NCBI GenBank assembly: GCA_016432425.1
Contig: CP066688.1
Span: forward strand, 343,398-407,397
Source of the DNA: Candidatus Daviesbacteria bacterium
GTDB lineage: Bacteria > Patescibacteriota > Microgenomatia > Daviesbacterales > UBA10151
Length of the DNA: 64,000 nt
Reading direction: 5' to 3'
In this document: positions 1 to 64,000 of the stretch, in pieces
Layout of the letters: each line of letters starts with the position of its first letter
Position numbering within the stretch: position 1 is the first letter of the stretch
The notes under the pieces: generated by a model
What the model saw: only the letters and a program-made list of their open reading frames with translations
Told to the model about the DNA's origin: nothing
The model's database searches: none
Position numbers and translations under genes: made by a program

Positions 1-1
1 T

Positions 2-250
2 CCGGTTTGGGCAGACCGGGGACATTTACATCACCATCTGTTAAATTTAAAGTTATCCCATCAGCAAATTGCTCTTTTCTATATGATCGGCGGAGTAATT
101 TTAGGAACAGTTGCCTTAAATTTAAATAGCACCCAAAAGTTGTTTACAGCTGTGGGTTTGGGTACAATTATCTTAGGCGGCATTTTATGGTTGAATTTAT
201 TTGGGGGTTTATCAGAGCACTCAGACCCAGACAATGGGTAAAAAACTTCG
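2..250 (+). CDS. partial ORF (C-terminal end of a membrane protein, 5' truncated by window edge); overlaps start of next gene
   Basis: Open frame from window edge to stop at 250; hydrophobic Gly-rich translation (…MIGGVILGTVALNLN…GLGTIILGGILWL…); no family recognised. Confidence 0.2.
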
Positions 251-1119
251 CTCTTTTTGCGGCTTTAATTTTTGCCGGAGAATTATTTGACCCTCTTAAC
301 CAATTTAGAGCCCTGCAAGCTTTCTTACTTTTCTGTGGATTTTCTTCTGCCAGTTATTTATTAAACGATGTTTTCGATATCGAAAGAGACAAACTCCATC
401 CTTTCAAAAAAAGACGACCCGTAGCCTCCGGGCTTATCCCGCCTCTGGTGGCAGTAGCAGCAGCTCTGGGTTTGATCGTGGTACTTTTGCCTACCGCCTA
501 TAATTTATCAGTCGCTTTCTTTTTGGCTTCAGTGTCATATTTAATTTTGCAACTGTTTTATTCTGCTTACCTTAAACAAGTTATTCTACTGGATATTATG
601 GCCATTGCCGCCGGTTTTGTCTTGCGGGTTTATGCCGGAGTCTGGGCCATTGATGCTCATTTAAATGTCTGGTTCCTGCTTTCCGTCTCCTCTTTTGCCC
701 TTTTTTTGGCTATTGGGAAAAGGCGCTCGGAGCTAACTTTAATGCAGTCCCAAGCTTCCCGACACCGGGAAACACTACTCCATTATCCGGAAAGTTTGTT
801 GGATATTTTAACTTCCATGTTTGCCAACTCAGCTTGGTTAACCTATGCTTTTTTTGCTTTTTTACAACCCCCCATAATTACCCGCCATACCATTACTCTA
901 TTTTTAGGAGGATTAAACTTACCTTTTGGTCAAGCTAAATTTTTAATGGCCACTGTCCCCATAGTTATTTACGGGGTGATGCGTTATCTCTATATTATCT
1001 ATGAGAAAAAAGAGGGTGAATCGCCGGAGCGCGTTTTGGTCACTGACCGACCCTTACTTATTTCTGTTATTGTTTGGCTGGTTTTCGTCATCGGGATTAT
1101 TTATTACTTAGGGGTGTGA
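187..1119 (+). CDS. UbiA-family prenyltransferase (decaprenyl-phosphate phosphoribosyltransferase-like)
   Basis: N-terminal RPRQWVKN and Asp-rich NDVFDIERDK motif typical of UbiA superfamily; multiple TM segments. Confidence 0.65.
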   Translation: MVEFIWGFIRALRPRQWVKNFALFAALIFAGELFDPLNQFRALQAFLLFCGFSSASYLLNDVFDIERDKLHPFKKRRPVASGLIPPLVAVAAALGLIVVLLPTAYNLSVAFFLASVSYLILQLFYSAYLKQVILLDIMAIAAGFVLRVYAGVWAIDAHLNVWFLLSVSSFALFLAIGKRRSELTLMQSQASRHRETLLHYPESLLDILTSMFANSAWLTYAFFAFLQPPIITRHTITLFLGGLNLPFGQAKFLMATVPIVIYGVMRYLYIIYEKKEGESPERVLVTDRPLLISVIVWLVFVIGIIYYLGV

Positions 1120-1127
1120 GGATATTA

Positions 1128-1922
1128 CTATTTCTTTTCCACATAAGTTTTGGAAACATACCCTTCCAGGCCGGTACTGGTTTTAATCTTATCCCAGCTA
1201 GTGCTTTCTTCTACTGCCTCCAACTCATCTCCGGTATTGACTCGGCCGATTTCTTGTCCTTGTAAAGATGGTTTATCTCGCACCCGCAAAAATCCCGTGG
1301 GGGTAGTTAAAACTTTTAGCTTGATTGCCGGAGGGCTGGTGGAAACAGTGGTATTACTGACCAGATTAGTTTCTTCCAATTTTAAATCCACACTTAAAAT
1401 TAAATTAAATCTCTGGGGAACATTAGCTCGAATAGTTCTGGGCTGGTAATTTTCCTGACTAATCACAAAAGTGTGCTCTCCAGAGGGCAAATCTAGTTTT
1501 AAGGGCGTTGGCCCCACCTTTTTACCATCAATTTCCACCTGTGAAATAGTCGGAGAGGCGATTATTGTCACTCCCCGACCTTCTTCCAGAGTCAAAATTT
1601 CTCCTGCCTCACTGTCTTTATTTAACTGTCGATTAATTACTGTCAAAGTACCTGAAGTTAATTTAACTCTTCTCTGCCAGCTAGCTTCTCCCTCTTCAAT
1701 TTTGATTAAATAATCTCCGGCAGATAGATTTGTTTCTTCGTATGGACTTTCACCTTTTTTTTGATCATTGATATAAACTGTGGCTTTTTCCGGGCTAGAG
1801 AGCACTTTAACCCCAGATTTGGCCTGGAGATTAGCTACTGACAAAAAAGCTGGCCACAAAAAACGCCAAGAGACTACTAAAAAACTTAAAGTTATTAACA
1901 GCACAAAAAAAGTTTTCTTCAT
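1128..1922 (-). CDS. secreted PEGA-domain protein
   Basis: N-terminal signal/TM (FFVLLITLSFLVV); two PEGA-like repeats (…VEIDGKKVGPTPLKLDLPSGEHTF…, …VYINDQKKGESPYEETNLSAGDYLIKI…). Confidence 0.5.
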   Translation of the reverse strand: MKKTFFVLLITLSFLVVSWRFLWPAFLSVANLQAKSGVKVLSSPEKATVYINDQKKGESPYEETNLSAGDYLIKIEEGEASWQRRVKLTSGTLTVINRQLNKDSEAGEILTLEEGRGVTIIASPTISQVEIDGKKVGPTPLKLDLPSGEHTFVISQENYQPRTIRANVPQRFNLILSVDLKLEETNLVSNTTVSTSPPAIKLKVLTTPTGFLRVRDKPSLQGQEIGRVNTGDELEAVEESTSWDKIKTSTGLEGYVSKTYVEKK

Positions 1923-2024
1923 TTAATGATTATACCCCAATTTTTAGGGTTTATATTTTGACTTTTGGGCATTTTTTTGCTATAATACGCCCTTGTTTGT
2001 ACTTACATTAAGCACAAACACACT

Positions 2025-2759
2025 TTGAAAATTTTGAGGCATAACCTGCTGCCTAAGAAACTTACAGATAGGGATGCCCTAACTCTGAAGTTTTCTAACA
2101 TCAAGCCAAGGTTTACATTCAAGGGGTTTAAGCGGCTTAATAATATTAAAATTAAATTACCAATTACAGGAACACTATTAGTCCTTTTTTTATTGGGTTA
2201 TTTCCCCACTCCCACTTTTCCGCCCACTATCAAACAGGCTAGTGTTTTGGCCCAAAATTCTCAAACCGCTCAAGTATTGCCCGCCCAGCTGCCTTTTAGT
2301 GTACAACTGCCTCATCCAGGATATTTATCTACTAGATTTTCTCGCTACCACCCGGGTATTGATTTGGCCACCGGTTATGGTATGCCCATTCATTCCATTG
2401 GTGAAGGACTGGTCATTGAGGCCAATTTTTCTTTCTGGGGCTATGGGAACCATGTGGTCATTTCTCATCCAGGTGGTTATAAATCACTTTATGCCCATTT
2501 GGCCAAAATTTATGTCAACTCAGGCCAGCAGGTGGACCAAAACAGTATTTTAGGGCTGGTGGGATTAACCGGCCACACCAGTGGTTCCCATACCCATCTG
2601 GAGGTAACTAAAGACAGTCAGTACTTGGATCCTTTAACTATCTTACCGCCGGTGCAGGATTATCCTTCAATAGAATTTTTAGAGTCAGTGGGAGGAAATG
2701 TCATGGATGTTCCAGACCAAAACAAACCCTTGAGCAAAAACCTACAACCTGAATTTTAA
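2025..2759 (+). CDS. M23/LytM family metallopeptidase
   Basis: HPGIDLA (HxxxD) and HTHLEV (HxH) motifs, GYGNHVVISH…YAHL core; N-terminal TM anchor. Confidence 0.8.
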   Translation: MKILRHNLLPKKLTDRDALTLKFSNIKPRFTFKGFKRLNNIKIKLPITGTLLVLFLLGYFPTPTFPPTIKQASVLAQNSQTAQVLPAQLPFSVQLPHPGYLSTRFSRYHPGIDLATGYGMPIHSIGEGLVIEANFSFWGYGNHVVISHPGGYKSLYAHLAKIYVNSGQQVDQNSILGLVGLTGHTSGSHTHLEVTKDSQYLDPLTILPPVQDYPSIEFLESVGGNVMDVPDQNKPLSKNLQPEF

Positions 2760-3349
2760 TCTAAAATTTCACCTTCCACAGCGGAAACTGACACCGACCT
2801 CAAACCTAAACCTTCCCGCTCCCGGTTAATCAGCCGCTCCAGTAAATTTTTTATTTCCAGCGGGTAATCAACGCTTTCCAAAATAATTTCGCCTTTGTTT
2901 AATCCAGCCGTATTAATAATAATATTGCCGTGGTGCAGGAGAATCCGGTCAATAAAAGATTGGTCCACCTCCAGGTGAGTAATTTTATCAAATAAAGCAG
3001 CAGTTAATTTGACATTAAATAAACCCTTTTTAATAATTACTCTTTTGGTAGTTAAAAGATAGCGGTGGGAATGGTACAAATGTATGCTGTGAAGTAGCGT
3101 GACCAGCAAATCTACCATTATTCCGGCAATAACAGCCAGTATTTTATCAACCCCTAAGATCATGACTGCCCCGGCCCCGGCAGCTAGAAATAAAATTCCG
3201 GGGAATAAAAAGAAAACCAGGAATTTATTTCGCAAGTAAGCGTTGGATAACCCCGTTACTAACACTAATTCTTCATCTTCTGATAAATAAGGGGCAAAAG
3301 CCTTTTTTTGACCGAAGGTAGGTGACTCGCGGTAATGAAACTTGGCCAT
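2756..3349 (-). CDS. membrane protein with bacterial PH domain (bPH_2/YdbS-like)
   Basis: Two N-terminal TM helices followed by YLLTTKRVIIKKGLF…ITHLEVDQSFIDRILLHHGNIIINTAG pattern typical of DUF304/bPH_2. Confidence 0.5.
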   Translation of the reverse strand: MAKFHYRESPTFGQKKAFAPYLSEDEELVLVTGLSNAYLRNKFLVFFLFPGILFLAAGAGAVMILGVDKILAVIAGIMVDLLVTLLHSIHLYHSHRYLLTTKRVIIKKGLFNVKLTAALFDKITHLEVDQSFIDRILLHHGNIIINTAGLNKGEIILESVDYPLEIKNLLERLINREREGLGLRSVSVSAVEGEILD

Positions 3350-3377
3350 TAAAAATATTGTAACAGATATTTAGTCT

Positions 3378-5434
<2,057 letters not shown>

Positions 5435-5630
5435 ATTTTTATCCTTTTTTACCTTGTCATTCCTGCGAATGCAGGAATCTAATTAAAATCCTATCTCAAA
5501 TAGTTTATTGGATCCCGACATTCGTCGGGATGACAGATAACGTCATTCCAATATTGCCATTAAGTCTTCAATCCTTCGATTTCACTCAGGATGACAATTT
5601 GTGTTGGCAATTTTACACAAATTGTCAACT
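5435..5630. repeat. cluster of short inverted repeats/hairpins in groES-groEL spacer
   Basis: attcctgc-gaat-gcaggaat (8-bp stem), tcccgac-attc-gtcggga (7-bp stem), acaatttgtgt…acacaaattgt (11-bp stem); repeated gtcattcc / ggatgaca words. Confidence 0.5.
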
Positions 5631-5918
5631 TCATTCAATTATTGCCATGAGATCATCGAATTTCACTAACTTATATTCCACCCCATCTATTTTTATCTCA
5701 TCTCCACCCCATTTTTTATAAATTACTACCTCCCCTACCCTGACCGGAGAATTTTCTGCCACTGCCAAAACTTTTCCCTGGGCGGGTTTTTCTTGAGCTG
5801 ATTCAGGCAGAATGATACCAGAGGTAGTTTGAGTCTCTGCCTCCAATGGCTCTACCAAACAATAACCCATTAAAGGTCTCACTTTAATTTTAGTCTCTAT
5901 TTTTTTTGTTTTTGGCAT
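5631..5918 (-). CDS. groS: co-chaperonin GroES (10 kDa)
   Basis: IKVRPLMGYCLVEPLEAETQTTSGIILPESAQEKPAQGKVLAV…; start probably MPKTKK (track ORF to 5948). Confidence 0.9.
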   Translation of the reverse strand: MPKTKKIETKIKVRPLMGYCLVEPLEAETQTTSGIILPESAQEKPAQGKVLAVAENSPVRVGEVVIYKKWGGDEIKIDGVEYKLVKFDDLMAIIE

Positions 5919-6029
5919 GAACTTAAATCGGGGTAGCCCTTCGGCCATAAAATATACCCAAATTAGTTAGTAAAGTCAAGTAGTAGCCTAAGCTGACAAA
6001 TAAGTATTGATCTAGTATGATAAGCCCAC

Positions 6030-7724
6030 ATGAAATTCAAATTAGCAGCCGCCCTGGCAGGGCTTTTAATAATCACTTATGAGGTAATTTTTGCTGACAA
6101 ATTTTATCCCCGTACTTTTGTAGGGGAGGTGGAAATTACCGGTCGGACTGTGCCCCAAGTCCAGCAACTTTTATCAGAGCATCTTGAGTCCCGATTAAAT
6201 AATAAATTAGATTTTGTTTACCAGAATAAAACTTACAGTGTCGATTTAGCCAAAGCCGCAGTCAGCCTTAACTCTCAACAGTTGATGGAAGAAATTTCTC
6301 CCCTTGGCCACCAAGGTTCATTTTGGCAGCGTCTCAGCTTCCAACTGCTAAATTTAGTTCAACCGACCAAATATCAACCCCAACTTTCTTTGTCTATTGA
6401 TGACCAAGTAAACCTAATTGGGGGGCAAATTTATCAAGCCCCAATACAAATCCAACTTAACTTAAATGACGCCAATCAAATAGAAATTAAAGCCGGCCAA
6501 GACGGCTTAAGTTTAGACCGGGAGCAGCTAATTTTTCAAATCACCCGTTATTTAATCTCCGGAAATTATGACAACAATTTGCCGGTAAAAACTCTGCCTC
6601 CGGACTTATCCACTCGAAAGGCCGAGCAGTTAAAAAATTTATTAGAAAACTTAAAGGAAAATCCCCTGATCTTAACTTTTGAAAAACTGACTTGGAAACT
6701 GGACCAAAAAACCATTTTTTCTTTACTTGATTTATCATCCTCTGAAGATTTGCTTAATCCGGATAAGTTGAAAATTTATCTGTCTAATGAGGTGGCTAAA
6801 AAAATTGACCAGCCAGTCATCGAAGCCCTTTTTAGTTTTGATGTTCAAAGCCGCCGGGTGACCGCTTTTAAGCCAGCCCAAAATGGGCAACTATTGGACC
6901 AAAAACAGACCGGACAGTTGATTGTTTTGGCTCTGCAAAATATCCGCCCCCATACCATCAGCTTACCGGTCACTATCACCACTCCGAAAATTACTACCAG
7001 TGATGTTAACGACTTGGGGATTAAGCAGTTGATCGGCCAAGGAGTCTCCCATTTTGGAGGTTCTATCCCCAACCGGATTTATAATGTTAATTTAACTGCC
7101 AATAAATTAAACGGAGCCCTAATCCCCCCCGGCCAAATTTTTTCTTTTAACCAAACTGTCGGCGATATCACCGCTGCCACCGGTTTTAAACAAGCTTATG
7201 TGATCAAAGAGGGGAGGACTGTTTTGGATGATGGCGGAGGAGTTTGCCAGGATTCTACTACTCTTTTTCGGGCAGTCTTAAATGCCGGCCTGCCGGTGAT
7301 TAAAAGAACTGCCCATGCTTACCGGGTGGGTTATTATGAGCAGGGTTTCCCTCCTGGATTGGATGCGACGGTTTTTTACCCCAGCGTGGATTTTCAGTTT
7401 AAAAATGACACTCCGGGATACATTTTAATCCAGGCTTATACTCAGGGTTTAACTTTATATGTGGATTTATATGGCAGTTCTGATGGCCGAATAGCCAGTT
7501 TGTCTACCCCGGTCATTACCAACCAAACCCCACCACCACCGGAACTGCGCCAAGATGACCATACTTTACCCAAGGGCACAGTTAAACAGGTAGACTGGTC
7601 CGCTTGGGGAGCAACTGTCACCTTTGGCAGGACTGTTACCAGAAATGGGGTCATTATCATTAATGAAACTTGGAAATCCAACTATAAAACCTGGCAGGCA
7701 GTTTATCTTGTGGGAACCCAATAA
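6030..7724 (+). CDS. VanW-family protein with N-terminal TM anchor and C-terminal G5-like domain
   Basis: VanW core …IPPGQIFSFNQTVGDITAATGFKQAYVIKEGRTVLDDGGGVCQDSTTLFRAVLNAGLPV…. Confidence 0.7.
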   Translation: MKFKLAAALAGLLIITYEVIFADKFYPRTFVGEVEITGRTVPQVQQLLSEHLESRLNNKLDFVYQNKTYSVDLAKAAVSLNSQQLMEEISPLGHQGSFWQRLSFQLLNLVQPTKYQPQLSLSIDDQVNLIGGQIYQAPIQIQLNLNDANQIEIKAGQDGLSLDREQLIFQITRYLISGNYDNNLPVKTLPPDLSTRKAEQLKNLLENLKENPLILTFEKLTWKLDQKTIFSLLDLSSSEDLLNPDKLKIYLSNEVAKKIDQPVIEALFSFDVQSRRVTAFKPAQNGQLLDQKQTGQLIVLALQNIRPHTISLPVTITTPKITTSDVNDLGIKQLIGQGVSHFGGSIPNRIYNVNLTANKLNGALIPPGQIFSFNQTVGDITAATGFKQAYVIKEGRTVLDDGGGVCQDSTTLFRAVLNAGLPVIKRTAHAYRVGYYEQGFPPGLDATVFYPSVDFQFKNDTPGYILIQAYTQGLTLYVDLYGSSDGRIASLSTPVITNQTPPPPELRQDDHTLPKGTVKQVDWSAWGATVTFGRTVTRNGVIIINETWKSNYKTWQAVYLVGTQ

Positions 7725-7762
7725 AATTGGCAATCTCTTGGTTTATAAGTTCAATGAGTTAT

Positions 7763-10210
7763 TTACTTTTTAATTACACCCTCTTGTTCCAAATGCTGCC
7801 TCATGTGCTGGTCTAAAACCTCCCTCTCCTGCGGAGTTAACTCCAGTTCAGCTAGGCTGGGCTGGCCAGGGGCTACCAAAACTCGTTTTACACCTGGTTG
7901 GTAACTAACCAAAGCAGAAAAAGGTAAAGTAATTATGGCTGTATCCTTTTGTCCTTGGGAGTAAAGATAATTAAGATAAGAACGGGTAATTGTGGTATAT
8001 CTAGTATCACTTCCTCTAGTAACCCTCAAGAAGGCTGAGTATCCAACACCATTTCTATTGAAAATACTGCTGGCCTTTCCTAACCATATTTCACCCATTT
8101 GATCAGTTGAACCCACCAATGGATTGGAGTTAGGAATAATAAATCTGCTGTTAGATTTATCCCAGGTCTGGGAAAAAACCTCTACAGTAATACCTTTTAG
8201 GGGTGAATTTGTGACGGAGTCTACAATTTTTAACCTAATCTCGGTAGGAACATATTGAATTGGTTGCTTCTCAAAATCTAAATAGGTACTGATAGGTATT
8301 TTAGTAACACCATTAGTATAAATCGGAGATATTAAGGAAAATTGAGAATATAGTAGATTAACCCACATCACATCCTTGATATAAGCTGTTATACCAATAT
8401 GAACTGGCTGTTTGGTTTTTGGATCTAATACATAATTAAAATTAGGATCAATATCTTCCCAATAATAATCCGGCAGATTAAAAATGTGACCTAACTCATG
8501 AGTTAACAACTGTTCATCCAGTTGAGAAAAAGGTTCACTGTTTAATCCAGGATAGGCTGGTAAGGTTATTAAAACTCTACCCTCATTCGGAAATGCTCTG
8601 CCCCCCTGGAAAAAAGCGTCTCTGGGATTAAATAACCAAACCTTAATTTTGCCGTCTTTACTGATACACCTAGTACTATCAGAATAGGTTCTTTTCTCTG
8701 TACCTGCAGGACAATTCTCTATGTTTTTAAGATAAGAATTATTCGTAAAAATTTTATCAACTTTCAGTCTTTCAGTAATACCAGCACCGGCAAAACGGTC
8801 ATTAACATAGTTATTAATTGTGTCTTTAACCCATACAGCTGTTTCCTCCTGATTAGATAAACCTTGATCAATAAAAACATCTACTAAAAATTCATTTTTA
8901 CTGGCAGGAGTCTGACTTTCTGTAGGACGGATTAGAGTAATATCTGCAGTAGCATCTTTAAAACTATCCCCACCATCAGAAAAAGTCACTCTTACGCTAC
9001 GCTTAACACTAGCCTGATCTGTACCTAACTCATTCAGCCGCCAAGGGATTAAAGTTGTAATATATGTACCAAGATTATTTTCAACATGAAGAGGGTCTAA
9101 ACCTCCCCTACTATTATCCTCATCGTCATTTTTAATATCTATACTTTGTAAGACAGGCCTAACCGAAATACTGGTCTGACACTCCCAATTATAATTTGGG
9201 TCTTGTTTGCTGGTGGCTGTAAATTTGACAGAATGATCACCTCCTGCTGTATATGTGTGAACGGAATTACCTCTAAAATCAAGGGCTCCTGTCTCCTTCT
9301 TAGTCCCATCACCATAATCTATATTCCATACAGCATCCCCAGGGTGATTAACAATATCTTTTGTCGGAGAAACAGAAAAAGTAATATTCAAAGGGGCTTT
9401 ACCAGAATTAGGATTGGCTGTTAAAGTACAACTTTTAGCCATTGCTGCTCGATTTGGTAAATTGGTAGCAGAATTGGCGCAGGAATTACATTTATAACTA
9501 TTCAAACCGCTGCAGTAGGGATTATCCTTAGCATAGCAATTAAAAGTGGTCTCGGAGGTAGCTCCCGGCTGCCGGCAAGGACTTAAATCACAAGTATCAT
9601 AGGTTTGCTGATCACAAGTAGGCACTGCTGGACACTCACCACAGCTATCTTTGCAACTGGGCGCTGACTGTAAAGTAGTACCGCTTTTGGCCGGGCAATC
9701 ATAATTAAAATCATTGCTATCTCTACCACTAATACAAGTATTCTCAGCTCTTGAGTAAAAACAACGGAATTTAGTGCCACCTGTTTTACACAAAGTATTA
9801 TCTAAGTTACTACCTCCAGCATTATCAATACACCGATCATAGGTAGTGCTACCAAAAGTTACTGTAGTACCATCTCCAGATTGTGGGCATACTTCCTGGG
9901 CATAGACTTCTTTTACTATTCCCTGGCTGGGATAAGATGATGGTAGTTCCCAGCTATCTGGCAGTCTTATTTTTAAATAAACATTAGGATCAGTTGTTTG
10001 AGTAATCTTATTACCATCTTTATCTACAATTTGGATATAGTTTGTCTCGGAGGCCTTAGGTAATAAATTAGTCCTGTTTTGGACTAACCAAACCCCGGCT
10101 ACTATCCCACCCAAAAGAAGCAGTAAGGGGATAATTTGGATAATACCTAACTGGTTATTTTTAAATTTAAAAAATTTCGTAGTACTTTTACTATGGAATA
10201 GTAGGCGCAA
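7763..10210 (-). CDS. large membrane-anchored Cys-rich secreted zinc metalloprotease (metzincin/snapalysin-like HExxHxxxxxD) with PKD-like domain
   Basis: N-terminal TM; ~40 Cys in mid region; PKD-like NITFSVSP…WNIDYGDGT; HELGHIFNLPDYY resembling M7 snapalysin HETGHVLGLPDHY. Confidence 0.5.
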   Translation of the reverse strand: MRLLFHSKSTTKFFKFKNNQLGIIQIIPLLLLLGGIVAGVWLVQNRTNLLPKASETNYIQIVDKDGNKITQTTDPNVYLKIRLPDSWELPSSYPSQGIVKEVYAQEVCPQSGDGTTVTFGSTTYDRCIDNAGGSNLDNTLCKTGGTKFRCFYSRAENTCISGRDSNDFNYDCPAKSGTTLQSAPSCKDSCGECPAVPTCDQQTYDTCDLSPCRQPGATSETTFNCYAKDNPYCSGLNSYKCNSCANSATNLPNRAAMAKSCTLTANPNSGKAPLNITFSVSPTKDIVNHPGDAVWNIDYGDGTKKETGALDFRGNSVHTYTAGGDHSVKFTATSKQDPNYNWECQTSISVRPVLQSIDIKNDDEDNSRGGLDPLHVENNLGTYITTLIPWRLNELGTDQASVKRSVRVTFSDGGDSFKDATADITLIRPTESQTPASKNEFLVDVFIDQGLSNQEETAVWVKDTINNYVNDRFAGAGITERLKVDKIFTNNSYLKNIENCPAGTEKRTYSDSTRCISKDGKIKVWLFNPRDAFFQGGRAFPNEGRVLITLPAYPGLNSEPFSQLDEQLLTHELGHIFNLPDYYWEDIDPNFNYVLDPKTKQPVHIGITAYIKDVMWVNLLYSQFSLISPIYTNGVTKIPISTYLDFEKQPIQYVPTEIRLKIVDSVTNSPLKGITVEVFSQTWDKSNSRFIIPNSNPLVGSTDQMGEIWLGKASSIFNRNGVGYSAFLRVTRGSDTRYTTITRSYLNYLYSQGQKDTAIITLPFSALVSYQPGVKRVLVAPGQPSLAELELTPQEREVLDQHMRQHLEQEGVIKK

Positions 10211-10259
10211 GTTGTCAAATAATTTTGACTGTCACAATATTATAGGTTATAATGTAGTT

Positions 10260-11060
10260 ATGTCTAGGGAGTATTTAATGTATCTGGGGATGGCTGCAAT
10301 TTTAACTTTTAGTGGTTGCGGCCCTAACCAGGAATCCGCCAAAGCAACAGCAACTGCTATAACCCCTCAATTTAAACCTGAGGTTGATTCATATTATCCT
10401 GAGCTAAAAGCCTTACCATTATATGCAAGCGGAGAGTTCTATACTCAGAAAACTACTAAATGGCTTAACTTTACCCGAAGAAATTTTGATCCAGCAATTG
10501 CACAAATGATCTTCAATTTTTTTGAAAAATTGGCAAATACCCAAAAAGTCCTTGAGTATAAAATAGGCGATCAGACAATACCGTTTTTCCTTGATCAAAG
10601 AGCTAGAAATCAAAGAGTATTTTTTATAGTACCTGAAAACGCCCCTCCCCCTAGCTGGCCGAATGTAACGCCTGAGGCTTCAACAACAGGTATATTTGAA
10701 AATGGCCCCTATGTAAGTATGACAAGAGTGCATAACTTAGTGAACACCTTACCTCCAAGCAGAGCATTTACAACTATTGAGACTGCTTTTAATAAATCTT
10801 TCAGCACAGAAAGCTGTCAGAGTTCATTATTAGTTCGTTCTGTATCTACAGATGCTGCCAATTTAGGACAAGAAATTATCTGCAACTCATATGGCGCTGC
10901 TTTTACTATCAGGCAAATGAGAATTCCTTACCAGGATTATCAAGATTGGGCTAAAGGTGTAAAAATCAGCAAAAATCCTTCATCTCCTTCTTATCCTCTA
11001 TATGTTCTTTCTATTGAAGACTACAACGAGATACCAATTACAGGATTAATTCTACACTAA
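10260..11060 (+). CDS. hypothetical lipoprotein
   Basis: Lipobox ILTFSGC near N-terminus; no known domain. Confidence 0.4.
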   Translation: MSREYLMYLGMAAILTFSGCGPNQESAKATATAITPQFKPEVDSYYPELKALPLYASGEFYTQKTTKWLNFTRRNFDPAIAQMIFNFFEKLANTQKVLEYKIGDQTIPFFLDQRARNQRVFFIVPENAPPPSWPNVTPEASTTGIFENGPYVSMTRVHNLVNTLPPSRAFTTIETAFNKSFSTESCQSSLLVRSVSTDAANLGQEIICNSYGAAFTIRQMRIPYQDYQDWAKGVKISKNPSSPSYPLYVLSIEDYNEIPITGLILH

Positions 11061-11269
11061 TTTAAAGCTTTGATGGTGAGCAACTTTATAGCTTTACTCT
11101 ATTGCTTCTACATCGGGGCGCATACACTTCCACCCTTGGGGTGGAATAAGCAGAGCTTGCCATCTGGTGATGGTAAGCAAAGCTTGCCTTTTTCTGATGA
11201 AAAACATAAGAGGACACCTGTGGATTTCTACTAAGTTTAAACCTGCACTCCTGGTCTGCAGGTTCAAGT

Positions 11270-12592
11270 TTAGAGATGAAGATAAACTTGCTCAACTTGA
11301 GCAAATCTATGGTAACCATTACGAGAATTCAAAGCTGCTGCTATTGATTCAGCGCAAATTCTTTTTCTAACTGCCATTTCTTCAGGTGGGAATGGGTCTG
11401 AGGGCCGCGTTAATAAGACCCCTTCGGTGCCTTCAACTATTCCACCAGATCCATTGGCCACAGCAGCATAAACAGTTAGAAAGCTTTGACCAGTTTTTTT
11501 ATCAAAGCGCATTGCCAAAGCATAAGCTAAACCATTTTTCAAACCAACAGCAGGGCCTTCTTCTTCCGGTAATATTCTATTTGCTCTATTTCTAAGGTAG
11601 TTTATCGTTTCCTCTGGATATTTCCCCGCTAAGCCTTCAATATTTCTTAAGCGTCTATCTGCAGAATAAAGGTTAGGCACTCTGGTTAAAAATTTCAAAA
11701 TAGCCTGTCTTTGCTCTGGACTCATATTAGGAGTGGTCATCGCCTCCTCTATTTGCCGATCACATTCCTCTGTGTCTTGATCAGTAAAAGTCCTAGTCAT
11801 ATCCACCGCGGTTTGATCTAAAATTTTAGCTAAAGGCTGAATCACCTCCGCATGAATACCAGGAAATCGCAGTGTCTCATCCAAAGGTTTTTTCAAAGGC
11901 ATCCTGGTACCTTTAAAACCTACTTTTGTTTGCTCTATATCCACTAAATTATCAAAAACCTGTCTATCTCCCTCAAAACCTTCTTTTATTCTATGCATCA
12001 GAATCCGACCTAGCTCAATATTATAAAATCCTCCCACCACTGAAGCTAATACTAAAGGCTGTTCTCTCTTTAAAATCTTTCTATTTGCATATTGCAAGTA
12101 ATCATCAGACAAATTTGCAAGATTAGGTAAGCCGAATTCTTGGTAGTGCAACCTGGGAATGCTTTGATAACCACTTTGCCCCCAGGAGCGGGGTGACCAG
12201 TTGTAACCAATAATAACTATTTCATTTTCCGGATCCTCCATCATCACGCTGGCAATATTCCCACAAATAAACATTACCGCCTCCCCTTCTTCTTTTGGCA
12301 ACCTTTCCGGCCCTGGGATAGCCCGATCATCCCAAGGCATAATAGTAAACTGTGAACCTCGGGTGTAACCGTTAATAGGCACAAAAAACATCCAGGGAGC
12401 CCCAGCGCAACGCATTAAAAAAGCAGCATTGGGAGCAATATTATCTCTTACATATGGACCACATAGAGTTTCTTCTGAAGTTAATTTATGCATCCTATCT
12501 GGGTTTGGGTCAAAAGGTTGAAAGGGCACGATTAACTTGGGGATCATCTGCTCTCGATGACCTGAAACTTCAGCAGTTGTCTCTAATAACAT
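11270..12592 (-). CDS. hypothetical protein (440 aa), no recognisable domain
   Basis: Long uninterrupted ORF convergent with lipoprotein gene; composition richer in CG codons than surroundings. Confidence 0.35.
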   Translation of the reverse strand: MLLETTAEVSGHREQMIPKLIVPFQPFDPNPDRMHKLTSEETLCGPYVRDNIAPNAAFLMRCAGAPWMFFVPINGYTRGSQFTIMPWDDRAIPGPERLPKEEGEAVMFICGNIASVMMEDPENEIVIIGYNWSPRSWGQSGYQSIPRLHYQEFGLPNLANLSDDYLQYANRKILKREQPLVLASVVGGFYNIELGRILMHRIKEGFEGDRQVFDNLVDIEQTKVGFKGTRMPLKKPLDETLRFPGIHAEVIQPLAKILDQTAVDMTRTFTDQDTEECDRQIEEAMTTPNMSPEQRQAILKFLTRVPNLYSADRRLRNIEGLAGKYPEETINYLRNRANRILPEEEGPAVGLKNGLAYALAMRFDKKTGQSFLTVYAAVANGSGGIVEGTEGVLLTRPSDPFPPEEMAVRKRICAESIAAALNSRNGYHRFAQVEQVYLHL

Positions 12593-12722
12593 ATTTTATG
12601 GGCCTTTTATATCTAAAACCTTTTTGGGGCGCCTGTCAAGTCAACTAGAGTATGTGGGGTATAATTAAGATATGAGGTTTTTTACCATTCAAAGAATGGC
12701 AAAGAATCGCATATAATTTTTT

Positions 12723-13292
12723 ATGCGATTCTTTATCGCCCTGGAAATTCCGAGTGAGAATAGGCTGCAGTTTCAAGCTATACAAGCCAAACTGCATACA
12801 TTAATTCCTCAAGCCAGACTTACTGATTTGAGTAAAATTCACCTCACTTTGGCCTTTGTGGGGGAACAACCGAATGAGCTAAAAACCCAACTGGTAGAGA
12901 TTCTTCAACAAGCAGGACAAAATATTTCTCCTTTTGAGGCAGTCCCTGCTTATATTGATGGATTTCCCAGTTTACATCATCCTCAAGTGCTGTGGGTGGG
13001 AGTCAAAGGTGATATAGATAAAATCTTGCTGATTAGGGAAAGAGTTAAGGATGGGTTGACAGACTTACATCTACCTATTGATGAAAGAAGGTTTGTCCCC
13101 CATATTTCCATTGCTAAATTAAACAGTGATTTTTATATAGACAGAAATTTGGAGGTGGAGCTGGAAAAACTTATGGCCATCTCATTTGATCCTATCAAAA
13201 TTACCTCCATCAAACTTTTTGAATCCATTCCCTCCGGGGGTTTCCATAAACACAATACCCTGGCAGAAATTAAACTAAAAAGTAACTATTGA
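12723..13292 (+). CDS. thpR: RNA 2',3'-cyclic phosphodiesterase / 2'-5' RNA ligase (2H phosphoesterase)
   Basis: Two H-x-T/S-x motifs: IHLTLAFVG and PHISIAKL, ~189 aa. Confidence 0.75.
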   Translation: MRFFIALEIPSENRLQFQAIQAKLHTLIPQARLTDLSKIHLTLAFVGEQPNELKTQLVEILQQAGQNISPFEAVPAYIDGFPSLHHPQVLWVGVKGDIDKILLIRERVKDGLTDLHLPIDERRFVPHISIAKLNSDFYIDRNLEVELEKLMAISFDPIKITSIKLFESIPSGGFHKHNTLAEIKLKSNY

Positions 13293-13319
13293 CTAAAAGG
13301 GATATAATAAACTTAAGAT

Positions 13320-13553
13320 ATGAAAGAGCATGTTTTTGAAGACGGTCCTTCAGAACAAGAATGGCCATCTGAAAGAATTATTAAGGCTTTAGAGCAAGGC
13401 TTTAATAGTTTAAGAGTTACCCTGGCCAGAATGCGGGAATATTTTTCCATACCTAGGCCTTCTGATGAATTTTTAGACCAGCAGCCAACTCTACCAAACT
13501 CCGGTCAACCAAATCCAGACACTCCTCTTGACAAAAAGCCTAACTTATCTTAA
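13320..13553 (+). CDS. hypothetical small protein
   Basis: ORF only. Confidence 0.2.
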   Translation: MKEHVFEDGPSEQEWPSERIIKALEQGFNSLRVTLARMREYFSIPRPSDEFLDQQPTLPNSGQPNPDTPLDKKPNLS

Positions 13554-13567
13554 TTTAATATTATCCT

Positions 13568-13783
13568 ATGAATAAAGACCGTGAGCCAAAAAGGTTAACA
13601 GACACACGACCACAAAGAAATCATGGCACAGGCAGAGTATTACCTACCTATAATTTACTATCTCGAGGTGAAGGCCCGAAGCCTACCGAAAAATCTGTGG
13701 ACCCAGAAACATTAGTAGAAGAGATTCGTTCTCTGGCCGGAATAAAATTTGCTTTTGCCAAACATCCTGGCAGAAAAGGCTAA
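13568..13783 (+). CDS. hypothetical small basic protein
   Basis: ORF only. Confidence 0.2.
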   Translation: MNKDREPKRLTDTRPQRNHGTGRVLPTYNLLSRGEGPKPTEKSVDPETLVEEIRSLAGIKFAFAKHPGRKG

Positions 13784-14322
13784 ACCAGGTGGATTTCTTT
13801 TCCTCCTCTTCTTAAAAACCAATCAAGCAAGGATGAGGTACTTCCTGTGGACTTAATTTTCATGGCCTCAACAAATTCATCCCTTTTTTGCATATTCCAT
13901 ACCTCCACTCTTTTACCCACCCCCAAAACTAAAGTTCTATCTCCTGGTTTTAGACCAGCATAGGCTAATAACTGAGGAGGTATCAAAAACCTACCCATCT
14001 TATCAATTTTAGAGCTGGCAGTATGGTCAGCAGCCAAACTTTCTACTTCAATTAAGGAAAGATGCTTCATTTCTGTTTCAGTTAAACGGGCCATGATTTC
14101 CAGCCAGTCTTCAGGCCTGCACAGTGTCAGTGAATAACCAATCCACTCCCTAACTACTACCACCTGACTAAACCAGGGCCTAAAAAGTGGCGGCAGGACT
14201 AGTCTGCTTCTGTAATCAAGTGTTCTATAATAGCTCCCGAACAAATAAGGGCCTTTTGGTTCTTCTGGAATAGCCTGCGGAAATCCATATACCTGATCTG
14301 CTTCTGTCATAATTGAGTGCAA
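13780..14322 (-). CDS. mraZ: transcriptional regulator MraZ (with N-terminal extension)
   Basis: Two DxxxR repeats LDYRSRLVLP and IDKMGRFLIP matching MraZ duplicated motif; not followed by rsmH/fts genes. Confidence 0.6.
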   Translation of the reverse strand: MHSIMTEADQVYGFPQAIPEEPKGPYLFGSYYRTLDYRSRLVLPPLFRPWFSQVVVVREWIGYSLTLCRPEDWLEIMARLTETEMKHLSLIEVESLAADHTASSKIDKMGRFLIPPQLLAYAGLKPGDRTLVLGVGKRVEVWNMQKRDEFVEAMKIKSTGSTSSLLDWFLRRGGKEIHLV

Positions 14323-14332
14323 ATTATAACAC

Positions 14333-15175
14333 CTAGGGAAATTTATTTAAATAATATACATCTTTCTTAAACCTAAAATCTGAGAATTGAAATTCCCCTT
14401 GACCATCTTTTAAAGCCTGGTAAATTTGACATTCATTACATATATCTTCCATCTCATTTTTAATACACACCCACTGCCCTTTCTCTACTGCCTTTTTCAC
14501 CTCCTGCCCTTTTTCTTGTAGCCACTGTACTTGTCCCTCTAGCGGCTCCAGCACAACAGGACTGGGACTGCTTTCCCGATCCAAATACCAAAATGAAGCT
14601 TGAGTCACTTTTTTGCCAAAATTATTTTCTGCCAAAATAGCATACAGATAAAGCTGCAGGGGGTCTTTTTTATCGGTTACTCCGGTTTTAAAATCCACTA
14701 CCCACAAAGTCCCATCTTTTTTTTCTCCCACAAAATCAAAATTGCCGGTTAATACCACATTTTCTACTAAATTATATTTAGGGAAATTAATATGGGGGGC
14801 ACTTTTACCTAAAATTTGCCAGTTTTTATAAAAATTTTCCATCATTAACAAACCTCTTTTGCCAAAAACAGCTTCTTCTTCGCGAGAAGCAAACCCCCCT
14901 CTTTTACCGGTAAATTTAAGCCATAAGTTGCGGTATTTTTTAATTAGTTGGTCCAAGTTAGCTTGCCCTTGTATCTCCAAAAACCACTTGATGGCATCAT
15001 GGACAGTGGAACCCAAAGATAAATAAGGGGAGGCTATTTGTAACCGGTGACCAGATTTGGGGTCCCGGTAGAGATTTTTTAAATAAAAAGAATGGGGGCA
15101 TTTTAAAAAATCCGACAAAGAAGTATAGGAAAGAAAAAGGGCATTTTTAATATATTTATTGTTTGAGGAAACCAT
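14333..15175 (-). CDS. Cas4-like PD-(D/E)xK nuclease with Fe-S cysteine cluster (standalone)
   Basis: N-terminal CPHSF Cys, VVDFKTG (D-x-K), QLYLYAIL (QxxxY), C-terminal C-x9-C-x2-C; no cas genes nearby. Confidence 0.55.
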   Translation of the reverse strand: MVSSNNKYIKNALFLSYTSLSDFLKCPHSFYLKNLYRDPKSGHRLQIASPYLSLGSTVHDAIKWFLEIQGQANLDQLIKKYRNLWLKFTGKRGGFASREEEAVFGKRGLLMMENFYKNWQILGKSAPHINFPKYNLVENVVLTGNFDFVGEKKDGTLWVVDFKTGVTDKKDPLQLYLYAILAENNFGKKVTQASFWYLDRESSPSPVVLEPLEGQVQWLQEKGQEVKKAVEKGQWVCIKNEMEDICNECQIYQALKDGQGEFQFSDFRFKKDVYYLNKFP

Positions 15176-15257
15176 TATCTTTTAACATAGACATAAATTA
15201 AATTAAAAAACAACAGGGAAGGCTTAGTAATTTTTTAATTTTTGGTAGAATATCCTC

Positions 15258-16271
15258 ATGGTAATTTTAGGTATTGAAACATCCTGTGACGAAACAGCTG
15301 CTGCTATCTTACTAAGAGATAAAAAATGTATACATATTTTATCCAATGTAGTGGCATCATCTGCAGCTTTGCAGGCTAAATATGGAGGAGTCATTCCTGA
15401 ACAAGCAGCCAGGGAGCAGATCAAAAGTATTATTCCGGTGATAGAAACCGCGATTAATAATTCACGATTAATGATTAGTGATATAGATGCAATCGCTGTT
15501 ACCTATGGCCCGGGGTTAATTGGTTCTTTGCTGGTGGGAGTAGAGACAGCCAAAACTTTAAATTTGGTTTGGAATAAACCGCTTATTCCTGTCAATCATC
15601 TGCTTGGTCATTTTTATGCAAATTGGATTGATACCACACCTCCCACTTTCCCTTGTTTAGGTCTGCTTGTTTCTGGGGGTCACACTGATCTAGTATTATT
15701 TAAAAACCATCACGAATATGAGTACCTGGGTGGAACTAGAGATGATGCAGCTGGAGAATGTTTTGATAAATGCGCCCGCCTTTTAGGTCTTCCTTATCCT
15801 GGTGGCCCGGAAATATCCAAATTAGCCTCGCAAGGCGATGCCTTGAGCTTCAAACTCCCTGTTCCCATGAAAGGGAGTAAAAATTTGGACTTTTCCTATT
15901 CAGGGCTTAAAACTGCGGTGGCAAGAATAGTTGACAGTGAACAGGCTATAGGCGACAATGGCCAAGCTGATCTGGCTGCCTCTATTGAAGAAACTATTGT
16001 TAAATCTTTAGTCGATAAAACCATTCTGGCAATCCAAAAGTACCAAGTTAAGCAAATCATGGTGGCAGGTGGAGTAGCAGCCAATCGAAAACTAAAAGAG
16101 AATTTAGAATCAAGAATTAAGGATCAAGATTTCAATATCAAGCTGCACATACCGCCTCCCCAACTCTGCACCGATAACGCAGCCATGATTGCCGCTCGGG
16201 CTTTTTTTGAAAAACCTTTATCTAGCCCTCTAACCTTACAGGTAAACCCCAATCTTTCCTTGTCCTATTAA
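15258..16271 (+). CDS. tsaD: tRNA N6-adenosine threonylcarbamoyltransferase
   Basis: MVILGIETSCDETAAAI start, Kae1/TsaD fold motifs (GGVAANR…). Confidence 0.9.
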   Translation: MVILGIETSCDETAAAILLRDKKCIHILSNVVASSAALQAKYGGVIPEQAAREQIKSIIPVIETAINNSRLMISDIDAIAVTYGPGLIGSLLVGVETAKTLNLVWNKPLIPVNHLLGHFYANWIDTTPPTFPCLGLLVSGGHTDLVLFKNHHEYEYLGGTRDDAAGECFDKCARLLGLPYPGGPEISKLASQGDALSFKLPVPMKGSKNLDFSYSGLKTAVARIVDSEQAIGDNGQADLAASIEETIVKSLVDKTILAIQKYQVKQIMVAGGVAANRKLKENLESRIKDQDFNIKLHIPPPQLCTDNAAMIAARAFFEKPLSSPLTLQVNPNLSLSY

Positions 16272-16311
16272 TTAGGTTGACCCTTACCCAAAATTAAAAT
16301 ATACTTTCTGC

Positions 16312-18438
16312 ATGGACAAAACTTATAATCAAAAAATAGTTGAAGAAAAATGGTATAAATTTTGGGAAGAAAAAGGCTTCTTTAAGCCTGAAATTAACCC
16401 TGATGGTCAACCCTATACCATTATTCTTCCCCCACCCAATGCCAACGCCCCTTTGCATTTTGGCCATGCCATGTATGTGGTGGAAGATATTTTAATCAGA
16501 TATCACCGCATGCTCGGAGAGGCTACTTTGTGGCTGCCAGGCTCCGATCATGCCGGGTTCGAAACTCAGGTGGTGTTTGAAAAAAAACTGGAAAAGATGG
16601 GTAAATCCAGATTTGATTATGACCGAGATACTTTATATCAGATGATTTGGGACTTTGTACAGGATAACAAGGGCGCCATGGAAGGACAACTGCGCAGATT
16701 GGGTTTTTCCCTAGACTGGTCCAGAATGAAATTCACCCTTGATCCGGAGATTGTCAAAATTGTTTATAAAACCTTTAAAAAACTATTCGACGATGGGTTG
16801 TTATATCGGGCAGAAAGATTAGTCAATTACTGTACCACCAATGGAACTTCATTTTCTGATCTGGAAGTAATTTATGAAGAAAGGAATGATAAATTTTATT
16901 ATTTGAAATATCCCCTGGCTGATTCAAAAGATTATATAATTATTGCCACCACCAGGCCAGAAACCATGCTTGGGGATACTGCTGTAGCTGTTAATCCAGA
17001 GGATAAACGCTATAAACACTTAATAAGTAAAAAGGTTAGACTTCCCCTAACAGACAGAGAAATTCCCATTATCGCTGATGATGCAATTGATACAGAACTG
17101 GGAACAGGAGCAGAAAAAGTAACTCCAGCCCATGATCCAGCAGATTTTGAACTGGGTCAAAAACACCATCTGGATCAAATATCAGTTATTAATTTTGATG
17201 GCACTATGGCTCAAAATACCGGTAAGTATGCCGGCACCACTTTAAAGGAGGCCAGGCAAGCTATTTTAGAAGATTTAGAAGCACAAGGATTGGTGGAAAA
17301 AATTGCAGACTATAGTCATAGGGTAGCTGTTTGTTATAAATGTGGTACTCCTATTCAACCACTTTTAAAAGAACAGTGGTTTATTAATATTCAGGATTTG
17401 GCCCAAAAAGCGGTTGAGGTGGTTAAAATTGGAGACATCAAAATTTATCCCCAAAATTGGGAAACTACTTATTTCCATTGGCTGGAAAATATTAAAGACT
17501 GGAATATCTCCCGGCAGATTGTCTGGGGGATACAAATTCCTGCCTGGCATTGTCAAGACTGTCATGAATGGACAGTCACAGACGGTATCACACCCCCAAG
17601 GTGTGATAAATGCAGTTCTCTAAATTTAGAGAAAGACTCTGATGTTTTTGATACCTGGTTTTCCTCTGGGCAATGGCCTTTTGCTACCCTACAATCTACC
17701 AAAGAAGGGGATTTTGAAAAGTTTTACCCAACTTCGGTCATAGAAACAATGTATGATATTTTGCTTTTTTGGGTGGCCAGAATGGTGATGCTGGGAATTT
17801 ATACTACTAATCAAGTTCCTTTTAAAAACATAGTTTTACATGGCAAGGTGTTAGATCCATTAGGGCAAAAAATGAGCAAATCCAAAGGCAATGTGGTTAA
17901 CCCCATGGAAATAGTAGATCAGTATGGGGCAGATGCGGCCAGAATGGCTTTAGTGTATGGCACTGCTTTTGGCCATGACCAGGCTTTATCTCACCCCAAA
18001 TTGCAAGCCATGAGGAATTTTACCAATAAGCTGTGGAATATAGGCAGGTTTATTTTGATGTATTATCAAAACCCAGAAGCGAGAGCTTCGCTAGTGGACA
18101 AACATATCACGGCCGTACAAAGTTTGTCCAATTCAAATGATAAAGTTATTCTGGAAAAATTAAATCAAACCTCAGAAGCAGTTACCAAAGCTTTGGATGC
18201 TTATAGATTCCATGATGCCGCTGAAGTCTTATATGAGTTTATCTGGCATCAGTTTGCTGACAAATACATTGAAAGCGCCAAAGATAGACGGGCTGAGGCC
18301 CAACCTATCTTAGAATATGTATTTAGAACCAGTTTAGAACTACTGCATCCCTTTATGCCTTTTATTACTGAGGAATTATGGCAAAAACTGCCTCACAAAG
18401 GGGACAGTATCATGATAAACGAGTGGCCTCGTGCCTAA
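16312..18438 (+). CDS. valS: valine--tRNA ligase (short form, lacks C-terminal coiled coil)
   Basis: PPPNANAPLHFGHA (HIGH), RYHRMLGEATLWLPGSDHAGFETQ, KMSKSKGN; 708 aa. Confidence 0.65.
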   Translation: MDKTYNQKIVEEKWYKFWEEKGFFKPEINPDGQPYTIILPPPNANAPLHFGHAMYVVEDILIRYHRMLGEATLWLPGSDHAGFETQVVFEKKLEKMGKSRFDYDRDTLYQMIWDFVQDNKGAMEGQLRRLGFSLDWSRMKFTLDPEIVKIVYKTFKKLFDDGLLYRAERLVNYCTTNGTSFSDLEVIYEERNDKFYYLKYPLADSKDYIIIATTRPETMLGDTAVAVNPEDKRYKHLISKKVRLPLTDREIPIIADDAIDTELGTGAEKVTPAHDPADFELGQKHHLDQISVINFDGTMAQNTGKYAGTTLKEARQAILEDLEAQGLVEKIADYSHRVAVCYKCGTPIQPLLKEQWFINIQDLAQKAVEVVKIGDIKIYPQNWETTYFHWLENIKDWNISRQIVWGIQIPAWHCQDCHEWTVTDGITPPRCDKCSSLNLEKDSDVFDTWFSSGQWPFATLQSTKEGDFEKFYPTSVIETMYDILLFWVARMVMLGIYTTNQVPFKNIVLHGKVLDPLGQKMSKSKGNVVNPMEIVDQYGADAARMALVYGTAFGHDQALSHPKLQAMRNFTNKLWNIGRFILMYYQNPEARASLVDKHITAVQSLSNSNDKVILEKLNQTSEAVTKALDAYRFHDAAEVLYEFIWHQFADKYIESAKDRRAEAQPILEYVFRTSLELLHPFMPFITEELWQKLPHKGDSIMINEWPRA

Positions 18439-18478
18439 ATTTAACGCAAATTCACCGCAAAATTGACGCAAAAAGAAA

Positions 18479-19234
18479 TTACTCTCCTTTATCTTCTTTA
18501 TTTTCTTTTGGAGTTTCAGGAGCAGCTTCTCCCTCAGAGGGAGCCTCACCCTTGCCCGCTATAGCTTCAGTGGAGGCGGGCTCACCCTCTTCACCTTCTG
18601 CCCCCTCTTCTGCCTCAGTTGCAGCTGCCTGCTCCGCCGCTTGCTCCTCCAATAGCTCTTGAGTTTCCGCTGAAACTGCCGGAGCCAGTTTAACTACGAT
18701 TTCTTCTGGACCTGCCAGAATGGTTAATTTTTCTTTATCATAATTTAAATCTGCTATAGTGATGGCATCATTAATTTGTTTTAAGTTAACTTGGTCAACT
18801 TCCAGGCGTTCCACTAAATCAGTTGGCAAAGCTTCTACTTCCACCTCATTTAAGGTTTGCAGTACAATGGCCTCCCCTAAATGCACAGCTTCCGGCTCTT
18901 CCCCTACTAAAACTATTGGCACCGGCACTCGTACTTTCTCACTTAAATTAACTTGATAAAAATCAATATGCATGGGGGTTCCTTGAACAGGGTCATATTG
19001 GACATCTCTGACTAAAACCGGACGCACTTTTTCCTGACCAATTTTTAGGTCAATTAAACCAGTTTCACCTGCTAGATGGAAAATTTTTAAAAAATCACTT
19101 TCAGCAACAGTGACGGACTCGTTTTCCACTGCCTTACCATAGACATGGGCCGGCAGCAGGCCGTCTCTTCTTAATTTTTTGACTTTTTTGCCTAAGATTT
19201 TTCGCTCAGTAGCATGTAATGACAATCTGTCCAT
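18479..19234 (-). CDS. rplY: ribosomal protein bL25 (Ctc form) with long acidic Ala/Glu-rich C-terminal tail
   Basis: MDRLSLHATERKILGKKVKKLRRDGLLPAHVYGK N-terminus; ~70-aa EEQAAEQAAATEAEEGAEGEEGE… tail. Confidence 0.8.
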   Translation of the reverse strand: MDRLSLHATERKILGKKVKKLRRDGLLPAHVYGKAVENESVTVAESDFLKIFHLAGETGLIDLKIGQEKVRPVLVRDVQYDPVQGTPMHIDFYQVNLSEKVRVPVPIVLVGEEPEAVHLGEAIVLQTLNEVEVEALPTDLVERLEVDQVNLKQINDAITIADLNYDKEKLTILAGPEEIVVKLAPAVSAETQELLEEQAAEQAAATEAEEGAEGEEGEPASTEAIAGKGEAPSEGEAAPETPKENKEDKGE

Positions 19235-19309
19235 AAAGGGTAATCTACCATAAATTGATCTCTAACACAAGGCTGCCTAAACATGACCAAAATTATCTCA
19301 CGCGCGACT

Positions 19310-20125
19310 TTAAAATCCCGCTTTTCTGGCCTCTTCACAAATAGCAGCAATTCCCATAAGTAAAGTTAACTGCTGAACTGGATTGTCCACATTATGTGGA
19401 CTTAAATTATAACCTTTGCCTGGCTGGTCATGGTAATCGCTGGGATCTAAGCCGCAAGCATCCCCCGGCACGCTTAAATTAACCCATTTGGGTTGCCTAA
19501 ACCAAACTCTAAAATCACGAGGGCTAAAAATATCACTGTATCCAAACATATGTTCATGGGTTGATTTCATCACAATCTCAATATCTTTATTATCAGATTC
19601 ATCTGGTTGATCAGACAACCAGGGCATTAATGATTTGGCTAATATCACAGATAATGACCCTCCATGCATTCCCTTTTTGGTAAATAAATTAACATGGGCT
19701 AATTGATAATATTTATTGTCAGGAATTTCTACACAATCTAAAGCCAGTAAAGTAAATAAGACATTGAGGGTGGCTGAAGTAGCAAAAGCTGGCTGCCAAT
19801 TGGGCTCTTCATTAAGATCATCAGCATTTTTCTTGACCACTGGCAAAGGACATTCCAACATTGAATACTCCTCTCTTTGTGGGGGCAAACTACCAAGTAC
19901 AGGACCGAACCCCCACCATGGCCACTCTGAGCTGGGTCTCATAAATGCTGGTAAGCTCAAGTCGTGTTGCAAAAACTCGACCACAGGAATAGTCGGGTTA
20001 GCTAGAAGGTCTTGTAGATTCTCCAGGGCTTGACTGTGAATAGTAATAGTTAAATTTTTACCATCCTTACCCACTCCCAAATCATAAACTGTTGGTCTAT
20101 TTCCCTCTTTGATGTTGTATTCCAT
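19310..20125 (-). CDS. hypothetical protein
   Basis: 271-aa ORF, no recognisable motifs. Confidence 0.3.
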   Translation of the reverse strand: MEYNIKEGNRPTVYDLGVGKDGKNLTITIHSQALENLQDLLANPTIPVVEFLQHDLSLPAFMRPSSEWPWWGFGPVLGSLPPQREEYSMLECPLPVVKKNADDLNEEPNWQPAFATSATLNVLFTLLALDCVEIPDNKYYQLAHVNLFTKKGMHGGSLSVILAKSLMPWLSDQPDESDNKDIEIVMKSTHEHMFGYSDIFSPRDFRVWFRQPKWVNLSVPGDACGLDPSDYHDQPGKGYNLSPHNVDNPVQQLTLLMGIAAICEEARKAGF

Positions 20126-20163
20126 AGGAAAATTTATAGTCTATTTACTAAGTAGTTGTCAAA

Positions 20164-22968
20164 TTATTTAATAAAAGTGGCACTTAAGGTTTGATCACTT
20201 TTCATCTCCAGAGTAGTTTCCTGCTGCCCGGCACTTCCCTGCTCCCCTACCAGTTGAAAATTAATTGGATAATTTAATTTCCACTTAAGCTGGTAATTTA
20301 CTCCTGATTGTTTGACTAAGCTTAATTGGTATTTAGCGCCTTTTTCCCCAAACTCTAATTTATGGGGCAAAACATAATTTATGACCAATGATTTAGTTTC
20401 TTGGGGAGCCAAAGTAATGGTGGCTGAGAGCCCGGAGCGGCCATAATCAGAAAAATTGCTGGCCAATTTCAAAATATCCTCACTACCCCAATATAAACTA
20501 TTAACTTTAACTCCAAAAGGCAGGTAAAAGCGTAAATTGTTTTTATAAACTCCGGCCGGATAAACCTCATTTTGGCTATCATTTTTATAATCAATGGTTA
20601 ATTTCTGCTCGATTTCCCCACTGGAGCCAATAGTTGTTTGCAGCTGTCGGTTTTGGCTGACAAAATAATTAGCTTTATTCCCTCCCAAATTTGCCTCCAT
20701 AGTGGCCAGAAAATCCTTCAATACTCCCTTGGTAATAGCCGGCCTTGGTAATACTCCTGCCCAACCTTGAGTAATCAAAAGAGATAATAATTTTGTATCA
20801 TCTAAATACAAGGTCATGTTTTTATTAGTTAAACTCCGGTCCATCACTGTCAACACCCCTGGCCAATTCAAATCTTGAGGAGTTAAGAGTTTATTAAAAA
20901 CGCCGGTCAGTAGGGCAGAATAAAAATTATATTGACTGCCGCTCAAAGCTTGAGCAATTAAATTATCGCTGGTGATCTCACTGCTGTCGGCGATTTTGAC
21001 CGGACCAGTAACCTGCAAAATCTCCTTGAGGGTCAGCACGTCTAGCCCCGCTACCCCATCTATTTTTTGGCCTGTTTCCTGGTTAAAAAACCATATTACC
21101 TGGCGGGCACTGGTGGGAAAATCCCCCTCCCAATTAGCATTGGCTAAATTCCATGTTTTTAAACCCAAGTCTAATTTTAATTCTCTGGGCGGCTCTACTG
21201 TGGCAGTTAGTTTCTTGTCTAAGTCTTGGGGATTTAAAACAGAAAAAGTTTTTAGTTGGCCGCCGATAAAATCCAGTTTTGTTAGTCCCACAATTAACCC
21301 CCCAGTTGGCCTCAATTCCGACTGATCCTGCAAAACTACTAAATAACTCTTTTTAGTGTTCGCTGTTGTAAGAGAGGAAATTAAACTGGCTATCCCAGAG
21401 GCTTTACCGGTTAATTTTTGGCCATAATCTAGACGGTCTTGTAAATTGCGGACCCGACCTTGTAAAATGGCCGGCAGACGTTTTTTAAAACTGTCACTAC
21501 CTAAAATTGCTTGAGCCTGGGAAAAATGATCATCCGCACCAGCCAGTTGCAACTGGGCACCAGCTAAATTATCCGCTAATTCAGCCTTATCTTGACCCAA
21601 GATTATTTTTAAGATTTGGTAAAGAGATTTAGCACCTCTGGCCGCCTCTTTCGTCCCCTCTGCCACCAGTTGGGCAGATTTAATTAAATCATCAGCCAGC
21701 CCGAACTGCTCCCCAAACCAACCATTACTTCTGGCTACCTGGACTGAAGAAATTAAAAAACTGGCTGACTGAATACTCTCCTGGGCTGCCTCAACCAAAC
21801 TTATACTGGTTTCATAGTCCCCTTTTTCCAGCGCCTGCGAGGCAGTCACCAAGCGGTTTTTATAATTTAATACCCCCACCCCCACCGAGATAAACGGATA
21901 AAAGAGCGCATAAAAAATTAAGATTAACAGCCCCACCCAAATTAATTGTTTTCCCCAGCCATAACTTTTGATGGGACGATCTTCTTTAATTTCTAGTGGG
22001 CTCCCCTCTTTGGCCTTGGGGCCCTCCTCATCTACCCATAAACTGATTTTATGGGTAGGTTTAGAAGTAGTCATTTGGGCAATTGGCACTTCTGCTTCTT
22101 TAAAATAGCTCAAAGTCGATTTCAAATATTTGACAATACTAGCGTCCGGTTGCCAATTCAAAGTCTTGATGGTTTTTTCCAAATTAGGAGTGTTCCAGGG
22201 AGGCAACTCTGTTGGTTTGAATCCCCTATTCTCATACCAAACCGGATCCAGCAGCACCTGCTTAATCTCTGTCAATTGAATTGGCTCTGACATGGCTCCA
22301 TCAAAAATTTTTAAGGCAGTTGAGCCGGCAAACATGCTTTTAATGATTAAACTAACCGCCTCTCCCACAAAAATGGCCCGGGTAGAAAATTGCTGAGTTA
22401 GAGAATGCTTTTGCAGCTCTCCTAAAAGAGTCGCTTTAATCAACTCTATTAAACCATCTTCATTTCGAAAATGCATGCGGGGACCATAAATTGTAGCGAG
22501 CCTGACTACCCGGGCATTTAAGTTATGATCAGCGGCAAATTGGGCAATTTTCCGCTCTCCTGTTTTAAACCATTCTAAGCCAGAGGCACTGTCTTTGTTA
22601 TACAACTCAATTGAGGAGACAAAGACAATTTTAGAATGATGTTTTTCTGCCAGCTCCAAAATATTGGTTAAATCCCATCCCCCCTCTGCCACTATAAACA
22701 AATAATCCAAACGTGGTAACTCTAAATTAAAATCCCCCGCATTCTCCACAAAAAAGTGAAAGTTTTTATTTTTAGTGGCATCAGTTAAATACTGTTTAAA
22801 ACCAGAGGATAAATCATCAACAACTAAAACCTGGAGATTCTTTTTTAACAGCTCCTCTACCAGATGAGAGCCTAAAAAACCTGCTCCCCCTATCACGAGG
22901 GCCACTGGGGTGTTGCGGGCAATCAAAATACGCTCTTTTGAGTTACTAGGATCGGCAGTTTCTGGCAC
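20164..22968 (-). CDS. fusion protein: N-terminal NAD-dependent epimerase/dehydratase domain + TM + large extracytoplasmic domain of unknown function (DUF4012-like)
   Basis: VIGGAGFLGSHLVEEL Rossmann motif; central TM LIWVGLLILIFYALFYPFISV; ~570-aa C-terminal domain. Confidence 0.45.
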   Translation of the reverse strand: MPETADPSNSKERILIARNTPVALVIGGAGFLGSHLVEELLKKNLQVLVVDDLSSGFKQYLTDATKNKNFHFFVENAGDFNLELPRLDYLFIVAEGGWDLTNILELAEKHHSKIVFVSSIELYNKDSASGLEWFKTGERKIAQFAADHNLNARVVRLATIYGPRMHFRNEDGLIELIKATLLGELQKHSLTQQFSTRAIFVGEAVSLIIKSMFAGSTALKIFDGAMSEPIQLTEIKQVLLDPVWYENRGFKPTELPPWNTPNLEKTIKTLNWQPDASIVKYLKSTLSYFKEAEVPIAQMTTSKPTHKISLWVDEEGPKAKEGSPLEIKEDRPIKSYGWGKQLIWVGLLILIFYALFYPFISVGVGVLNYKNRLVTASQALEKGDYETSISLVEAAQESIQSASFLISSVQVARSNGWFGEQFGLADDLIKSAQLVAEGTKEAARGAKSLYQILKIILGQDKAELADNLAGAQLQLAGADDHFSQAQAILGSDSFKKRLPAILQGRVRNLQDRLDYGQKLTGKASGIASLISSLTTANTKKSYLVVLQDQSELRPTGGLIVGLTKLDFIGGQLKTFSVLNPQDLDKKLTATVEPPRELKLDLGLKTWNLANANWEGDFPTSARQVIWFFNQETGQKIDGVAGLDVLTLKEILQVTGPVKIADSSEITSDNLIAQALSGSQYNFYSALLTGVFNKLLTPQDLNWPGVLTVMDRSLTNKNMTLYLDDTKLLSLLITQGWAGVLPRPAITKGVLKDFLATMEANLGGNKANYFVSQNRQLQTTIGSSGEIEQKLTIDYKNDSQNEVYPAGVYKNNLRFYLPFGVKVNSLYWGSEDILKLASNFSDYGRSGLSATITLAPQETKSLVINYVLPHKLEFGEKGAKYQLSLVKQSGVNYQLKWKLNYPINFQLVGEQGSAGQQETTLEMKSDQTLSATFIK

Positions 22969-23067
22969 GCGTAAATCGTACCACTGTTAACAAAAATTTA
23001 AAAGAAGGATGATTATTGTTTTAACTTGAGGGAAATTAGCTCCAACGCGGAGAATTTTTAAAAAAAT

Positions 23068-23472
23068 TTAGCGGCGGTCAATTCCTAGATTTGCCAGTTT
23101 ATCGGCAGTTTTATTTTGCTCCCGCCTGACATGGGTATAAGTTACCTGACTCAAGTTTTCTTCTAGGCTTTTAATTTGTAAAAACAACTCCCGCAGATGC
23201 AGGCTTTTAATTTTAAATCTGCCGGAAAGCTGTTCTATAATTAAACGGGAGTCAGCAAAAACCTCTATTTGATGTTGGTCTTTAAAATTATCTTTGATGA
23301 ACTTAAAAGCCTCCAGTACTGCGGTATATTCAGCCACATTATTGGTAGTTTCCCCTAAAAAACCATAGCCTTTTTTAATAACCTGTCCATTCTCGCCGGT
23401 AATGACAAAACCAAAACCAGCCAGTCCCGGATTGCCGCGGGAGGCTCCATCAGTAAAAACCGTTAATTTCAT
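23068..23472 (-). CDS. rnhA: ribonuclease HI
   Basis: MKLTVFTDGASRGNPGLAGFGFVI… RNase H catalytic D/E residues. Confidence 0.8.
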   Translation of the reverse strand: MKLTVFTDGASRGNPGLAGFGFVITGENGQVIKKGYGFLGETTNNVAEYTAVLEAFKFIKDNFKDQHQIEVFADSRLIIEQLSGRFKIKSLHLRELFLQIKSLEENLSQVTYTHVRREQNKTADKLANLGIDRR

Positions 23473-24707
23473 ATCCTTAAACCCTTAATGAACAACAAAC
23501 TAACAAGTTGCAGCGCCAATATCAAGTACTCAGAAATTACTGTGACCCAAGATGCAGCTATAAAAGAGCCTTGGGGAATAAATAACAGATTAGCTATCAG
23601 ATTAAAAATTAAGCCCAGGCTGTAAATTAGCAGAGTTAATTTATAATAGTTTTTGGCAATAAAGTACCAAATCAGCAAAGCTGTGACAAAAAAGGCCGGG
23701 AAACCTAAGGATAAAACCTGCAAAGACTCGCTAGCTCCGGCAAAACCTCCTCCTGTTAAGGTTTGCATGATCCAGGGAGACAGAAGGTAAGTAGTAATAG
23801 TTGATAAAAGGGCCAGGCCTAAAAGAGAAACTGCAGCCAGTTTAATTTGCTTAAGGAAACTACCCATTTGAGCCTTTAAAGAAGTTAACATTAAGGGATA
23901 GTAAGAGTTCATAATAAAAGCTGGCAAAACCAAAACAGTCTGAAAAACCTGGTAAGCGCTGTTATAGATACCTACATCAGAGGGACCTTTAAAATAAGAG
24001 ATAATAAAAGCGTCGGAGCGGAAATAGATAATATTTAATCCTAAAGTCGCGGCAATTGGCCAAGAGTCTTTCAAGAGCCCCCCAAAATAGTTTAAATCAA
24101 ATAATGGAGTAATATTCTTGAGAAACTTTTTTAAAAGCAGGAGGGCCAAAAAGGAAGTAGCTAACCATTGCAAGCCCTGGGCTAAAAGGAGTGTGGGGGA
24201 GGACAGTTTAAGGTTAGCCCACCAGATAATCAACCCCAAATAAGCTAAAGCCCCCAAGGAAGAGGCAATTACCACCCGCTCATAAGCTAACTTGGACTGA
24301 AAAACTAAATTAGTGCTGGTAAAAATCCCAAAACCCACAATGGAGATGCTGCCTAAAATAACTGCCCGGCTAAACTCAGGAGTGGCAAAGGGCCAAAAAG
24401 GAAGTAGGCCAACAGCTAAAATAATGAGTAGTAAAGCCCAAACTAACCTGACCCCTAAAAGTTTTCTTACTTCTTTCAAGCGCTCACTACTACCATGGAC
24501 TTGCCCTAAAAGATGGGCATTAAAACCAAAATCCACCAGCTGGAAAAATATAGCCAAATAAGTTAAAGCCAGAGTAAAAAGCCCGGTGCCGGACTCACCA
24601 TAATTTCTGGCCACAATCCCTAAAACAACAAAAGTAGAAACCGAGGCAACTAACTTACCAATTAATTGCCAGAAAGTTTGTTGGGAAATTTTCAGTAAGC
24701 TTTGCAC
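23469..24707 (-). CDS. polysaccharide biosynthesis protein / Wzx-like flippase (MOP superfamily)
   Basis: ~12 predicted TM helices, N-terminal pattern of PST-family transporters. Confidence 0.5.
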   Translation of the reverse strand: MQSLLKISQQTFWQLIGKLVASVSTFVVLGIVARNYGESGTGLFTLALTYLAIFFQLVDFGFNAHLLGQVHGSSERLKEVRKLLGVRLVWALLLIILAVGLLPFWPFATPEFSRAVILGSISIVGFGIFTSTNLVFQSKLAYERVVIASSLGALAYLGLIIWWANLKLSSPTLLLAQGLQWLATSFLALLLLKKFLKNITPLFDLNYFGGLLKDSWPIAATLGLNIIYFRSDAFIISYFKGPSDVGIYNSAYQVFQTVLVLPAFIMNSYYPLMLTSLKAQMGSFLKQIKLAAVSLLGLALLSTITTYLLSPWIMQTLTGGGFAGASESLQVLSLGFPAFFVTALLIWYFIAKNYYKLTLLIYSLGLIFNLIANLLFIPQGSFIAASWVTVISEYLILALQLVSLLFIKGLRI

Positions 24708-24709
24708 TC

Positions 24710-25162
24710 TTAGATTTTAGCAGGTTTAATGACTAAATGACGTTCTTTGCCTTCTCCCACACTTTCAGTCTCTATCCCTTTTAAGTCTTGTAGGGCTAAA
24801 TGGACAATCCTTCGCTGCCAAGGGGACATGGGCTCCAATTCCATGGCTTCTCCATTGGAGATGACTTGATCCGCCCATCTCTGCGCCTGTTGAGCTAAAT
24901 TTTCCTCTTTTTGTTTCCTCCAACCCGCCACATCCAGAATCACTCTTTTGATTTTAGCGTCCGGGTTTTTCTTTAACATCATTAAACTAATTAAAAGTTG
25001 CAAACCCTCTAAGGACTCACCCTTAAAACCAATTAATCTGCCGGCATCTGGGGTAGCAATTTCCACCCGCAGCTGCTCATCATTTTCCTCAATATCATAA
25101 GACCCTTCCAACAAGAGTAACCCTAAAATATTATCTAAAATTTCCGATACTTGCTCTTGCAT
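24710..25162 (-). CDS. jag: Jag/KhpB-like RNA-binding protein (KH + R3H)
   Basis: R3H-like C-terminus (…QRRIVHLALQDLKGIETESVGEG…), conserved position downstream of yidC. Confidence 0.7.
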   Translation of the reverse strand: MQEQVSEILDNILGLLLLEGSYDIEENDEQLRVEIATPDAGRLIGFKGESLEGLQLLISLMMLKKNPDAKIKRVILDVAGWRKQKEENLAQQAQRWADQVISNGEAMELEPMSPWQRRIVHLALQDLKGIETESVGEGKERHLVIKPAKI

Positions 25163-25241
25163 ATTTTGTTTTGGACAATTCTGCCTAACTATTTCTATTA
25201 TTTAGTCCTGTTACCGAATTGCCCAGTCGTAATATAATCTT

Positions 25242-26069
25242 TTATTGTAGTTTCTTTTTAATGGAGGCTATAATGTCTTCCAGGCTGCCCCAGCCAGAAA
25301 CTTTATGCTGTTGGATAATACCGAGTATTGTATAGACATTTAAATAAATTGCAAGCCCGAGAGGAAATTGATAGGCAAAATAAGCCATCATCATTGGCAT
25401 CAAAAAAACCATTTGGCCCTGAATTGCCCCTAAACTTTCTTCCATGGTTTCTTTTTCTTTAGCTTCTTTAGGAGTATCTGTTTTATAAACCTTAACTGGT
25501 TTAGGTAAACTCATTTTAGCTTGGGCAAAAGCTAACAACGCTGTAAAGAGTGGAATAGCTATCAAATTAAAACCTTGGGAGCCGGGGGATACCCCTAAAT
25601 TAAGCCCAAAAAAACTTGGCTCAGGTAAATTATCTAAATGTAAAAATGGAAAATAAAACAGGGAATTAACCCAACCTAAATTAGCACTGGGACTGGGCAA
25701 AAGGTGCAAAATAGCCTGGTACAATCCCCAAAAAAGCGGCAGCTGGATCAAAGCCGGCAGACAACCGGCTGCCGGGTTAACTCCGTGCTGCTTATATAGT
25801 TGTGATTGAGCTAAAGCTAAGGATTGCCTGTCAGTATGTTTCTTCTTCAACGCATCCACTTGTGGTTTTAGCTCAGCAATAATTTTGGCGCTTCTTAGCT
25901 GGCCATGCATGGCCGGCCAAACCGACAATCTTACTAGTAGGGTAAATAAGGCAATGGCCCAACCAAAAGCACCAGGCAACCCCAGATTATGGAGCATTAA
26001 ATAAATTGCCACCAATAAATTAATTAAGGGTTGTAAAAAAAGGGCAATAAAAATATCACCAACATTCAT
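25242..26069 (-). CDS. yidC: membrane protein insertase YidC (short Gram-positive-type)
   Basis: GCLPALIQLPLFWGLYQAI core, 275 aa. Confidence 0.85.
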   Translation of the reverse strand: MNVGDIFIALFLQPLINLLVAIYLMLHNLGLPGAFGWAIALFTLLVRLSVWPAMHGQLRSAKIIAELKPQVDALKKKHTDRQSLALAQSQLYKQHGVNPAAGCLPALIQLPLFWGLYQAILHLLPSPSANLGWVNSLFYFPFLHLDNLPEPSFFGLNLGVSPGSQGFNLIAIPLFTALLAFAQAKMSLPKPVKVYKTDTPKEAKEKETMEESLGAIQGQMVFLMPMMMAYFAYQFPLGLAIYLNVYTILGIIQQHKVSGWGSLEDIIASIKKKLQ

Positions 26070-26270
26070 TTAGCGGCACCTCCACAATCTTTGCACTGTC
26101 AACCATAAACCTTTGGCTACTCCATATTTTTGGATCATCTGTTTAGAATACTGCGAACAACTAACCGGATACCTACAAGCTCCTCCGGGAGCAAAGTAGG
26201 AGAGTATTCCTTGGTCAAAAGATAAAAAGATTTGATAAAAAGAAATTAATTTAATGAATAATGTTTTCAT
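26070..26270 (-). CDS. yidD: membrane protein insertion efficiency factor YidD
   Basis: ISFYQIFLS…GGACRYPVSCSQY haemolytic-domain motif. Confidence 0.8.
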   Translation of the reverse strand: MKTLFIKLISFYQIFLSFDQGILSYFAPGGACRYPVSCSQYSKQMIQKYGVAKGLWLTVQRLWRCR

Positions 26271-26571
26271 ATTCTTTTAAAAGCTCCTCTGATTTTACCT
26301 TAAGTACCTCCGCGTTGGGAACTACCAAAATATTAATATTGGCCGGCAGTTTTACTAACATCTTTTCAAAAGCGGCTGAGATTACTCTTTTGGCTCTATT
26401 TCTCTCATGGGCTTTTTTAAAAACTTTAGTGGTCAGGGCAACCCCAATCTTAGGCTTATTATTATCTCCATATTTTAGATACACATTACCAAACTTATGA
26501 GATACTTTTCCCCCTGTTATTACCTCTTTGAATTGGAATTTCAAATTTAACCGGTTAAGTTTGGGTAGCAT
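26251..26571 (-). CDS. rnpA: ribonuclease P protein component
   Basis: KLNRLNLKFQFKEV… basic small protein, position between rpmH and yidD. Confidence 0.8.
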   Translation of the reverse strand: MLPKLNRLNLKFQFKEVITGGKVSHKFGNVYLKYGDNNKPKIGVALTTKVFKKAHERNRAKRVISAAFEKMLVKLPANINILVVPNAEVLKVKSEELLKEYENIIH

Positions 26572-26709
26572 TTAAACAGCCAGGCGAGTCCGACCCTTGG
26601 CCCGGCGGGCAGATAACACTGCCCGGCCATCTTTAGTGGCCATCCTGGCTCGAAATCCATGCTTTCTTGCTCTCTTAAGTTTTTTAGGCTGGTAAGTTCT
26701 TTTTGGCAT
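26572..26709 (-). CDS. rpmH: ribosomal protein bL34
   Basis: Manual translation of minus strand: [45 protein letters not shown]; below ORF-track size cutoff. Confidence 0.85.
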
Positions 26710-26805
26710 AACTTCAAGTTATTGTAACAAAAAAATAATTTCCTGTATAGTTAGAAATAATTGATATACTTATTTACAGTTTCGCCATCTTGTTTGATTA
26801 TTTCT

Positions 26806-26844
26806 TGTGGATAAAATTGTGGATAAGATTCATTTTGTGGATAA
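26806..26844. promoter_or_regulatory. three perfect DnaA boxes (TGTGGATAA = TTATCCACA complement) upstream of dnaA
   Basis: tgtggataa at 26806-26814, 26818-26826, 26836-26844; followed by 9-bp-stem palindrome tgatccgtc-aaa-gacggatca at 26846-26866. Confidence 0.7.
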
Positions 26845-26882
26845 CTGATCCGTCAAAGACGGATCATGTCAAAGGATCTCGT

Positions 26883-28205
26883 ATGGAAAAACTAAAGCTG
26901 TGGCAAAAAATTACGGTTGAAATAAAACACGAGCTGGACCAGGCTAATTTTAAAACCTGGTTTGGCAACTGTTTTTTAAAGGAAGTTGTGGATGATATTT
27001 TGGTTATAACCGCTCCCTCAGCCTTTATTAAAGAACAGGTCACTCTACGCTACTTAGACCTTTTAACTGAGGCCGCAGAAAAAATTCTGGGGAAAAAAGT
27101 TAAAATCGAGTTGGTAGTAGAGTCAAATAACAACCACAAAACTGTACCAGTAGAGGAAATTTTTGAAGCTCCGGCTCCCTCTCAAATCAATATACTAAAC
27201 CCCAAATATACCTTGGAAAATTTCGTGGTGGGGATGTCTAATAATGTAGCCTTTGCGGCTGCCCAGGCAGTGGTACAAAATCCCGGTATTTCCTACAATC
27301 CTTTATTTATTTATGGTGGAACCGGGGTGGGCAAAACCCATTTAATGTTAGGTATTGGCCATGCTATCTTAAAGAAAAACCCCGCCTTAAAAGTGATTTA
27401 TTGCTCTTCTGAACAGTTCACTAATGATTTTGTCAGTGCCATTCAAAACCATCGCATGGGGGACTTACGGGCCAAATACCGCTTAGCTCAACTTTTACTA
27501 ATTGACGATATCCAATTTTTCTCCGGCCGGGAAGGTACTCAGGAAGAATTTTTCCATACCTTTAATGAGCTGCAAAGTAAAAATTCCCAAATGATTATTA
27601 CCTCCGACCGATCTCCCCATGAGATTGCTAAACTGGAAGATCGTCTCCGCAGCCGTTTTGCCGGCGGTTTAATGGTGGATATCCAACCGCCGGATTTTGA
27701 TACCCGGGTGGCCATTTTAAAAGCTAAAGCCAATGAGTGGGGGACTACTCTACCAGAAGAAGCTTTAAAATTAATTGCCGCCTCTTCTGAGGTTAGCATC
27801 AGGGAGTTGGAAGGAAAACTCCTGCAAATTATCCAGGTTTTAAAAGCCCAAAATTTACCTACCACTACAGAAAATATTACCCTATTTTTAAATAAAACTC
27901 CCAAAAAACTACCTGCTTTATCTCACCAACAAGTACTAACTATTATTTGTCATTATTTTAATTTGGCCAACAAGGATTTAATTGGCCCCAAAAGACAAAA
28001 AGAGTTGGTTTTACCGCGTCATTTGGCCATGTATATTCTCTCCGAAGAGTTGGGGATGACTGTGGAGCGGATTGGTCAAATACTGGGTGGTAGAGACCAT
28101 ACCACTGTTATGCACGCCCGGGATAAGATTAAAAACTTGATCACTAAAGATAAGGAAATGCAACAAATTTTTATAGAGATTAAACAAGAGTTATCCACCA
28201 ATTAA
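26883..28205 (+). CDS. dnaA: chromosomal replication initiator DnaA
   Basis: AAA+ GGTGVGKTHL, DnaA box-binding C-terminus; start likely MEKLKLWQ (track ORF from 26790 spans the DnaA boxes). Confidence 0.95.
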   Translation: MEKLKLWQKITVEIKHELDQANFKTWFGNCFLKEVVDDILVITAPSAFIKEQVTLRYLDLLTEAAEKILGKKVKIELVVESNNNHKTVPVEEIFEAPAPSQINILNPKYTLENFVVGMSNNVAFAAAQAVVQNPGISYNPLFIYGGTGVGKTHLMLGIGHAILKKNPALKVIYCSSEQFTNDFVSAIQNHRMGDLRAKYRLAQLLLIDDIQFFSGREGTQEEFFHTFNELQSKNSQMIITSDRSPHEIAKLEDRLRSRFAGGLMVDIQPPDFDTRVAILKAKANEWGTTLPEEALKLIAASSEVSIRELEGKLLQIIQVLKAQNLPTTTENITLFLNKTPKKLPALSHQQVLTIICHYFNLANKDLIGPKRQKELVLPRHLAMYILSEELGMTVERIGQILGGRDHTTVMHARDKIKNLITKDKEMQQIFIEIKQELSTN

Positions 28206-28367
28206 CATAACTTTTCCACTAATTATCCACCAAAAATCCACCACTTATGAACACGAAAAAAGAAAGAAACTTGAACTTAAATTTTTTAACTTTACACATA
28301 TCCACCATATCTTCTAATATTACTACTAGTTTAAAATATATTGTATAATCTAATGACTTGTTGAAAA
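28206..28367. promoter_or_regulatory. AT-rich dnaA-dnaN spacer with DnaA-box-like 9-mers (candidate oriC/DUE)
   Basis: ttatccacc (28223-28231), aaatccacc, atatccacc variants plus AT-rich tract ttaaaatatattgtataatc. Confidence 0.4.
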
Positions 28368-28826
28368 ATGGCGGATTTAAATTGGGCTACCATCGGTATT
28401 ATAGGATTAGTTATTATTATTGCTTATCTTCTGGGAAGGTTGCAAAGCAGAAAATCAACCAATATCCCCACTGATGTCATTGACTTGTATAAAGGAGTAC
28501 AAGACTTACCAAGTAAAGTTTTACAGGTTATCCAAGGATCAATTAACCCCCAAAAAGGGAAAATGGCAGAGCTTTTAACTTATGCTGAGCTGCGTTATGA
28601 TTACGACCGGATTATTCCTTTAGGTTGGCCAATTGATTTTATTGGAATTAAAAATAATGAGCGGGTAGATTTTATTGAAGTAAAATCAGGACAGTTTTCC
28701 ACCTTGACAGATGAGGAAAAACATATTAAAAACCTAATAAGTAAAGGTCAAGTTTATTTTCGCTTGATTAAAGTAACAGAAGAAGAGGTGCATAAGTTTA
28801 TTAGTTCAACTTCTGCCCAAAGGTAA
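28368..28826 (+). CDS. membrane-anchored PD-(D/E)xK nuclease-like protein (YraN/Hjc-like)
   Basis: N-terminal TM (WATIGIIGLVIIIAYLLG), PIDFIGI…ERVDFIEVKSG matching P-D…E-x-K of YraN/Hjc endonucleases. Confidence 0.4.
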   Translation: MADLNWATIGIIGLVIIIAYLLGRLQSRKSTNIPTDVIDLYKGVQDLPSKVLQVIQGSINPQKGKMAELLTYAELRYDYDRIIPLGWPIDFIGIKNNERVDFIEVKSGQFSTLTDEEKHIKNLISKGQVYFRLIKVTEEEVHKFISSTSAQR

Positions 28827-28832
28827 TTTGAT

Positions 28833-29924
28833 ATGAAATTTTCCATTTTACAACAGGATTTATTGCCAGCCCTGCAAGCAGTCTCCCGCTGTGTTAATCC
28901 TCATGCCAGTTTACCGGTTTTAGCCAATATTTATTTATCTGCCCAAGGGCAAGAGATTAGGTTGGCGGCCACTAATTTAGAAATCGGTATTTTTAAAACT
29001 TTTAAAGCAGAAATTATTGAGGAAGGGGAAATTACTGTGCCGGCCAGGATGTTTTTAGATTTAATCAGCTCTTTACCGGGGACAAAATTAGATTTTGAAA
29101 CCAGCCAGGATATTTTATTATTAAAAAGCGGTAAATTTAAAGCTCAAATTAATGGTTTATCAGCCAGCGAGTTCCCCGTCATTCCTTTACCTCAAGATCA
29201 TCAAATTGATTTTCCATCAGAGGTTTTTAGGACATCACAGTCAATTTTGTTTGCGGCAGCCACAGATGAGGGACGCCCTACCTTAACCGGTATTTTAGTT
29301 TTTACTAAAGGAGATAATTTAAACTTTGTGGCCACTGACGGTTTTCGCTTGGCTTTTAAAGAGGTCAAGTTAACAAAAACGCAGGAGTTTAAATTTTTAG
29401 TACCCAGGCGAACTTTTGAAGAAGTACTGCGCTTATTGGATGAGGAAGAAGTAGACAATCTAAAGGTGACCAGTTCCCCAAACCAGGTAGTCTTTGCTTT
29501 TAGCAAAACCATTCTTTCCTCCCGGTTGATAGAGGGCTCTTTTCCGGCCTGGGAAAAAATTATTCCAACGGAAATAAAGACTCGTTTAATTATTAATAAA
29601 GAAGAGTTGTTGAAAGCTTTAAAAATAGCCTCAGTTTTTGCCAAAAATGAAGCCAATATTATTAATTTGGATTTAAAAAAAGAGGGGTTGATAGTCAAAT
29701 CCGCTTCCCGTCAACTTGGTTCTCAGGAAATGGAAGTAGAGGGACAAATAGAAGGGGAGGAGTTGTTGGTAGCTTTTAATGCTAAATTTTTACTTGATGC
29801 CGTCAGCAACTTACCTACCAGCCAGGCTATGTTGGAATTTTCCGGGGAACTAACTCCCTGTCTGGCCAAACCAGTAGGCATGGAGGGATTGCAGTACGTG
29901 GTCATGCCGATGGGGAGAAGTTAA
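28833..29924 (+). CDS. dnaN: DNA polymerase III beta sliding clamp
   Basis: 363 aa, three-domain beta-clamp pattern, immediately downstream of dnaA. Confidence 0.9.
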   Translation: MKFSILQQDLLPALQAVSRCVNPHASLPVLANIYLSAQGQEIRLAATNLEIGIFKTFKAEIIEEGEITVPARMFLDLISSLPGTKLDFETSQDILLLKSGKFKAQINGLSASEFPVIPLPQDHQIDFPSEVFRTSQSILFAAATDEGRPTLTGILVFTKGDNLNFVATDGFRLAFKEVKLTKTQEFKFLVPRRTFEEVLRLLDEEEVDNLKVTSSPNQVVFAFSKTILSSRLIEGSFPAWEKIIPTEIKTRLIINKEELLKALKIASVFAKNEANIINLDLKKEGLIVKSASRQLGSQEMEVEGQIEGEELLVAFNAKFLLDAVSNLPTSQAMLEFSGELTPCLAKPVGMEGLQYVVMPMGRS

Positions 29925-30376
29925 ACTCCTTGATAGCTAATGGTTTTAATATGATAAATAAACTCTTGATCCAGCTTAATTCCATCCTCAGTATGGGTGT
30001 TGGGTAGAATAAATAAAGTCAAACCGCTACCCAATTGTAATGGTTTTTTAAATTTAAACCTAAAAGTCTGGCCATAACTAGTGTTTATGCCATTAAGGAC
30101 TTCCAGATCATATTCTAGAGTCTCCGGGTCAAATTTATGTTTCACCTCTGATTTCATCACAGGCATATTAAAAGTAATTTCAATATCCTGGGTAGGCAAA
30201 ATAATGGCATTATCTAAAGGGTTAGGCTTAGTGGAAACTATTTTTAGTTGCTTTTCCTGGGTAGCTTCTTTTTGTGGGTTCTGTTGTCCAATAGAAAGAC
30301 TATCTTTAAACAGAAAAAAACCCATCAAAAGAAATAATATAGTTAAGGATACTTTATATTTATTTAACAAATTCAT
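29921..30376 (-). CDS. small secreted protein (last gene of T4SS-like operon)
   Basis: Signal peptide KVSLTILFLLMGFFLF; no domain. Confidence 0.35.
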   Translation of the reverse strand: MNLLNKYKVSLTILFLLMGFFLFKDSLSIGQQNPQKEATQEKQLKIVSTKPNPLDNAIILPTQDIEITFNMPVMKSEVKHKFDPETLEYDLEVLNGINTSYGQTFRFKFKKPLQLGSGLTLFILPNTHTEDGIKLDQEFIYHIKTISYQGV

Positions 30377-30380
30377 ATCT

Positions 30381-32408
30381 TTATTTTACTAAAAGTTCCC
30401 GTGCAAATTGTTGATGCAAAGGTTTGCTGCGCTGGTAAGGATTATTGGGAATAGCGGGTTCACAGGCGGCTCCAATTCCCAAGCTTTGCTCTGGAAACTC
30501 TAAGTTTAAAAAATAAGTTATCGTCTCTGCATAATCTTCGCTAAGGTTATTAATTCCTCCAATGCAACTGTTCCCGTTTTGGGAATAACTAGTCAAATAA
30601 CCTTCTTGACTAATTACCGATTGCAACTCGTTTTTCTTAGCAGTTTGTGGGTAGCAGTTTTCTATAATATGGGAAAGTTCATGGATAAAGACCACCTTAA
30701 ATAACCCTTCTGAGTAAGGTTGTTTAGTAGAAGAGCTAACTCCACTCATAGTTAAAGAATTACAAGAAATTTGTTCATTAAATCCGCGATCTAGTCTTCT
30801 AATATTAATAATATTATGGTTGGGATTAACTAAGTTTAAAAATTTAGTGTTAGAGATACCCCACAACTTCTCCCAGGCCCATTTTAAGTAGTTGTAACCA
30901 AAAGCAGTATCCATGTTAATGCCGAAAGCGTTTAAAATGTCGTCATGTAATTTTTGTTGATCAGTACTAGGCGGAGGTGCGTTAACAGAAACAGGCCGAC
31001 AGTTTTGCAGGCTGTTCCATAAATCATCCCCATAGTTATATGGTCCGGCGCATCTAGTAGTACCGCTGGCTGTTTTTTCAGATGTACCATATTCCAAGCA
31101 ACCATAATATCCTTCTGCGACTCTGTTTATGATAGTCTGATCACTGGTCCAGGAAGGATTCCACTCAACAGCACCTAATTTACTTAAGATCAAACCAGCT
31201 GAGAGGATAATACTACCTCTGGGGTCACAAAAATCTGCCTGAGTAAGCTGGTCGACGGTTTTATTTAAAAAACTGGCCCCTTTTTCTACCCCGCTAGCAG
31301 AATAAGCTGCTGCCAGCCCCCAAGGTGGTTGAATTTGCATAATACCTAAAGCCCCGGTCGGGTTAATAGGACACTTCTCAGCTCCCAGAGTTGGCAGATC
31401 AGCATCAGCGACTTTGGTAACAGAAGGAGTTTCCACCCTGGCAATGGCTGCCAAAAGGGTTGATGGTACTGAAGTTAATGTTTCAGCTTCTTGGAAGTAA
31501 CTTAAAAGTAGTGGACTTTGATAACTTTCAGCTTGAGGGTTTCGATCTCCCCGATAAAACTGGCAAGAGTTAATATTGCCAATTCCGCCAGCTTCAGCTT
31601 TCTGATAAGGGGGGATGAAACTGCCGCTTTCTAAGATGTTAAAAATAAGCGGTCCTATAAAAATGACTGCCACCACAATTAAAACTGCCACCACAATGGG
31701 CCAACCTACACTGGCTACGGCTGCTCCTCCGGCCATCACTGCTCCCCTGGCTGCCCCCTGGGTTAACATGCCTCCTGCCCGGCCCGCTCCCCCCAGTCCC
31801 TGGAATAATCCTGACCCCACCCCCCGGACCAGGGAACCAGCACCTCTAAGGGTATTTTCTCCCAGCCGGCGGGTTAAAATTTGCCCATGAGAGGAAAAAT
31901 CTTTAAAACTAGAGGGTATTTCCCATTTGGGTCGGGGAATATTAGGTGGGGAGGGGGTTTGAGGAGGTGGCCCTCCCTCAGTAGGTGTTTTACTAATTTC
32001 CTGCTGGACTCTTTTTAAAGCAGCTTCTTCGACTTTCCCCTCTAGTTTATTAAGCCATTTGTTTAAATTGTCCTCTTTTTGGTCAGGATCACTTAACTTA
32101 TCCTTTAAAGCTGTTTCCAACTCTGTGGCTTGTTGTTCGTTTAAGACTGGGGGGGCAGCCGGGTTAATTAATCTTCTTAAATTTAAATCTACTTTTTTGT
32201 TGGCATACAATTTTTCTACCAGCTCATTATCTTCTTGATAAACCCGATAAGCAGGCAATAAATGGCGGACCAGGCGCAAGATAGGTTTTTTAGCAATAAA
32301 ATATCCTCTAATGACCACAAAATGGCGGTCCGGTTTTTCTTTGAATTGGTCAATGGCCCCTCGAGGCTCAAAAAGCAATCTAAAAATTCTGGCGTCTTGT
32401 TGGGCCAT
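30381..32408 (-). CDS. T4SS-associated cell-wall hydrolase: TM protein with lytic transglycosylase (SLT) domain and C-terminal HExxH metallopeptidase-like domain
   Basis: TM AVMAGGAAVASVGWPIVVAVLIVVAVIFIG; SLT-like AIARVETPS…ALGIMQIQPPWG; FIHELSHIIEN; adjacent to VirB4. Confidence 0.5.
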   Translation of the reverse strand: MAQQDARIFRLLFEPRGAIDQFKEKPDRHFVVIRGYFIAKKPILRLVRHLLPAYRVYQEDNELVEKLYANKKVDLNLRRLINPAAPPVLNEQQATELETALKDKLSDPDQKEDNLNKWLNKLEGKVEEAALKRVQQEISKTPTEGGPPPQTPSPPNIPRPKWEIPSSFKDFSSHGQILTRRLGENTLRGAGSLVRGVGSGLFQGLGGAGRAGGMLTQGAARGAVMAGGAAVASVGWPIVVAVLIVVAVIFIGPLIFNILESGSFIPPYQKAEAGGIGNINSCQFYRGDRNPQAESYQSPLLLSYFQEAETLTSVPSTLLAAIARVETPSVTKVADADLPTLGAEKCPINPTGALGIMQIQPPWGLAAAYSASGVEKGASFLNKTVDQLTQADFCDPRGSIILSAGLILSKLGAVEWNPSWTSDQTIINRVAEGYYGCLEYGTSEKTASGTTRCAGPYNYGDDLWNSLQNCRPVSVNAPPPSTDQQKLHDDILNAFGINMDTAFGYNYLKWAWEKLWGISNTKFLNLVNPNHNIINIRRLDRGFNEQISCNSLTMSGVSSSTKQPYSEGLFKVVFIHELSHIIENCYPQTAKKNELQSVISQEGYLTSYSQNGNSCIGGINNLSEDYAETITYFLNLEFPEQSLGIGAACEPAIPNNPYQRSKPLHQQFARELLVK

Positions 32409-32430
32409 GGCAGTAATTTGATTCTACACT

Positions 32431-34146
32431 TTAACCTTGCTGGCGAGCAAGGATCTCGGCCGGGTTGGAGGTAATTAACTGGTGTTCCTCGGGGGAGGCC
32501 ACTACCCTCATGGCCACATGAGTATTGCCGGCAAAAAAGAGCCCCTGGCCCACTCCGGCAGCCAGCAGCAGACGCTGTTCACCTTCTGATAGATAAAAGA
32601 CTTGGGCCACTTTTTCTATTGAAGCCGGGGCTTGTTTTAGTAGTACCTGGATGGAGGAGTTGGAGATAATTTCTTTGCCCCGGTCAGTCCCCAAAAAATC
32701 TTCCACATCCTGGGTAATGGTGGTCAGCCCCAAATAATATTTGCGGGCCCTTTTGGCCATATCGACCAAGAAATCAGCGCTATCTTGGTTTTGCATTAAA
32801 TACCAGGCCTCATCCACCACCAAAAGGCGTTTTTTGAGTTTAGAGCGCACTTTGGTCCAGATGTACTCCAAAATAATATACATGGCCAAAGGACGCAGTT
32901 GGTCAGGCAGGTCACGCAGGGAAAAGACAGTAAAAGAGTTGCTGATATCAATATTGGAGGGTTGAGAAAAAATACCTGCCAAGGATCCTTTGACAAAGCG
33001 TTCCAGCCGGGCAGAGAGACTGGTGGCAATAGCATCTTCCATACCCATTAAAACTTTGTATAAATCTTCCATTAGAGGGGCGGGGCGGTTTTGGGTTTTG
33101 GGGTCATCAGTAATACCAAAACTGGCATAAGTTTGTTTTAAGCTTCTGTCTAAGATGGCTGCCTCTTGGGGGGAGAGTTGCCCTAAAACCAGTTTTAAAA
33201 AGCCAGTCAAAGACAAAATTTTTCGTCCCAACTCATTTTCTCCTGGATCGCCACTTAAAGATAGGTCAAAAGGGTTGATTTTAACTGCTGAATTAACTGA
33301 AAAGTTTAGATATTCTCCGCCAATAGCTTTGCACAAATTTAAATATTCCTGCTCCGGGTCAATCACCAAAATTTCCGTGCCAAACATTAAAGAACGCAAG
33401 GCTTCCAGCTTAACAAAATACGACTTCCCTGCTCCGGATTTGGCAAAAACTACCGAGTTGGCATTTTCCAAAGAAAAACGGTCGAATAAAATTAATGAAT
33501 CATTGTGTTCGTTAATCCCATACATAATGCCACTGTTGGAAGTTAACTCTGAGGAGGCAAAAGGAAACATGGAAGCCAGTGAAGTAGTGTCCATATTATG
33601 AGTAAAATTAAGCAAATCTTCCCCTAAAGGGAGGCTGGATTTAAAACCTGCCTCCATTTGCAGGGTGGTGGGTCTGGCCGTCATCGACAAAGAGGCCAGA
33701 GTAGATTCTACCAGTTTAGAGGTATTAGCTAACTCTTCTTTATTGTCCGTGGGCAGGGTGACATAAAGGGAATACTGGAAAAACCGCTCGGTGCCCCGCA
33801 CCAATTGATCTTGTAGGGCCCGGGCATCTTCTAAGGCCACTTCCACCGCCGGGTTAACTTGCTGCCCCCGTTCTAAGTCAGTTTGGATGGTGGCTTCCAT
33901 TTCAGCAATTTTCCTTTTTAGATCATTTAAGACTCCACTGGGCTGTTGTGGATAAATAAACATGGATAGATACAGCGAGTGGTCAAAAGAAATGACTGGT
34001 TCCAGCCAATTTAAGTCGACAAATCTGGGGTAAGCAGACACAAAATAGGTGCGATAAAAGGTTTGGTTAATCCGTAAATGGTTAAAATCCACCTCCATTT
34101 CCGCCGGGGCAATCAAATCAACTAAATTTAAATTATGGGGGTTCAT
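32431..34146 (-). CDS. type IV secretion ATPase VirB4/TrbE/PrgJ family (C-terminal ATPase portion)
   Basis: Walker A VVFAKSGAGKSYFVK, Walker B LLVVDEAWYLM, GLTTITQ; overall VirB4-like pattern. Confidence 0.75.
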   Translation of the reverse strand: MNPHNLNLVDLIAPAEMEVDFNHLRINQTFYRTYFVSAYPRFVDLNWLEPVISFDHSLYLSMFIYPQQPSGVLNDLKRKIAEMEATIQTDLERGQQVNPAVEVALEDARALQDQLVRGTERFFQYSLYVTLPTDNKEELANTSKLVESTLASLSMTARPTTLQMEAGFKSSLPLGEDLLNFTHNMDTTSLASMFPFASSELTSNSGIMYGINEHNDSLILFDRFSLENANSVVFAKSGAGKSYFVKLEALRSLMFGTEILVIDPEQEYLNLCKAIGGEYLNFSVNSAVKINPFDLSLSGDPGENELGRKILSLTGFLKLVLGQLSPQEAAILDRSLKQTYASFGITDDPKTQNRPAPLMEDLYKVLMGMEDAIATSLSARLERFVKGSLAGIFSQPSNIDISNSFTVFSLRDLPDQLRPLAMYIILEYIWTKVRSKLKKRLLVVDEAWYLMQNQDSADFLVDMAKRARKYYLGLTTITQDVEDFLGTDRGKEIISNSSIQVLLKQAPASIEKVAQVFYLSEGEQRLLLAAGVGQGLFFAGNTHVAMRVVASPEEHQLITSNPAEILARQQG

Positions 34147-34889
34147 ATATTATCTCCTAACTCTTCTACGACAAAAGGATGGGTTTTGGCCCGGGCCAAA
34201 TTGGGAAAAAAATTGCTGGTCGGAGTAATTGGAATGGGAGTTGGCTTTGGCTGGGTGGGAAAGGGAGTAGCAGCTACTTGGGGAGCTGCTAATTTAACAG
34301 GGGGAACCTGCACCGGAGTAACTATTTTAGTACTAATAGTTTGGTTATAGATATTAAAAAATAATTTGACCAGCTGGGCATTTTTCAACTGCTCTGCCTT
34401 GATGCCGGCCCGGGAGAGCTGGCGGATAATTTGATCGCGCCGGGGTAAAATAATGGCCTTAATTTTAGGCAACTGAGATAGGGAGTTAGGTTTTAAAGAC
34501 AGCCCCAGTTCCAGCGAGGAAACATTGATGGCAATATAGAAATTTTTATCCAACACTTCGTTTTCTTTGATGGTTTGTTGAATAAAATTGCGGTAGCGGG
34601 TCATCATAGCAGAAAGCAGAGGATTGTTTTGTAGTTTTTGGGCGCTATCCAATAAAGTTAAATATGAGCTAATATCTAACTTGATTGACTGGATAATAAT
34701 TTGGATGGGAAAAGATAAAGAGTTGAGCAGTTGGGCAAAGCTGTCGACAATGGCCAGTTGTTCTTTTTGGGAAAGCAGCCCAAAATTGACTGCCCCCACT
34801 TTTAATACTAAGGTGGCACCGCCGTCTTTTAAAAGTAGTAAGTCGCTGTTGATATCTTGAACTGTTAAGCTATTTTGAGTTTTGGTCAT
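34143..34889 (-). CDS. hypothetical protein, possibly detached N-terminal domain of VirB4 (ATGA overlap with downstream ATPase), Pro/Thr-rich tail
   Basis: 248 aa + 571 aa roughly equals typical VirB4 length; 4-nt overlap; no motif of its own. Confidence 0.3.
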   Translation of the reverse strand: MTKTQNSLTVQDINSDLLLLKDGGATLVLKVGAVNFGLLSQKEQLAIVDSFAQLLNSLSFPIQIIIQSIKLDISSYLTLLDSAQKLQNNPLLSAMMTRYRNFIQQTIKENEVLDKNFYIAINVSSLELGLSLKPNSLSQLPKIKAIILPRRDQIIRQLSRAGIKAEQLKNAQLVKLFFNIYNQTISTKIVTPVQVPPVKLAAPQVAATPFPTQPKPTPIPITPTSNFFPNLARAKTHPFVVEELGDNI

Positions 34890-35743
34890 ATTAATTTTTT
34901 AGCTGATACCGTTAAAGGTGATAAGGTCGTACCTTTTAAATTAATCTGAATTTTGTCAAAGGATAAACTCTCTTTTTCCAACTCAATCAGATAAGTACCA
35001 TTGGGTAGGGGGGTGGAACCGGAAAACTGGCCCAATTTGTTAGTTTTTAAGGCTCGAACAGGCAGCCCTGTTTTGTCGTAAATAATCACTACCACTCCTT
35101 CTAAATAATTGCCGGCTGCATCGGTAATAATGCCATTGATCACATTTGGTATGGTGGTCAGCACTAACTGGCCGGGTTTGATTTTACTAGCCGGGACCAC
35201 TTTAATAGGTTCATTTTTAACCATTGGTGGAAGATCCACTGGAGTTGGAGTAGGAGTGGGGGTAACTGGTGGAGTCGGGGTCACAACTGGCGCAGCAGTA
35301 GGAGTGGGCTGAGCAGGGATGATAGTAGCAGTTTGGGTGGGAGGGGTGATTTTGGCAATCACCGGTGGAGTAGCTGTTTCTAGGCTGGCCACCACTTGAG
35401 AAATAATGGACCCGCGCTGGCTAAAAAGGGCCGTTTGCTCCCAGGAATGGTCATTTTTGGACCATACCCACTGAGTAGGAGAATAAACTGCTTTTAAGAA
35501 AGCTTTCACCCAATAATCCAGCGGGCGGTCGGCAATGGGCATAAAAGCCAGCGCGACCCCCACCAGAGCAAAAAAGGTAATCAGCGGCCAGGCTAAAAAT
35601 CCCAGAATAGGAAGCAAAAAGACAAAGATTAAATAAGCTGTTCCCATTCCGAAAGATAAGTATAAAAACTGTTTTAAAGTCATGTCCCCCACTAATCTAA
35701 ATTCAAAAGCAGTGACGTTTTGTGGGATAGGATGGGCTTCCAT
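34886..35743 (-). CDS. VirB3/PrgI-like 2-TM protein fused to Pro/Thr linker and CnaB/carboxypeptidase-regulatory-like beta domain
   Basis: N-terminal YLSFGMGTAYLIFVFLLPILGFLAWPLITFFALVGVALAF; linker TPTPPVTPTPTPTPV; C-terminal GIITDAAGNYLEGVVVIIYDKTGLPV…GTYLIEL. Confidence 0.4.
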   Translation of the reverse strand: MEAHPIPQNVTAFEFRLVGDMTLKQFLYLSFGMGTAYLIFVFLLPILGFLAWPLITFFALVGVALAFMPIADRPLDYWVKAFLKAVYSPTQWVWSKNDHSWEQTALFSQRGSIISQVVASLETATPPVIAKITPPTQTATIIPAQPTPTAAPVVTPTPPVTPTPTPTPVDLPPMVKNEPIKVVPASKIKPGQLVLTTIPNVINGIITDAAGNYLEGVVVIIYDKTGLPVRALKTNKLGQFSGSTPLPNGTYLIELEKESLSFDKIQINLKGTTLSPLTVSAKKLI

Positions 35744-35919
35744 TTAAGAAGGATCATATAGTGTGAAAAAAATGTATGCAAGGGTTTAAAAGTGGATCAT
35801 TTTGGAGCAAACCTATATGAATTTCCTCCTTGCCAATACTAAATATTGAGTGTACATTAAAGGCGTGGTGTATCGTCCTGAGTACTTAAGGGAAATCGAA
35901 GTATCGAAGGGGAAGATAC

Positions 35920-36058
35920 AAAAAAGGGAATGGGGTGCCTCGCCTCGCTGAGCGGGCGAAGCGGGAAATCCCCAACTGTGCCGCAACGGTGATTCTGAAA
36001 AGATAAGTCCGGAGACCGACCACTCCGCCAGCTGGCGGATCAATCCCGAGCCAGGAAA
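35920..36058 (-). ncRNA. candidate structured GC-rich RNA with terminator-like 3' end (unclassified)
   Basis: GC-rich island in AT-rich DNA; perfect palindrome ccgccagctggcgg; nested hairpins cgcc-tcgctgagcg-ggcg enclosed by gggg…cccc followed on minus strand by UUUUUU (forward A-run 35920-35925). Confidence 0.3.
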
Positions 36059-36961
36059 ATGATTACTCAAGAACAAGAATGTATACAATTTATCGCTAAT
36101 TGGAGGAAAGCATCTCCCCAAAATCGTCCTCAAATAGTCCAAGAAATCGCTTCGTGGCATCGGGAAAGTAATCGCCAAATTGCCAAAGGAATAGATTTTT
36201 ATTGGTACGAGGTGGATGAGGAAGGTGATTTTGTCTCCCCAACCAATGGTGAAAAAATCACCGCCAGTATTAATCAAGAGTGCGGTTTGGGACAGATAGA
36301 AACTGGGGTAGTAAAGGAGTTGCAAAGACAAAAAAAATTAGGCGAGGAGCTTTTTATCTGGATTAGTCCGCCATACCCAAATACCTATGTTGATTTAAAA
36401 TTGACTATTACCAATCGGGTAGTTGATAAAGGGAGGGAGTGTTTTGCCAATAGGGCCATCCTTTTTGACTGTGATGAAACGCAAAGCTTGCAGTTGGCTC
36501 GAAAGGTTGCTGAAATCAGTAAAAACCGGCCACTTTTGTCCTCACTGGAGGAAATTAGACGAACTCCGCTAGTGTTAGATCGCAGTTTAGATTGGATAGA
36601 AGTTTTAACCAAAATAACTGGTGATAGTAAGTTGGGAGAAATTATTAACAGTGGAGAAGACCAACAAGCTAAAACTGAAGCAGTGAAGCAGGCTAGTCAG
36701 TTTTATGATGATTTATTGGGGGAGCCAACAATAGAATTGAAGGTAGAAAATATAAATTTTGCCCGCGATTATGGCTTGGGGGATAGTTTAAGCTCTTGTC
36801 CGGTGATTATGGGTGGTTTAACAGCCCCAGAAAACTCTTTTTCTTGCCCCAAATGTCACAGACCAATTCCTTATGGTAGAGGAATGACAGTTTGCCCTAA
36901 TAAAGACTCTTTTGGTAATAGATGTGGAGCTAAAAAAGAAGACTACGGAAATTGTAATTAA
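36059..36961 (+). CDS. hypothetical protein with C-terminal Cys-rich zinc-ribbon-like tail
   Basis: …SCPVIMGG…CPKCHRPIPYGRGMTVCPNKDSFGNRCGAKKEDYGNCN; no other motif. Confidence 0.35.
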   Translation: MITQEQECIQFIANWRKASPQNRPQIVQEIASWHRESNRQIAKGIDFYWYEVDEEGDFVSPTNGEKITASINQECGLGQIETGVVKELQRQKKLGEELFIWISPPYPNTYVDLKLTITNRVVDKGRECFANRAILFDCDETQSLQLARKVAEISKNRPLLSSLEEIRRTPLVLDRSLDWIEVLTKITGDSKLGEIINSGEDQQAKTEAVKQASQFYDDLLGEPTIELKVENINFARDYGLGDSLSSCPVIMGGLTAPENSFSCPKCHRPIPYGRGMTVCPNKDSFGNRCGAKKEDYGNCN

Positions 36962-36997
36962 TTTGATTTTAAATTTTTAGAGGTTTAAACTTAACTT

Positions 36998-38839
36998 ATG
37001 AGCGAAACTGATCCTTTGATAGAGCAGGAGTTGGGTTCAACAGTGATGGTAGCTGAGAAACCAGAGACACTTAAATCTCAACCTCTTAACCCTTATTCCA
37101 AGCAGCATATTTTTCCAGAAGAATATGCAGAAGAATATGCAAAAGATCATTTTTTGCCTCCTCCTGAGACAAAAGAGAATCATCAATTTGACTTTACAGA
37201 AATGGTGAGAAAGCTAATAACTCAAAAGACTTATCCTATTAGAGGAATTTCTCCTGACTTTAATCCCGCAAAAGCGAGCTTTTATAAAATTGAGCGTCAT
37301 GGTAGTGGCGGATTGGGAGCTAATCTGGTTAATGATCAAGGGGAGACAGTGGCGGTGATGCCTTTTTGGACTGAGGAATACAGTGACCAAGAAAAATACA
37401 TCATTAAACCAGATGGTCCTTATGATGTTCATTATGATCAAAGTGGCCGAGAAGTGATGCGGCTTCTGCGCCAAGAGGGAGGGGCAGGAGTAGTACCTGA
37501 TCCAGAGCCAGCAGATGTGGTGAGCTCAGATGCCGCGAGGGCCTGGTTAGAAAGACAGCTGAGATCTTATGAAGGGTTAGGGAGTGAAATAGATATGTCG
37601 ATAGTGAGCAGTTTGCTGTCTACTATTTCCGGAAGAATTCCTGATGCTTTGGGGGTGAAGAGGGAGTTATTAATCAGAACCCGGGCTCGTATTTTTTATC
37701 ATAATGCTGCTATTAGAGCCAGATTCAGATTAGGGGACTTAATGGAGGTATTTGGACAATTGCAGCTGCCAGAACACCAAGAGATTTTGGGTACCCCCGG
37801 CGTTAGGGAATCGATAGTAGCTTTAATAAACAATGATGGTGAGTTTTTTAGATTAGGTGGTGCAGCAGCTGATGCAGAGAGGACTAATATTAAAAACAAT
37901 CTTCAGGTTGGATTGGGTCTGGCTCCAGATAGAGCAATTTTAGCTTTGGAACTCGCCGAGAAATTTGCCCAAATGACTGGTGAAGCCAGTTACTATGATG
38001 GTATCAGGGATTTAACTGGTAATTGGCAACATTTTGAGGTCGGGGCAACCGGAGAAACAGACTATCAGGCTTATGCTGATTATTTAGCCGAGCATTGGGA
38101 CGATATTGACCAGGCTAATTCCTTACAAGGGCAAGGTTCAGCTAACATGCGAAGGGCCTTTTTTTATCCAGTTTTTTTACAAAAACCTGCTACTGATAAT
38201 AGGGGTCGGGCTGAATATTTAAGGAGATATGCTTATTTGTGGGTAAATTCAGCCGTACATTTTCGCAATCCTGCTTTCAATGCAGAAATGAATTTGTTAG
38301 ATTTCGCCGATCATATTGACAGTCAGTGGATAAAATGGATTGTTTGGGCCGGGAAAGTCTCTAAAGCTCATGGTAATGCCGGCCAATTAAATGAAAAAGG
38401 AGCAGAAAGTATTTTAAATGTACCCTTAATCGAGCCTAATAACTTAAAACAAGACACAAGTGAACAAACTATCAATGGAGTGATGGATAACTACAAAAAG
38501 GCTATTGCCGTTTTTGGCCACCTTAATTATCCTGAAGAAGTTCAGCGGTCCATGACCCATCTATTAAGAGGGGTGATGGAATATGTATCCGAAAGACATA
38601 TTAATCAAGCCCGGGCAGAAGGTTTTATTACTTGGTTGGGTATCAATCAAGATCAAGTTTTTAGTGTCTTAAGATGGGCTGCTAAAATTGGTGCCGTTAC
38701 TTATGTCCAAGCAGAAGGTTTGCGCCATCAACTAGATTTGACTTTATTTAGAGTGGCGGCTGAGGCTGCGGCGCCACATTTGGGCCAAGGTATCTGGGCT
38801 GGAATCAGGGGGTTTTGGGGCGCCATTACTGGTAAATAA
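36998..38839 (+). CDS. hypothetical soluble protein (613 aa)
   Basis: Long ORF, no TM, no recognised domain. Confidence 0.35.
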   Translation: MSETDPLIEQELGSTVMVAEKPETLKSQPLNPYSKQHIFPEEYAEEYAKDHFLPPPETKENHQFDFTEMVRKLITQKTYPIRGISPDFNPAKASFYKIERHGSGGLGANLVNDQGETVAVMPFWTEEYSDQEKYIIKPDGPYDVHYDQSGREVMRLLRQEGGAGVVPDPEPADVVSSDAARAWLERQLRSYEGLGSEIDMSIVSSLLSTISGRIPDALGVKRELLIRTRARIFYHNAAIRARFRLGDLMEVFGQLQLPEHQEILGTPGVRESIVALINNDGEFFRLGGAAADAERTNIKNNLQVGLGLAPDRAILALELAEKFAQMTGEASYYDGIRDLTGNWQHFEVGATGETDYQAYADYLAEHWDDIDQANSLQGQGSANMRRAFFYPVFLQKPATDNRGRAEYLRRYAYLWVNSAVHFRNPAFNAEMNLLDFADHIDSQWIKWIVWAGKVSKAHGNAGQLNEKGAESILNVPLIEPNNLKQDTSEQTINGVMDNYKKAIAVFGHLNYPEEVQRSMTHLLRGVMEYVSERHINQARAEGFITWLGINQDQVFSVLRWAAKIGAVTYVQAEGLRHQLDLTLFRVAAEAAAPHLGQGIWAGIRGFWGAITGK

Positions 38840-38845
38840 GTTAGC

Positions 38846-40522
38846 TTATCGGCGTGGCGGTTGAGATAATTGGCCCAGTCTATTTGTAAAGGAAGTTAAC
38901 CAGCGCGGCGCTCCAGGAGCGGTTGCTCTTTCTTCTAATAATCTAGATCCCGCTGCAGCTGCTCCTCTGCCAAAACTAGGTGCTGCTGCTGTCACCACAG
39001 TTTGCCCCCGGCCCAATCCTGCCATGGCCTCTTGGGGAATACCGGCAATATCTTTAACCCCAAAAGCGTTTTTGACCATATCAGGGATGGCTGGAGTGCC
39101 TAAAATTAAGCCGTAGGCAATAATTAATCTCAACAACTCGATACTTAAACCGCCAAAAAGTGGGGGTGAGGCTACCCAAGACTTTGAGTCAGTTTGCAAG
39201 ATCATACCGGCAAACAAAAAAGCGGCAAAAACAGCCGGGAAAACTAAAGCATTAGCTAAAATTGTTTTCCACCATAAATTTAAAGAGCCTCCCTTGCCGG
39301 GAATAGAGGAATATAAAATAATAAATGGTGAGAGGATAGTGGAAACCAGCAGGGCAATGTAGGCCCCGATTAATTTCCACAGCAACCTAAAAAATTGGAT
39401 CAATAAAGCAATCACTAAAATTAAAGGGACAATCAATCCCACAATGCCGGTGAAGGCTGCTCCCGCTCCTGCTCCCAGGGCAGTGCCTGCTCCCAAACCC
39501 AGAAGTGTACCTGCTCCCGGAAAAACAATAGTGCCCACAATGGTTCCGATAATGGCCGGCAACCCAATGGCTAAAGCTGCTCCTCCCCTTTCACCGCCTA
39601 CAGTTGAAGATAGGGTCCCAAAAAGCCCTTTAGTGACATCATGGATATTTTCCGGAATCCTAAAAGTTGACACAAACATATTGAAAACATTGGAACTATT
39701 GGCTAAATCCTGAACCTGTAAAACATTAGGGGTGGCCAAAAAAATCTGGGCTACTGCTTGGACCCCGACAAAAGAAGTGTCAATTAACAGAGCAGAGAAA
39801 AAATAACTAAAGGTCACTAAAACTATACCTATGACCAGTCCAGGCAAGGCAGCCTGGGCGGAAATAACAGTTTGAGGATTAATTTTAGAGCGGAACATGA
39901 TCATAAAACCAATGGCAATAAAAACAAAAGTAAAAATAAAATAGGCCAAGTTTCTGCTAATTAGCCAAAGTTGCCTAACTGGTTCAATAATGCCCGCTCC
40001 TGACCCGCCCACCTGGGCATAGGCAGGTTTGGCTAAAAAATTATTTCCTACAGAGGCTAAGTATTGGACAGTAGAAGTAGGTGGGTTGGTATACATGGCC
40101 ACAAAAATATTAGTCACTCCTGCTAAAGCCCCCCCACTTTGGCCAGGACTGTAAAGGACAATTTTGCGCTCTTTGCCAAGGGTAATTCCCAAACATTCGT
40201 CCACCGGGCTCATCCCGGCCAGTTCACAAAACATGCTGTGTTCTAAATTTAAAATAGTGTAATTAGAATGTTGGGGAGCCTTATAATTTTCCTGGGTAAC
40301 TGATTTAGGTGTAGGCTTAGGAGAAGGGGAAGGAGAGGTTTGGATACCAGTATTATCTCCTGGAGCTTGAACGGATTTGGAGGTATTAACTGGATCATTA
40401 GTGATTTCAGCCTGGACATTAGTAGCCAGTAGTAAACAGTAAACAGTAAACAGTAAAAATAAAATTATGGCTTTACTGACAACTGACAACTGACGGCTGA
40501 AAGCTGAAATTAGGGCAGACAT
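38846..40522 (-). CDS. VirB6/TrbL-like polytopic membrane protein with signal peptide and Pro/Ser-rich N-terminal region
   Basis: Multiple Gly/Ala-rich TM helices (…GAGTLLGLGAGTALGAGAGAAFTGIVGLIVPLILVIALLIQFF…); located in T4SS cluster. Confidence 0.5.
   Translation of the reverse strand: MSALISAFSRQLSVVSKAIILFLLFTVYCLLLATNVQAEITNDPVNTSKSVQAPGDNTGIQTSPSPSPKPTPKSVTQENYKAPQHSNYTILNLEHSMFCELAGMSPVDECLGITLGKERKIVLYSPGQSGGALAGVTNIFVAMYTNPPTSTVQYLASVGNNFLAKPAYAQVGGSGAGIIEPVRQLWLISRNLAYFIFTFVFIAIGFMIMFRSKINPQTVISAQAALPGLVIGIVLVTFSYFFSALLIDTSFVGVQAVAQIFLATPNVLQVQDLANSSNVFNMFVSTFRIPENIHDVTKGLFGTLSSTVGGERGGAALAIGLPAIIGTIVGTIVFPGAGTLLGLGAGTALGAGAGAAFTGIVGLIVPLILVIALLIQFFRLLWKLIGAYIALLVSTILSPFIILYSSIPGKGGSLNLWWKTILANALVFPAVFAAFLFAGMILQTDSKSWVASPPLFGGLSIELLRLIIAYGLILGTPAIPDMVKNAFGVKDIAGIPQEAMAGLGRGQTVVTAAAPSFGRGAAAAGSRLLEERATAPGAPRWLTSFTNRLGQLSQPPRR
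40431..40508. repeat. two heptanucleotide repeat tracts inside 5' coding region of VirB6-like gene
   Basis: agtaaac x3 plus agtaaaa (40431-40458); tactgac/aactgac/aactgac/ggctgaa/agctgaa (40474-40508). Confidence 0.7.
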
Positions 40523-40569
40523 AATTTAAGATTAAATCAAAGTAGCTTATTTATCAACAGTGTGGCCAG

Positions 40570-41142
40570 TCACTGTTCAGTAACTGGTTTAACTCCCTCC
40601 GGGAAATTAGCCTGCTGGTAGGTTTCCTCATAATCTTTAACCTTTTCGACTCCTGGAAGAGTTGGCAAATCTGTGCCATAAACCCCAGTGGGTCCCCTTA
40701 AAAAGCTCTTTAGTTGTTCTATGGGGGTACCTTGTAACTTGACATCTGGAGGGGTTTGAGTTTGCTGAATAGTTTCTGATTGGACAAAAAACTTTTCTAT
40801 ATTAAGGGTTTGCCCGGCTTTACTTACTAATTCTGAGAAAAAATTACCTATTCCACTCAAAATCTGGCTTACTAAATCCTGATTAGGTAATTTATCTTTA
40901 ACTGCCTCCGGGGCCAATAAATTCTGGTTCAAATTATAAACAGCCTGTTCCTCAGAATTTATGGTAATAGCCTGAATAGGAGTAGCCAGTAGTAAGTAGC
41001 CAACAGTAAACAGTAAAAATATAATTGTTATCTTATTAACAATTAATTTAGGGGCAGACATAGTTTTAAAATTTACAGGTTCCGTTATAAACACTACTTT
41101 TAAGTGAAGCAATATTTCCCCCACCAACTCTGGCTGGTCCAC
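40570..41142 (-). CDS. small secreted/membrane protein with N-terminus paralogous to VirB6-like protein
   Basis: ITIIFLLFTVGYLLLATPIQAI vs IILFLLFTVYCLLLATNVQAEI; underlying DNA also heptamer-periodic (agtagcc agtagta agtagcc aacagta aacagta). Confidence 0.35.
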   Translation of the reverse strand: MDQPELVGEILLHLKVVFITEPVNFKTMSAPKLIVNKITIIFLLFTVGYLLLATPIQAITINSEEQAVYNLNQNLLAPEAVKDKLPNQDLVSQILSGIGNFFSELVSKAGQTLNIEKFFVQSETIQQTQTPPDVKLQGTPIEQLKSFLRGPTGVYGTDLPTLPGVEKVKDYEETYQQANFPEGVKPVTEQ

Positions 41143-42997
41143 GGGTACTAAAAGTATATTTACTTCCTGGCGGCATCTTTCTATTTACAAGAAGATTATC
41201 ATAAGGATTTTTCAGTTCTCCATAACGACCAATAGCATAACCTACTACTTTACCTCGGTTATCATATCCCACCTGGATAATTACAGCTCCTCTGTAGAAG
41301 GTATCAAGTGTTAAATCTCCTTTATTAATGACCACCCCACTTCCCACCATGAATCTTTGATCAGGAGCAAGATTTAATGATGAAGATTCAAATTCCACCA
41401 TACCGTAATCTCTGGGATAAGTAGAGACTGGATTGGTGGGTTGCTCTGAAAGTTCGACACTAGCACGGTCTATATTACCGGCGGCTAAAGAGGCTGTCAT
41501 AATATTATGAGGTCCAGCATCAAAAGTGGCGCCTACATAATCCTTATTAGGATTCATACAATAGAAGCTTATTTCAGTTGTTTTTGCCACTGGAGAATTA
41601 TTTCTGGTCAGAAATTGAGGAGTAAAACTTAAATATTGTCTCCAAAAATTAGGCATAGTTAATTCCCACACTGCATGGATACGGTTTTCTCGGCAGTTAC
41701 GTTCAGTAGGATTATTAATACAATCCCATGAAGGTCCTTCAAAAATCTGTACGTCTTTAAATACTACTTTAGTAGAGGTAATCACACCTGTAGGTTTTTC
41801 TAAAGTAGGGGTAATTGGTGTATAAGTAGGTGAATATATTTGGTTCAACGGTCTTTGTCGTAGATAATCTTGAACTGCCCAATTACCATCACTTAACTGC
41901 CACCATAAATAACCATCAGTATAAACCGGACCTCCGGTAACAAAAACTGAGCTACCCTCTTTTTCGCAGCGTTGCACTCTACTGTTGGTGGAAGGTTGTT
42001 CCCTAATATTTAAACAGCTGCCGGTCCCGGAAATGACGGCTTGATCTTTAAGAGTAAAAGCAGGGGTGGGAGTAGGTTGAGGAATTTCGGTAGGGGTAGG
42101 GATGACGGTAGGAACAACTAATGGGGAAATATCTGGGGGTGGGTTTTTGGTTAAATAAACCGGGTTAAAATCAATATAATTAATGGTACCCTCACAATCC
42201 TTAGAGTTTCTACTTTCCTCCCTGCACCAACTGGTATTAGCTACCCTAGGTTCTTCTCCTGATTTAGCGAGGATACCATTGCGGTCACCGGGTAAACTTT
42301 TGTGTGCCCAGCCGGCAATGGGTTGGGATTCATCAAAAGGAACTGGTTGGTCACCTTTGTACAAGGCTACATCTACATGAGGGCCGCTATTAAAATGGTC
42401 GGGGCTATGTTCACAAGAAGTAAAACCCAATTCGCTGGTGTAGGCGACTTTGTCTCCTGGTTGTACTTTGATTTCACCCAAATGTTCATATTCGCTGCTG
42501 TAACCATTAGGATGGTCAATTCTGACCATACTGTGCCGTGGGTCGTTGGGATTATTTTCCTTCCCCACCCAAGCTACTACTCCCGGGGCCATTGGCCTGA
42601 TAGGTATAGTGCGGATGATTAATGTTTTTTCTGGCTCACATAAGCCGGCAGCCACGGAAAAGTCTAAATGCCCGCTATGGGCCCCACCGCCTCCGCCGGT
42701 AAAATAACCCCGGCCCCAAAAAGGGAACTGCCAGCCCAAGTTTTGTGCCCCTTGGTCTGGCTGACTGACTATTGGTGAGCTGTCTAATGGCTGATCAGGT
42801 GAAGAAGGTGTGGTCCCACAACCGACAAGAGCCAAACCAGCCAGTGGTAATAGTAAATTTAAATTGGAGTTTGAGGGGTGGTTAGAATCTAAAAAATAAT
42901 TAACGCGAAGTTCGTCTGCCAGAGATGGTCCAATTACTCCTTTACCCCAATCTCTGGAGCCATCATCCAAATAAGTGTAGCCTAATTCTTTACTCAT
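41066..42997 (-). CDS. lipoprotein with M23/LytM-like peptidase domain (HxH degenerated to HVD) plus additional beta-rich domains
   Basis: Lipobox LALVGCG; GAHSGHLDFSVAAG; RIDHPNGYSSEYEHLGEIKVQPGDKV; GPHVDVALYK in place of GPHLHFE. Confidence 0.45.
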   Translation of the reverse strand: MSKELGYTYLDDGSRDWGKGVIGPSLADELRVNYFLDSNHPSNSNLNLLLPLAGLALVGCGTTPSSPDQPLDSSPIVSQPDQGAQNLGWQFPFWGRGYFTGGGGGAHSGHLDFSVAAGLCEPEKTLIIRTIPIRPMAPGVVAWVGKENNPNDPRHSMVRIDHPNGYSSEYEHLGEIKVQPGDKVAYTSELGFTSCEHSPDHFNSGPHVDVALYKGDQPVPFDESQPIAGWAHKSLPGDRNGILAKSGEEPRVANTSWCREESRNSKDCEGTINYIDFNPVYLTKNPPPDISPLVVPTVIPTPTEIPQPTPTPAFTLKDQAVISGTGSCLNIREQPSTNSRVQRCEKEGSSVFVTGGPVYTDGYLWWQLSDGNWAVQDYLRQRPLNQIYSPTYTPITPTLEKPTGVITSTKVVFKDVQIFEGPSWDCINNPTERNCRENRIHAVWELTMPNFWRQYLSFTPQFLTRNNSPVAKTTEISFYCMNPNKDYVGATFDAGPHNIMTASLAAGNIDRASVELSEQPTNPVSTYPRDYGMVEFESSSLNLAPDQRFMVGSGVVINKGDLTLDTFYRGAVIIQVGYDNRGKVVGYAIGRYGELKNPYDNLLVNRKMPPGSKYTFSTRGPARVGGGNIASLKSSVYNGTCKF

Positions 42998-43009
42998 TGT
43001 TTATTTAAA

Positions 43010-43342
43010 TTAAGGACACCAATTAGTTCCGCCAACATTACACAAAGTTTTAATGTCAAAAGTTTTTAAGCCTTCTAAGCCGGTAAAGGCCGCAACCAGC
43101 TGCAATACCAGCCAGGCAATGACCAAAAACAGTATTCCTAAAAGGGCCCAGGTGACTGTCATGGAGGCTGACTGGATGGCTTTGGCATCTCCCCCGGAAG
43201 TTAAGTACCTAATTCCTGCCCACACTAATACCATCACCAAAGCTACAAAAGCCGCGGCTACTGACAAATTAATGATTCTGCCAAAAAGCGCTTCCAGTTG
43301 GGTCAGGCCGGCTGCATCGCTGACTACATTGGCGGGGGTCAT
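43010..43342 (-). CDS. T4SS pilin-like protein (VirB2/TrbC-like, 2 TM), paralog 1
   Basis: Two hydrophobic helices flanking SGGDAKAIQSASMTVTWA motif. Confidence 0.5.
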   Translation of the reverse strand: MTPANVVSDAAGLTQLEALFGRIINLSVAAAFVALVMVLVWAGIRYLTSGGDAKAIQSASMTVTWALLGILFLVIAWLVLQLVAAFTGLEGLKTFDIKTLCNVGGTNWCP

Positions 43343-43379
43343 AATTTAAAATTATCACTCGGATAAGCCCAGGTCAAGC

Positions 43380-43805
43380 TCAGCGTGATAAAGAGGGGGT
43401 GGGGTTTTGTGGTGAAGGAATAGTGAATTCTCTTAACAGATCAACTCCTAAGAATCCTCCGGCCAGTTGGACTATGGCAAAAGCTACTGCCAAAATGGCC
43501 AGCCCCACTAGGGCATGGATAATTCTACCTCTGGCATTGCCAATGGCATCTTTATTACCCCCGGATAAAATCCACTCCACTGCCCCCCAGACTAACATCA
43601 CTAAGGCAATAATTAAAGCAATAATAAAAATTAGCCTAATTCCGGCATTTAAAAAATCAGAGATATTAGCAAAACCTACGTCAGGTTTTTTGATTTGGAT
43701 GGTGGTATCTGCGGCCCACACTCCCACCGGATTTAAAAGTGCTGTTGCGGAGGCGGTTAAGATAGATAGTTTTTTCATTTCTAATTTAATAGTATGCAAC
43801 CCCAA
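43380..43805 (-). CDS. T4SS pilin-like protein, paralog 2 (signal peptide + 2 TM)
   Basis: MKKLSILTASATALL signal; WILSGGNKDAIGNARGRIIHA motif. Confidence 0.5.
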   Translation of the reverse strand: MGLHTIKLEMKKLSILTASATALLNPVGVWAADTTIQIKKPDVGFANISDFLNAGIRLIFIIALIIALVMLVWGAVEWILSGGNKDAIGNARGRIIHALVGLAILAVAFAIVQLAGGFLGVDLLREFTIPSPQNPTPSLSR

Positions 43806-43813
43806 TTAGTTTG

Positions 43814-44149
43814 TCAAGTTTTAAAGAAAGTAAATCCGGTAAAGATTCCCACTAGGTTTAAAATAGCAAAAGTAATACCCAAAAGAATAATGCCGATAAT
43901 AGCATGAGTAATTCTACCTCTGGCATTGCCAATGGCGTCTTTATTGCCGCCTGACATAATCCACTCAAAAGCTCCCCATACCAGCATAAAAACAAAAATA
44001 ACAGCTGCGATTTCATAAATTAAAATTATCAAGTTGCTTAAAAATAAGCTAATTCCGCCGGCTCCGGTCGGGTCTTTTTCTACAAAAGGCTGCAAGGGAA
44101 GAGGGGGAGTAATTTTACCAAAGACATCTTCTACGGCTGCCAGTTTCAT
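43814..44149 (-). CDS. T4SS pilin-like protein, paralog 3
   Basis: WIMSGGNKDAIGNARGRITHA; ~85% nt identity to paralog 2 across motif region. Confidence 0.5.
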   Translation of the reverse strand: MKLAAVEDVFGKITPPLPLQPFVEKDPTGAGGISLFLSNLIILIYEIAAVIFVFMLVWGAFEWIMSGGNKDAIGNARGRITHAIIGIILLGITFAILNLVGIFTGFTFFKT

Positions 44150-44469
44150 TGGCCTCCTTTAATAATTTGGAAATTGGGAATATCAAATAAAGCAGACAAA
44201 ACAAACTGTAAAATTAAAAAGGCCATCATTAAGATTATAAACCCAATCATAGCATGGGTCATCATCCCCCGGCCGGAATTCAATGCTTCTTTGTCTGATC
44301 CGGCAGTTAAAAACTTAAAAGCCCCAAAGATAAAATAAAATACTACCAGCCCTGCCGCAATGGAAAAGGTGGGAGCGACTAACCGGTCAACGCCTTGGCC
44401 CAGCGAGGAAATTTCTCCAAAAGCAAACTCATCTTTTAATTTCACTTCAGCAATTAAATTATTTATCAT
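44146..44469 (-). CDS. T4SS pilin-like protein, paralog 4
   Basis: FLTAGSDKEALNSGRGMMTHA flanked by two TM helices. Confidence 0.5.
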   Translation of the reverse strand: MINNLIAEVKLKDEFAFGEISSLGQGVDRLVAPTFSIAAGLVVFYFIFGAFKFLTAGSDKEALNSGRGMMTHAMIGFIILMMAFLILQFVLSALFDIPNFQIIKGGQ

Positions 44470-44789
44470 ATTGGTATGACTACTTTGCTATTTGGTTGCA
44501 AAATTTCCTTGGCAAATTGGGCGACAGCGAAGGCCAGGGCAATCATAATCAAACCAACGATGGCCCAAATAATTCTGGATCTGGCTTGAGCCAATTTTTG
44601 CTTATCCCCACCGGCCGCAATGTATTGAAAAGCAGCCCAGACAATCCAAAAAAAAGCTAAAAAAGCCGCCAAATAAAAGGTCATGTTCAACAGCCCGGAG
44701 ATAACATCTCCCAAATTATTAAATTTGCCTGGACCGGTTCCCCCAACCGGAGATGTGTCCCAAATTTTTGGTAAATCCTTAAATTCCAT
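44466..44789 (-). CDS. T4SS pilin-like protein, paralog 5
   Basis: YIAAGGDKQKLAQARSRIIWA flanked by two TM helices. Confidence 0.5.
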   Translation of the reverse strand: MEFKDLPKIWDTSPVGGTGPGKFNNLGDVISGLLNMTFYLAAFLAFFWIVWAAFQYIAAGGDKQKLAQARSRIIWAIVGLIMIALAFAVAQFAKEILQPNSKVVIPI

Positions 44790-44791
44790 AA

Positions 44792-45913
44792 TTATACTTC
44801 AGGTAGTATTCCTAGTATATCAACTCCGATAATTTGCATAAAGAGGACGGAAAAGACGACAAATAAAATACCAATAATAGCACTGGCAAAACGGTCATGG
44901 CCGGCTTTTAACCTTTCCGGGCTGCCGGCAGAGGTGATCATCTCCAGTACCCCAATTAACATCAGCAAAAAGGCAACCCCGCCCCCAATACCCAGGCTAA
45001 AACGGAAAAGATCTGTAATTAAAGCTAAAGGTTTAGTGTGGACACAACCAATGGCGGTAGCTACACCCTCTCCACTGTCACAAGCAATGCCGGATGAAGA
45101 AGTACAACCAGGAGTGCCGGGAGTACAAGGAGGGGGAATGGAAGAAGAAAAAGTATGACCCTTCTTATCAGTGGTTATTACTAAATTGGCGGTAGTAAAA
45201 ATATTTTTATTGTCTGGAGTTAAGATTTGAGCTTGGATATTGTATGATCCAGCCGCTAAATCAGCTACTCGATTGGAGATGTTAATACTAGAAGTACCTG
45301 AATTATCAGTTGAGCCTTGTCCAATTGGTCTCCCTTCTAAATTAGTAATCTTCAATTGAATAAAAGCTTTTTCTATCGGACTCCCATCGTTTTTTTTCAA
45401 AGTAGTATTTGCTGTAAAATTTTCTCCTGCTTTACCGCTAGAAGGGTTAATCGATAAAGTTGATTGATAATCAGATTGGGCTGGCTGAACAGTAAATTTG
45501 ATGGTATGACTGGTTTTTTGTAGTTTCCAACTACAAAAAGCTCTATTACCTAAGACGTCAATATTGCATGACTCTTTGTATACTCTGGCAAAGACTTCAT
45601 AGTTACCAGTTGTTTGGGGATCTATTCCATAACTACCCTCAGGATTCCTTGCTAAAAGAGAATCATAACTGCGGCTATCTGTATAACATTGGCTATCGGC
45701 TCTAGAGCCAGTAAATATTAAATCAGCGGCATCCTTTTTAAAATAAATAACTAAACATGTCCCAACATCAATTCCGTCATAAGAAATAAGCAAGTTATCT
45801 TGGGCAGTAGGAGAAGCAGGAGAGAGAGTTATAGAAAGAGAGGCTGAATAAATCTCCAATGGTATTAAGAGAGATATTAAAAGAATACTTAAAAAAGTAA
45901 CTATTTTGGGCAT
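44792..45913 (-). CDS. secreted Ser/Thr-rich protein with C-terminal pilin-like 2-TM domain (candidate tip/adhesin pilin)
   Basis: Signal peptide; ~280-aa extracellular region; C-terminal MITSAGSPERLKAGHDRFASAIIG between two TM helices. Confidence 0.45.
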   Translation of the reverse strand: MPKIVTFLSILLISLLIPLEIYSASLSITLSPASPTAQDNLLISYDGIDVGTCLVIYFKKDAADLIFTGSRADSQCYTDSRSYDSLLARNPEGSYGIDPQTTGNYEVFARVYKESCNIDVLGNRAFCSWKLQKTSHTIKFTVQPAQSDYQSTLSINPSSGKAGENFTANTTLKKNDGSPIEKAFIQLKITNLEGRPIGQGSTDNSGTSSINISNRVADLAAGSYNIQAQILTPDNKNIFTTANLVITTDKKGHTFSSSIPPPCTPGTPGCTSSSGIACDSGEGVATAIGCVHTKPLALITDLFRFSLGIGGGVAFLLMLIGVLEMITSAGSPERLKAGHDRFASAIIGILFVVFSVLFMQIIGVDILGILPEV

Positions 45914-45988
45914 TAACCCTAGATTAGCACATGGGTAGGGTACAGTTCAAAGCGTTTCACAAAGTTGTGTTAAAATTAAACTTACTGC

Positions 45989-47707
45989 ATGCGAAAATTT
46001 ATCCTGTTACTGCTCTCGTTGTTTTTTCTATTTACTGTGCCCTTAATGATATTCACTATTAAAGCTGATGAAATTGAGGATTTACAAAAGCAAATTGATC
46101 AACTAAATGCAGCCAGACAGCTATCAATTGCTGCCACTAAACCTTTGGAAGGACAACTCTCTGCCCTAGAGCGCCAACTGGCTCAAATTCAAGCCTCCTT
46201 AGATAATTTAGCTGCTGCCATTAAGAGAAAACAAAATGATTTGGACTTACGAGAAGAAAAAATTGTTCAGGAGCAGGTGACTTTAGAGGCCAGCATTAAG
46301 TCTTATTATATTAGCTCCTTTCAGGCTGCCCCCCTGCTGGTGCTGCTATCTTCCGCCCACCCCAGTGATTTATTCCGGGAGTTGTCCTTTCAACTGAACT
46401 CTGCCAAACAAAACCGCCAGACAATTATTAATATTACCAACGAAATTTTAGATTTACTAAAACAAAAAGATAAACTGGAAAAAGACAAAGCCGGGCTGGC
46501 TTCCCTGCAAGCTCAGGCAGATACCAATGCCCAATTTATTGGCGGGGAAGTAAAAAAAGCTAAAGCTTACCAGGCGGATTTAACTTCTAAAATTGTGGCT
46601 TTAACTGCCAAACAGCAGCAGATTTTATCCCAGAGACTGGCCAGTTTAAACATTTCCCGCTCAGCTGCTTCCATTGGGGCTTGTAGCGATGATCGGCACA
46701 TTGATCCGGGATTTTCTCCCCGGCTGGCTTTTTTTACCTATGGGGTACCCAATAGAACTGGGCTTAACCAATATGGGGCAGACGGCAGGGGTAGGGCCGG
46801 ACAAAATGTCGAGCAAATTTTAAATGCTTACTATACTAATTTTGAACTTAAAAAAGATTACCGGACTGATATCAATATTAATGTGGAAGGACATGGAGCG
46901 TTTAATATTGAAGATTATGTCAAAAGGATTTATGAAATGCCTGCTAGTTTTCATCCTGAGGCTCTCAAAGCCCAAGCTGTGGCGGCCCGATCTTATGCCC
47001 TTTCTTACACCAACAATGGGGCAGGTTCCATTTGTACCACAGAGCGGTGTCAGGTTTTTAAACCTGAGCCCAAAGGTGGGGTTTGGGAAGAGGCAGTTAA
47101 TGCCACCCGTGGCTGGGTGATGGTACAGGGAGGCAGCCCAGTGAAAGCTTGGTATTCTTCTACCCATGGGGGATATATTTTGTCCTCCGGGGAGATCGGC
47201 TGGTCTGATACTTCTTGGACCAAACACGGGGTAGATACAGTTGTCGGCAGTGCTAGTGGATTTACTGATTTACAGGCTGGAGCTTATGATAAAGGTTCCC
47301 CCTGGTTTTATTGTGACTGGGGTTTCCGCAAGGAGTTCAGTAAAACCGCCTGGCTAGAACCCTCAGAAGTAGTAGATATTATTAATACTTTACTTTTAAC
47401 TCAGGCAGACTCTTCCACCGGTGAGCATCTTTACCAAACTGATAAACCCAATCCGGCTGGGACAGATAATTGGGACGAGGAAAAAGTCAAACAGGAGTTG
47501 CGAAATAAAGGCCTAACTCCTTACAATAATATTTCCAGTGTCTCAATTTCAGCAGATTTTGGCAGTGGGAGAACTGCTTCTGTTAATGTCTCTGGTGATG
47601 GTGGGTCCAGAAGCTTCTCCGGGGCAGATTTTAAAAATAGATTTAATTTGCGGGCTCCGGCTAATTTACAAATTGTGGGACCGCTGTTTAATGTAGAACA
47701 AAAATAA
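45989..47707 (+). CDS. SpoIID/LytB-domain protein with N-terminal coiled coil
   Basis: …ALKAQAVAARSYALSYTNNGAGSICTTERCQVF…WYSSTHGGY… typical SpoIID/LytB core. Confidence 0.65.
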   Translation: MRKFILLLLSLFFLFTVPLMIFTIKADEIEDLQKQIDQLNAARQLSIAATKPLEGQLSALERQLAQIQASLDNLAAAIKRKQNDLDLREEKIVQEQVTLEASIKSYYISSFQAAPLLVLLSSAHPSDLFRELSFQLNSAKQNRQTIINITNEILDLLKQKDKLEKDKAGLASLQAQADTNAQFIGGEVKKAKAYQADLTSKIVALTAKQQQILSQRLASLNISRSAASIGACSDDRHIDPGFSPRLAFFTYGVPNRTGLNQYGADGRGRAGQNVEQILNAYYTNFELKKDYRTDININVEGHGAFNIEDYVKRIYEMPASFHPEALKAQAVAARSYALSYTNNGAGSICTTERCQVFKPEPKGGVWEEAVNATRGWVMVQGGSPVKAWYSSTHGGYILSSGEIGWSDTSWTKHGVDTVVGSASGFTDLQAGAYDKGSPWFYCDWGFRKEFSKTAWLEPSEVVDIINTLLLTQADSSTGEHLYQTDKPNPAGTDNWDEEKVKQELRNKGLTPYNNISSVSISADFGSGRTASVNVSGDGGSRSFSGADFKNRFNLRAPANLQIVGPLFNVEQK

Positions 47708-47724
47708 GTTATACTGCTTAAAGA

Positions 47725-48270
47725 ATGTTCCCTACGAGTTTGATAGAAAATCCCACTAATTACCGTTTTGAGGGCCAGGACGGCGATGAGGATATTCTCC
47801 TTTTGGTTAGGGCTCACCCCATTACTAATTTAGGTTGGATTCTTTGGGCCGTAGTAGTTTTTTTCTTACCGTTTTTAGCGCCCGCAGTAGTATCTTTATT
47901 TGGTTTTGACCTGGCTGTTATTCCGGAAAAATATCTGCTGGCTTTTTCTGTAATTGATTATTTGTTGGTGCTGGTGATTGTTTTTGAAGGATTTTTAGGC
48001 TGGTATTTTAATGTCAGTATTTTAACCAACAAAAGGGTACTAGATATTGATTTCCATTCAACCTTAGCTAAAGATGTAGATATAGCTTTGCTGCAGGATG
48101 TGCAGGAGGCCAAAACCAGTATGGGAGGAGTGTGGGGGTTAATTTTTAATTACGGTGATGTGGCTGTCCAAACTGCTGCTGCCAAAGTAGAAGTTGATGC
48201 CAAAAGCGTGCCGCAGCCAAATTTAGTAGCTGACCGGATTATGGATGCTGCCGAAAGGGTGGGAATATGA
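47725..48270 (+). CDS. membrane protein with bacterial PH (bPH_2/YdbT-like) domain
   Basis: 2 TM then SILTNKRVLDIDFHST…GDVAVQTAAA pattern. Confidence 0.45.
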   Translation: MFPTSLIENPTNYRFEGQDGDEDILLLVRAHPITNLGWILWAVVVFFLPFLAPAVVSLFGFDLAVIPEKYLLAFSVIDYLLVLVIVFEGFLGWYFNVSILTNKRVLDIDFHSTLAKDVDIALLQDVQEAKTSMGGVWGLIFNYGDVAVQTAAAKVEVDAKSVPQPNLVADRIMDAAERVGI

Positions 48271-48500
48271 TGGTAGAGCCGGGAGTAATTTTAGGTTTTT
48301 TTAATTTAAATGATTTTTTAAAAGGAGTAATTCTCTTGATATTGGTTTTTTATGCCATTTTTGCTTTTGTGGTAGTTAGGCAAGTTGATTTAATGAGCAA
48401 AACTTTGATTACTCCGGTTTCTCCCTTGGTGAAGGCAATTGGTTTATTTAATTTTGGTTTTAGCCTGGGACTGATAGTCTTGGTTGTTGGGATACTTTAA
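48267..48500 (+). CDS. small membrane protein
   Basis: 77 aa, two hydrophobic helices; overlapping start with upstream gene. Confidence 0.3.
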   Translation: MMVEPGVILGFFNLNDFLKGVILLILVFYAIFAFVVVRQVDLMSKTLITPVSPLVKAIGLFNFGFSLGLIVLVVGIL

Positions 48501-48535
48501 AATTGAAATAGCGGGAGGTATAATCGTTTCGTTAA

Positions 48536-50323
48536 ATGAAATTTGCAGTTGCCAAAGCTACCGGTTTAAATTCAGATCAACAAGCAGCCCTTGTTAACTG
48601 TGCGGAACAAAATGGACAGTTATTTGTAGGGTTGGTCAGGCTTGCTGGCGATGATGCCTTTACCAGGGGCAGGCAACTTTTAAGTGAATTATCTGATTTG
48701 TTTTGGGAGGAAGAAGGCTCAATCGGGGAAAAATTAACCAAAGTTTTCGCCGAAGCCAAGCTTAAATTAACTGGTGTTTCATCAGCAGAGATTTTACTGG
48801 CCGCGCTTTCAGGTAAAGTGTTGTATTTAATCAGCCAAGGAGAGGGAGCAGCTTATCTTAAAAGAGAGGGAAAATTATCTGTTTTGACCGGTGACGGAGA
48901 GGGACAGCTCGTCTCCGGTTTCCTCCAGCCTGGTGACCGGGTTCTTTTTGCCACCACTTCACTATTAAAATTCTTGGGTGATAATTTAACTAAATCTTTG
49001 GAGCTTAGCTTACCTGATTGGGAAGAAGAAATTGGCAGCAGGATCAATAGTGCGGAATTTGAGGAGCATGGTTTAGCAGGGTTAGTACTCTCGGTAGAGG
49101 AAGAAGAAGTGCCGGCTGAGATGTCGCCCACCTCACCAATTGCCAATTTTGACCAAACGCCATCTCCCCCCGGGTCTGGCTGGCGTTTTAATCCCGGGCC
49201 GGTTTTTAAAAATATCATTCCCGAAAGCTCCCGGGGTAAATTAATTTTGGCCGCTTTCTTGCTGCTGGTGATTTTGGCAGGAATTGGCTGGCAATACAAA
49301 AAGACTAAAGATGGTGAGAGTAACCGTTTATTTGCAGGTTTTCTTCAAGCTGCCCAAGCTGATTTTGAGTCAGCCTCTTCTTTGCAATCCCTCAACCCGC
49401 CGGAAGCTAAAAATAAACTTAACTTTGCCAAAGATAATTTAGCGAAGGCGTTGGCTGTTAAACCCAAAGATGCTGCGGCTTTGGAGCTGCAGAACAAAAT
49501 TAACTTAAGCGCTGATAGCATCCTGCAGCAATTTAAAGGGGTTAATTTTGACAGTTTCTTGGATTTAAATCTGGTGAAAAAGGATTTTCGCCCTACTCAG
49601 ATGAGTTTGTCTGTGGGCAAGCTTTTGCTTTTAGACAAGGATAGTAATACTTTGGTGACTATTGATTTGGGTAAAAAGCAACAACAAATTCAAGCTGGAG
49701 GAGGTAGTTTGGGGCAGTCACAAAAAGCTTCTCTCAACGGCAGTAATGCTTTTGTTTACGCAAAAGATAAAGGGGTGGTAAAAGTTGATACCACCAACCA
49801 AAAAACCTCCACTGTTGCCAAAATGGATGATGAATGGGGAGAGATTGTGGATTTGGCAGGATTTTCCGGCAATGTTTATTTATTGGATGCTGGTAAAGGG
49901 CAAGTCTGGAAATATGTGCCAACTACAGCTGGGTTTTCTAATAAACAAACTTATTTCACCAAGGATACTAAAGCTGATCTTGCCGGCGCCCAAAAAATGC
50001 AAATTGAATCCTCGGTTTATGTCTTAAAATCCGGTGGTGATATTTTGCGCTTTACCAGAGGAGCCAGTGACTTTTTCTCAGTGGGCGGGTTAGATCAACC
50101 TATTAAAAGCATTAGCAGTATTTTTACCTCTTCTGAGGTAGAAAATTTTTATATTTTGGACTCGGGAAATTCCCGGCTGGTGGTGACCACTAAAACCGGA
50201 GCCTATAAATCCCAGTACCAGGGTGATAAGTTCGGCACTGCCGCTGATTTGGCGGTGGACGAAAAAGGCAAAAAAGCATATTTGCTGGATAGTGGCAAAA
50301 TTTACACCATGGATTTAAAATGA
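48536..50323 (+). CDS. hypothetical membrane-anchored protein (N-terminal cytoplasmic domain, central TM, C-terminal beta-rich domain)
   Basis: TM LILAAFLLLVILAGIGW; no confident family. Confidence 0.3.
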   Translation: MKFAVAKATGLNSDQQAALVNCAEQNGQLFVGLVRLAGDDAFTRGRQLLSELSDLFWEEEGSIGEKLTKVFAEAKLKLTGVSSAEILLAALSGKVLYLISQGEGAAYLKREGKLSVLTGDGEGQLVSGFLQPGDRVLFATTSLLKFLGDNLTKSLELSLPDWEEEIGSRINSAEFEEHGLAGLVLSVEEEEVPAEMSPTSPIANFDQTPSPPGSGWRFNPGPVFKNIIPESSRGKLILAAFLLLVILAGIGWQYKKTKDGESNRLFAGFLQAAQADFESASSLQSLNPPEAKNKLNFAKDNLAKALAVKPKDAAALELQNKINLSADSILQQFKGVNFDSFLDLNLVKKDFRPTQMSLSVGKLLLLDKDSNTLVTIDLGKKQQQIQAGGGSLGQSQKASLNGSNAFVYAKDKGVVKVDTTNQKTSTVAKMDDEWGEIVDLAGFSGNVYLLDAGKGQVWKYVPTTAGFSNKQTYFTKDTKADLAGAQKMQIESSVYVLKSGGDILRFTRGASDFFSVGGLDQPIKSISSIFTSSEVENFYILDSGNSRLVVTTKTGAYKSQYQGDKFGTAADLAVDEKGKKAYLLDSGKIYTMDLK

Positions 50324-50329
50324 CGCTTC

Positions 50330-50770
50330 ATGAAGATTCTCAATAAAAAAGCTCTTCACAACTATTATATTCTGGAATCTATTGAAGCTGGAATTTCACT
50401 TTTGGGTAGTGAGGTTAAATCACTGCGGCAAGGTCGAGCTGACTTAGGGGAAGCTTATGTGAGGGTAATTAATAACGAGGTGTTCTTGATTAATGCCAAT
50501 ATTCCCCGTTACAGCCAAACTGCAGCTCGGGATTATGACCCTCTTCGATCCCGCAAGCTGCTGTTACACAAGGGTCAAATCCACTCCTTGCTGGGTAAAA
50601 TTTCCGGTCAAGCCACCACTTTGGTGCCGGTGTCAGTTTATGAGAAAAATAACCGCTTTAAGGTTCAAGTAGGACTGGCCAGAAGCAAAAAACAATTTGA
50701 TAAAAGGGCTGCCATTAAAGCTCGCGACCAAGCTCGCCGCATTGAACAAGAGCTGCGAGGTAAAGAATAA
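50330..50770 (+). CDS. smpB: SsrA-binding protein
   Basis: Typical SmpB sequence (…GSEVKSLRQGRADLGEAYV…), adjacent to tmRNA. Confidence 0.9.
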   Translation: MKILNKKALHNYYILESIEAGISLLGSEVKSLRQGRADLGEAYVRVINNEVFLINANIPRYSQTAARDYDPLRSRKLLLHKGQIHSLLGKISGQATTLVPVSVYEKNNRFKVQVGLARSKKQFDKRAAIKARDQARRIEQELRGKE

Positions 50771-50777
50771 TCCAAGT

Positions 50778-50806
50778 TTGCTTTTGAGTTTAAAATCTGC
50801 TAAAAT
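50778..50806 (+). promoter_or_regulatory. candidate sigma70 promoter for tmRNA
   Basis: TTGCTT -17 nt- TAAAAT, ~9 nt upstream of tmRNA 5' GGGG. Confidence 0.35.
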
Positions 50807-50815
50807 TTGAATATT

Positions 50816-51181
50816 GGGGATGTTTAGTTTTCGACAGGTTAGCTCTTTAAAAACTGCAAGCCGCTAAAGAAATCTTAAGCGTAAAATATGGTTTCAAAAT
50901 TTAAACGGCAATAATAATGTCCGTTATGCATACGCCTAATTTAGGCCGGTAGCATTATCTTAAGATAATTTCTTCAAAGCGGATTACTTAAGGTATATAC
51001 AAAGCTTTGATGCAATAATTTTAGTGTTGGTTGATCTAAAATTATTTAAGACAACTCAATCAAGTTTTAGTTTTCCTGCTAGTTTGGTTACAACTAAGAC
51101 TTAAAAATATGCTAGCTAAGCTTGTAGAAGTTTTTGAGGAAACTTTCCCGGACGAGGGTGCAATTCCCTCCATCTCCACCA
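50816..51181 (+). ncRNA. ssrA: tmRNA (transfer-messenger RNA)
   Basis: 5' GGGGAUGUUUAGUUUUCGACAGG and 3' GGACGAGGGUGCAAUUCCCUCCAUCUCCACCA tRNA-like ends, G3:U wobble in acceptor stem, T-arm GAGGG-UGCAAUU-CCCUC; downstream of smpB. Confidence 0.8.
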
Positions 51182-51237
51182 AAGGTTAACTTAATTATTA
51201 CATTTTTTTACCTCCTTTCTTAACTTTTCCCTGTATT

Positions 51238-51501
51238 ATGGGTGGCAACATGAGCATAATTGCCTGGGTTCTATTCGGACTGGTAGCAGGAGTTATTACT
51301 AACTTAATTGACCCCGCCCCTTCCAGAGGAGGACTTTTAGGAGCAATAGTTTTGGGAATTGTGGGAGCTTTGGTGGGAGGGTTTTTAGCCAGTTTAGTGT
51401 TTAGAGTAGGCATAGCCGGGTTTGATACTTCTTCCTTGATAGTGGCAGTTTTGGGTTCGCTCTTGGTGTTGTGGGTTTCCCGGTCGCTGCGGAGAGTTTA
51501 A
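51238..51501 (+). CDS. GlsB/YeaQ/YmgE-family transglycosylase-associated small membrane protein
   Basis: IIAWVLFGLVAGVITNLI…GAIVLGIVGALVGGFLASLVF. Confidence 0.7.
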   Translation: MGGNMSIIAWVLFGLVAGVITNLIDPAPSRGGLLGAIVLGIVGALVGGFLASLVFRVGIAGFDTSSLIVAVLGSLLVLWVSRSLRRV

Positions 51502-51920
51502 ATTATGAATCCAACTATATTACAGGCTAGTCCATTACCAATTATTAACGTTATTAGATTTAAAAATATCATGAGATGGTTAAAAACACTGCTCAAAGAA
51601 AATTTTATTTATGCGCTACTGACTGCCCCAGTAGCTTAAAAATTATCTAACTATGAAAAAAACTATCCCCCCTAATTTAAAACCGTCAGGAGTTATTACA
51701 GTATCCCAGATTTTGGTTAATATCATCAAAATGCAGGCCACCTCTTTTAATGGCCGCCTTAAAATAGCCAGCTAAATTTGTAAATTTAAGATTATTCCTT
51801 ACCTACTCTTTGCAGAAATTTTACCCAACTCTTACTGATTACTTAGATAATGCTCTCTAAGGCGAAAATTTTGTTAAATTTTGTTTTTATCAATTAAAGT
51901 GCTAACATATTAGATCATTT

Positions 51921-53078
51921 ATGAATAATATTTTAGAAAAAATCTATAAATCAGCTGCTAAATTTCTCGTACCACTAACATTAGAAGATATGTACGCTTT
52001 AATAGTCAAAGAAGCAATTAAACTGGTGGGAGCAAATTATGGTTCTGTTGTTTTATATCAGAATGGTCAACTAAAAAGAGTTTATACTTCTTACCCAGTT
52101 TTAAATCAAATTAAGCCTCGTCCCCAAGGATTTACTTATCGAGCATTTAAAAGCCGCCAAACTACTATTATAGATGTAGCAAAAGCTGCTAAAATTCACC
52201 CCTTGGTCAAAAATTCTCAAATTCAATCCATTGTGATGATCCCCTTGTCATACCGCAATAAATCCATTGGAGTATTAACGATTGATTTCCACCATAAAGA
52301 GCAATTTAACCAAGAGCAATTAAATGTGCTGAAATTATTTGGTTCCCTTGCCACTCTAGCGATTAGAAAAACTCAATTATATGATGAAATTAGGCAAGCC
52401 GTAGAAGCGCGTGATTTATTTATCTCAATGGCGGCCCACGAGTTCCGTACACCCCTAACTACCATTAATGGTTATGTTCAACTGTTATGTTCAAAATTGT
52501 CAAATGCCAATTCTATAGAAGCGCGTTGGGCAGAAGAATTGCTAGCAGAAACCAAGAGGTTAACTGTGCTTATTAATGAGTTGTTAGAGGTAGAGCGGAT
52601 TAAAAATAGTAATTTTAGTTATAAGTTGCATATCAATTCATTAAGAGAGGTAATCAGAAGGGCAGTCACTAATTTTCATTTTATGCATCCCAACCGTCGG
52701 TTGGTTTTTACTGATAATTTGGGGAAGGATGATACTGTGATTGGTGATTTTGATAAATTGATTCAAACCCTGAATAATTTGTTGGATAATGCGGTTAAAT
52801 TTTCTCCTGAAGGAAAAGATATTGAACTAACTTTAGGATATCATACACCTTATTTCACTGTGGCAGTGAAAGATTACGGTAAAGGAGTGGCCGAGCAAGA
52901 CCTTAAGAAAATTTTTGATAAGTATCAGCGAGGCTCCAATCATTCTGCAGAAGGGATGGGTATTGGTTTATATTTAGCCAAGAATATCATCGAGAGCCAT
53001 CAAGGCAAAATTAAGTTATTCTCCAGAGAAAACCAGGGGACTATTGTAGAAATTAAATTGCCCAAGATAAAAAAATGA
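51921..53078 (+). CDS. cytoplasmic GAF-domain sensor histidine kinase
   Basis: H-box ISMAAHEFRTPLTTINGYVQLL; N/G-box LLDNAVKFSP…GMGIGLYLAK; no TM. Confidence 0.8.
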   Translation: MNNILEKIYKSAAKFLVPLTLEDMYALIVKEAIKLVGANYGSVVLYQNGQLKRVYTSYPVLNQIKPRPQGFTYRAFKSRQTTIIDVAKAAKIHPLVKNSQIQSIVMIPLSYRNKSIGVLTIDFHHKEQFNQEQLNVLKLFGSLATLAIRKTQLYDEIRQAVEARDLFISMAAHEFRTPLTTINGYVQLLCSKLSNANSIEARWAEELLAETKRLTVLINELLEVERIKNSNFSYKLHINSLREVIRRAVTNFHFMHPNRRLVFTDNLGKDDTVIGDFDKLIQTLNNLLDNAVKFSPEGKDIELTLGYHTPYFTVAVKDYGKGVAEQDLKKIFDKYQRGSNHSAEGMGIGLYLAKNIIESHQGKIKLFSRENQGTIVEIKLPKIKK

Positions 53079-53998
53079 CAGAAGCTGATCCGCAGTTAAA
53101 TACTGAAGTTTTGGATAGTACTCGCGATTTAGAGGGGAAGTTAGCTGGTCCAACTGTCCTGGAGATGGTAGATTCTCCTGAAACTAGACTGTTAATTTTG
53201 TGCGGTGAACCGGGTATTGGTAAAAGTATTTTTTTGGGACAGTTACACAAGAGGAGCCGGCGTGGCTTTAAGCTGGTGACTTTTGACGGGAAATTAGCTA
53301 AAGCGCAAAGACTGTTAAAGAAAGATCGGTCTCGGTGGGGACAAGTAGAATGGGATCGTTTTTCCGAGATTATGTTGATTGATATCAACAAAGAGTGCGA
53401 CAGGATGGAGCGAGCACAGTCACTTGAGCTGCTGGCAGTAGAGACGGTTTCTATAGGCATGGTGGGTGGTTTTAATCGGGCGATGTCTGTTTTGGAAACC
53501 TTAGCAAGTGAAAAAGGTGTGAGAGTGTTGGGAGCAGTACCGGACCCCCGTACCCAGAGACAAGCCAGCGATATAAGAGTGCTGTTTACTGATCCGGATT
53601 ACCCCATTCCTGATGAAGAAGTTCGCCGCAAGCTAGACGAGGATTATAATGTGGTGGCGGTTGGATATGGTGATGATGCTAGCTCCGGCAGAAAATTGAA
53701 GCGTAGATTAGGCAGAATGGCCCGTCCCGACAAACTAGAGCAATTTAGCAATGAAATGTTACATGAGGCTCAAAGGCTAAGGTTGGTTGATGAGGAAAGG
53801 ATTAGTGGGATGGTTTATCAGGCGTTTGAATCTCCTAATAGCCTGTTGTTGCCTTTTTCTCTTAGATTAAGGTATGCCTATAAAGCAGTCTGGATGGAAT
53901 ATTATCTAGGAGAAAATCTGCATTTAAATAATGGTCAAGGTTTAGGAATTTTTATTCCCTTTTTGGAAAACCGGAAGATTTATTGGTATACTACATAA
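53075..53998 (+). CDS. P-loop NTPase-like hypothetical protein
   Basis: LILCGEPGIGKSIF Walker A, MLIDINKE Walker-B-like; overlaps HK stop and OMT start. Confidence 0.35.
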   Translation: MTEADPQLNTEVLDSTRDLEGKLAGPTVLEMVDSPETRLLILCGEPGIGKSIFLGQLHKRSRRGFKLVTFDGKLAKAQRLLKKDRSRWGQVEWDRFSEIMLIDINKECDRMERAQSLELLAVETVSIGMVGGFNRAMSVLETLASEKGVRVLGAVPDPRTQRQASDIRVLFTDPDYPIPDEEVRRKLDEDYNVVAVGYGDDASSGRKLKRRLGRMARPDKLEQFSNEMLHEAQRLRLVDEERISGMVYQAFESPNSLLLPFSLRLRYAYKAVWMEYYLGENLHLNNGQGLGIFIPFLENRKIYWYTT

Positions 53999-54654
53999 AT
54001 TATATGGGTAGAGAATTTACTGAGCAAAATTTCTTAAGAGTCTCCGATGAATTGGAAGAGATTAATAGGGTTTTTGAGGAAGATATCGATGAGGTATTGG
54101 TTGATAATCCAGATTATCCTCGAATATGGCTTCCTCCTGATCGTAAAATCCGATTATGGTCGGTACCCAGGACAACGGCAGAATTTTTAAGAACACAAGT
54201 TTTAATCAAGAGGCCGCCAACCATCTTAGAATTGGGGACTTCAGCTGGTTATTCTGCTTTATGGATGGCAGCAGGAGCTAGGGAATATGGGGGAAAAGTT
54301 TATACAGTGGAAGTAGCTAGGCCTAAAAGCGATTGGGCAGCGGAAAATTTTGAAGAGGCTAGATTGGGTCAGACAATTTTCCAATATGTTGGTTGGGCAG
54401 AAGACATTTTGCGCAGAAGTTGGAGAGGGGATACTGATTTTGTTTTCTTAGATGCTGATAAACCCAATTACCTTAAGTACATGCAACTACTGGAGCCTTA
54501 TTTAACTGAAGGGGCAGTGATTATTGCTGACAATGCGCTAGATTATGGGGATTTAATGCAAGATTATTTAAACTATATAACGACTAGCCCCGACTATTAC
54601 AGTTATTTATTAAGAATAGACCATGGGTTGATGATTTCAGTGAAGCTGCGTTAA
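53983..54654 (+). CDS. class I SAM-dependent O-methyltransferase (catechol/caffeoyl-CoA OMT family 3-like)
   Basis: ILELGTSAGYSALWMA, DFVFLDADKPNYLKY, AVIIADNAL motifs. Confidence 0.7.
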   Translation: MVYYINYMGREFTEQNFLRVSDELEEINRVFEEDIDEVLVDNPDYPRIWLPPDRKIRLWSVPRTTAEFLRTQVLIKRPPTILELGTSAGYSALWMAAGAREYGGKVYTVEVARPKSDWAAENFEEARLGQTIFQYVGWAEDILRRSWRGDTDFVFLDADKPNYLKYMQLLEPYLTEGAVIIADNALDYGDLMQDYLNYITTSPDYYSYLLRIDHGLMISVKLR

Positions 54655-54657
54655 AGG

Positions 54658-55332
54658 TTACTCTTTAATAGTATAACCAAAGCCGCGGATGGAGTGAATT
54701 AATTTTTGGTCAAAACCATTATCAATTTTTTTCCTTAGATAACCCATATAGACATCTACCACCCTGGTTTCAATATCAGGGGAGTAAAGCCAGACCCGAT
54801 TTAAAATCATCTCTCTGGTTAAAATCCGGCCCTGATTAGTCATTAAATATTGCAGCAGTTTAAACTCTTGGGGAGTCAATTGAATAAGTTTCCCTTTGCG
54901 TTTAACCTCTAGTTTTTCACTATCCAATTCTAAATCTCCCACCTTCATCAAAGAGCGGTTGTTATTACTTTTACCTCTTAGTTGGACCCTAATTCTGGCT
55001 AAAAGCTCAGTGGCCACAAATGGTTTGCTCATATAATCATCAGCCCCCAGTTCCAGCCCCTGGATTACATCAGAGGGAGAGTCTTTAGCAGTCAGCACTA
55101 TAATTGGTAAATCAGGATGTTTTTTTCTGGCTTCAATGATAACTGTTTCTCCGCTCATGGTAGGTAGCCCTAAATCTAAAATAATTATATCCGGAGGTAA
55201 TTTGTTGATGGTATTTAAAGCAGCTACCCCATCAGAGACTGTGGTGACAGAATAATCGTTTTGCTGCAAAAACTCCTTTAAATATTTTTGCAGAGCAAAA
55301 TCATCTTCTACTACTAAAACTTTTGGTATCAT
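54658..55332 (-). CDS. OmpR-family response regulator (REC + winged helix)
   Basis: VLVVEDDFAL…DIIILDLGLP…KPF; C-terminal trans_reg_C pattern …YLRKKID…. Confidence 0.85.
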   Translation of the reverse strand: MIPKVLVVEDDFALQKYLKEFLQQNDYSVTTVSDGVAALNTINKLPPDIIILDLGLPTMSGETVIIEARKKHPDLPIIVLTAKDSPSDVIQGLELGADDYMSKPFVATELLARIRVQLRGKSNNNRSLMKVGDLELDSEKLEVKRKGKLIQLTPQEFKLLQYLMTNQGRILTREMILNRVWLYSPDIETRVVDVYMGYLRKKIDNGFDQKLIHSIRGFGYTIKE

Positions 55333-55652
55333 TTTTTTAAACCCTTACCTTTTACATACTAGATTTTAGTTTTATTTTTAAAAAATCTTGTTATCATGCC
55401 GTTAAATCAGGTTTGGGGGTAAGATGCCAGACGCCATCTTGAAGTGAGAGAATTTGAAAATCTACTTCCTTAAGTCTCGTCTTTACCCCACAACTGATTT
55501 TTTTGTCTTTAAATTTTCCCCATTTTACCATATTAAGTTAAATTTTGTTCAAAATTAGTTGGGTAGGTTTTAAAGGCGGATCTTTCTATTTTATGCAAGA
55601 TGATCTAAAATTAGTATGGGCTAAATTTATAAGGACTAATTAAGTTTAATGT

Positions 55653-55730
55653 AAGAATTTCGTTAAAACGAAATTCTTGAAACTTAATCGTTTAAAGAAT
55701 CCCGTTAAAACGAGTTTTTTATAAAGAGAA
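55653..55730 (+). promoter_or_regulatory. hairpin plus direct repeats (cgttaaaacga x2) and T-run upstream of comFC / divergent from response regulator
   Basis: aagaatttcg-ttaaaa-cgaaattctt 10-bp stem hairpin (55653-55678); second copy of cgttaaaacga followed by tttttt. Confidence 0.35.
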
Positions 55731-55732
55731 GT

Positions 55733-56425
55733 ATGTTGTTAGATTTGCTATTTCCCAAAAAATGTGTCAGCTGTGCCAGGGTAGGGAGTTACTTATGTCA
55801 GGGATGTATTAATAATTTAAACCAATCAGATTTGGTTTGCCCTAAATGTGAAAGGTTGTCTTTGGGAGGGCAAACTCATCCCATCTGCTGGCGTAAATTT
55901 GGTCTGGATGGACTATGGTTTTTAGGAGTTTATCAGGATCCGCTCAAGAAGGTTATCCAAGTTTTTAAATATAAATTTGTTAAGGGATTAGGGGATTTAT
56001 TGGTAGAACTTATTTTGGAATATTGGGCCCGGTATCAACCTTTTGTTTTAGACCGTATCAAAGCGGACCAGGGTAAAAACTGGCTGGTGGTATCGGTACC
56101 GCTTCATTGGTATAGGCAAAATTGGCGGGATTTTAACCAGGCAGAGATTATCGGAAAAAATTTATCCCAAAAATTAGGATTGGGTTTTGCTGACGCTTTA
56201 ATTAGAAATCGTTATACTAAACCTCAAGCCAGATTAAAAGCCGCTGATAGAAAATCAAATATTTTTGGGGCTTTTTCAATTAAAAATTCTTCACTCTTAT
56301 CCTCTCACCCTAATATCCTCCTCATTGATGATGTCTGGACCACAGGTTCTACCCTAAAAGAATGTGGTTATATCTTAAAAAGAAATGGAGCCAAAGAAGT
56401 CTGGGCGTTGACTTTAGCTCGTTAG
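55733..56425 (+). CDS. comFC: ComF-family protein (phosphoribosyltransferase domain, competence-associated)
   Basis: N-terminal CxxC…CxxC zinc finger, C-terminal LLIDDVWTTGSTL PRTase motif. Confidence 0.75.
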   Translation: MLLDLLFPKKCVSCARVGSYLCQGCINNLNQSDLVCPKCERLSLGGQTHPICWRKFGLDGLWFLGVYQDPLKKVIQVFKYKFVKGLGDLLVELILEYWARYQPFVLDRIKADQGKNWLVVSVPLHWYRQNWRDFNQAEIIGKNLSQKLGLGFADALIRNRYTKPQARLKAADRKSNIFGAFSIKNSSLLSSHPNILLIDDVWTTGSTLKECGYILKRNGAKEVWALTLAR

Positions 56426-56586
56426 CGCCGTCGTACCAGATAAAAAATATTGTGTAGTAGAAGGTATGGAGAGTTAGCATTTCAAGTGTAAATTTGGTAA
56501 AATATCTTATCCAGTTGGAGTACCAAATTGGGTTTGGGATAATTCTGAGTATATTAAGGCATGTGTTATGTGATTAAGAAAATACT

Positions 56587-56677
56587 GGAGGAGGGACCGG
56601 ACGGTAAGGTAGCGGTTTGCTAAACCGTACACGAGCTTAAAACCCGTGAGTGGGTTCGACTCCCACCTCCTCCGCCA
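56587..56677 (+). tRNA. tRNA-Ser (anticodon GCU), CCA encoded
   Basis: Manual fold: acceptor GGAGGAG/CTCCTCC, anticodon stem GCGGT/ACCGT loop TTGCTAA, long variable arm, T-arm GTGGG-TTCGACT-CCCAC. Confidence 0.8.
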
Positions 56678-56678
56678 G

Positions 56679-56765
56679 GGTGGGGTGCTGGAGCGGTTTA
56701 ACAGGATAGTCTTGAAAACTATTGTGGCTGAAAGGTCACCGTGAGTTCGAATCTCACCCCCACCG
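56679..56765 (+). tRNA. tRNA-Ser (anticodon UGA)
   Basis: Acceptor GGTGGGG/CCCCACC, anticodon stem ATAGT/ACTAT loop CTTGAAA, long variable arm, T-arm GTGAG-TTCGAAT-CTCAC. Confidence 0.8.
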
Positions 56766-56791
56766 CAAAGTGTTGTATAATAAACATAGCT

Positions 56792-57187
56792 ATGAATGAG
56801 AATATTCCTTCATCAGAAAAGCCAAGATTTACAAGAGAGCAGGTGGTCGATGCTTTTAGAAAATTTCCACCAAAGGGCATTGCTAGCCCCGATGACCTTC
56901 CTCTTAATGATCCTGAAGTAATCTCTGCTAATGCAGTACTTCAAGTATGGGATAATCAGCAAAAGGCCGAGGTACAAAGACTAGGTACTCAAGAAGCCAA
57001 TCTTGAATATACATTAAGCAGAAGTACTATCCATGTTGACGCCGGGTTCTCAGACCCTGATTATCTTGATGAAGTTGCTAATGATTGGTTGGCACAAGAT
57101 TTACAAGAAGCAGAAGATGCAGGACTAACAGAAACAGCTAGAAAAATTCAGGCAAAAATAGACGAGATTGAAACAAAGTTAGCATAG
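56792..57187 (+). CDS. hypothetical acidic protein
   Basis: ORF; start placed at MNENIPS after tRNA (track ORF from 56741 overlaps tRNA). Confidence 0.3.
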   Translation: MNENIPSSEKPRFTREQVVDAFRKFPPKGIASPDDLPLNDPEVISANAVLQVWDNQQKAEVQRLGTQEANLEYTLSRSTIHVDAGFSDPDYLDEVANDWLAQDLQEAEDAGLTETARKIQAKIDEIETKLA

Positions 57188-57261
57188 TAGGTTCCAACAT
57201 AGTCAACCAGGCGCCGCCACTTTACACTTGCCTCAGAAAACTTTAAACTATAACCACTACT

Positions 57262-57834
57262 ATGCCCAAAGTTTTTCAACCAACTAAAGAATCTGTTGAA
57301 CCCTCTCCAGTAGAAGAGTTTACCCCTAAAATATCAGAAGCAAGAGAGATTAAAACTTTACTGGAATGGGTTGCTCCGGCCCGGCCTTATCGCAAAAAAG
57401 ATCGTTCCTACTATACTACCATTGCTGTTTTGGTTATTTTGTTAATTTTAATTGCCATTTTAATAAGGGAATTTTTGTTAATTGGAGTACTGCTGTCTTT
57501 GGCTTTTGTCTCTTATGTCCTGGCCTTTGTCCCACCAAATGATATTGGCTATAAAATTTCTACCCAGGGAATTACTATTGGAGACCATTTTTATTTCTGG
57601 CATGAGTTGGAATCATTTTGGTTTAAAGTTAAAGAAGGGCAGGCAGTTTTATTTGTCCAAACCAGACTGAGGTTTCCCGGGCAGCTAATGTTGGTTTTAA
57701 AGATTGACCAGGAAATAGTTAAAAAAGAAGTGGCTAAATTCTTGCCTTTTCATGAAATTCCCAGAGAAACAATCATGGACCGCTGGTCTGAAAGTTTACA
57801 AAAACATTTTCCTCTGGAAAAAACCCATTTTTAA
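57262..57834 (+). CDS. hypothetical membrane protein (2 TM)
   Basis: YYTTIAVLVILLILIAILIREFLLIGVLLSLAFVSYVLAFV. Confidence 0.3.
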   Translation: MPKVFQPTKESVEPSPVEEFTPKISEAREIKTLLEWVAPARPYRKKDRSYYTTIAVLVILLILIAILIREFLLIGVLLSLAFVSYVLAFVPPNDIGYKISTQGITIGDHFYFWHELESFWFKVKEGQAVLFVQTRLRFPGQLMLVLKIDQEIVKKEVAKFLPFHEIPRETIMDRWSESLQKHFPLEKTHF

Positions 57835-57874
57835 GTTAGTTTTTAAACCTAATTTGCGGTACAATACTCAAGAT

Positions 57875-57947
57875 GCGCCTGTAGCTTAATGGATAGAGCA
57901 TTGGATTGCGGATCCAAAGGTTGTGGGTTCGACTCCCGCCGGGCGCG
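57875..57947 (+). tRNA. tRNA-Arg (anticodon GCG)
   Basis: Acceptor GCGCCTG/CGGGCGC, anticodon stem TTGGA/TCCAA loop TTGCGGA, T-arm GTGGG-TTCGACT-CCCGC. Confidence 0.75.
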
Positions 57948-57952
57948 CTCAA

Positions 57953-58034
57953 GGAGGGTTGGCAGAACGGTAATGCAATGGTTTCGAAAACCATCGGGTG
58001 AAAGCCCTAGCAGGTTCGACTCCTGCACCCTCCG
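57953..58034 (+). tRNA. tRNA-Ser (anticodon CGA)
   Basis: Acceptor GGAGGGT/ACCCTCC, anticodon stem ATGGT/ACCAT loop TTCGAAA, long variable arm, T-arm GCAGG-TTCGACT-CCTGC. Confidence 0.75.
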
Positions 58035-58109
58035 CCGCTAGAGAGGTTCGTTCATAGTATCCTTTGGATGCTATGCTTACTTGTTAACATCCTCCTCCCA
58101 CCGCCTGTC

Positions 58110-58466
58110 TCATTCCCAGGAGACTTGTTGGATGTTGGCGCTTTCCAGATTATTCATCCCTAAGTAATTCATCACTGCATTTTTGGCCACTTCCTGGTCA
58201 TAGGGTTTACAGGAAAAGATATCCACCAAAACTTGTTTGTGGTCAGTAAAAGTATGGATGGAAATGTGAGAAAAATCAATGATGACAAAGCCGGACAGCC
58301 CGGGGTTTTCCGGAATACCGGAGGTGATTACCGGCCCTTTTAAAACAGTCATACCAATAGTACCAGGGAGAGTGTTTAAAAAGGTGTTTAATTTTTCCTC
58401 ATCAGAAAGGACAGAATCAGGCACATTATTAACGTCAATAATTATATGAAACCGACCGGCAGCCAT
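58110..58466 (-). CDS. speH: pyruvoyl-dependent decarboxylase of the SpeH family (S-adenosylmethionine decarboxylase proenzyme-like)
   Basis: IIDFSHISIHTFTD…VDIFSCK matching SpeH self-cleavage/core motif (ESHxxxHTWPE…DxFTCG). Confidence 0.65.
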   Translation of the reverse strand: MAAGRFHIIIDVNNVPDSVLSDEEKLNTFLNTLPGTIGMTVLKGPVITSGIPENPGLSGFVIIDFSHISIHTFTDHKQVLVDIFSCKPYDQEVAKNAVMNYLGMNNLESANIQQVSWE

Positions 58467-58600
58467 CGCATAAATACATAGTAAAATTACTATGTATATT
58501 GAGTATTGGAATATTTTTTATCATTTGTCAACCCCATTACTTTAAATCTGTTAAGCAAGCTTGCCTGTTTGCTGGGCAAAGGGTAAAATCAGTTAATCTT

Positions 58601-58673
58601 GCGCCTGTAGCTTAATGGATAGAGCATTGGATTCCGGATCCAAAGGTTGGAGGTTCGAATCCTCTCAGGCGCG
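58601..58673 (+). tRNA. tRNA-Arg (anticodon CCG)
   Basis: First 33 nt identical to tRNA-Arg(GCG) copy; anticodon loop TTCCGGA; T-arm GGAGG-TTCGAAT-CCTCT; acceptor GCGCCTG/CAGGCGC. Confidence 0.75.
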
Positions 58674-58895
58674 CATAGTCTCGTCCTTTCGGGAGGGGTG
58701 AAAGTATCCTCCTTCGTTTGAAAACTTCAGCGGGACAGGCCTTACTGCTAGGGAGCCCTTCGACTTCGCTCAGGTCATCGACTCTGAGGCTTTCAGCCTC
58801 ATCGCTCAGACTCGAAGAGGTAAACTATTTTGGTGATTCACTTTGGCCATAGGGATCGCAATTTTACCCTTAATTTTTATGCTATTATTTGATGT

Positions 58896-59225
58896 ATGGC
58901 TTGGAAAGTGAAATTCTTTCAAACTGCAAGAGGTAATTTTCCAGTAAAGGAATTTATGCAGGATCAGGATAAGACAACGTATATGAAACTTATCCATGCA
59001 ATAGAACTTTTAGAAAGTGGTGGTCCTTATTTAAAACCTCCCTACATAAAAAAACTTAAAGATAAGTTATATGAACTTCGGATATCTGGAAAAGTCGCCA
59101 CTAGAATCTTTTATACTGTCGTCAACGGAGAATATTACTTACTGCATGCCTTCAAAAAGAAAAGTCAAAAAACTCCCAGTAAGGAATTTAAAATAGCCCT
59201 TGACAGAATGAGAGAGATAGTATAG
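58896..59225 (+). CDS. higB: type II toxin HigB/RelE-ParE superfamily (Gp49-like)
   Basis: WKVKFFQTARGNFPVKEFM…YELRISGKVATRIFYTVVNGEYYLLHAFKKKSQKTP pattern of HigB/Gp49 toxins; toxin-first order. Confidence 0.65.
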   Translation: MAWKVKFFQTARGNFPVKEFMQDQDKTTYMKLIHAIELLESGGPYLKPPYIKKLKDKLYELRISGKVATRIFYTVVNGEYYLLHAFKKKSQKTPSKEFKIALDRMREIV

Positions 59226-59281
59226 CATATATGCTATAATTTAATCGACGGGAGGAAGATTAAATTTCAAGCTTTGCTTAT

Positions 59282-59578
59282 ATGATTAAACCTAAGAATA
59301 GAAAACATTTAGATTTTTCCGTGTGGAAAAAAGAGGTATTGAAAGATCCAGAACTGAGGGTAGAATATAACCGCCTGCAGCCAGAATATGCTGTCATTCA
59401 AGCTATACTTGATGCGAGGATTAAAAAGGGAGTAACCCAAAAAGAACTGGCTCAAAGGATTGGCACCAAACAATCAGTCATTTCAAGACTCGAGTCCGGC
59501 CATGCTAATCCATCAGTCGCCTTCTTAAAAAAATTAGCTCAGGCTTTAAATTCTCACTTGGAAATCAGGTTTAGATAA
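59282..59578 (+). CDS. higA: HTH XRE-family antitoxin HigA
   Basis: …ARIKKGVTQKELAQRIGTKQSVISRLESGHANPSVAFLKKLAQAL helix-turn-helix. Confidence 0.7.
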   Translation: MIKPKNRKHLDFSVWKKEVLKDPELRVEYNRLQPEYAVIQAILDARIKKGVTQKELAQRIGTKQSVISRLESGHANPSVAFLKKLAQALNSHLEIRFR

Positions 59579-59753
59579 TAAAAATTACTAAAGAATAATC
59601 TAATATGCATACTTATACATTTTTTAGACCTAAAGCATAAGCAGAGCTTGATTTCTCGCAAGCTCGAAATTAGACTAAATCTGGTAATAGGCCGTTAGAC
59701 AGGAACAATCTTATGAATTCTGGCAGTCTGGCTAATATCACGTCAGGCGCGCT

Positions 59754-59969
59754 TTAAGCTTTTTTAACTTGCCTTTGGAAGAATTTAAGATAAACAGCCG
59801 GTAAAATACCGGCAGAGTTAATAACAAGCAGGGCAATAAACCAGTTGCGTTGGTTATTCCTGGCTGCATGCCACATACCAATCCCACGCAAAATTACATC
59901 TACAATACCCAGTAAAACAATTAAGAAATTAAATTGTCCCAAGTCCCAGTTATAAATTCCCTGTCCCAT
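59754..59969 (-). CDS. small membrane protein
   Basis: 71 aa, two hydrophobic helices. Confidence 0.3.
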   Translation of the reverse strand: MGQGIYNWDLGQFNFLIVLLGIVDVILRGIGMWHAARNNQRNWFIALLVINSAGILPAVYLKFFQRQVKKA

Positions 59970-60057
59970 ATTAACAGTATAACAAATTTGAGCGAAGAGG
60001 GAGGGATGTTCGCCTTTGGCGTAGCATAGTCTAGCGACTATGAACGAACCTACTTAG

Positions 60058-60141
60058 CGGAGGAGGTGGGATTCGAACCCACGTGAGCTTGCGCTCGTAC
60101 GCTTTCCAAGCGTATGGAATGAACCGCTATCCGACTCCTCC
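60058..60141 (-). tRNA. tRNA-Ser (anticodon GGA)
   Basis: Minus-strand fold: acceptor GGAGGAG/CTCCTCC, anticodon stem TACGC/GCGTA loop TTGGAAA, variable-arm GAGC-GCAA-GCTC, T-arm GTGGG-TTCGAAT-CCCAC. Confidence 0.8.
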
Positions 60142-60236
60142 AAACTTTCCTATTATACTTTACTTCGGGGAAATTTTGGAGTATAATCCAGGCACAATCT
60201 CTTACAGCCTCGTCCGCCAGCTAGCGGAGCGGGCCG

Positions 60237-62027
60237 TTGGATGACTGTTTAACTATGGATGATATCGAATTAATCAAACAAAAGATTAATATTGTTGATC
60301 TTGCTCAAGAGTATTTACCCTTAAAAAAATCCGGCATTAATTTTAAAGCCAATTGTCCTTTCCATAACGAAAAAACTCCCTCCTTTTTTATCTCTCCCGA
60401 ACGGGGAATTTTCCGCTGTTTTGGCTGTGGCAAATCCGGAGATATTTTTACTTTTTTAATGGAAAAAGAAGGTTGGGAATTTAAGGAAGCACTAGAAGTT
60501 TTAGCCAAACGGGCCGGAGTGATTTTAAAAAAAACTGCCCACAAAAAGGATACTAAAGATAAATTATATGAGCTCAATCTCAAAGCCCAGGAATTTTTCC
60601 ATTACCTGCTGCTCAAACATTCTTTGGGTAAAAACGCCGCTGAGTATTTAAAAAAACGGGGTCTAACTGATGAGTCAATGACCCAGTTTCAATTGGGTTA
60701 TGCCCCTAATTCTTGGGATTCCCTGACCAAGTTTTTGGGCAAAAAAGGCTTTAGCGTAGCAGAAATTATTGAAAGCGGCCTGGGAGTAGTTTCCCAAAAT
60801 GGCTGCTATGATCGTTTCCGGGGCCGTGTTATTTTCCCCCTGATTGACACCAGAGACAGAACAGTGGGTTTTGCCGGACGGATTATTTACCAGGGTGAGC
60901 CTAAATATATTAACAACCCTCAAACCCCAATTTTTGATAAAAGTAATTTTCTGTTTGGTTTAAATAAAGCCAAATCTGCTATTAAATCAGCTGATATGGC
61001 AGTTTTAGTGGAGGGAGAGATGGATGTGATTTTGTCTCATCAGGCCGGCATCAAAAACATGGTGGCTTCTAAAGGAACAGCTCTAACCGGCGGGCAGTTG
61101 GATTTAATTAAAAAATATACCAGCAACTTATCCTTAGGGTTTGATATGGACTTAGCCGGGGATAGCGCCTCCCGCCGGGGGATTGAACTGGCAGATAAAA
61201 TGGGATTAAACATTAAAGTGGTGGAATTACCCTCAGGTAAAGATGCAGCCGAGTTGGCCAGTCAAGATGCCCCGGCGCTAGAGCAAGCCATAACCCAAGC
61301 TCTTCCCGTCTATGATTATTACCTTAACTCAGTCAGCAAAAGATTTAATTTAACAGACCCCAGTTCACTTAAAAAAATTGGCGAGGAGCTAGTCCCTATT
61401 TGGTCCAAAATTAATGATGATATTGTCCGGGAACATTATATCCAAAAATTGGCTGCCCTCCTGCGGGTGGATGAGGTGCTTATTAGAAACAGGGTTGAAA
61501 AAGAAAAATCTGCACCTGTGCCCAATTTTCAACAGGCGCTAAAACAAACCAAAAAAGACGACCGACTCTCCACTCTCTCCCGCCGCAGCTTGCTGGAAGA
61601 ATATCTGATGTCGCTCTTGCTACATATTCCCGCTGATTTAGTCTTTGTCCCCCAATTTCCGGAGACCCTATTTTTAGAAGAAAAATGGCGGGAACTTTAT
61701 GTACTTTTGGTATTATATTTAGACTCGATTTCTTTCAAAGGCCGCGCCTTTGACATTAATGAATTCCTCAAAGGAGTACCAAGAGAGCTGGTAGAAGAAG
61801 TGGATAGGCTGTATTTGGTAGAAATAGATGAGCGTTTCCAAAATTCCCGCCATTGGCAAGAGGAATTGGAAGTGGTAGTATCACAGCTTAAAAAGGAGTT
61901 GGTTAAAGCTTCGCTGGAGCGGTTGTCTTTGGAGATTAAAAATGCGGAAAGCTTTGGTAAGATAGAGTTAGTGGGAACTTTGACTAAAAGATTTAGAGAC
62001 TTATCAGTAAAACTAAAAAATCTCTAG
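60237..62027 (+). CDS. dnaG: DNA primase
   Basis: Zinc-binding [42 protein letters not shown]…. Confidence 0.9.
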
Positions 62028-62040
62028 TCTAGAAATAATT

Positions 62041-63141
62041 ATGGCAAAAACTGGAACGCGCAGTAAAAAACCAATTAATTTGGATAATAAAAAATTGTTA
62101 AAACTCGGCCGCGAGCGGGGTTTTGTCACCCAAGAAGAAATTTTGCAAATCTTCCCCCAACCGGAAGATCATCTGGAAGAATTGGATAAATTCTATGCTG
62201 ATTTAATTAATGCGGGGATTGATGTTTTTGAAACTACTGCTGAGGATCTGGAAGAGCCCGAATCAGTCAGTGAACTGGAAAAAGAGTTGGAGGTGTTGAC
62301 CACTTTAGAGGAAGGTTCAGTGACTGACCCGGTGCGCCAATACCTGCGGGACATTGGTAAGGTGTCGCTGCTAACTGCCGCGGAAGAAATTGAGCTGGCC
62401 AAAAAAGCAGAAAAAGGGGAGAAGCAAGCCCGAGATAAGCTGACCAGCGCCAATTTGCGTTTAGTAGTTTCTATTGCCAAAAAATATGTGGGGCGAGGTA
62501 TGAGTCTTTTGGATTTAATCGAGGAAGGCAACATTGGTTTAATGCGGGCAGTAGATAAATATGATTGGAGGAGAGGTTTTAAGTTTTCCACCTACGCCAC
62601 CTGGTGGATCAGGCAAGCTATCACCCGGGCCATTGCAGATCAAGCCCGCACCATCCGTATCCCTGTTCATATGGTGGAGACAATTAACCGTTTTAATCGG
62701 ACCCAGCGTCAGCTAATGCAGGAGCTGGGACGGGAACCAACTCCGGAGGAGGTGGCAGCTGTTTTGGGAATTGATCCAGTTAAAGCCAGGGAGATTATTA
62801 AAGTTTCTCAAGAGCCAACTTCGCTGGAGACTCCGGTGGGGGATGAAGGAGATTCCCATTTGGGGGATTTTATTGAAGACCAAGGGTTGCAACCAGACGA
62901 ACAAGCGACTCGTGAGCTTCTTAAAAGTCACTTGGATGAAGTATTAGATTCACTCTCGCCCCGGGAAAAAAGGGTGTTGCAGTTGCGGTTTGGCTTGGAA
63001 GATGGTAAACAAAGAACTTTGGAGGAAGTAGGCAAAGAGTTTGGAGTAACCAGAGAGAGGATTAGACAAATTGAAGCCAAAGCCATTAGAAAACTCAAAC
63101 ATCCCACCAGAGCGAAAAAATTAAGAGACTACCTGGAGTAA
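62041..63141 (+). CDS. rpoD: RNA polymerase sigma-70 factor RpoD
   Basis: Regions 1.2-4.2 (…[22 protein letters not shown]…, …[28 protein letters not shown]…, …[27 protein letters not shown]…), directly after dnaG. Confidence 0.9.
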
Positions 63142-64000
63142 ATTTTCTTTTTGGAGTTTGGGTAAGACACAAATCTTCTTCGGTTCACTACCTTTAATAA
63201 AATATTCCAACAAGCCGCTGCTAGAAGCCTCTTTCAACAGCAGGCCATTTTGGCGGCAGATCCACACTTGGCTAATGTTGGCAGGCGGGCTAAATTTTTC
63301 TACTGGTGTCTCGGTTAAAAAATTTTCCATTAAGCTTTTCCAAATAGGGGCGGCTCCCAAAGAACCGGCTATCTGGTCCATAGGGGTGCCGTCACTATTT
63401 CCCACCCAAGCTCCCACCACCAATGAAGGGGTATAACCCAAAGTTAAGGAGTCGCGAAAATCCTCCGTAGTGCCGGTTTTAACAGCGGCCGGGCGGGAGA
63501 TGTTTAAGATATTGCCAAATACTTCTGCCCGACTGTTGGCATCAGACAAAATAGAAGAAATTAAAAAAGCCTGCTCTGGCTCCAGCACTTTTTGAGGGGT
63601 AGGTTGGTAAGAAAAAATTTTCCGGCCCAATTTATCATTAATTTCTAAGATGGTGGTGGGTTCAATCTTAATCCCATCATTGGCAAAAACTCCATAAACA
63701 GAAGTTAGCTCTAAAAGCTTAACTTCGCCTGCTCCCAGCACTAAGGATAGCCCATATTGAGCAGGCTCCTCTAGGTTAGTAATGCCCAGCCGTTTAGCCA
63801 TCTCTAAGACGGTAGGTACTCCCACTTTGGACATAACTTCCACGGAGGGGACATTGAGAGAGTTGGCCAGAGCCCGTCTGGCTAAAACCGGACCGCGGAA
63901 TTTGCGGTCAAAATTGACTGGTTTGTAGGGGGGAGAGCCGGGCAGATTGTAGGTTGTAGGTGTATCCTTTAAGAGAGTGGCCGGGGTAATAAGATTTTGC
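63121..64000 (-). CDS. penicillin-binding protein, transpeptidase domain (C-terminal part; gene continues beyond window)
   Basis: [34 protein letters not shown] (KTG motif); ORF open to window edge. Confidence 0.7.

Follow-up and report, generated by a model that had tools for sequence, protein, structure and literature searches.

The region at positions 26572-28832 of the analysed window, a stretch of 64,000 nt, is very probably the replication origin (oriC) of a Candidatus Daviesbacteria-like (CPR/Patescibacteria) chromosome, and the gene for a predicted membrane-tethered nuclease, here called ORF152, lies in it between dnaA and dnaN. The whole account, a Bacillus-like oriC flanking dnaA together with a lineage-fixed nuclease gene ahead of dnaN, has in our estimate a probability of about 70%. 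The DNA signals of the origin are ordinary and Firmicutes-style, with DnaA boxes on both sides of dnaA, and if ORF152 has no replication role the region is a well-annotated but ordinary origin. If ORF152 does act in replication, bacteria whose genomes are extremely reduced would possess a new replisome-associated activity. The genes that frame the region are the following.

26572..26709, minus strand: rpmH (ribosomal protein L34; Pfam Ribosomal_L34, E = 1.9e-23), first gene of the divergent rpmH-rnpA-yidD-yidC-jag block
26883..28205, plus strand: dnaA, 440 aa (Pfam DnaA_N, Bac_DnaA, Bac_DnaA_C)
28368..28826, plus strand: ORF152, 152 aa, predicted membrane-tethered PD-(D/E)xK nuclease of the PF10107/COG4741 family (Pfam)
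28833..29924, plus strand: dnaN (beta clamp; three Pfam DNA_pol3_beta domains), starting 6 nt past the ORF152 stop codon

All features described in a first-pass annotation of this DNA were found where it had placed them, and its reading of an rpmH-rnpA-yidD-yidC-jag / dnaA-dnaN arrangement agrees gene by gene with Pfam, which identified jag/KhpB, yidC, yidD, rnpA and rpmH on the minus strand. The coding strand of the Pfam-confirmed genes switches at this point, from minus in jag to rpmH (24710-26709) to plus in dnaA, ORF152 and dnaN. The cumulative GC skew, which had been suggested as a check on the origin, reached its minimum inside the region. Windows of 2 kb placed this minimum at 27-29 kb, and a fine-scale calculation gave 28310-28369; the signal is shallow over 28-33 kb of the 64-kb window. 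Perfect DnaA boxes occur four times in the window versus 0.78 times expected from shuffled sequence, and three of them fall inside 39 nt. The earlier assignment of an origin thus stands, with the refinement that the predicted unwinding site lies in the spacer between dnaA and ORF152 and not at the three perfect boxes. Our literature searches found no published description of a CPR/Patescibacteria replication origin, nor did they turn up work on patescibacterial RuvC or on genes located in the dnaA-dnaN interval.

The first-pass annotation had described the spacer (28206-28367) as holding degenerate boxes and an AT-rich tract, and both were recovered, the boxes at 28212-28306 and the tract with a GC content of 18-20%. 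The elements in and around the spacer are listed below.

28191..28242, plus strand: right DnaA-box cluster of four boxes in one orientation, the first three conserved in 62 distinct relatives
28191, plus strand: DnaA box TTATCCACC, shortly before the spacer, overlapping the 3' end of dnaA
28212, plus strand: DnaA box TTTTCCACT, in the spacer
28223, plus strand: DnaA box TTATCCACC, in the spacer
28234, plus strand: DnaA box AAATCCACC, in the spacer
28249..28258, plus strand: conserved motif GAACACGAAA, in which the columns of ACACGAAA are at least 90% conserved among 62 relatives
28290..28306, plus strand: tandem overlapping DnaA boxes CTTTACACA/ATATCCACC, equivalent of boxes #6/#7 of the basal unwinding system
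28311..28331, plus strand: seven DnaA-trios CTT CTA ATA TTA CTA CTA GTT (complement 3'-GAA GAT TAT AAT GAT GAT CAA-5')
28311..28367, no strand: AT-rich tract, predicted DNA unwinding element (18-20% GC in the 60-nt windows covering 28280-28369)
28342..28349, plus strand: extended -10 element TGTATAAT, conserved in 62 relatives, 18 nt before the ORF152 ATG

In the Bacillus subtilis-type oriC, boxes #6/#7, DnaA-trios and an AT-rich region are located between dnaA and dnaN (Richardson 2016, Pelliciari 2021). The spacer was compared with the search criteria for such a basal unwinding system (PMC8287927), which are a DnaA box 0-16 bp away from the trios that departs from TTATCCACA at no more than 2 positions, at least 3 trios in a row whose middle base on the complementary strand is A (3'-NAN-5', 3'-GAT-5' preferred), a further DnaA box in tandem, with up to 4 mismatches, and an adjoining AT-rich unwinding region at the strand-composition switch next to dnaA. 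At the sequence level, every one of these elements is present here. The proximal box ATATCCACC (28298-28306) has 2 mismatches and is followed 4 nt further on by the first trio, three of the seven trios are GAT, the distal tandem box CTTTACACA (28290-28298) has 3 mismatches, and the AT-rich tract is accompanied by the skew minimum. The relatives share this arrangement, with TTATCCACATATCCAC as the consensus of the tandem boxes and ATATTA.TATTACTACTA as a trio block conserved in 62 of them. The dnaA-dnaN spacers of Bacillales show the same layout, TTATCCACATATCCACA + 4 nt + CTACTACTATTACTAC, and the orientation and spacing of the module are identical in the Bacillales loci L005, L013 and L029. 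By analogy with the experimentally defined system, DnaA bound to the tandem boxes would oligomerise onto the trio strand, and the AT-rich tract at ~28311-28367 would then open.

Like the Bacillus oriC, this locus has box clusters on both sides of dnaA, tandem overlapping proximal boxes, a 4-nt spacer, then successive CTA/TTA trios (box strand) and the AT-rich tract. It differs in that this genome has a degenerate distal tandem box where most relatives have a perfect one (consensus TTATCCACA), that the 4-nt spacer is ATAT and not GC-rich, that the left cluster comprises few boxes (3 in this genome, 1-2 in relatives), and that the nuclease gene, not dnaN, comes first after the unwinding element. 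A Bacillus-type unwinding module of tandem boxes, trios and AT-rich tract is thus conserved in Daviesbacteria, which makes the locus a ready substrate for in vitro tests. No further near-exact copy of the motif GAACACGAAA was found in the intergenic regions of the window.

The other box cluster lies upstream of dnaA. The start of dnaA is probably the ATG at 26883 (MEKLKLWQ...), since relatives align from residue 1 in tblastn, and the TTG at 26790, with which the mechanical ORF opens, is an unlikely start. Between rpmH and this ATG the following elements are found.

26761..26792, plus strand: promoter-like block TTGATATA...TTTCGCCATCTTG, kept upstream of dnaA in L081, L083, L085, L086 and L088
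26806-26814, 26818-26826 and 26836-26844, minus strand: three perfect DnaA boxes, TGTGGATAA (minus-strand reading TTATCCACA), after the promoter-like block and ahead of the dnaA start
26846-26866, plus strand: palindrome tgatccgtc-aaa-gacggatca, 9+3+9 (21 bp), in the dnaA 5' leader, single copy in the window

The three boxes share one orientation and have start-to-start spacings of 12 and 18 nt, as had been noted before. Among 44 relatives, one perfect box is present at this position in 33, two in 5 and none in 6, so that the set of three is particular to this window. The promoter-like block is the probable, predicted dnaA promoter, and the left cluster most likely serves dnaA autoregulation, in which DnaA on these boxes would repress its own gene; the alternative is that it forms the left part of the origin. 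It is improbable that the chromosome opens here, at the three perfect boxes and the palindrome, and not in the dnaA-ORF152 spacer. The density of perfect boxes is the highest of the window, a tract of 18% GC lies just upstream (26720-26779), and origin parts are located upstream of dnaA in some bacteria, such as Helicobacter (PMC3479198), all of which would suit such an opening site. However, one box is usual in the relatives and none of them has the palindrome, no run of NTN trios follows the boxes on the box strand (AGAAATAATCAAACAAG, reverse complement of 26789-26805), the position of the boxes between promoter-like block and start codon is the classic geometry of autoregulation, and a complete and conserved module of boxes, trios and AT-rich tract sits on the other side of dnaA. 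The palindrome does follow directly after the boxes, as the first-pass annotation described, but its absence from all 44 relatives rules it out as a conserved operator or origin element, and it is specific to this genome. As RNA, it would fold into a hairpin of -15.3 kcal/mol (z = -2.15).

On the right side of dnaA, ORF152 follows the predicted unwinding element of the spacer. The extended -10 element TGTATAAT is the probable, predicted promoter of an ORF152-dnaN operon, and given its distance of 18 nt from the ATG the leader would be very short. The Shine-Dalgarno sequence of dnaN (AAGG) lies inside the 3' end of ORF152, no terminator-like site was found between the two genes, and ORF152 is probably co-transcribed and co-translated with dnaN. 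In metagenome loci of relatives, dnaN directly follows the ORF152 gene in 80 out of 80 cases, and dnaA lies upstream in 67, the other 13 contigs breaking off no more than 340 nt from the gene. The MAG contigs L081, L083, L086 and L088 have this gene order too, and it is kept in the distant L090, in which ORF152 is 52% and DnaA 37% identical. Two loci, L152 and L158, have extra genes between dnaA and ORF152, therefore a tight linkage of ORF152 to the unwinding element is not obligatory; in L158, TGTATAAT stays directly before the ORF152 gene. One further homologue (P0139, 45% identical) is located between giant ORFs, away from dnaA. The median dN was 0.17 for ORF152, 0.31 for dnaA and 0.40 for dnaN, with synonymous sites near saturation in all three, in loci that were chosen by similarity to ORF152, which inflates its apparent conservation, though L090 gives the same ranking. 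Judged from these loci and rates, ORF152 is a fixed housekeeping gene of the lineage, under stronger purifying selection than dnaA and dnaN, and not a mobile insertion. The earlier description of a nuclease gene inserted between dnaA and dnaN is therefore right about the position but not about an insertion event in this genome, the gene being fixed before dnaN across the lineage (80/80). That the gene is an unusual occupant of this junction was borne out by a background set of 80 dnaA loci of unrelated bacteria, without Daviesbacteria, obtained by scanning a genome collection with back-translated DnaA patterns; none of the 80 contained an ORF152 homologue, and the dnaA-dnaN gap was at most 600 nt in 62 of the 66 loci with dnaN downstream. 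A fixed position of a PF10107 gene between oriC and dnaN was not found described in the literature.

ORF152 matches PF10107 with 36 bits (gathering threshold 23.8, E = 7.4e-9), and all listed homologues carry this domain. No other Pfam family was found at E <= 0.01, VRR-NUC, Hjc and YraN included, there was no match in PHROGs or NCBIfam, and a sequence-profile search of the PDB yielded spurious coiled-coil matches and no nuclease. The catalytic motif reads E68...D90...E104-x-K106 (I89-D90, E104-V105-K106), and when 30 and 60 members of the family were aligned, E68, D90 and K106 proved invariant, with E or D at position 104. An AlphaFold2 (AF2) model (pLDDT 77) predicts a transmembrane helix at residues ~6-27, a helical stalk at 35-56 and a catalytic core at 61-136 with the order alpha-beta-beta-beta-alpha-beta. 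The earlier reading of the 152-aa ORF as a membrane-anchored PD-(D/E)xK protein is thus sustained, as ORF152 has an N-terminal hydrophobic helix and the catalytic residues hold in the two alignments, and ORF152 is likely to be an active nuclease. As to its characterisation as YraN/Hjc-like, the PD-(D/E)xK fold is shared with Hjc (PF01870) and YraN-UPF0102 (PF02021), but by sequence profile ORF152 belongs to neither, its family being PF10107/COG4741. The protein resembles this family in length (~150-200 aa), N-terminal transmembrane helix, minimal core of 4 strands and 2 helices, E-(V/I)D-E(V/I)K motif and predicted cytosolic orientation, whereas the ~10-residue loop (RFPTDK...) that joins strands 2 and 3 in most other members of PF10107, the viral ones included, is missing from the Daviesbacteria subfamily. 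Identity to VRR-NUC (PDB 4qbn, 4qbo) and archaeal Hjc (1gef, 1ob8) structures is 12-16%, and these are soluble proteins without membrane or stalk helix, unlike ORF152. No member of PF10107 has been experimentally characterised (PMC3045609).

The most hydrophobic window of ORF152 begins at residue 4 (mean Kyte-Doolittle value 2.37 over 19 residues). Lysine and arginine residues number 0.15 before the helix versus 3.15 in the 15 residues after it, a bias present in 58 of 60 sequences, and the domain is predicted to face the cytoplasm, with a single N-terminal helix in the membrane. CPR bacteria depend on nucleotide salvage, and a tethered domain with this predicted orientation could break down imported DNA just inside the membrane and so provide nucleotides to a CPR bacterium without de novo synthesis of its own. 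Just past dnaN there is a gene cluster resembling type IV secretion, and Kosinski et al., whose 2005 prediction for the family agrees with a cytosolic topology, proposed the production of (oligo)nucleotides for the host (PMC1189080). Nonetheless, we consider such a salvage function improbable: the only tie to an uptake machinery is proximity, on the opposite strand, the family is absent from the sampled dnaA loci of Saccharibacteria, Doudnabacteria, Magasanikbacteria and Berkelbacteria, and its phage homologues are located in replication modules.

These distant viral homologues were found in 21 IMG/VR viral contigs and in two phage-like contigs of ~200 kb, while tblastn against deposited phages gave no match to ORF152. 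In the uncultivated viral contigs the homologue is part of a conserved module consisting of a primase-helicase, a ~330-aa protein, the ORF152 homologue and a Cas4-like nuclease; the ~330-aa protein upstream of the homologue (alignment A6) had no Pfam, PHROG or PDB match. A family predicted since 2005 hereby gains a clean, testable context, between the predicted unwinding site and dnaN, more strongly constrained than initiator and clamp, and also in phage replication modules. Our best guess of a link with replication is based on the synteny with dnaN and with phage primase-helicases, i.e. guilt by association. ORF152 is the first gene after the predicted unwinding site, and we tentatively propose for it the role of a structure-specific nuclease, of Hjc/VRR-NUC type, that would be expressed together with the replisome and whose substrates at the membrane would be branched intermediates of replication or recombination. 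More speculative is the possibility that PF10107 constitutes an unrecognised class of replication-associated membrane-tethered nucleases, found in the oriC-ORF152-dnaN operon and in the primase-helicase module of large uncultivated phages, whose task would be the processing of forks, flaps or primers, or a link between replicating DNA and the membrane. A replication-associated role, if true, would explain why ORF152 evolves more slowly than DnaA and DnaN. A search by eye found no convincing beta-clamp-binding motif in ORF152.

The Hjc-type catalytic motif and the strong conservation, which suits a core DNA-repair role, would also fit the Holliday-junction resolvase of this lineage, which would stand in for RuvC or RecU and, close to the membrane or septum, resolve intermediates of recombination or chromosome dimers. 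This seems rather unlikely, as viral genomes with the homologue have a separate resolvase (Phage_endo_I in L093, phrog_9019 in L098) and the family is rare at the dnaA locus in other CPR lineages. Moreover, we know of no characterised resolvase with a membrane tether.

The occurrence of homologues in viral contigs would also suit a nuclease of mobile or phage origin with a function in defence or superinfection exclusion, which settled in a permissive dnaA-dnaN spacer and cuts foreign DNA as it enters, at the membrane's inner face. Toxin-antitoxin cassettes do occur in origin-flanking spacers of relatives. Defence genes are, however, usually patchy and fast-evolving, whereas ORF152 has the same position in all 80 relatives, also in the lineage with a DnaA of only 37% identity, and a dN below that of dnaA and dnaN. 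Its neighbours are dnaA and dnaN, without a partner ATPase or methylase, and PADLOC gave noise-level matches, the best of which (PDC-M10B, E = 0.007, 14.7 bits) is not a significant defence match. PHROGs and the deposited-phage collection contained no match, and the viral homologue belongs to a replication module and is not found among accessory genes. Guarding against foreign DNA was speculated on in the 2005 paper (PMC1189080), yet with this evidence we regard it as an unlikely function of ORF152. One further homologue (P0139, 45% identical) is located between giant ORFs, away from dnaA.

Both Pfam and the strand assignments agree with the canonical rpmH-rnpA-yidD-yidC-jag / dnaA-dnaN arrangement proposed in the first-pass annotation. 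Cumulative GC skew dropped from the left end of the window, reached its minimum at 27-29 kb, within the origin region as the annotation had anticipated, and rose thereafter; at 60-nt resolution, the local minimum was at 28310-28369, where the GC content was 18-20%. A mechanical ORF call started dnaA at a TTG at 26790, which would read through the upstream DnaA boxes. This start was rejected, since the alignment with relatives begins at the first residue encoded from the ATG at 26883, and dnaA therefore spans 26883-28205, with the boxes and palindrome in its leader. The elements of the region are as follows.

Elements of the origin region
24710-26709, minus strand: jag/KhpB, yidC, yidD, rnpA and rpmH
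26806, 26818 and 26836: perfect DnaA boxes TGTGGATAA (TTATCCACA on the minus strand), within 39 nt
26846-26866: 9+3+9 palindrome tgatccgtc-aaa-gacggatca, single copy in the window
26883-28205, plus strand: dnaA
28191: DnaA box TTATCCACC, right-hand cluster
28212: DnaA box TTTTCCACT, right-hand cluster
28223: DnaA box TTATCCACC, right-hand cluster
28234: DnaA box AAATCCACC, right-hand cluster
28290-28306: overlapping box pair CTTTACACA/ATATCCACC, opening the unwinding module; a 4-nt spacer follows
28311-28331: trios CTT CTA ATA TTA CTA CTA GTT; an AT-rich tract follows
28342-28349: TGTATAAT
28368-28826, plus strand: ORF152, followed by dnaN on the same strand

The degenerate boxes and AT-rich tract that had been noted between dnaA and dnaN were recovered (boxes at 28191-28306), and the four right-hand boxes share one orientation. 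Read on the complementary strand, 28311-28331 is a run of seven DnaA-trios (3'-GAA GAT TAT AAT GAT GAT CAA-5'), and the preferred GAT accounts for three of them. Under published criteria (PMC8287927), a basal unwinding system is recognised by three or more NAN trios no further than 16 bp from a DnaA box with up to 2 mismatches, by a second, optional box with up to 4, and by an adjoining AT-rich region; all three components are present in the dnaA-ORF152 spacer. The layout is like that of Bacillales dnaA-dnaN spacers, TTATCCACATATCCACA followed by 4 nt and CTACTACTATTACTAC. In an alignment of 62 distinct relatives' spacers, the conserved columns corresponded to boxes one to three, to the tandem pair, whose consensus is TTATCCACATATCCAC, and to ATATTA.TATTACTACTA and TGTATAAT; the element order is kept at the distant locus L090, with CCCC as spacer and CTA CTA CTA TTG CTT CTA TTA as trios. 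The origin is a further example of an already known type and, by analogy with the well-studied Bacillus system, DnaA would open the duplex at the trios, at about 28311-28367. The same spacer contains a motif, GAACACGAAA (28249-28258, consensus CAACACGAAA), whose conservation across the 62 relatives is 90% or more; it does not resemble a DnaA box and has only two one-mismatch copies elsewhere in the window (27221 and 51020).

Upstream of dnaA, the three perfect boxes (26806-26844) and the palindrome directly after them are present as first described. The window contains four perfect boxes, versus 0.78 expected from shuffles, three of them in these 39 nt; the fourth (33947-33955, minus strand) is 5 kb away from the origin, within a VirB4/TraG-like gene. 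That this left cluster is the real opening site appears improbable, since the window sequence lacks the trio run that an unwinding module would need after the boxes on the box strand. A promoter-like block, TTGAT(A/C)TA...TATATTG, is common to the relatives. Of 44, 33 have a single perfect box after it, 5 have a pair and 6 lack one, and a second box, inverted or degenerate, often stands immediately before the start codon; three perfect boxes occur in the window only. Promoter block, box and start codon in this order form the usual geometry of dnaA autoregulation, in which the left boxes presumably act. The palindrome was rejected as an origin element, as neither it nor its arms occur in any of the 44 upstream regions, and was treated as a genome-specific leader hairpin. 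As RNA it forms a stable hairpin (-15.3 kcal/mol, z = -2.15) that ends 16 nt upstream of the dnaA start codon and leaves the AAAGGA ribosome-binding site uncovered.

ORF152 had been described as a membrane-anchored PD-(D/E)xK nuclease. The helix and catalytic residues stood, and the family proved to be PF10107 (36 bits, cut-off 23.8), the sole Pfam match at E <= 0.01; searches of NCBIfam and PHROG found nothing. There were 969 homologues at E <= 1e-3; the best 120 of these are 72-91% identical, and the taxon-named ones among them are Candidatus Daviesbacteria, except one 'Patescibacteria group bacterium' and one 'bacterium', which identifies the window as part of a Daviesbacteria-like CPR chromosome. 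In alignments of 30 and 60 members, E68, D90 and K106 never vary, and either E or D occupies position 104, which gives the E...D...(E/D)xK pattern also found in Hjc-type enzymes. The AlphaFold model (pLDDT 77) shows a helix (6-27), a stalk helix (35-56) and an alpha-beta-beta-beta-alpha-beta core (61-136), which compared with known structures as follows.

Structural comparison scores of ORF152
Stand-alone VRR-NUC 4qbn: 8.7
FAN1: 8.1-8.5
tRNA-splicing endonuclease subunits: ~7-7.8
Hjc: 6.7-6.8
YraN-like 3fov: 6.5
RecU: 5.7

A Foldseek search returned the same families, none significantly. The N-terminal stretch that precedes the hydrophobic helix has a mean length of 3.8 residues and contains 0.15 K/R; the 15 residues after it contain 3.15 K/R, a bias present in 58 of 60 sequences, so that the positive-inside rule predicts a cytoplasmic nuclease domain. 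Family, fold, catalytic residues and topology of COG4741 were all predicted in 2005 (PMC1189080), with computational confirmation in 2010 and 2012. In 2010, no PF10107 member had been experimentally characterised (PMC3045609), and we found no later report of one in the literature. By sequence, ORF152 is a new, well-contextualised member of this known family of predicted nucleases.

The annotation considered the gene an unusual occupant that interrupts the dnaA-dnaN junction. The first part is correct: in 80 dnaA loci of other bacteria (about twenty from other CPR lineages), dnaN was downstream in 66, with a gap of at most 600 nt in 62, and none contained an ORF152 homologue. The second part did not hold when relatives were compared. 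The order dnaA-ORF152-dnaN recurs in every contig examined, namely MAG and assembly contigs (L081-L088), the window's own duplicate (L089) and 80 metagenome loci. In the latter, dnaN follows ORF152 in all 80, mostly 0-30 nt away, and dnaA precedes it in 67; on the other 13 contigs, under 340 nt of sequence is left ahead of ORF152. L090 (DnaA 37%, ORF152 52% identical) has the same order, then dciA. ORF152 is a fixed resident, not an insertion. The three genes of 46 complete loci were each compared with the window.

Conservation relative to the window
dnaA: mean identity 60.6%, median dN 0.31
ORF152: mean identity 76.3%, median dN 0.17
dnaN: mean identity 53.8%, median dN 0.40

ORF152 had the highest identity in all 46 loci, a comparison biased by their selection for similarity to ORF152, although the ranking in L090 is the same. 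In each of the three genes, synonymous differences approach saturation (pS 0.70-0.77), thus constraint acts on the protein. Two loci retain ORF152 although the linkage is broken: in L152, a toxin-antitoxin-like pair and a prepilin-type pilin gene separate the unwinding module from ORF152 (2433-3943), and in L158 the module is separated from dnaA by a 283-aa gene (2927-3778). More generally, relatives' intergenic regions around the origin gather extra genes (L086, L088, L152, L158), such as a HepT/MNT pair between rpmH and dnaA (L086, 588-1405) and a DUF433/DUF5615 pair upstream of dnaA (L088, 927-1434). In L090 (GCA_964372495.1), dciA encodes a helicase-loader-type protein (5604-5894) directly after dnaN, giving dnaA-nuclease-dnaN-dciA.

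An additional loop separates strands 2 and 3 in the homologues at 30-43% identity, which sit on phage-like contigs of 48-205 kb (L092, L093 and 21 IMG/VR contigs), with no dnaA or dnaN nearby. Most of these contigs (L092-L108; e.g. L095 33-5063, L098 90-8031) share one gene order.

Gene order on phage-like contigs
1: T7 gp4-like primase-helicase (Toprim + DnaB_C)
2: ~330-aa protein
3: ORF152 homologue (PF10107)
4: ~237-aa Cas4-like or PDDEXK_1 protein with a Cys...CxxCxxxxxC pattern
Further on: endolysin, HNH nuclease and a separate junction resolvase

Alignment A6, of the ~330-aa family, has an invariant W and a conserved GxSxGxS...W.RF motif, and the family matched nothing in Pfam, PHROG or PDB; 5 of 13 ~237-aa proteins match PDDEXK_1 (best E = 6.8e-5). 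Taken with the cellular synteny, this gene order places the PF10107 family next to replication genes in cells and viruses. The association is not universal, since P0139, a 45% identical homologue, lies between giant ORFs. L101 (IMGVR_UViG_2811995112_000007) is 61,922 nt long, as is the longest contig of the homologue P0301, labelled 'Candidatus Pacearchaeota archaeon' at NCBI, a label that may reflect a virus binned into a MAG. Only the fixed oriC-nuclease-dnaN placement and its echo in phage replication modules go beyond routine annotation.

As to a cellular role, we infer, with a probability of about 0.3, that ORF152 would be a structure-specific nuclease, expressed with the replisome and cutting branched DNA at the membrane. 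Substitution for RuvC/RecU is rather unlikely, as viruses with a homologue carry a separate resolvase (phrog_9019 in L098, Phage_endo_I in L093) and seem not to need the homologue for that function. A defence function of the nuclease is less likely still, and it is doubtful that the protein is a nucleotide salvage enzyme. Concerning expression with the replisome, TGTATAAT is a putative promoter that probably transcribes ORF152-dnaN, because the leader is very short and no terminator-like site was found between ORF152 and dnaN. With only 18 nt from TGTATAAT to the ATG and no visible Shine-Dalgarno sequence (28342-28370), the ORF152 mRNA would have almost no leader; several relatives have a start codon still closer to the -10 element.

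Just past dnaN lies a type IV secretion-like gene set (30381-45913, minus strand).

Members of the gene set
32431-34146, minus strand: VirB4/TraG-like ATPase
34886-35743, minus strand: PrgI-family protein
41066-42997, minus strand: M23 peptidase
44792-45913, minus strand: T4SS pilin domain protein

In L081 and L083, dnaN is followed by a TraG-like ATPase, a Big_5-domain protein and a TraC-like protein, and in L090 an M23 peptidase is found after dnaN. A cobalamin riboswitch (RF00174 in Rfam, 40.6 bits) at 35879-36038 on the plus strand precedes two ORFs without Pfam match (36059-36961 and 36998-38839), possibly a CPR system for taking up or binding B12. The window also contains a tmRNA (50816-51181), whose tag peptide is GNNNVRYAYA, and six clustered tRNA genes (56590-60141), four for Ser and two for Arg.

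What the first reader, a model, noticed from the sequence alone, without database searches (positions are those of the whole stretch)
29921..45913. Chromosomal T4SS-like apparatus directly downstream of dnaN, with no relaxase or coupling protein
A roughly 16 kb minus-strand cluster starts 0 bp after dnaN and runs from 45913 down to 29921. In transcription order it encodes a pilin-domain adhesin-like protein, five pilin-like paralogs, an M23-like lipoprotein, and a small paralogous secreted protein. These are followed by a VirB6/TrbL-like membrane protein, a VirB3-like 2-TM protein fused to a CnaB-like domain, and a possibly split VirB4 ATPase. The cluster ends with a hydrolase combining a lytic transglycosylase and an HExxH domain, then a small secreted protein. 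No VirD4, relaxase, VirB11 or origin of transfer can be recognised in the 64 kb. That pattern argues against a conventional conjugative element. A surface filament or translocation machine is the more likely function, for example cell-cell attachment or DNA or protein exchange in an episymbiont. Sitting next to the replication origin points to a core rather than accessory role.
Basis: partly seen in the sequence, partly recalled or inferred. Interest (0 to 1): 0.8.

Follow-up and report, generated by a model that had tools for sequence, protein, structure and literature searches.

The report
Known Patescibacteria type IV secretion locus
This is the type IV secretion gene cluster next to the replication origin that ultrasmall Patescibacteria (here a Daviesbacteria genome) are already known to carry and probably use to exploit host cells.

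Summary
The gene content is real. Six tandem VirB2-type pilin genes, an M23 peptidase, PrgI/VirB3 and a VirB4 ATPase all pass curated thresholds. VirB4 is preceded by a separate TrsD-like N-terminal piece. The cluster's 3' end overlaps the dnaN stop codon by 4 bp, about 3 kb from three perfect DnaA boxes. No relaxase, VirD4, VirB11 or recombinase was found in the 64 kb.

The window comes from a Candidatus Daviesbacteria MAG. PrgI-TrsD-VirB4 lies next to dnaN/dnaA in 61 of 80 related species, so it is a vertically inherited core locus, not an ICE.

All of this has been published (Wang 2023; Quinonero-Coronel 2025; 2025 FEMS review). The finding is correct but already known.

Corrections:
- The cluster is not uniformly minus-strand. 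Positions 35879-38839 hold a plus-strand cobalamin riboswitch and two orphan genes.
- 'Split VirB4' is the conserved TrsD+VirB4 arrangement.
- A VirD4 homologue may lie elsewhere in the genome.

Additions:
- The 558-aa membrane protein has no sequence-family hit, but its model matches VirB6 (TrwI) and DotA best.
- The riboswitch-controlled opposite-strand operon recurs at the same place in related genomes and appears undescribed.

The parts
44792..45913 (-). First gene of the pilin block (373 aa): signal peptide, Ig-like region, Cys-rich linker and a C-terminal VirB2-type two-TM pilin domain. Candidate adhesive or minor pilin.
   Evidence: PF18895 scores 27.7 bits (GA 26.6) at residues 298-359. 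Big_3_5, Big_1 and MG2 hits are sub-threshold. TM segments at 4-22, 305-323 and 346-364. The C-terminal part is 55% identical in L082. The adhesin role is inferred.
43010..44789 (-). Five tandem VirB2-like pilin paralogues: 44466-44789, 44146-44469, 43814-44149, 43380-43805 and 43010-43342.
   Evidence: PF18895 scores 40.7, 29.5, 31.6, 33.1 and 26.7 bits. Each has two TM helices. Pairwise identity is 32-53%. The best NCBIfam hit is the Mycoplasma ICE pilin-like family NF045849, at 39.8 bits against a cut-off of 40.
41066..42997 (-). M23 peptidase lipoprotein (643 aa). A lineage-specific accessory cell-wall hydrolase.
   Evidence: Peptidase_M23 scores 37.8 bits (GA 28.7). A lipobox LVGC is visible. 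It has no homologue at this position in the 12 nearest loci.
40570..41142 (-). Small secreted protein of unknown function. The likely true start is the ATG at 41061.
   Evidence: No family hit. One N-terminal hydrophobic segment. Its signal peptide is 64% identical to that of the 558-aa protein. A homologue sits at the same place in L082.
38846..40522 (-). Polytopic membrane protein (558 aa, about 8 TM). Candidate VirB6/DotA-class channel or stalk subunit.
35879..36038 (+). Cobalamin (B12) riboswitch. It is the 5' leader of the embedded plus-strand operon.
   Evidence: RF00174 scores 40.6 bits (GA 31.5) over the full-length model, with the B12 box AAGUCCGGAGACC. A promoter-like site lies at 35830-35858 (+) just upstream. 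B12 riboswitches occur at the same relative position in L005, L006, L026 and L088, and a few kb further upstream of PrgI in L002 (all at or above GA). L073 is just below GA and L003 has a weak hit.
36059..36961 (+). Orphan cytoplasmic protein (300 aa) with a C-terminal Cys-rich zinc ribbon. Member of a B12-riboswitch-associated family.
   Evidence: No Pfam, NCBIfam, PHROG or PDB hit. No TM or signal peptide. Homologues in L005, L073, L003 and L084 all follow a B12 riboswitch-like leader. In L084 the gene sits next to riboswitch-controlled DUF4430 and DUF6580 genes.
36998..38839 (+). Orphan cytoplasmic protein (613 aa), convergent with the VirB6-like gene. Member of a small family found in this slot of the T4SS locus.
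34886..35743 (-). PrgI/VirB3-like membrane protein fused to a beta-sandwich domain.
   Evidence: PF12666 PrgI scores 32.5 bits (GA 27) at residues 5-89. CarboxypepD_reg scores 24.6 bits (GA 32.3) at residues 202-258. It lies upstream of TrsD-VirB4 in 73 of 80 loci.
34143..34889 (-). TrsD-like protein, the free-standing counterpart of the VirB4 N-terminal domain.
   Evidence: NF045975 positions 109-281 at E 2.4e-8 and NF041427 TrsD at E 1.8e-4. Precomputed PF26593 TraC-like hit. Present in 75 of 80 loci. A 4-bp overlap with the VirB4 start suggests translational coupling.
32431..34146 (-). VirB4 ATPase of the monoderm, MPF-FATA-like type.
   Evidence: NF045971 scores 386.7 bits (cut-off 325), aligned to profile positions 183-733 of 752. 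P-loop_TraG scores 88.3 bits. Walker A and B are intact. It is 73-78% identical to Daviesbacteria homologues.
30381..32408 (-). Membrane-anchored cell-wall hydrolase (VirB1-like role): N-terminal cytoplasmic region, one TM, an SLT-like domain and a C-terminal HExxH domain.
   Evidence: SLT scores 15.3 bits (GA 21.3). 11 of 14 homologues hit SLT, best 1.7e-6. Glu326 is invariant and His580 is conserved in at least 90%. Homologues swap in M23 or CHAP modules. TM at 238-256 and HELSH at 580.
29921..30376 (-). Small secreted protein (151 aa). It is the last gene of the cluster and its stop codon overlaps that of dnaN.
   Evidence: Big_5 is sub-threshold (E 0.014). It is conserved next to dnaN in 6 close relatives.
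26790..29924 (+). Origin context: dnaA, a Holliday-junction-resolvase-like endonuclease gene and dnaN, plus DnaA boxes at 26806-26844 and 28191-28231.
   Evidence: All three DNA_pol3_beta domains are present. There are three perfect and two one-mismatch DnaA boxes. The cumulative GC-skew minimum is at 27-29 kb.

Best explanation
[quoted passage not shown] It derives from the conjugation machinery of monoderm bacteria (MPF-FATA class) but has been repurposed.

**Proposed working (inferred from homology)**
- PrgI/VirB3, the TrsD piece and the VirB4 ATPase form the energised platform at the cytoplasmic membrane.
- The 558-aa VirB6/DotA-like protein forms the membrane channel or stalk.
- The SLT/HExxH hydrolase and the M23 lipoprotein open the cell wall.
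- VirB4 extracts the six VirB2-type pilins from the membrane and polymerises them into a pilus. The Ig-domain pilin fusion is a candidate adhesive subunit.
- The apparatus works at the contact site with a host cell. It moves macromolecules between host and epibiont, either as protein export or as uptake of host material. It does not perform relaxase-dependent conjugation.

**Transcription.** The locus has two minus-strand units, 45913-38846 and 35743-29921. A B12-riboswitch-controlled plus-strand operon separates them.

For: **Monoderm affinity.** The best VirB4 models are the Clostridioides CD1110 family and the Mycoplasma ICE family.

**Host genome.** NCBI names the window's proteins Candidatus Daviesbacteria. 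The nearest VirB4 loci are Daviesbacteria and other Microgenomates. The lineage was checked.

**Core, not mobile.** In 80 related species TrsD is present in 75, PrgI in 73 and dnaN/dnaA in 61, within 24-6438 bp downstream in 59 of them. Flanks are housekeeping genes with no recombinase. oriC is adjacent.

**No DNA-processing partner in the window**. The embedded orphan p613 has no relaxase or T4CP fold.

**Literature**
- The same system was described across 3,035 genomes: TrsD, PrgI, arrays of 2-11 pilins abundant in Microgenomatia, no relaxase, and proximity to dnaA/dnaN/rnpA (PMC12102498).
- The homologous Southlakia locus and its pilins are essential for epibiotic growth (PMC10633639).
- A review treats it as a pilus-forming monoderm T4SS (PMC12857230).
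- A 2026 preprint reports tubular structures that may be T4SS pili at a parasite-host interface.
Against: - No experiment exists for any Microgenomates member. Essentiality and host contact are extrapolated from Saccharibacteria.
- No VirB8-like component or T4CP was identified here. The rest of the genome could not be searched.
- Substrate and direction of transport are unknown.
- The genes lie on the lagging strand, head-on to replication. This sits awkwardly with the published idea that the position serves high expression.
Confidence: 0.85

Rival explanations
1. It is a conventional or decaying integrated conjugative element (ICE) that happens to lie next to dnaN.
For: All recognisable parts descend from conjugative MPF-FATA systems. 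GC content is slightly higher, 0.42-0.465, in parts of the cluster than in the flanks at 0.37-0.40.
Against: No relaxase, T4CP, integrase or recombinase in 64 kb. The same gene order lies next to dnaN/dnaA in 61 of 80 species, which implies vertical inheritance. The 2025 survey finds relaxases near virB4 in only 15 cases among 2,474 virB4 genes.
Confidence: 0.03
2. It is a DNA-uptake (competence) machine that takes DNA from the environment, like Helicobacter ComB or the archaeal Ced system.
For: VirB4 shows weak similarity to CedB (E 2e-15, far below cut-off). Patescibacteria cannot make nucleotides. The 2025 paper suggests import of DNA or other macromolecules. A ComFC-like gene lies at 55733-56425.
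Against: In Southlakia, natural transformation depends on ComEC. ComEC is dispensable for growth while the T4SS is essential, so the essential role of the T4SS is not ComEC-linked DNA uptake. No DNA-binding or DNA-processing component was recognised in the locus.
Confidence: 0.12
3. It is only an adhesion organelle. VirB4 assembles a VirB2-type pilus that tethers the cell to its host, and nothing is translocated.
For: There are six pilin genes, one fused to Ig-like domains. No coupling protein is in the window. Pilin arrays that diverge fast suggest surface recognition.
Against: A VirB6/DotA-like channel subunit and two wall hydrolases are conserved alongside. Patescibacteria already use type IV pili for adhesion. 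VirD4-like genes exist elsewhere in most Patescibacteria genomes.
Confidence: 0.12

Closest known systems
Patescibacteria T4SS as in Candidatus Southlakia epibionticum ML1 (SEML1_0006-0019; Wang 2023) and the phylum-wide 'Patescibacteria clade' of Quinonero-Coronel 2025
   Same: VirB4 with an adjacent TrsD-like gene, PrgI/VirB3, a VirB6-like protein and wall hydrolases next to virB4. An array of about six divergent VirB2-like pilins. No relaxase or T4CP in the locus. Position next to dnaA/dnaN (papers).
   Different: - This is a Microgenomates (Daviesbacteria) locus.
- Its VirB6-like protein escapes all sequence profiles, in line with the paper's remark that VirB6 is 'scarce' in Microgenomatia.
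- One pilin is fused to Ig-like domains.
- A B12-riboswitch operon on the opposite strand splits the locus. Neither paper mentions this.
MPF-FATA conjugative T4SSs of Firmicutes (pCF10 Prg/Pcf, pIP501 Tra, pGO1 Trs, C. difficile CTn CD1110-type VirB4)
   Same: VirB4 passes the CD1110-family model. PrgI and a pGO1-like TrsD are present. The hydrolase is membrane-anchored and multi-domain with SLT, as in PrgK/TraG. There are no outer-membrane core components.
   Different: No relaxase, T4CP or oriT in the window. The locus is chromosomal and syntenic across a whole class. It has VirB2-type pilins, which Gram-positive systems generally lack.
Mycoplasma ICE transfer genes (NCBIfam Mbov_0395 pilin-like protein and Mbov_0397 VirB4)
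   Same: The second pilin scores 39.8 bits against the Mbov_0395 pilin-like model (cut-off 40). Two more pilins hit it weakly. The TrsD-like protein aligns to the N-terminal region of the Mbov_0397 VirB4 model.
   Different: All these scores are below the family cut-offs. Mycoplasma ICEs are mobile elements with their own DDE recombinase (from my own knowledge, not tested here).
VirB6 (TrwI) of R388 and DotA of the Legionella Dot/Icm system
   Different: No detectable sequence similarity. It is twice the length of TrwI. No VirB5/IcmX-like partner was recognised.
Cobalamin riboswitch regulons (Rfam RF00174 / RF01689)
   Same: The element at 35879-36038 passes the RF00174 threshold with a B12 box. 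Related loci carry RF00174 or RF01689 at the same place.
   Different: The controlled genes are not known B12 transport, synthesis or isozyme genes. They are orphan cytoplasmic proteins inside a T4SS locus. Only in L084 does a homologue sit next to DUF4430 and DUF6580 genes that have a B12 riboswitch of their own.

Membership tests
Patescibacteria-clade T4SS (Quinonero-Coronel 2025; Wang 2023) | VirB4 ATPase of monoderm (MPF-FATA) affinity with intact Walker motifs | tested here: met
   NF045971 scores 386.7 bits against a cut-off of 325. P-loop_TraG scores 88.3 bits. Walker A and B are present.
Patescibacteria-clade T4SS (Quinonero-Coronel 2025; Wang 2023) | VirB4 falls inside the monophyletic Patescibacteria clade | tested here: inconclusive
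   No tree was built. 595 stretches in the genome collection encode relatives, and the best 80 (56-78% identity) are from Patescibacteria or obviously mislabelled MAGs with the same synteny.
Patescibacteria-clade T4SS (Quinonero-Coronel 2025; Wang 2023) | Separate TrsD-like gene adjacent to virB4 | tested here: met
   The 248-aa ORF overlaps the virB4 start by 4 bp. It carries a PF26593 TraC-like hit, NF045975 N-terminal region at E 2.4e-8 and TrsD at E 1.8e-4. Present in 75 of 80 relatives.
Patescibacteria-clade T4SS (Quinonero-Coronel 2025; Wang 2023) | PrgI/VirB3 homologue in the locus | tested here: met
   PF12666 scores 32.5 bits (GA 27). Present in 73 of 80 relatives.
Patescibacteria-clade T4SS (Quinonero-Coronel 2025; Wang 2023) | Array of divergent VirB2-like pilins near virB4 | tested here: met
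   Six tandem PF18895 hits, all at or above GA. Paralogue identity is 32-53%.
Patescibacteria-clade T4SS (Quinonero-Coronel 2025; Wang 2023) | No relaxase associated with virB4; chromosomal position near dnaA/dnaN | tested here: met
   No relaxase in 64 kb. The cluster overlaps the dnaN stop codon. DnaA boxes and the GC-skew minimum are adjacent.
Patescibacteria-clade T4SS (Quinonero-Coronel 2025; Wang 2023) | Required for epibiotic growth on a host | not testable with these tools
   Known only for Southlakia, from Tn-seq.
Conjugative T4SS / integrative conjugative element | Relaxase (MOB) and oriT | tested here: not met
   No relaxase family hit in any ORF of about 140 aa or more. The embedded p613 model has no relaxase-like fold. 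oriT cannot be recognised without a relaxase family.
Conjugative T4SS / integrative conjugative element | Type IV coupling protein (VirD4/TcpA) | tested here: not met
   Not in the window. The only P-loops are DnaA, VirB4 and a 307-aa protein. The rest of the genome was not searchable, and the 2025 paper finds distant VirD4-like genes in most Patescibacteria.
Conjugative T4SS / integrative conjugative element | Integrase or recombinase, att repeats and variable genomic location | tested here: not met
   No recombinase. The position is fixed next to dnaN/dnaA in 61 of 80 species. att repeats were not searched for specifically.
VirB6/TrbL family (for the 558-aa protein) | Match to TrbL/VirB6 or PrgH sequence profiles | tested here: not met
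   No Pfam or NCBIfam hit for the protein. None of 40 homologues hits TrbL. The profile finds no PDB sequence.
VirB6/TrbL family (for the 558-aa protein) | Polytopic membrane protein with at least 5 TM helices, encoded within a T4SS locus | tested here: met
   About 8 hydrophobic segments. It lies between the pilin array and PrgI in the window and in relatives.
VirB6/TrbL family (for the 558-aa protein) | VirB6-like fold | tested here: inconclusive
VirB1-like lytic transglycosylase (for the 675-aa protein) | SLT domain with catalytic Glu | tested here: inconclusive
   The window protein scores 15.3 bits against GA 21.3. 11 of 14 homologues hit SLT (best 1.7e-6) and Glu326 is invariant.
Cobalamin riboswitch (RF00174) | Covariance-model score above the gathering threshold, with a B12 box | tested here: met
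   40.6 bits against 31.5, over the full-length model, with AAGUCCGGAGACC present. Ligand binding cannot be tested here.

The most novel reading that the evidence does not exclude
The plus-strand operon embedded in the T4SS locus consists of a cobalamin riboswitch, a zinc-ribbon orphan and the p613-family orphan. On this reading it is functionally tied to the secretion system. These cytoplasmic, fast-evolving proteins lack signal peptides and would be switched on when B12 is scarce. They would be T4SS cargo or accessory factors that the epibiont uses to obtain cobalamin, or cofactors more generally, from its host. That would give the enigmatic Patescibacteria T4SS a concrete, testable nutritional role.

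**Shown**
- The riboswitch is real and recurs at this position. It is at or above the Rfam threshold in the PrgI-proximal gap in the window, L005, L006, L026 and L088. It is also at or above threshold in L002 (a few kb further upstream of PrgI) and in L087 (a short contig with no PrgI).
- The p613 family is found in this slot of the locus in 6 of 6 known contexts.

**Not shown.** Any functional link to the T4SS. In L084, a p300 homologue lies outside any recognisable T4SS locus.
Probability: 0.12. Interest if true: 0.75.

Novelty: already known. Interest (0 to 1): 0.3.

Why it matters
The system itself matters. It is one of the few conserved, apparently essential envelope machines of a bacterial radiation that makes up a large share of uncultivated diversity, and its substrate is unknown. 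That case has already been made in print (Wang 2023; Quinonero-Coronel 2025; the 2025 FEMS review). This window adds another instance, not a discovery.

Three modest additions could be useful to specialists:
1. **A VirB6 candidate for Microgenomates.** The conserved family has at least 476 members, none of the best 120 carrying a Pfam domain, and a VirB6/DotA-like predicted fold. It may fill the 'missing VirB6' gap reported for this class.
2. **Better synteny than reported.** PrgI and TrsD are adjacent to VirB4 in about 90% of Microgenomates loci examined here. That is more than the 22.6% association reported for VirB3, which suggests the published profiles under-detect it.
3. **A B12-regulated operon inside the locus.** It recurs in one subclade and offers a regulatory handle and a testable hypothesis about what the locus is for.

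Tried and rejected
**VirB6-like protein (558 aa)**
- Sequence-based identification failed. Pfam, NCBIfam and PHROGs on the protein, Pfam on 40 homologues, and a profile search of PDB sequences all found nothing.
- Only structure comparison gave a lead.

**p613 (613 aa)**
- It has no family hit.
- I considered it as a hidden relaxase or T4CP and rejected that: it has no P-loop and no matching fold.

**p300 (300 aa)**
- No Pfam, NCBIfam, PHROG or PDB hit, apart from weak zinc-ribbon similarities.
The single-sequence scan gave only two loci.

**One family for all opposite-strand genes?**
- BLAST clustering and an HMM of the p613 family show they are not detectably a single family.
- They are several families sharing a position and, for the riboswitch-proximal gene, a Cys-rich C-terminus.

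**Further riboswitch copies**
- My own covariance model R1 found no additional copies in 85 sources.
- The feature is therefore confined to a subclade.

**ICE hypothesis.** Rejected on synteny and on the absence of recombinase and relaxase.

**Promoter and terminator scans.** Counts did not differ from shuffled controls. Operon boundaries rest on gene orientation only.

**The hydrolase against PDB sequences.** Nothing was found with the single sequence or with a profile.

Full report
**What is in the sequence**

ORF listing shows two blocks of minus-strand genes, 45913-38846 and 35743-29921. A plus-strand stretch, 35879-38839, separates them.

In transcription order the first block encodes:
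- a 373-aa protein with a signal peptide, an Ig-like region and a C-terminal pilin domain;
- five small two-TM pilins;
- a 643-aa M23 lipoprotein;
- a roughly 163-190-aa secreted protein;
- a 558-aa polytopic membrane protein.

The second block encodes:
- a PrgI/VirB3-like protein fused to a beta-sandwich domain;
- a 248-aa TrsD-like protein;
- a 571-aa VirB4;
- a 675-aa membrane-anchored hydrolase;
- a 151-aa secreted protein whose stop codon overlaps that of dnaN (29921-29924, convergent).

**Which assignments pass curated thresholds**

- All six PF18895 T4SS_pilin hits pass, at 26.7-40.7 bits against GA 26.6.
- Peptidase_M23, PrgI and VirB4 pass (P-loop_TraG 88.3 bits).
- VirB4 scores 386.7 bits against NCBIfam NF045971 'VirB4-like conjugal transfer ATPase, CD1110 family', cut-off 325. 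Walker A and B are intact.
- VirB4 aligns only to positions 183-733 of the 752-position model.
- The missing N-terminal part is supplied by the upstream 248-aa ORF. That ORF matches the N-terminal region of a Mycoplasma ICE VirB4 model (E 2.4e-8) and TrsD (E 1.8e-4). It also carries a precomputed TraC-like hit.
- The 'split VirB4' is therefore not a pseudogene. The same two-gene arrangement is present in 75 of 80 related species.

**The weaker assignments**

- The SLT domain of the 675-aa hydrolase is below threshold in this protein (15.3 against 21.3 bits).
  - 11 of 14 homologues hit SLT, and the catalytic Glu is invariant.
  - Other homologues combine the conserved C-terminal HExxH module with M23 or CHAP domains.
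  - This modular pattern is typical of wall hydrolases of Gram-positive T4SSs.
- The 558-aa protein has no hit in Pfam, NCBIfam, PHROGs or PDB sequences. None of 40 homologues hits TrbL/VirB6.
  - An AlphaFold2 model built on 40 homologues has pLDDT 74.
  - Its best Foldseek matches in the PDB are TrwI/VirB6 of plasmid R388, at ranks 1, 2 and 4 with E 0.04-0.13.
  - Two methods independently pull T4SS channel subunits from hundreds of thousands of chains. I read this as moderate support for a VirB6/DotA-class role. It is not proof.

**Absences**

- I scanned every ORF of about 140 aa or more in the window.
- The flanks are housekeeping genes: GroEL, LeuRS, TsaD, L25, YidC, RnpA, DnaA, DnaN, SpoIID, SmpB, tmRNA, DnaG and sigma-70.
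- There is no relaxase, VirD4/TcpA, VirB11, integrase or recombinase.
- Only DnaA, VirB4 and a 307-aa protein carry a Walker A motif.

**Origin of replication**

- Three perfect DnaA boxes lie at 26806-26844 and two one-mismatch boxes at 28191-28231.
- The cumulative GC-skew minimum is at 27-29 kb.
- oriC is therefore about 1.7-3 kb from the end of the cluster.

**Whose genome, and is the arrangement conserved**

- NCBI names the window's own proteins HYW45_01890 and HYW45_01920, 'hypothetical protein', Candidatus Daviesbacteria bacterium. They sit on an 820,589-bp contig. The lineage is Patescibacteria group, Microgenomates group.
- A scan of one genome per species with VirB4 found 595 stretches encoding relatives. 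The best 80 are Microgenomates-type MAGs at 56-78% identity.
- In those 80 loci TrsD is upstream of VirB4 in 75 and PrgI in 73.
- dnaN/dnaA lie within the 10-kb flanks in 61 loci. In 59 they are 24-6438 bp downstream of VirB4; in two they lie upstream.
- dnaN is convergent with VirB4 in 43 of the 61 loci and on the same strand in 18.
- Of the 19 loci without dnaN, 17 have less than 5 kb of sequence downstream.
- This is a vertically inherited core locus, not an island.

**Comparison with the literature**

- Quinonero-Coronel et al. 2025 (PMC12102498) surveyed 3,035 Patescibacteria genomes and report the following.
  - A monophyletic VirB4 clade is nested in MPF-FATA.
  - TrsD is the most abundant associated component, and PrgI/VirB3 is widespread.
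  - VirB6 homologues are 'scarce' in Microgenomatia, which they attribute to divergence.
  - VirB2-like arrays of 2-11 genes are especially abundant in Microgenomatia.
  - Relaxases lie near virB4 in only 15 cases.
  - VirD4-like genes are present in 2,918 genomes, but only 148 lie near virB4.
  - The locus lies close to dnaA, dnaN and rnpA, especially in Microgenomatia and Paceibacteria.
- Wang et al. 2023 (PMC10633639) showed by Tn-seq that the Southlakia T4SS genes (SEML1_0006-0019), including the pilin array, are essential for epibiotic growth. No coupling or relaxase proteins were recognisable there.
- The 2025 FEMS review (PMC12857230) presents these systems as monoderm T4SSs that may elaborate pili.
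- A 2026 preprint reports tubular structures that may be T4SS pili at a parasite-host interface.

**Mechanism**

The mechanism I commit to is inferred from homology, not shown here.
- PrgI, TrsD and VirB4 form the energised membrane platform.
- The VirB6/DotA-like protein forms the channel or stalk.
- The SLT/HExxH and M23 hydrolases breach the wall.
- VirB4 polymerises the VirB2-type pilins. The Ig-domain fusion is a candidate adhesive subunit.
- The apparatus operates at the host contact site to move macromolecules, not to conjugate DNA.
- Direction and substrate remain open. The rivals are a decayed ICE, environmental DNA uptake and an adhesion-only pilus. Each is given with its evidence in the rival explanations.

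- The 3-kb plus-strand insert begins with a cobalamin riboswitch at 35879-36038.
  - It scores 40.6 bits against RF00174 (GA 31.5) over the full-length model, with a B12 box.
  - It sits 21 nt downstream of a promoter-like site and 20 nt upstream of a 300-aa ORF.
  - A 613-aa ORF follows 36 nt after that.
- Both proteins lack TM segments and signal peptides and have no family hit.
- The arrangement recurs. In many Microgenomates loci one or two genes on the opposite strand sit between the VirB6-like gene and PrgI.
- B12-class riboswitches at or above Rfam thresholds lie upstream of PrgI on the strand opposite the T4SS genes. They occur in L005, L006, L026 and L088 (in the PrgI-proximal gap) and in L002 (a few kb further upstream).
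  - In L087, a short contig without PrgI, one precedes the p613 homologue.
  - L073 is just below threshold.
  - L003 has a weak hit, and L008 is supported only by the core motif and my own model.
- L088 reproduces the whole architecture. On one strand, in transcription order, it has pilins, the VirB6-like gene, PrgI, TrsD and VirB4. Between the VirB6-like gene and PrgI, on the opposite strand, lie a riboswitch, a zinc-ribbon protein gene and the p613 homologue.
- The p613 family is small, with 51 representatives in 1.84 billion proteins.
  - In all six contexts I could see, it is convergent with the VirB6-like gene.
- The p300 family always follows a B12 riboswitch-like leader.
  - In one metagenome contig with no recognisable T4SS genes (L084), the gene lies beside DUF4430 and DUF6580 genes. 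Those genes have a B12 riboswitch of their own.
  - This ties the family to the B12 regulon.
- Neither T4SS paper mentions a riboswitch. Literature searches linking cobalamin riboswitches with Patescibacteria or T4SS found nothing relevant.
- Whether the operon is functionally connected to the T4SS or merely occupies a permissive gap is unknown. I give a functional link about 12%.

**Verdict**

- The system is already known.
- Interest is low to moderate for the finding as stated.
- Two small leads are worth passing on: the VirB6/DotA-like family of Microgenomates, and the embedded B12-riboswitch operon.

Noticed in passing
window 35879-38839 (+); also L002 3180-3404, L005 5762-5841, L006 7864-7942, L026 1765-1963, L087 349-508, L088 3472-3548: A cobalamin riboswitch (RF00174, 40.6 bits, GA 31.5) leads a plus-strand pair of orphan genes (300 aa with a zinc ribbon, and 613 aa). 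The pair is embedded between the PrgI and VirB6-like genes of the T4SS locus. B12 riboswitches recur on the same strand upstream of PrgI in related genomes. The T4SS papers I read do not mention this.
   Followed up: partly
Loci L004, L007, L008, L015, L052, L063, L066, L070, L073, L076 and others, between the VirB6-like gene and PrgI: Many Microgenomates T4SS loci have one or two large genes (574-1337 aa) on the opposite strand at this position. None has a Pfam family, and there is almost no detectable similarity between genomes. The slot is conserved in position but hypervariable in sequence.
   Followed up: partly
window 29921-45913 relative to oriC at about 26.8-28.2 kb: The T4SS genes lie on the lagging strand of the right replichore, so they are transcribed toward the origin (head-on). 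In all 59 related loci where dnaA/dnaN lie downstream of VirB4, the VirB4 operon likewise points toward them. This sits oddly with the published gene-dosage and high-expression rationale.
   Followed up: no
window 40570-41142 and 38846-40522: The small secreted protein and the VirB6-like protein share a nearly identical signal peptide (64% over 25 aa) and nothing else.
   Followed up: no
80 loci, compared with PMC12102498: PrgI is adjacent to TrsD-VirB4 in 73 of 80 Microgenomates-type loci. The 2025 survey reports only 22.6% of Microgenomatia VirB3 homologues associated with VirB4. The published profiles probably under-detect PrgI, and VirB6, in this class.
   Followed up: partly
L084 3895-4081 and L085 493-679: A group I intron (RF00028, 67.8 bits) lies directly downstream of the p300 homologue in two metagenome contigs. 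Its host gene was not identified.
   Followed up: no
window 7763-10210 (-): An 815-aa secreted, Cys-rich protein has a HELGH motif and no family hit beyond a faint M6 metalloprotease match. A 440-aa orphan at 11270-12592 and a 595-aa orphan at 48536-50323 also have no family.
   Followed up: no
window 55733-56425 (+) and 50816-51181 (+): A ComFC-like gene (Pribosyltran plus a double zinc ribbon) lies about 10 kb from the T4SS cluster. Between them are tmRNA and smpB. A cluster of six tRNA genes lies at 56.6-60.1 kb.
   Followed up: no
record titles (for example L005, L009, L015-L017): Many public MAGs that carry this Microgenomates-type locus are labelled 'uncultured Gammaproteobacteria' or 'uncultured Pseudomonadales' ('binchicken' and TPA assemblies). 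These are evidently placeholder or wrong taxonomy labels.
   Followed up: no

Follow-up and report, generated by a model that had tools for sequence, protein, structure and literature searches.

A putative cobalamin riboswitch in the leader of an unannotated 300-aa protein gene within a T4SS-like cluster of CPR bacteria

Riboswitch regulons have historically pointed to the transporters and enzymes of the ligands that they respond to. Corrinoid riboswitches sense their ligand and repress through a kissing loop formed by L5 and L13; this interaction stabilises P13 and promotes a hairpin at the ribosome-binding site (RBS) (PMC10327014). The L5 consensus, UCCCG, pairs with L13, and loops of the env8 type contain a bulge (PMC10327014). 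Corrinoid riboswitches that activate expression exist as well, and in the described ON switch P13 is an antiterminator (PMC10327014). Of the type IV secretion systems (T4SS) in ultrasmall bacteria of the candidate phyla radiation (CPR), the one predicted for Saccharibacteria is described in a 2024 review as essential but completely unknown in its role, and the same review sees promise in riboswitches as a basis for inducible expression in these bacteria (PMC11665869). Here we describe a leader RNA in which both subjects come together. Its helix names follow the Rfam consensus, which we mapped onto the nomenclature of PMC10327014.

Identity and anatomy of the leader RNA

The element lies in a window of 64 kb, i.e., the whole stretch of DNA that was analysed (64,000 nt), within an intergenic region (35744-36058) that separates two divergent genes, a minus-strand PrgI-like gene and a plus-strand ORF for a protein of 300 aa. 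The original prediction, made from the sequence of the locus, had drawn attention to raised GC content between the flanking genes, and this was confirmed, with values of 0.48-0.60 across 35850-36050 versus 0.32-0.38 in the flanks. The Rfam scan that it proposed for both strands returned a clean match to RF00174, the cobalamin riboswitch family, on the plus strand (35879-36038; 40.6 bits versus a gathering score of 31.5) and no match on the minus strand of the element. This match covers the full model (positions 1-189) with an E value of 9e-9 in the local scan and of 8.4e-7 when the entire 64-kb window was scanned. RF00174 is the sole Rfam family present in the window besides tRNA/tmRNA.

The idea of a structured, riboswitch-like leader was thus borne out by the RF00174 match, but its novelty was not. 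The original prediction had itself conceded that, given a clean match to an established family, the element would be known rather than novel, and the RNA belongs to a well-known family that a standard Rfam scan finds. Folding energies compared with those of shuffled sequences do not beat chance on either strand (z = -1.22 for plus and -1.58 for minus), so that stability alone would not have flagged the element. Despite this unremarkable folding energy, it stands well beyond chance both by the family model and by its conservation at homologous loci. The minimum free energy fold of the plus strand instead pairs the 5' strand of P1 with L13, and alternative structures are possible.

Membership in the family was tested on the conserved core, using the B12 box consensus AGYCMGGAGACC as the criterion for RF00174 and clan CL00101. 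The window contains AAAAAAGGGAA at 35920-30, which includes the GGGAA junction, and AAGUCCGGAGACCGACC at 36005-21, in a B12 box that we place at 36005-23. A word that had been likened to the P4 strand of RNase P, AAGTCCGG, is indeed present at 36005-36012, but AAGUCCGG is the beginning of the B12 box. The P7-P11 extension, a hallmark of class I (AdoCbl-selective) riboswitches, is absent, its 62 model positions corresponding to 5 nt in the Rfam alignment. We consider it very probable that the element is a vitamin-B12/corrinoid riboswitch, located on the plus strand in the 5' leader of the 300-aa protein gene, whose B12-bound form would repress translation.

A putative sigma-70-like promoter (35830..35858, plus strand; TTGCCA-17-TACATT), recognised by consensus match only, would begin transcription at ~35865, the first base of P1. 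TTGACA/TAnATT pairs that resemble it occur at the equivalent position in two of the homologous loci described below, L006 and L007. The aptamer itself spans 35865..36023 on the plus strand, as delineated by RF00174 and the homologous leaders. Its 5' boundary was set by alignment with those leaders, which corrects the position of 35879 reported by Rfam. In the Rfam alignment, P1 and P2 of the window include many non-canonical pairs, and these vanish only after P1 is re-registered at 35865-69 using the homologous leaders; they were misplaced because of a 40-nt distal insertion in P2. After this correction, P1 comprises 5 bp (35865-69 / 36019-23; GUGGU/ACCAC), and P2 (35870-74 / 35915-19) bears the distal extension (35875..35914), which folds at -10 kcal/mol.

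Downstream of P2, a run of A residues (35920-35925) is part of the conserved J-region AAAAAGGGAA core, and the GGGAA core occupies 35926-30. P3 is formed by 35926-27 and 36016-17, and P4 by 35931-35 and 35970-74. The nested hairpin set cgcc-tcgctgagcg-ggcg enclosed by gggg...cccc, singled out in the original prediction, is present at 35932-35973; gggg...cccc is helix P4, and the hairpin inside it is a 27-nt insertion in loop L4 (35938..35963). L003 and L012 share this insertion with the window, and 14 other leaders lack it. P5/L5 follows at 35977-85, with the L5 sequence UGCCG at 35979-83, and P6 pairs 35987-89 with 36009-12. A 15-nt mini-hairpin (UCU-GAAA-AGA, 35990..36004) stands where the P7-P11 peripheral domain would be; seven homologous leaders have peripheral domains of 65-103 nt there (L003, L008, L010, L011, L021, L025 and L012).

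The perfect 14-nt palindrome that had been noted, ccgccagctggcgg, is located at 36025..36038, between P1 and P13, and appears to be an optional linker hairpin. Hairpins of unrelated sequence occupy its position in L008, L010, L011, L025 and L026, and there is no hairpin at that position in L003, L006, L007, L014, L016, L021 and L030. The putative expression platform P13/L13 extends over 36044..36056, with the stem formed by UCC (36044-46) and GGA (36054-56) and the L13 loop CGAGCCA at 36047-53. The Shine-Dalgarno sequence AGGA (36053-56) lies 2 nt upstream of the AUG at 36059. At a length of about 195 nt, counted from P1 to the AUG, this would be a natural, compact and putatively translational riboswitch of a CPR genome. 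A recurrent CCUGAG...CGAAGG module in these RNAs was also considered as a K-turn or sarcin-ricin motif, to which it proved a poor fit on inspection.

Conservation of the leader across homologous loci

Loci encoding homologs of the 300-aa protein were gathered from metagenomes and GTDB genomes. A cobalamin-clan aptamer was present directly upstream of the gene in 21/21 non-redundant loci with upstream DNA; L009 and L028, whose upstream sequence is missing, are outside this count. Fifteen of the 21 reach the gathering score (the window, L003, L006, L007, L008, L010, L011, L014, L016, L021, L022, L025, L029, L030 and L031). L013, L020, L027 and L032 fall below it with E values of 8e-5 to 3e-3, the match in L026 is weak (E = 0.83), and the aptamer of L012 was recognised by motif alone. 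Two aptamer subtypes occur upstream of this one gene family. The RF00174-like subtype has P2 and ...GGAGACCGACCAC, and the RF01689-like subtype is devoid of P2 and has ...AGAAAACUAGCAAC. Five leaders, those of L029, L027, L013, L020 and L032, score higher with RF01689 than with RF00174.

The proteins encoded at the 21 loci are only 23-64% identical, yet the core, L5, L13 and P13 of their leaders have been kept. We aligned 17 leaders (597 columns) and computed covariation on the alignment columns for the pairs of P3, P4, P6 and P13. In this alignment 95% of the cells are paired, versus 28-64% when the partners are slid, and double changes occur in 27 cells versus 5.8 expected. The resulting score was reached by 0/500 shuffles. 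Within P3, P4 and P6, six pairs show double changes, and P4 has compensatory changes in 4/5 of its pairs. The GGGAA junction and B12 box columns are invariant or near-invariant across the 17 leaders.

The two outer helices vary in the same manner. Compensatory variants of P1 include GUGGU/ACCAC versus GGUUGU/GCAACC and AGAUUGU/GCAAUCU, and the closing pairs of P2 covary among loci (GUAUC/GAUAC, GCGCC/GGUGC, GUACC/GGUAC, AUCUC/GAGAU). Conservation of the core and loops, combined with compensatory changes in the stems across such diverged loci, argues for purifying selection on a working switch.

Expression platform and alternative readings

The 3' end of the leaders follows a near-universal pattern, A-UCC-CG(N1-2)GC(C)A-GGA-N2-7-AUG. 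The P13 stem UCC/GGA is kept in 17/19 tabulated leaders, and in L031 and L032 besides. L5 is invariably UGCCG, and L13 conforms to CG(N1-2)GC(C)A, differing only at the bulge. The two are complementary, L5 5'-UGCCG to L13 5'-CG^GC(C)A, with a bulge of 1-2 nt; as both are invariant, they do not covary. The same is true of the P13 stem together with the L5/L13 pairing among the translational leaders, inside which group there is no covariation. L013 and L020 are organised otherwise: their L13, CGAGCCA, is closed by a UCUU/AAGA stem and followed by a terminator after P13 (CCCCUC-GAAA-GAGGGG-U6), with no Shine-Dalgarno sequence. This stem swap amounts to covariation of P13 and indicates that L13 is kept independently of the RBS. 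In L008, L012 and L026, self-contained hairpins have been inserted between UCCCG and AGGA, leaving the closing helix undisturbed.

P13 alone has a folding energy of -1.7 kcal/mol, no better than that of shuffled sequences. Such marginal stability matches the published model, in which the kissing loop stabilises P13 upon corrinoid binding (PMC10327014). The likely mechanism is B12-dependent translational repression by means of an L5-L13 kissing loop. In this scheme, we infer that corrinoid binding would cause L5 (UGCCG) to kiss L13 (CG-A-GC-C-A), and that this contact would stabilise the otherwise marginal 3-bp P13 (UCC/GGA). The stabilised P13 would hide the core of the Shine-Dalgarno sequence, i.e., its own 3' strand GGA, 2 nt before the AUG. 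The leader would thus operate as a translational OFF switch that represses synthesis of the 300-aa protein under ample B12 and permits it when B12 runs low. Expression of the gene for a 613-aa protein, 36 nt downstream, would probably be affected as well. A different pairing scheme, with UCCCG as an anti-Shine-Dalgarno sequence and the GGGAA core as its own antagonist (anti-anti-Shine-Dalgarno), was dropped for the L5-L13/P13 model given the L5 described in PMC10327014.

The original prediction had placed the element on the minus strand, as an sRNA or a leader ending in an intrinsic terminator, which would act on the T4SS operon beginning at 35743 (minus) or lie upstream of it. This proposal fits the distance of ~120-300 nt at which the element precedes the minus-strand PrgI gene, as well as the GC-rich stem beside the plus-strand A-run, which read in the minus direction would be a stem followed by a U-run; the two strands also fold about equally well. 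However, although the A-run at 35920-35925 exists, the terminator scan was empty at 35920, and on the minus strand it yielded only a weak 5-bp site (36027..36010) within the B12 box. In the plus-strand aptamer the A-run belongs to the conserved AAAAAGGGAA core, and the Rfam match is confined to that strand. Across loci, the conserved features hold a fixed orientation and a fixed distance to the plus-strand start codon, and the riboswitch accompanies the 300-aa protein gene where the T4SS operon is absent (L018 and L029) or where the gene is reoriented (L031). These observations make a minus-strand element scarcely tenable, and we place the RNA ahead of the plus-strand gene at 36059 instead. 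The minus-strand ORF 35813..36331 that runs through the element had rightly been taken for an artefact, as it is open for merely 48-75 aa in more distant loci and overlaps the conserved plus-strand gene.

Two further readings keep the element on the plus strand and alter its mode of action. The palindrome at 36025-36038 might serve as a terminator, so that the switch would act by transcription termination instead of hiding the RBS. Its hairpin is stable, contributing about -11 of the -12.7 kcal/mol of the fold, and the related L013 and L020 leaders do possess a classical terminator after P13. The palindrome, however, is not followed by a U-run (GGCGGAUCAAUCCC), and the terminator scan passed over it; it is situated upstream of P13/L13, whereas the terminators of the family come after P13, and it is missing in the closest homologs L003, L006 and L007, which retain the P13/Shine-Dalgarno layout. 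Termination at this site therefore appears quite improbable. We see an equally slim chance that the aptamer has decayed and lost its ability to bind B12, or that it belongs to an activating (ON) corrinoid riboswitch of the kind known to exist (PMC10327014). Its score of 40.6 bits is modest, P1 has just 5 bp, the insertions in P2 and L4 are large, and the peripheral domain is missing. Decay is at odds with the conservation of the core, L5, L13 and P13 over 21 loci and with the compensatory changes in the stems, and an ON switch is at odds with the Shine-Dalgarno sequence contained in P13 of the window, since stabilisation of this helix can only repress. We thus favour translational repression by the B12-bound leader.

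The regulated gene, its neighbourhood and comparison with known systems

The gene downstream of the leader, HYW45_01910 of a Candidatus Daviesbacteria (CPR) genome (36059..36961, plus strand), codes for a 300-aa protein composed of a PAS-like core with a WISPPYP motif and a C-terminal C4 zinc ribbon, which in sequence profile resembles the eL43/Fpg zinc fingers. It was assigned to no Pfam, NCBIfam or PHROG family. A full HMMER scan identified 454 representatives at 50% identity, all about 300 aa long and 140 with E < 1e-30, and a profile search of a word-indexed database added merely two members. The invariant residues of the family include E36, W101, S103, R167, C263, C266, C279 and C289. Inspection of the sequence revealed no obvious signal peptide or transmembrane segment. 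Nor is the protein similar in sequence or fold to transporters, B12-independent isozymes or corrinoid salvage enzymes, which are the known B12-regulon families. By analogy with other B12 regulons, it would probably serve the acquisition or salvage of B12 or a process that spares it, and it may alternatively act in T4SS function.

The next gene (36998..38839, plus strand) encodes the 613-aa protein, one of a set of positionally conserved, hypervariable large proteins. The 36-nt gap between the two genes contains no promoter-like or terminator-like site, and they are probably co-transcribed. Only 4 homologs of the 613-aa protein were found, its AF2 model was unusable (pLDDT 44), and a PDB profile search returned nothing meaningful.

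This gene pair is embedded in a T4SS-like cluster. The divergent operon (30381..35743, minus strand), which is outside the control of the riboswitch, encodes a 675-aa unknown protein, a VirB4-like ATPase, a TraC-like protein and a PrgI-like protein. The other half of the cluster (38846..45913, minus strand) encodes a conserved 558-aa protein, an M23 peptidase protein and T4SS pilin paralogues. Matches of the flanking genes were to PrgI (1.3e-7), TraG P-loop/AAA_10 (5e-25), T4SS_pilin and Peptidase_M23. A VirB4-type ATPase, a VirB3/PrgI-like protein, pilin genes and a cell-wall hydrolase, the components by which we define a T4SS cluster, are thus found together. The cluster is chromosomal and adjoins dnaA/dnaN; it is not carried by a conjugative element.

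Gene order around the riboswitch is kept in at least 13 loci. It consists of a leftward block (675-aa unknown, VirB4, TraC-like, PrgI), a rightward block (riboswitch, 300-aa protein gene, then a hypervariable large protein of 600-1456 aa) and a second leftward block (558-aa protein, M23 hydrolase, T4SS pilin paralogues). Toxin-antitoxin and AAA/DUF4143 genes are occasionally inserted in the rightward block. The T4SS operon is absent from L018 and L029, where the 300-aa protein gene is found amid housekeeping genes (PGK, RpiB, TIM, glutaredoxin), and in L031 the gene is oriented differently relative to PrgI. That the gene has retained its B12 leader in L018, L029 and L031 indicates that the link between riboswitch and gene is tighter than that between T4SS and gene.

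The RNA itself adds little to what is known of its family, and its value lies in the functional label that it would give to an unannotated protein family of the CPR. We propose this family, widespread in CPR, apparently tagged as B12-responsive by its riboswitch and usually located inside a T4SS-like cluster, as a new lead. The B12 label leads to a testable hypothesis connecting B12 limitation with a T4SS-linked module. More speculatively, the 300-aa protein might represent an unrecognised B12-responsive function of CPR bacteria. Since its gene is usually accompanied by that of a hypervariable protein of 600-1450 aa at the centre of the T4SS-like cluster, low B12 might switch on a T4SS-linked module, perhaps an adaptor with a secreted or surface effector; we put this forward as a tentative idea, more likely wrong than right. 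Such a module could let cofactor-auxotrophic episymbionts draw corrinoids or other resources from their hosts, in which case low B12 would become the first physiological cue to be linked with a CPR T4SS.

Our searches of the open-access literature turned up no report of a cobalamin riboswitch in connection with CPR bacteria or T4SS clusters. With RF00174, which forms clan CL00101 with AdoCbl-II (RF01689), the leader of the window shares the GGGAA core, the B12 box, helices P1-P6, the canonical position of L5 and the placement as a cis-acting 5' leader. It differs from that family in its L5 (UGCCG versus the consensus UCCCG), in the 15-nt mini-hairpin that replaces P7-P11 and in the insertions of 40 nt in P2 and 27 nt in L4. 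The proposed L5-L13 kissing loop, which would stabilise P13 and occlude the RBS, likens it to env8HyCbl and E. coli btuB (PMC10327014), and it resembles env8 in lacking a peripheral domain and in the bulge of its predicted kissing loop (PMC10327014). In contrast with env8HyCbl and btuB, the predicted P13 of the window has only 3 bp, with the Shine-Dalgarno sequence as its 3' strand, and the gene under putative control does not encode a transporter or any enzyme known to be related to B12. Finally, the cluster resembles the T4SS clusters of Gram-positive type and of CPR bacteria in its PrgI, VirB4/TraG P-loop, T4SS pilin and M23 hydrolase genes; among published T4SS clusters in the open-access literature, none with an embedded B12 riboswitch was found.

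Genomic setting of the T4SS-like cluster

The T4SS-like cluster region is directly adjoined by dnaA (26790-28205, + strand) and dnaN (28833-29924, + strand). The cluster is therefore chromosomal, located near a likely replication origin rather than carried on a mobile element. The first gene of the VirB4 operon (30381-32408, - strand) codes for a 675-aa protein and is kept in four loci (cluster c6). No Pfam family was found for this protein, and comparison with PHROG yielded only a weak tail-fibre match (E = 1.4e-4). The gene occupies a position where a coupling protein or a surface component might be expected. Elsewhere the window holds ordinary housekeeping content, including a tmRNA gene (50816-51181, + strand, 123 bits), a GAF-histidine kinase gene (51921-53078), a cluster of six tRNA genes (56587-60141), and dnaG and rpoD (60237-63141).

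Two of the related loci, L010 (CAYQAW010000024.1) and L013 (CAYMUB010000027.1), are GTDB genome contigs from MAGs labelled 'uncultured Gammaproteobacteria'. Both MAGs harbor the CPR-type cluster, with VirB4 ~76% identical to that of the Daviesbacteria window, and these bins are probably mislabelled or contaminated.

Genes around the riboswitch-gene unit

Phd/PIN-like toxin-antitoxin pairs and genes resembling those of 23S-rRNA-intervening-sequence proteins have repeatedly been inserted next to the riboswitch-gene unit, some in the interval separating PrgI from the riboswitch and others 3' of the 300-aa gene. Such insertions form two sets, one comprising L010 (3721-4343), L013, L020, L030 and L011 (6943-7653), and the other L010 (2289-2594), L021, L022, L030, L016 and L031 (2260-2637). 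This suggests that the surroundings of the unit are a local hotspot where small selfish modules insert.

The large gene that follows the 300-aa gene in the window (36998-38839) has positional equivalents in L006, L008, L011, L013, L022, L023, L026 and L027, whose products range from 600 to 1456 aa. Most of these proteins show no detectable similarity from one locus to another; what they share is a '...NMAE...' start at the N-terminus and an N-terminal region that is acidic/Pro-rich. These fast-evolving positional orthologs may represent T4SS-related effectors or surface proteins. Separately, L009 contains a group I intron (RF00028; 1223-1496, + strand, 76 bits) 3' of the 252-aa homolog P0009, flanked by a 127-aa ORF and a 609/646-aa ORF; this intron may interrupt the large variable gene following the riboswitch-controlled gene.

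Aptamer modules and expression platforms

A module of sequence CCUGAG...(U)CGAAGG(G/A)G recurs in four aptamers at varying peripheral positions: at the tip of P2 in the window (35876-35913) and L006 (643-688), and in a P6 extension in L007 (638-664) and L022. The L4 insertion of the window aptamer holds a related element, UGAGCG..GCGAAG. By inspection, neither a k-turn nor a sarcin-ricin motif fits the module, which may be a portable tertiary-contact module.

In L013 (5880-5975) and L020 (3615-3710), the 300-aa family gene is preceded by an AdoCbl-II-type aptamer. P13 in both leaders is UCUU/AAGA with an unchanged L13 (CGAGCCA) and does not include the Shine-Dalgarno sequence; downstream of it lies an intrinsic terminator of the classical type, CCCCUC-GAAA-GAGGGG-U6. 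This P13 and terminator arrangement indicates that translational and transcriptional platforms both serve the 300-aa gene family.

Follow-up and report, generated by a model that had tools for sequence, protein, structure and literature searches.

Much of bacterial diversity belongs to the ultra-small Patescibacteria (CPR), which grow attached to host cells. [quoted passage not shown] 2025, PMC12102498). We compared with this description a T4SS locus of Candidatus Daviesbacteria contained in a stretch of 64,000 nt, which we call the window (GCA_016432425.1, contig CP066688.1, positions 343,398-407,397 of the forward strand). The locus shares with the described systems VirB4 together with a separate TrsD-like protein, PrgI/VirB3, an array of VirB2-like pilins, a peptidoglycan hydrolase and the proximity to dnaA and dnaN. 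All data are metagenome assemblies, and several of the contigs come from related samples.

The second point of reference is the group of cobalamin riboswitch regulons (RF00174/RF01689, clan CL00101), exemplified by btuB and metE. An aptamer in the window resembles these in its score, its B12 box, its location in the 5' leader on the strand of the gene, and an expression platform that is either close to the Shine-Dalgarno sequence or, in related loci, a terminator. In M. tuberculosis, the ppe2 riboswitch regulates a gene that is termed “of uncertain function” (PMC11260477). Here we describe two genes, A and B, that lie behind the aptamer within the T4SS locus, and we tentatively read the region as an operon of two genes under riboswitch control, which would serve the T4SS as an accessory or client module gated by B12.

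Genes A and B within the T4SS cluster

The T4SS cluster of the window is chromosomal and of the monoderm type, lies near dnaA, and is flanked by dnaA, dnaN, yidC, smpB/tmRNA, rpoD and dnaG. Because of these flanks, and because B has no relative on viral contigs, the idea that A and B are mobile-element cargo was rejected. Gene A (36059..36961, + strand, 300 aa) and gene B (36998..38839, + strand, 613 aa) are open reading frames for acidic, soluble proteins, neither of which contains a transmembrane (TM) segment or a signal peptide. An earlier note on this DNA had described two reading frames of these lengths at 36059-38839, had called the larger product soluble and had placed the pair inside the T4SS cluster, and these statements were confirmed. 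A is divergent from prgI, from which it is separated by a spacer of 315 bp. On this side lies the operon prgI/trsD-like/virB4 (32431..35743, - strand; Pfam PrgI, TraC_F_IV, P-loop_TraG and AAA_10), which consists of prgI (VirB3-like, 34886-35743), the trsD-like gene (34143-34889, named after PMC12102498) and virB4 (32431-34146).

On the other side, a gene for a polytopic membrane protein of 558 aa with about nine TM segments according to a TM scan (38846..40522, - strand) is followed by the remainder of a pilin-to-virB6 operon (40570..45913, - strand). The polytopic protein has no match in a Pfam search, and we call it VirB6-like on the basis of its topology and position. The remainder of the operon encodes a 190-aa membrane protein, a 643-aa M23 peptidase (Pfam Peptidase_M23) and six T4SS_pilin (VirB2-like) paralogs (PF18895 in six ORFs), the first of which has Ig-like domains; the gene order of this operon is the same in L010, L014 and L022. 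As in the described systems, a Pfam scan of ORFs of the cluster revealed neither a relaxase nor a VirD4-type coupling protein (T4CP). The earlier note had also attributed to A and B more CG-containing codons than to the flanking genes. This was not borne out, as A has 4.7 and B 3.3 such codons per 100 vs. 3.0-5.9 in the flanking T4SS genes, and the observed/expected ratio of CpG is 0.63 for A and 0.54 for B vs. a window mean of 0.56.

In agreement with the note's description of the pair as unknown proteins, no Pfam, NCBIfam, PADLOC or PDB-sequence match was obtained, and across the curated families (Pfam, NCBIfam, PHROGs, PADLOC) there was nothing or only noise-level similarity. The two proteins do not belong to the T4SS core (VirB1, 3, 4, 6, 8; VirD4) as judged by Pfam, TM and ATPase/P-loop searches, and a structural search gave no solved T4SS component as a significant match. 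Neither A, B nor their families matched the Rossmann-type B12-binding domain, CblC, the PduO/CobA/EutT adenosyltransferases or BtuF in Pfam, NCBIfam or PDB sequences; A thus lacks a classical B12-binding domain at the Pfam level.

Protein A is composed of N-terminal helices, a putatively PAS-like α/β core, a helical bundle and a Cys-rich C-terminal tail (CPKC...CPNK...C...C). Across 33 homologs, C263, C266, C279 and C289 of the tail are invariant or nearly so, and C247 is invariant. The predicted model has short β-strands at residues 260-271. A comparison of the A profile with PDB sequences returned zinc ribbons only, with weak scores (Rpo12 with E 0.026, eL43, L32, rubrerythrin), and the Pfam families Zn_Ribbon_1, Prok-RING_1 and DUF7129 match 7 of the 33 members at E ~2e-4 or weaker, the A protein of the window not being among them. 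The tail is very probably a zinc ribbon, as the earlier note had suspected from its cysteines.

Protein B is divided into a disordered N-terminus of about 165 residues, an all-α core of about 440 residues and a basic/aromatic amphipathic C-terminal tail. Its family is sizeable, with 51 representatives at 50% identity, and its core has a confident predicted fold for which no solved structural relative was found; single-sequence and profile searches of PDB sequences likewise gave no match. The only invariant residues of a catalytic type across 27 sequences are E192, R231 and W450. An assignment of B as a lytic transglycosylase on account of an 'ES.LN.P' motif was rejected, there being no match to a lysozyme-like fold.

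The cobalamin riboswitch ahead of gene A

The earlier note had assigned a T4SS promoter region to the spacer between prgI and A; the spacer also holds, on the strand of A, a cobalamin riboswitch that the note had missed. The sequence 35879..36038 (+ strand) matches RF00174 with 40.6 bits at a gathering score of 31.5 (E 8.4e-7 over the whole 64-kb window), covers the full model (positions 1-189) and ends 20 nt ahead of the AUG of A. It contains the B12 box AAGUCCGGAGACC (36005-36017, + strand), and the core GCCGCAAC is invariant or nearly so across ten related aptamers. In one hairpin, compensatory changes are seen in 4 of 5 pairs, with none broken and double changes in 4-6 of 10 sequences, this being the one hairpin that the small alignment of 10 sequences resolves. 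The structural support comes from the covariance model and from covariation, since the minimum-free-energy fold of the leader is by itself not distinctive (z -0.99). Judged from sequence by its score, B12 box, leader position and covariation, 35879-36038 is a cobalamin riboswitch.

The expression platform (36044..36058, + strand) directly precedes the AUG of A and is formed by a conserved UCCCGAGCC element, followed by the Shine-Dalgarno sequence AGGA (36053-36056). The arrangement UCCCGAGC(N0-2)AGGAAAAUG is also present in L004, L006, L008, L014 and L016, with variants elsewhere, and the UCCCGAGCC/UCCCGAGC element probably acts as a regulatory helix. In the window this platform appears to be translational and to act on the ribosome-binding site of A only, and it is therefore uncertain whether the riboswitch also affects B. 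In L011 and L013, on the other hand, an intrinsic terminator takes the place of the UCCCGAGC/Shine-Dalgarno platform. A consensus scan gave, as a pattern match only, the promoter-like site TTGCCA-17-TACATT (35830..35858, + strand), which lies about 20 nt 5' of the aptamer at a position that fits the start of a riboswitch-A-B transcript; such sites are no more frequent in this region than expected by chance.

How closely is the aptamer tied to A? Besides the window, nine other distinct loci carry a cobalamin-clan aptamer 5' of an A-family gene at gathering score (L001, L004, L006, L008, L011, L013, L014, L016/17, L023), and three more do so below it, namely L018, which scores 36.4 at a threshold of 36.5, and L010 and L019, whose sub-threshold aptamers are found at the same spot. 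In about 290 kb of scanned locus and window sequence, every cobalamin match but one precedes an A-family gene, the single exception being a match before a DUF4430 (transcobalamin-type) gene that adjoins A. The riboswitch was not found where B has no A upstream, and in L022 an A-type gene is present with no detectable aptamer.

The A superfamily comprises 33 clusters and occupies the same slot in most T4SS loci; the divergent proteins at the position of A in eight loci match the A profile (hhalign probability 98%, E 2.9e-13, 267 columns). Clear homologs of A also occur in four other lineages, where they lie beside tpiA-pgk-gap-tkt genes and T4SS genes are absent within 10 kb. We treat this neighbourhood as a conserved chromosomal position rather than as a sign of function; a role of A as a glycolysis-linked enzyme was rejected because A, while tpiA-pgk-gap recurs next to it, is divergent from these genes and has its own riboswitch, and because the window lacks them. 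The pairing of aptamer and A-family gene both within and outside T4SS loci places A in a Patescibacterial B12 regulon that is not specific to the T4SS. The steady partner of A is the cobalamin riboswitch and not the T4SS. Most likely, A is a cytoplasmic protein that would handle a corrinoid or a metal, or report B12 status, and its family is a candidate new member of B12 physiology in organisms without synthesis of the cofactor.

Possible roles of the A-B slot

B was found only in T4SS loci (13/13 distinct places). It is single-copy and fixed in position in all 13 and remains alignable from end to end at identities as low as 21%, relatives at 21-25% identity still being in the same slot. A VirB6-like gene converges on B in 12/12 loci with enough contig, the distance varying between an overlap of 4 bp and a gap of 14 bp, and in the window 6 bp lie between the two stop codons. 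The confinement of B to T4SS loci and its constant tail-to-tail arrangement with the VirB6-like gene give good grounds for a role as a substrate or accessory factor. The earlier note had proposed a substrate, effector or regulatory role for both proteins, to be examined by their co-occurrence with the T4SS. The proposal thus stands for B and only in part for A, whose homologs occur away from T4SS genes. Homologs in genomes without T4SS genes, which the note took to speak against such a role, are what A tends towards, as judged from the 10-kb neighbourhoods in four lineages; the 13 distinct places of B are all T4SS loci. As to a regulatory role, the note came closer than expected, the regulator being an RNA that it had not seen.

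According to our preferred reading, the A-B operon would occupy a fixed, fast-evolving slot between two conserved operons of a Microgenomates-type (monoderm, MPF-FATA-like) T4SS locus. When cobalamin is plentiful, the aptamer would fold and A would be shut off, in the window through the conserved UCCCGAGC/Shine-Dalgarno platform and in L011/L013 through the intrinsic terminator, which would silence the downstream B as well; when cobalamin is scarce, A and B would both be made. With its PAS-like pocket domain, invariant cysteine and zinc ribbon, A could serve in cytoplasmic corrinoid or metal handling or in reporting B12 status. B would most likely be a client dedicated to the T4SS, docking on the cytoplasmic side of the membrane by its C-terminal amphipathic helix, near VirB4, TrsD and VirB6, and recruiting partners by its disordered N-terminus. 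Together, the two conserved proteins may tie a shortage of B12 to how active the host-contact secretion apparatus is or how it is used, and they are nominated here as the link between cofactor status and host interaction. A ligand-defined RNA switch in a T4SS locus provides an experimental handle, as B12 can be supplied or withheld.

Could B itself be exported? B might be a translocated “core effector” that the host bacterium receives under B12 scarcity, with A as its chaperone or adaptor and the tail of B as a secretion signal or a host membrane-targeting helix, which we regard as a possibility worth weighing, if an unlikely one. A and B diverge faster than the T4SS machinery and even the pilins (identities of 25-38% for B, 67-76% for VirB4, 37-56% for the VirB6-like protein and 42-70% for the pilins; in L022, VirB4 is 76% identical and B only 25%). 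This divergence would be explained by secretion or exposure to the host at least as well as by a docking function. The slot is moreover a variable region that takes insertions (AbiEii, DUF4143 ATPase). In L001, where A is present, an unrelated 1269-aa protein with a similar aromatic/basic tail is found at the place of B; it was considered as a long homolog of B and rejected with an HMM E above 0.007. The long disordered N-terminus would also fit an effector, and B, lacking a signal peptide, would depend on the T4SS for any export. Adaptor genes are commonly located directly upstream of the genes of their clients in secretion systems, as A is upstream of B. On the other hand, a single copy in one position in 13/13 loci, alignable over its full length at such low identity, is unusual for effectors, no toxin or enzyme domain is recognisable in B, and few of its residues of a catalytic type are invariant. 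Furthermore, A is found alone behind the same riboswitch with no B nearby, so that it is not a dedicated chaperone.

The C-terminal tail of B bears on both readings. Its last ~18 residues form a Gly-preceded helix in which aromatic or aliphatic residues alternate with Lys/Arg, and this pattern is conserved in the family. The tails contain about 3.3 aromatic residues each, have a high hydrophobic moment that ranks, in the median, at the 98th percentile within the protein, and are net positive in 21/27 members, while the whole proteins are acidic. A positive C-terminus on an otherwise acidic protein would suit an effector, but the tail resembles the membrane-targeting helix of MinD or FtsA rather than an unstructured Arg-rich signal. 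We know of no C-terminal translocation signal defined for monoderm or CPR T4SS, and by its sequence features the tail fits a membrane anchor and a secretion signal equally well.

It is also conceivable, and in our view clearly unlikely, that there is no coupling at all. A would then be nothing more than one of the genes in the B12 regulon of Patescibacteria (e.g. corrinoid-processing or B12-sparing) and by chance syntenic with the T4SS in Microgenomates, and B a T4SS component that is particular to the lineage and expressed independently, their adjacency being inherited in compact genomes. The riboswitch-A unit away from T4SS genes in four lineages, in one of them beside a riboswitch-controlled DUF4430 + DUF6580 pair, is consistent with this, as is a platform that in the window apparently acts on A only. 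B occurs without A or the riboswitch in L002, L003 and L021; AbiEii or another gene lies between A and B, or replaces them, in L002, L003, L019 and L022, with other genes between the two in L019 and L022. As these loci and L001 show, A and B are separable. However, an A-type gene is kept directly upstream of B and in the same orientation in 10 distinct loci, down to a B identity of ~21%, with short spacers of 18-112 bp and no predicted terminator. Moreover, the terminator of L011/L013 lies upstream of both genes, and B is therefore necessarily regulated as well in these loci.

A more far-reaching idea, which we consider improbable, is that the Microgenomates T4SS takes part in B12 acquisition or the starvation response, low cobalamin switching on A as a new kind of cytoplasmic corrinoid binder (its invariant cysteine being the cobalt ligand) and B as a protein of new fold that opens or retargets the T4SS or is injected into the host to free corrinoids there; if true, a T4SS needed for the growth of epibionts would serve partly to obtain a cofactor that they cannot make. 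That A is a riboswitch-controlled transcription factor, with its zinc ribbon on DNA and its PAS-like domain sensing a ligand so as to switch prgI-trsD-virB4 and other targets at low B12, is most improbable: A is divergent from an operon in both contexts (prgI; the tpiA-pgk-gap cluster), its ribbon segment is locally basic and its architecture recalls the sensor-plus-zinc-ribbon architecture of NrdR, but it is acidic overall (net charge -8) and has no HTH or known DNA-binding domain, the spacer holds no convincing operator-like palindrome (the candidate repeats were rejected as short and at chance level only), and the proteins at the position of A diverge extremely fast next to conserved promoter-side genes.

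Comparison with known systems

In other T4SS, coupling-complex adaptors are known, namely DotM, zinc-binding DotN and IcmS/IcmW of Legionella and CagZ of H. pylori. A and B have neither sequence similarity nor significant fold similarity to these proteins, and the likeness is architectural only; in addition, the cluster of the window has no recognisable VirD4-type partner to which A or B could bind. MinD and FtsA possess membrane-targeting C-terminal amphipathic helices. The tail of B is like these in its sequence features, and it could equally be a secretion signal or act in the host cell.

A further comparison is offered by DUF4430, the C-terminal domain of B12-binding transcobalamins (PMC4350170). 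In L004/L005, the riboswitch-A unit is directly preceded by a DUF4430 + DUF6580 pair that has a cobalamin riboswitch of its own. Neither A nor B shares homology with DUF4430 or DUF6580, and the window does not contain such a pair; it ties A to B12 physiology by guilt-by-association only.

The survey of Patescibacterial T4SS (PMC12102498) leaves genes without a profile unannotated and contains no mention of 'riboswitch', 'cobalamin' or 'B12'; A, B and the riboswitch, which are not described there, emerge here as a position-fixed module of the Microgenomates locus. No report that pairs Patescibacteria with a cobalamin riboswitch was found in the literature searched. In comparison with known cobalamin regulons, A (and probably B) belongs to no described B12 family, and the riboswitch is located inside a CPR type IV secretion locus. 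As with ppe2 of M. tuberculosis, the gene behind the riboswitch, here A, does not evidently encode a B12 enzyme or transporter. PPE proteins are substrates of type VII secretion, and ppe2 and A are parallel cases in which a B12 riboswitch meets a secretion system.

Architecture of the T4SS cluster around A and B

Genes A (36059-36961, forward strand, 300 aa) and B (36998-38839, forward strand, 613 aa) are present exactly where the earlier note had placed them, and the A protein is 100% identical to HYW45_01910. The genome is that of a Candidatus Daviesbacteria (Microgenomates group, Patescibacteria). Both genes sit within a complete, monoderm-type type IV secretion system (T4SS) cluster. To the left of A, on the reverse strand, are prgI/VirB3 (34886-35743), separated from the divergent A by a 315 bp spacer, a TrsD-like gene (34143-34889) and the VirB4 gene (32431-34146). 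To the right of B, also on the reverse strand, are a VirB6-like gene (38846-40522, 558 aa, about nine TM segments), named for its topology and position, genes for a 190-aa membrane protein and an M23 peptidase, and six tandem VirB2-like T4SS_pilin paralogs (43010-45913), the first of which (373 aa) has Ig-like domains preceding its pilin module. B and the VirB6-like gene converge, with their stop codons 6 bp apart. The six-pilin array is consistent with the pilin arrays known from Microgenomatia (PMC12102498). Since dnaA and dnaN lie right past the cluster and housekeeping genes border the whole region, the cluster is chromosomal and origin-proximal, in agreement with a placement already described for Patescibacteria (PMC12102498).

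Two ORFs without a family match lie 3' of virB4 (29921-32408, reverse strand), a longer one of 675 aa that has a single TM segment and a shorter one of 151 aa. The shorter is conserved beside dnaN in the comparison locus L022 (42% identity), and in other loci this slot holds large non-homologous proteins. Three further large ORFs have no Pfam match: 7763-10210 (reverse, 815 aa), 11270-12592 (reverse, 440 aa) and 48536-50323 (forward, 595 aa). The last may belong to an extended T4SS/cell-wall neighbourhood, because its position downstream of SpoIID and a 181-aa membrane protein is conserved in L010 and L022. The gene smpB (50330-50770) has the tmRNA gene right behind it (50816-51181; its tag peptide is GNNNVRYAYA), and six Ser/Arg tRNA genes cluster at 56590-60141.

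A cobalamin riboswitch upstream of A

An Rfam scan of the window identified a functional-looking cobalamin riboswitch directly before A (35879-36038, forward strand; score 40.6 bits, gathering threshold 31.5, E 8.4e-7), the other matches being the tmRNA and tRNAs. The alignment spans the entire cobalamin model and includes the B12 box AAGUCCGGAGACC (36005-36017); a promoter-like site (35830-35858) lies just upstream of the aptamer, and the AUG of A is 20 nt past its end. A TTG-initiated 172-aa ORF on the reverse strand (35813-36331), which overlaps both the riboswitch and the beginning of A, can almost certainly be dismissed as a gene.

The association holds across the A family. In the comparison loci (L001-L023, metagenome-assembled contigs throughout, some from related samples; slash pairs denote one place), an aptamer of the cobalamin clan (RF00174/RF01689) was found at gathering score immediately upstream of the A-family gene in L001, L004/5, L006/7, L008/9, L011, L013, L014, L016/17 and L023, although several AdoCbl-II matches barely exceed the threshold. 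L018 scores 36.4 against a threshold of 36.5 bits, L010 and L019 have sub-threshold aptamers in the equivalent position, and L020 is truncated; a detectable aptamer before an A-type gene is missing only in L022. The aptamer accompanies A inside and outside T4SS loci, and none was found at B loci that have no upstream A. Every cobalamin match in the window and all loci precedes an A-family gene with a single exception in L004, where the aptamer precedes a DUF4430 and DUF6580 pair, itself immediately upstream of A; transcobalamin-type B12 binders have DUF4430 as their C-terminal domain (PMC4350170). In ten compact aptamers the GCCGCAAC core is invariant, and one hairpin shows compensatory changes in four of its five pairs, with none broken. 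Most loci have, 3' of the aptamer, a conserved UCCCGAGC element right next to the Shine-Dalgarno sequence and start codon; in L011 and L013 a GC-rich stem and then a U-run stand in its place before the gene. We conclude with high confidence that A belongs to a Patescibacterial B12 regulon. A and B are frequently paired, with spacers of 18-112 bp and no predicted terminator between them, and B, too, must be under riboswitch control in at least some loci.

The A and B families and their variable slot

Family and sequence searches found no recognisable domain in either protein, as the earlier note had said of B, apart from the C-terminal zinc ribbon of A; the Cys-rich tail noticed in the note is a real ribbon, with conserved cysteines and weak profile matches. 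By codon counts, the claim of the earlier note that A and B use more CG-containing codons than the flanking genes is not true. A word-indexed search returned nine clusters of A relatives and a profile search 33, all named ones from Patescibacteria; W101, S103 and P104 (the end of a 'WISPP' strand), R167, C247 and the ribbon cysteines are invariant. In most T4SS loci the slot between prgI and B holds a gene whose product, 255-477 aa long, is not linked to A by BLAST. These position-A proteins share a strand with 'SP' at its end, a 'SCG/SCP'-type Cys farther along and a terminal Cys-rich ribbon, and all three fall in register when a joint alignment of eight of them is matched to the A-family profile (hhalign probability 98.0%, E 2.9e-13, 267 columns). 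By this match, 10 distinct loci carry an A-superfamily gene upstream of B.

A is not T4SS-specific. Four homologs (P0029, P0024, P0032 and P0037) from four other lineages diverge from a tpiA-rpiB-pgk-gap-tkt cluster, and within 10 kb of them there is no T4SS gene. Directly 3' of non-T4SS A genes is a group I intron (L004 10979-11165) or a tRNA gene (L006 11208-11279), followed by a large serine recombinase gene and by mobile-element genes (RM system, methylase, HTH); this looks like a tRNA-associated integration hot spot beside A.

An exhaustive HMMER search of 1.84 billion proteins yielded 51 representative B relatives, 26 of them with E <1e-30, and none of 27 family members has a Pfam domain. 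B relatives were recovered at 13 distinct places (the window, L002, L003, L010, L011/12, L013, L014/15, L018, L019, L020, L021, L022 and L023), with a divergent 871-aa member in L014/15 (HMM E 5e-18). Wherever the contig continues (12 of 12 places), a VirB6-like homolog (37-56% identity, 6-9 TM segments) converges on B with stop codons between a 4-bp overlap and 14 bp apart, and VirB2-like pilin genes come next, even for B relatives at 21-25% identity or detected by profile only; prgI-trsD-virB4 lies upstream and divergent wherever the contig reaches that far. No relatives were found on viral contigs. Because of this constant neighbour and the lack of viral relatives, B is exclusive to T4SS loci and position-fixed there.

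B ends in a conserved amphipathic helix of ~18 residues in which Trp/Phe and Lys/Arg are abundant. This tail has a net positive charge in 21 of 27 members, the whole proteins being strongly acidic, and its hydrophobic moment has a median rank at the 98th percentile of the protein. N-terminal to the helical core, at residues ~140-175 of B in the window, a short conserved 'DPxTGE' hairpin motif and an 'AGVxPDPExAD' motif are embedded in otherwise low-confidence sequence and are possibly linear interaction motifs.

A and B can be separated: in L002, L003, L019 and L022, AbiEii toxin genes or other ORFs take the place of A or intervene between A and B. In L001, A is followed by a DUF4143/AAA_14 ATPase gene and, in the B position (1350-6453 with the ATPase gene), by a 1269-aa protein unrelated to B with a similar aromatic/basic tail (…KTFKRWFFEKAAL). 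The AbiEii-type insertions into the slot are repeated (L002 2-394; L003 223-882; L019 3132-3788 and a reverse-strand entry at 3816-3914, accompanied by a DUF3800-III RNA of 56 bits). Identity to the window is 67-76% for VirB4, 45-57% for TrsD, 37-56% for the VirB6-like protein, 42-70% for the pilins and 25-38% for B, and is usually undetectable by BLAST for the position-A gene; L022 has 76% (VirB4), 58% (SpoIID), 53% (VirB6-like) and 25% (B). The A-B slot thus evolves fast and is prone to insertions within an otherwise conserved locus. Small 23S_rRNA_IVP/bAvd-type genes occur in L002 (7315-7677), L022 (17300-17707) and L016 (6436-6798), inside VirB2-like pilin arrays in two loci. This family comprises accessory proteins of diversity-generating retroelements, and its presence there might hint at targeted pilin diversification.

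Proposed roles and comparison with known systems

We hypothesize that low B12 would switch on the riboswitch-A-B operon. A may handle a corrinoid or a metal, or report B12 status, given its invariant Cys, its ribbon and a PAS-like pocket domain of the type with which many of its weak structural neighbours bind tetrapyrroles. B would be a T4SS client whose C-terminal helix binds it to the cytoplasmic face of the membrane.

Could B itself be translocated? Its fast evolution, its disordered N-terminus, the variability of the A-B slot and the fact that the unrelated L001 protein has a similar tail would fit a substrate. However, B is universally present, single-copy and alignable over its full length, and its tail resembles those of MinD and FtsA. 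We regard translocation as rather doubtful and tentatively place slightly above it the reading that B remains inside the cell and serves there as an accessory or docking factor. Inherited synteny, by which A, B and the T4SS genes would have stayed adjacent with no coupling between them, seems improbable, and that A is a DNA-binding regulator is the least supported reading and very unlikely.

A and B recall the zinc-binding adaptor DotN and the helical adaptors DotM and CagZ in architecture only; no support for a relation to them came from fold searches. PPE proteins are substrates of secretion systems. The closest precedent is the B12 riboswitch before ppe2 in M. tuberculosis, a gene called 'of uncertain function' in PMC11260477. 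The window RNA falls within a known class of cobalamin riboswitches as an ordinary example, and the T4SS is of the type surveyed in PMC12102498, a survey in which riboswitch, cobalamin, B12 and zinc are not mentioned; no paper among those listed in our literature searches links Patescibacteria to a cobalamin riboswitch. What is new here is the combination of riboswitch and T4SS, together with the A and B protein families.
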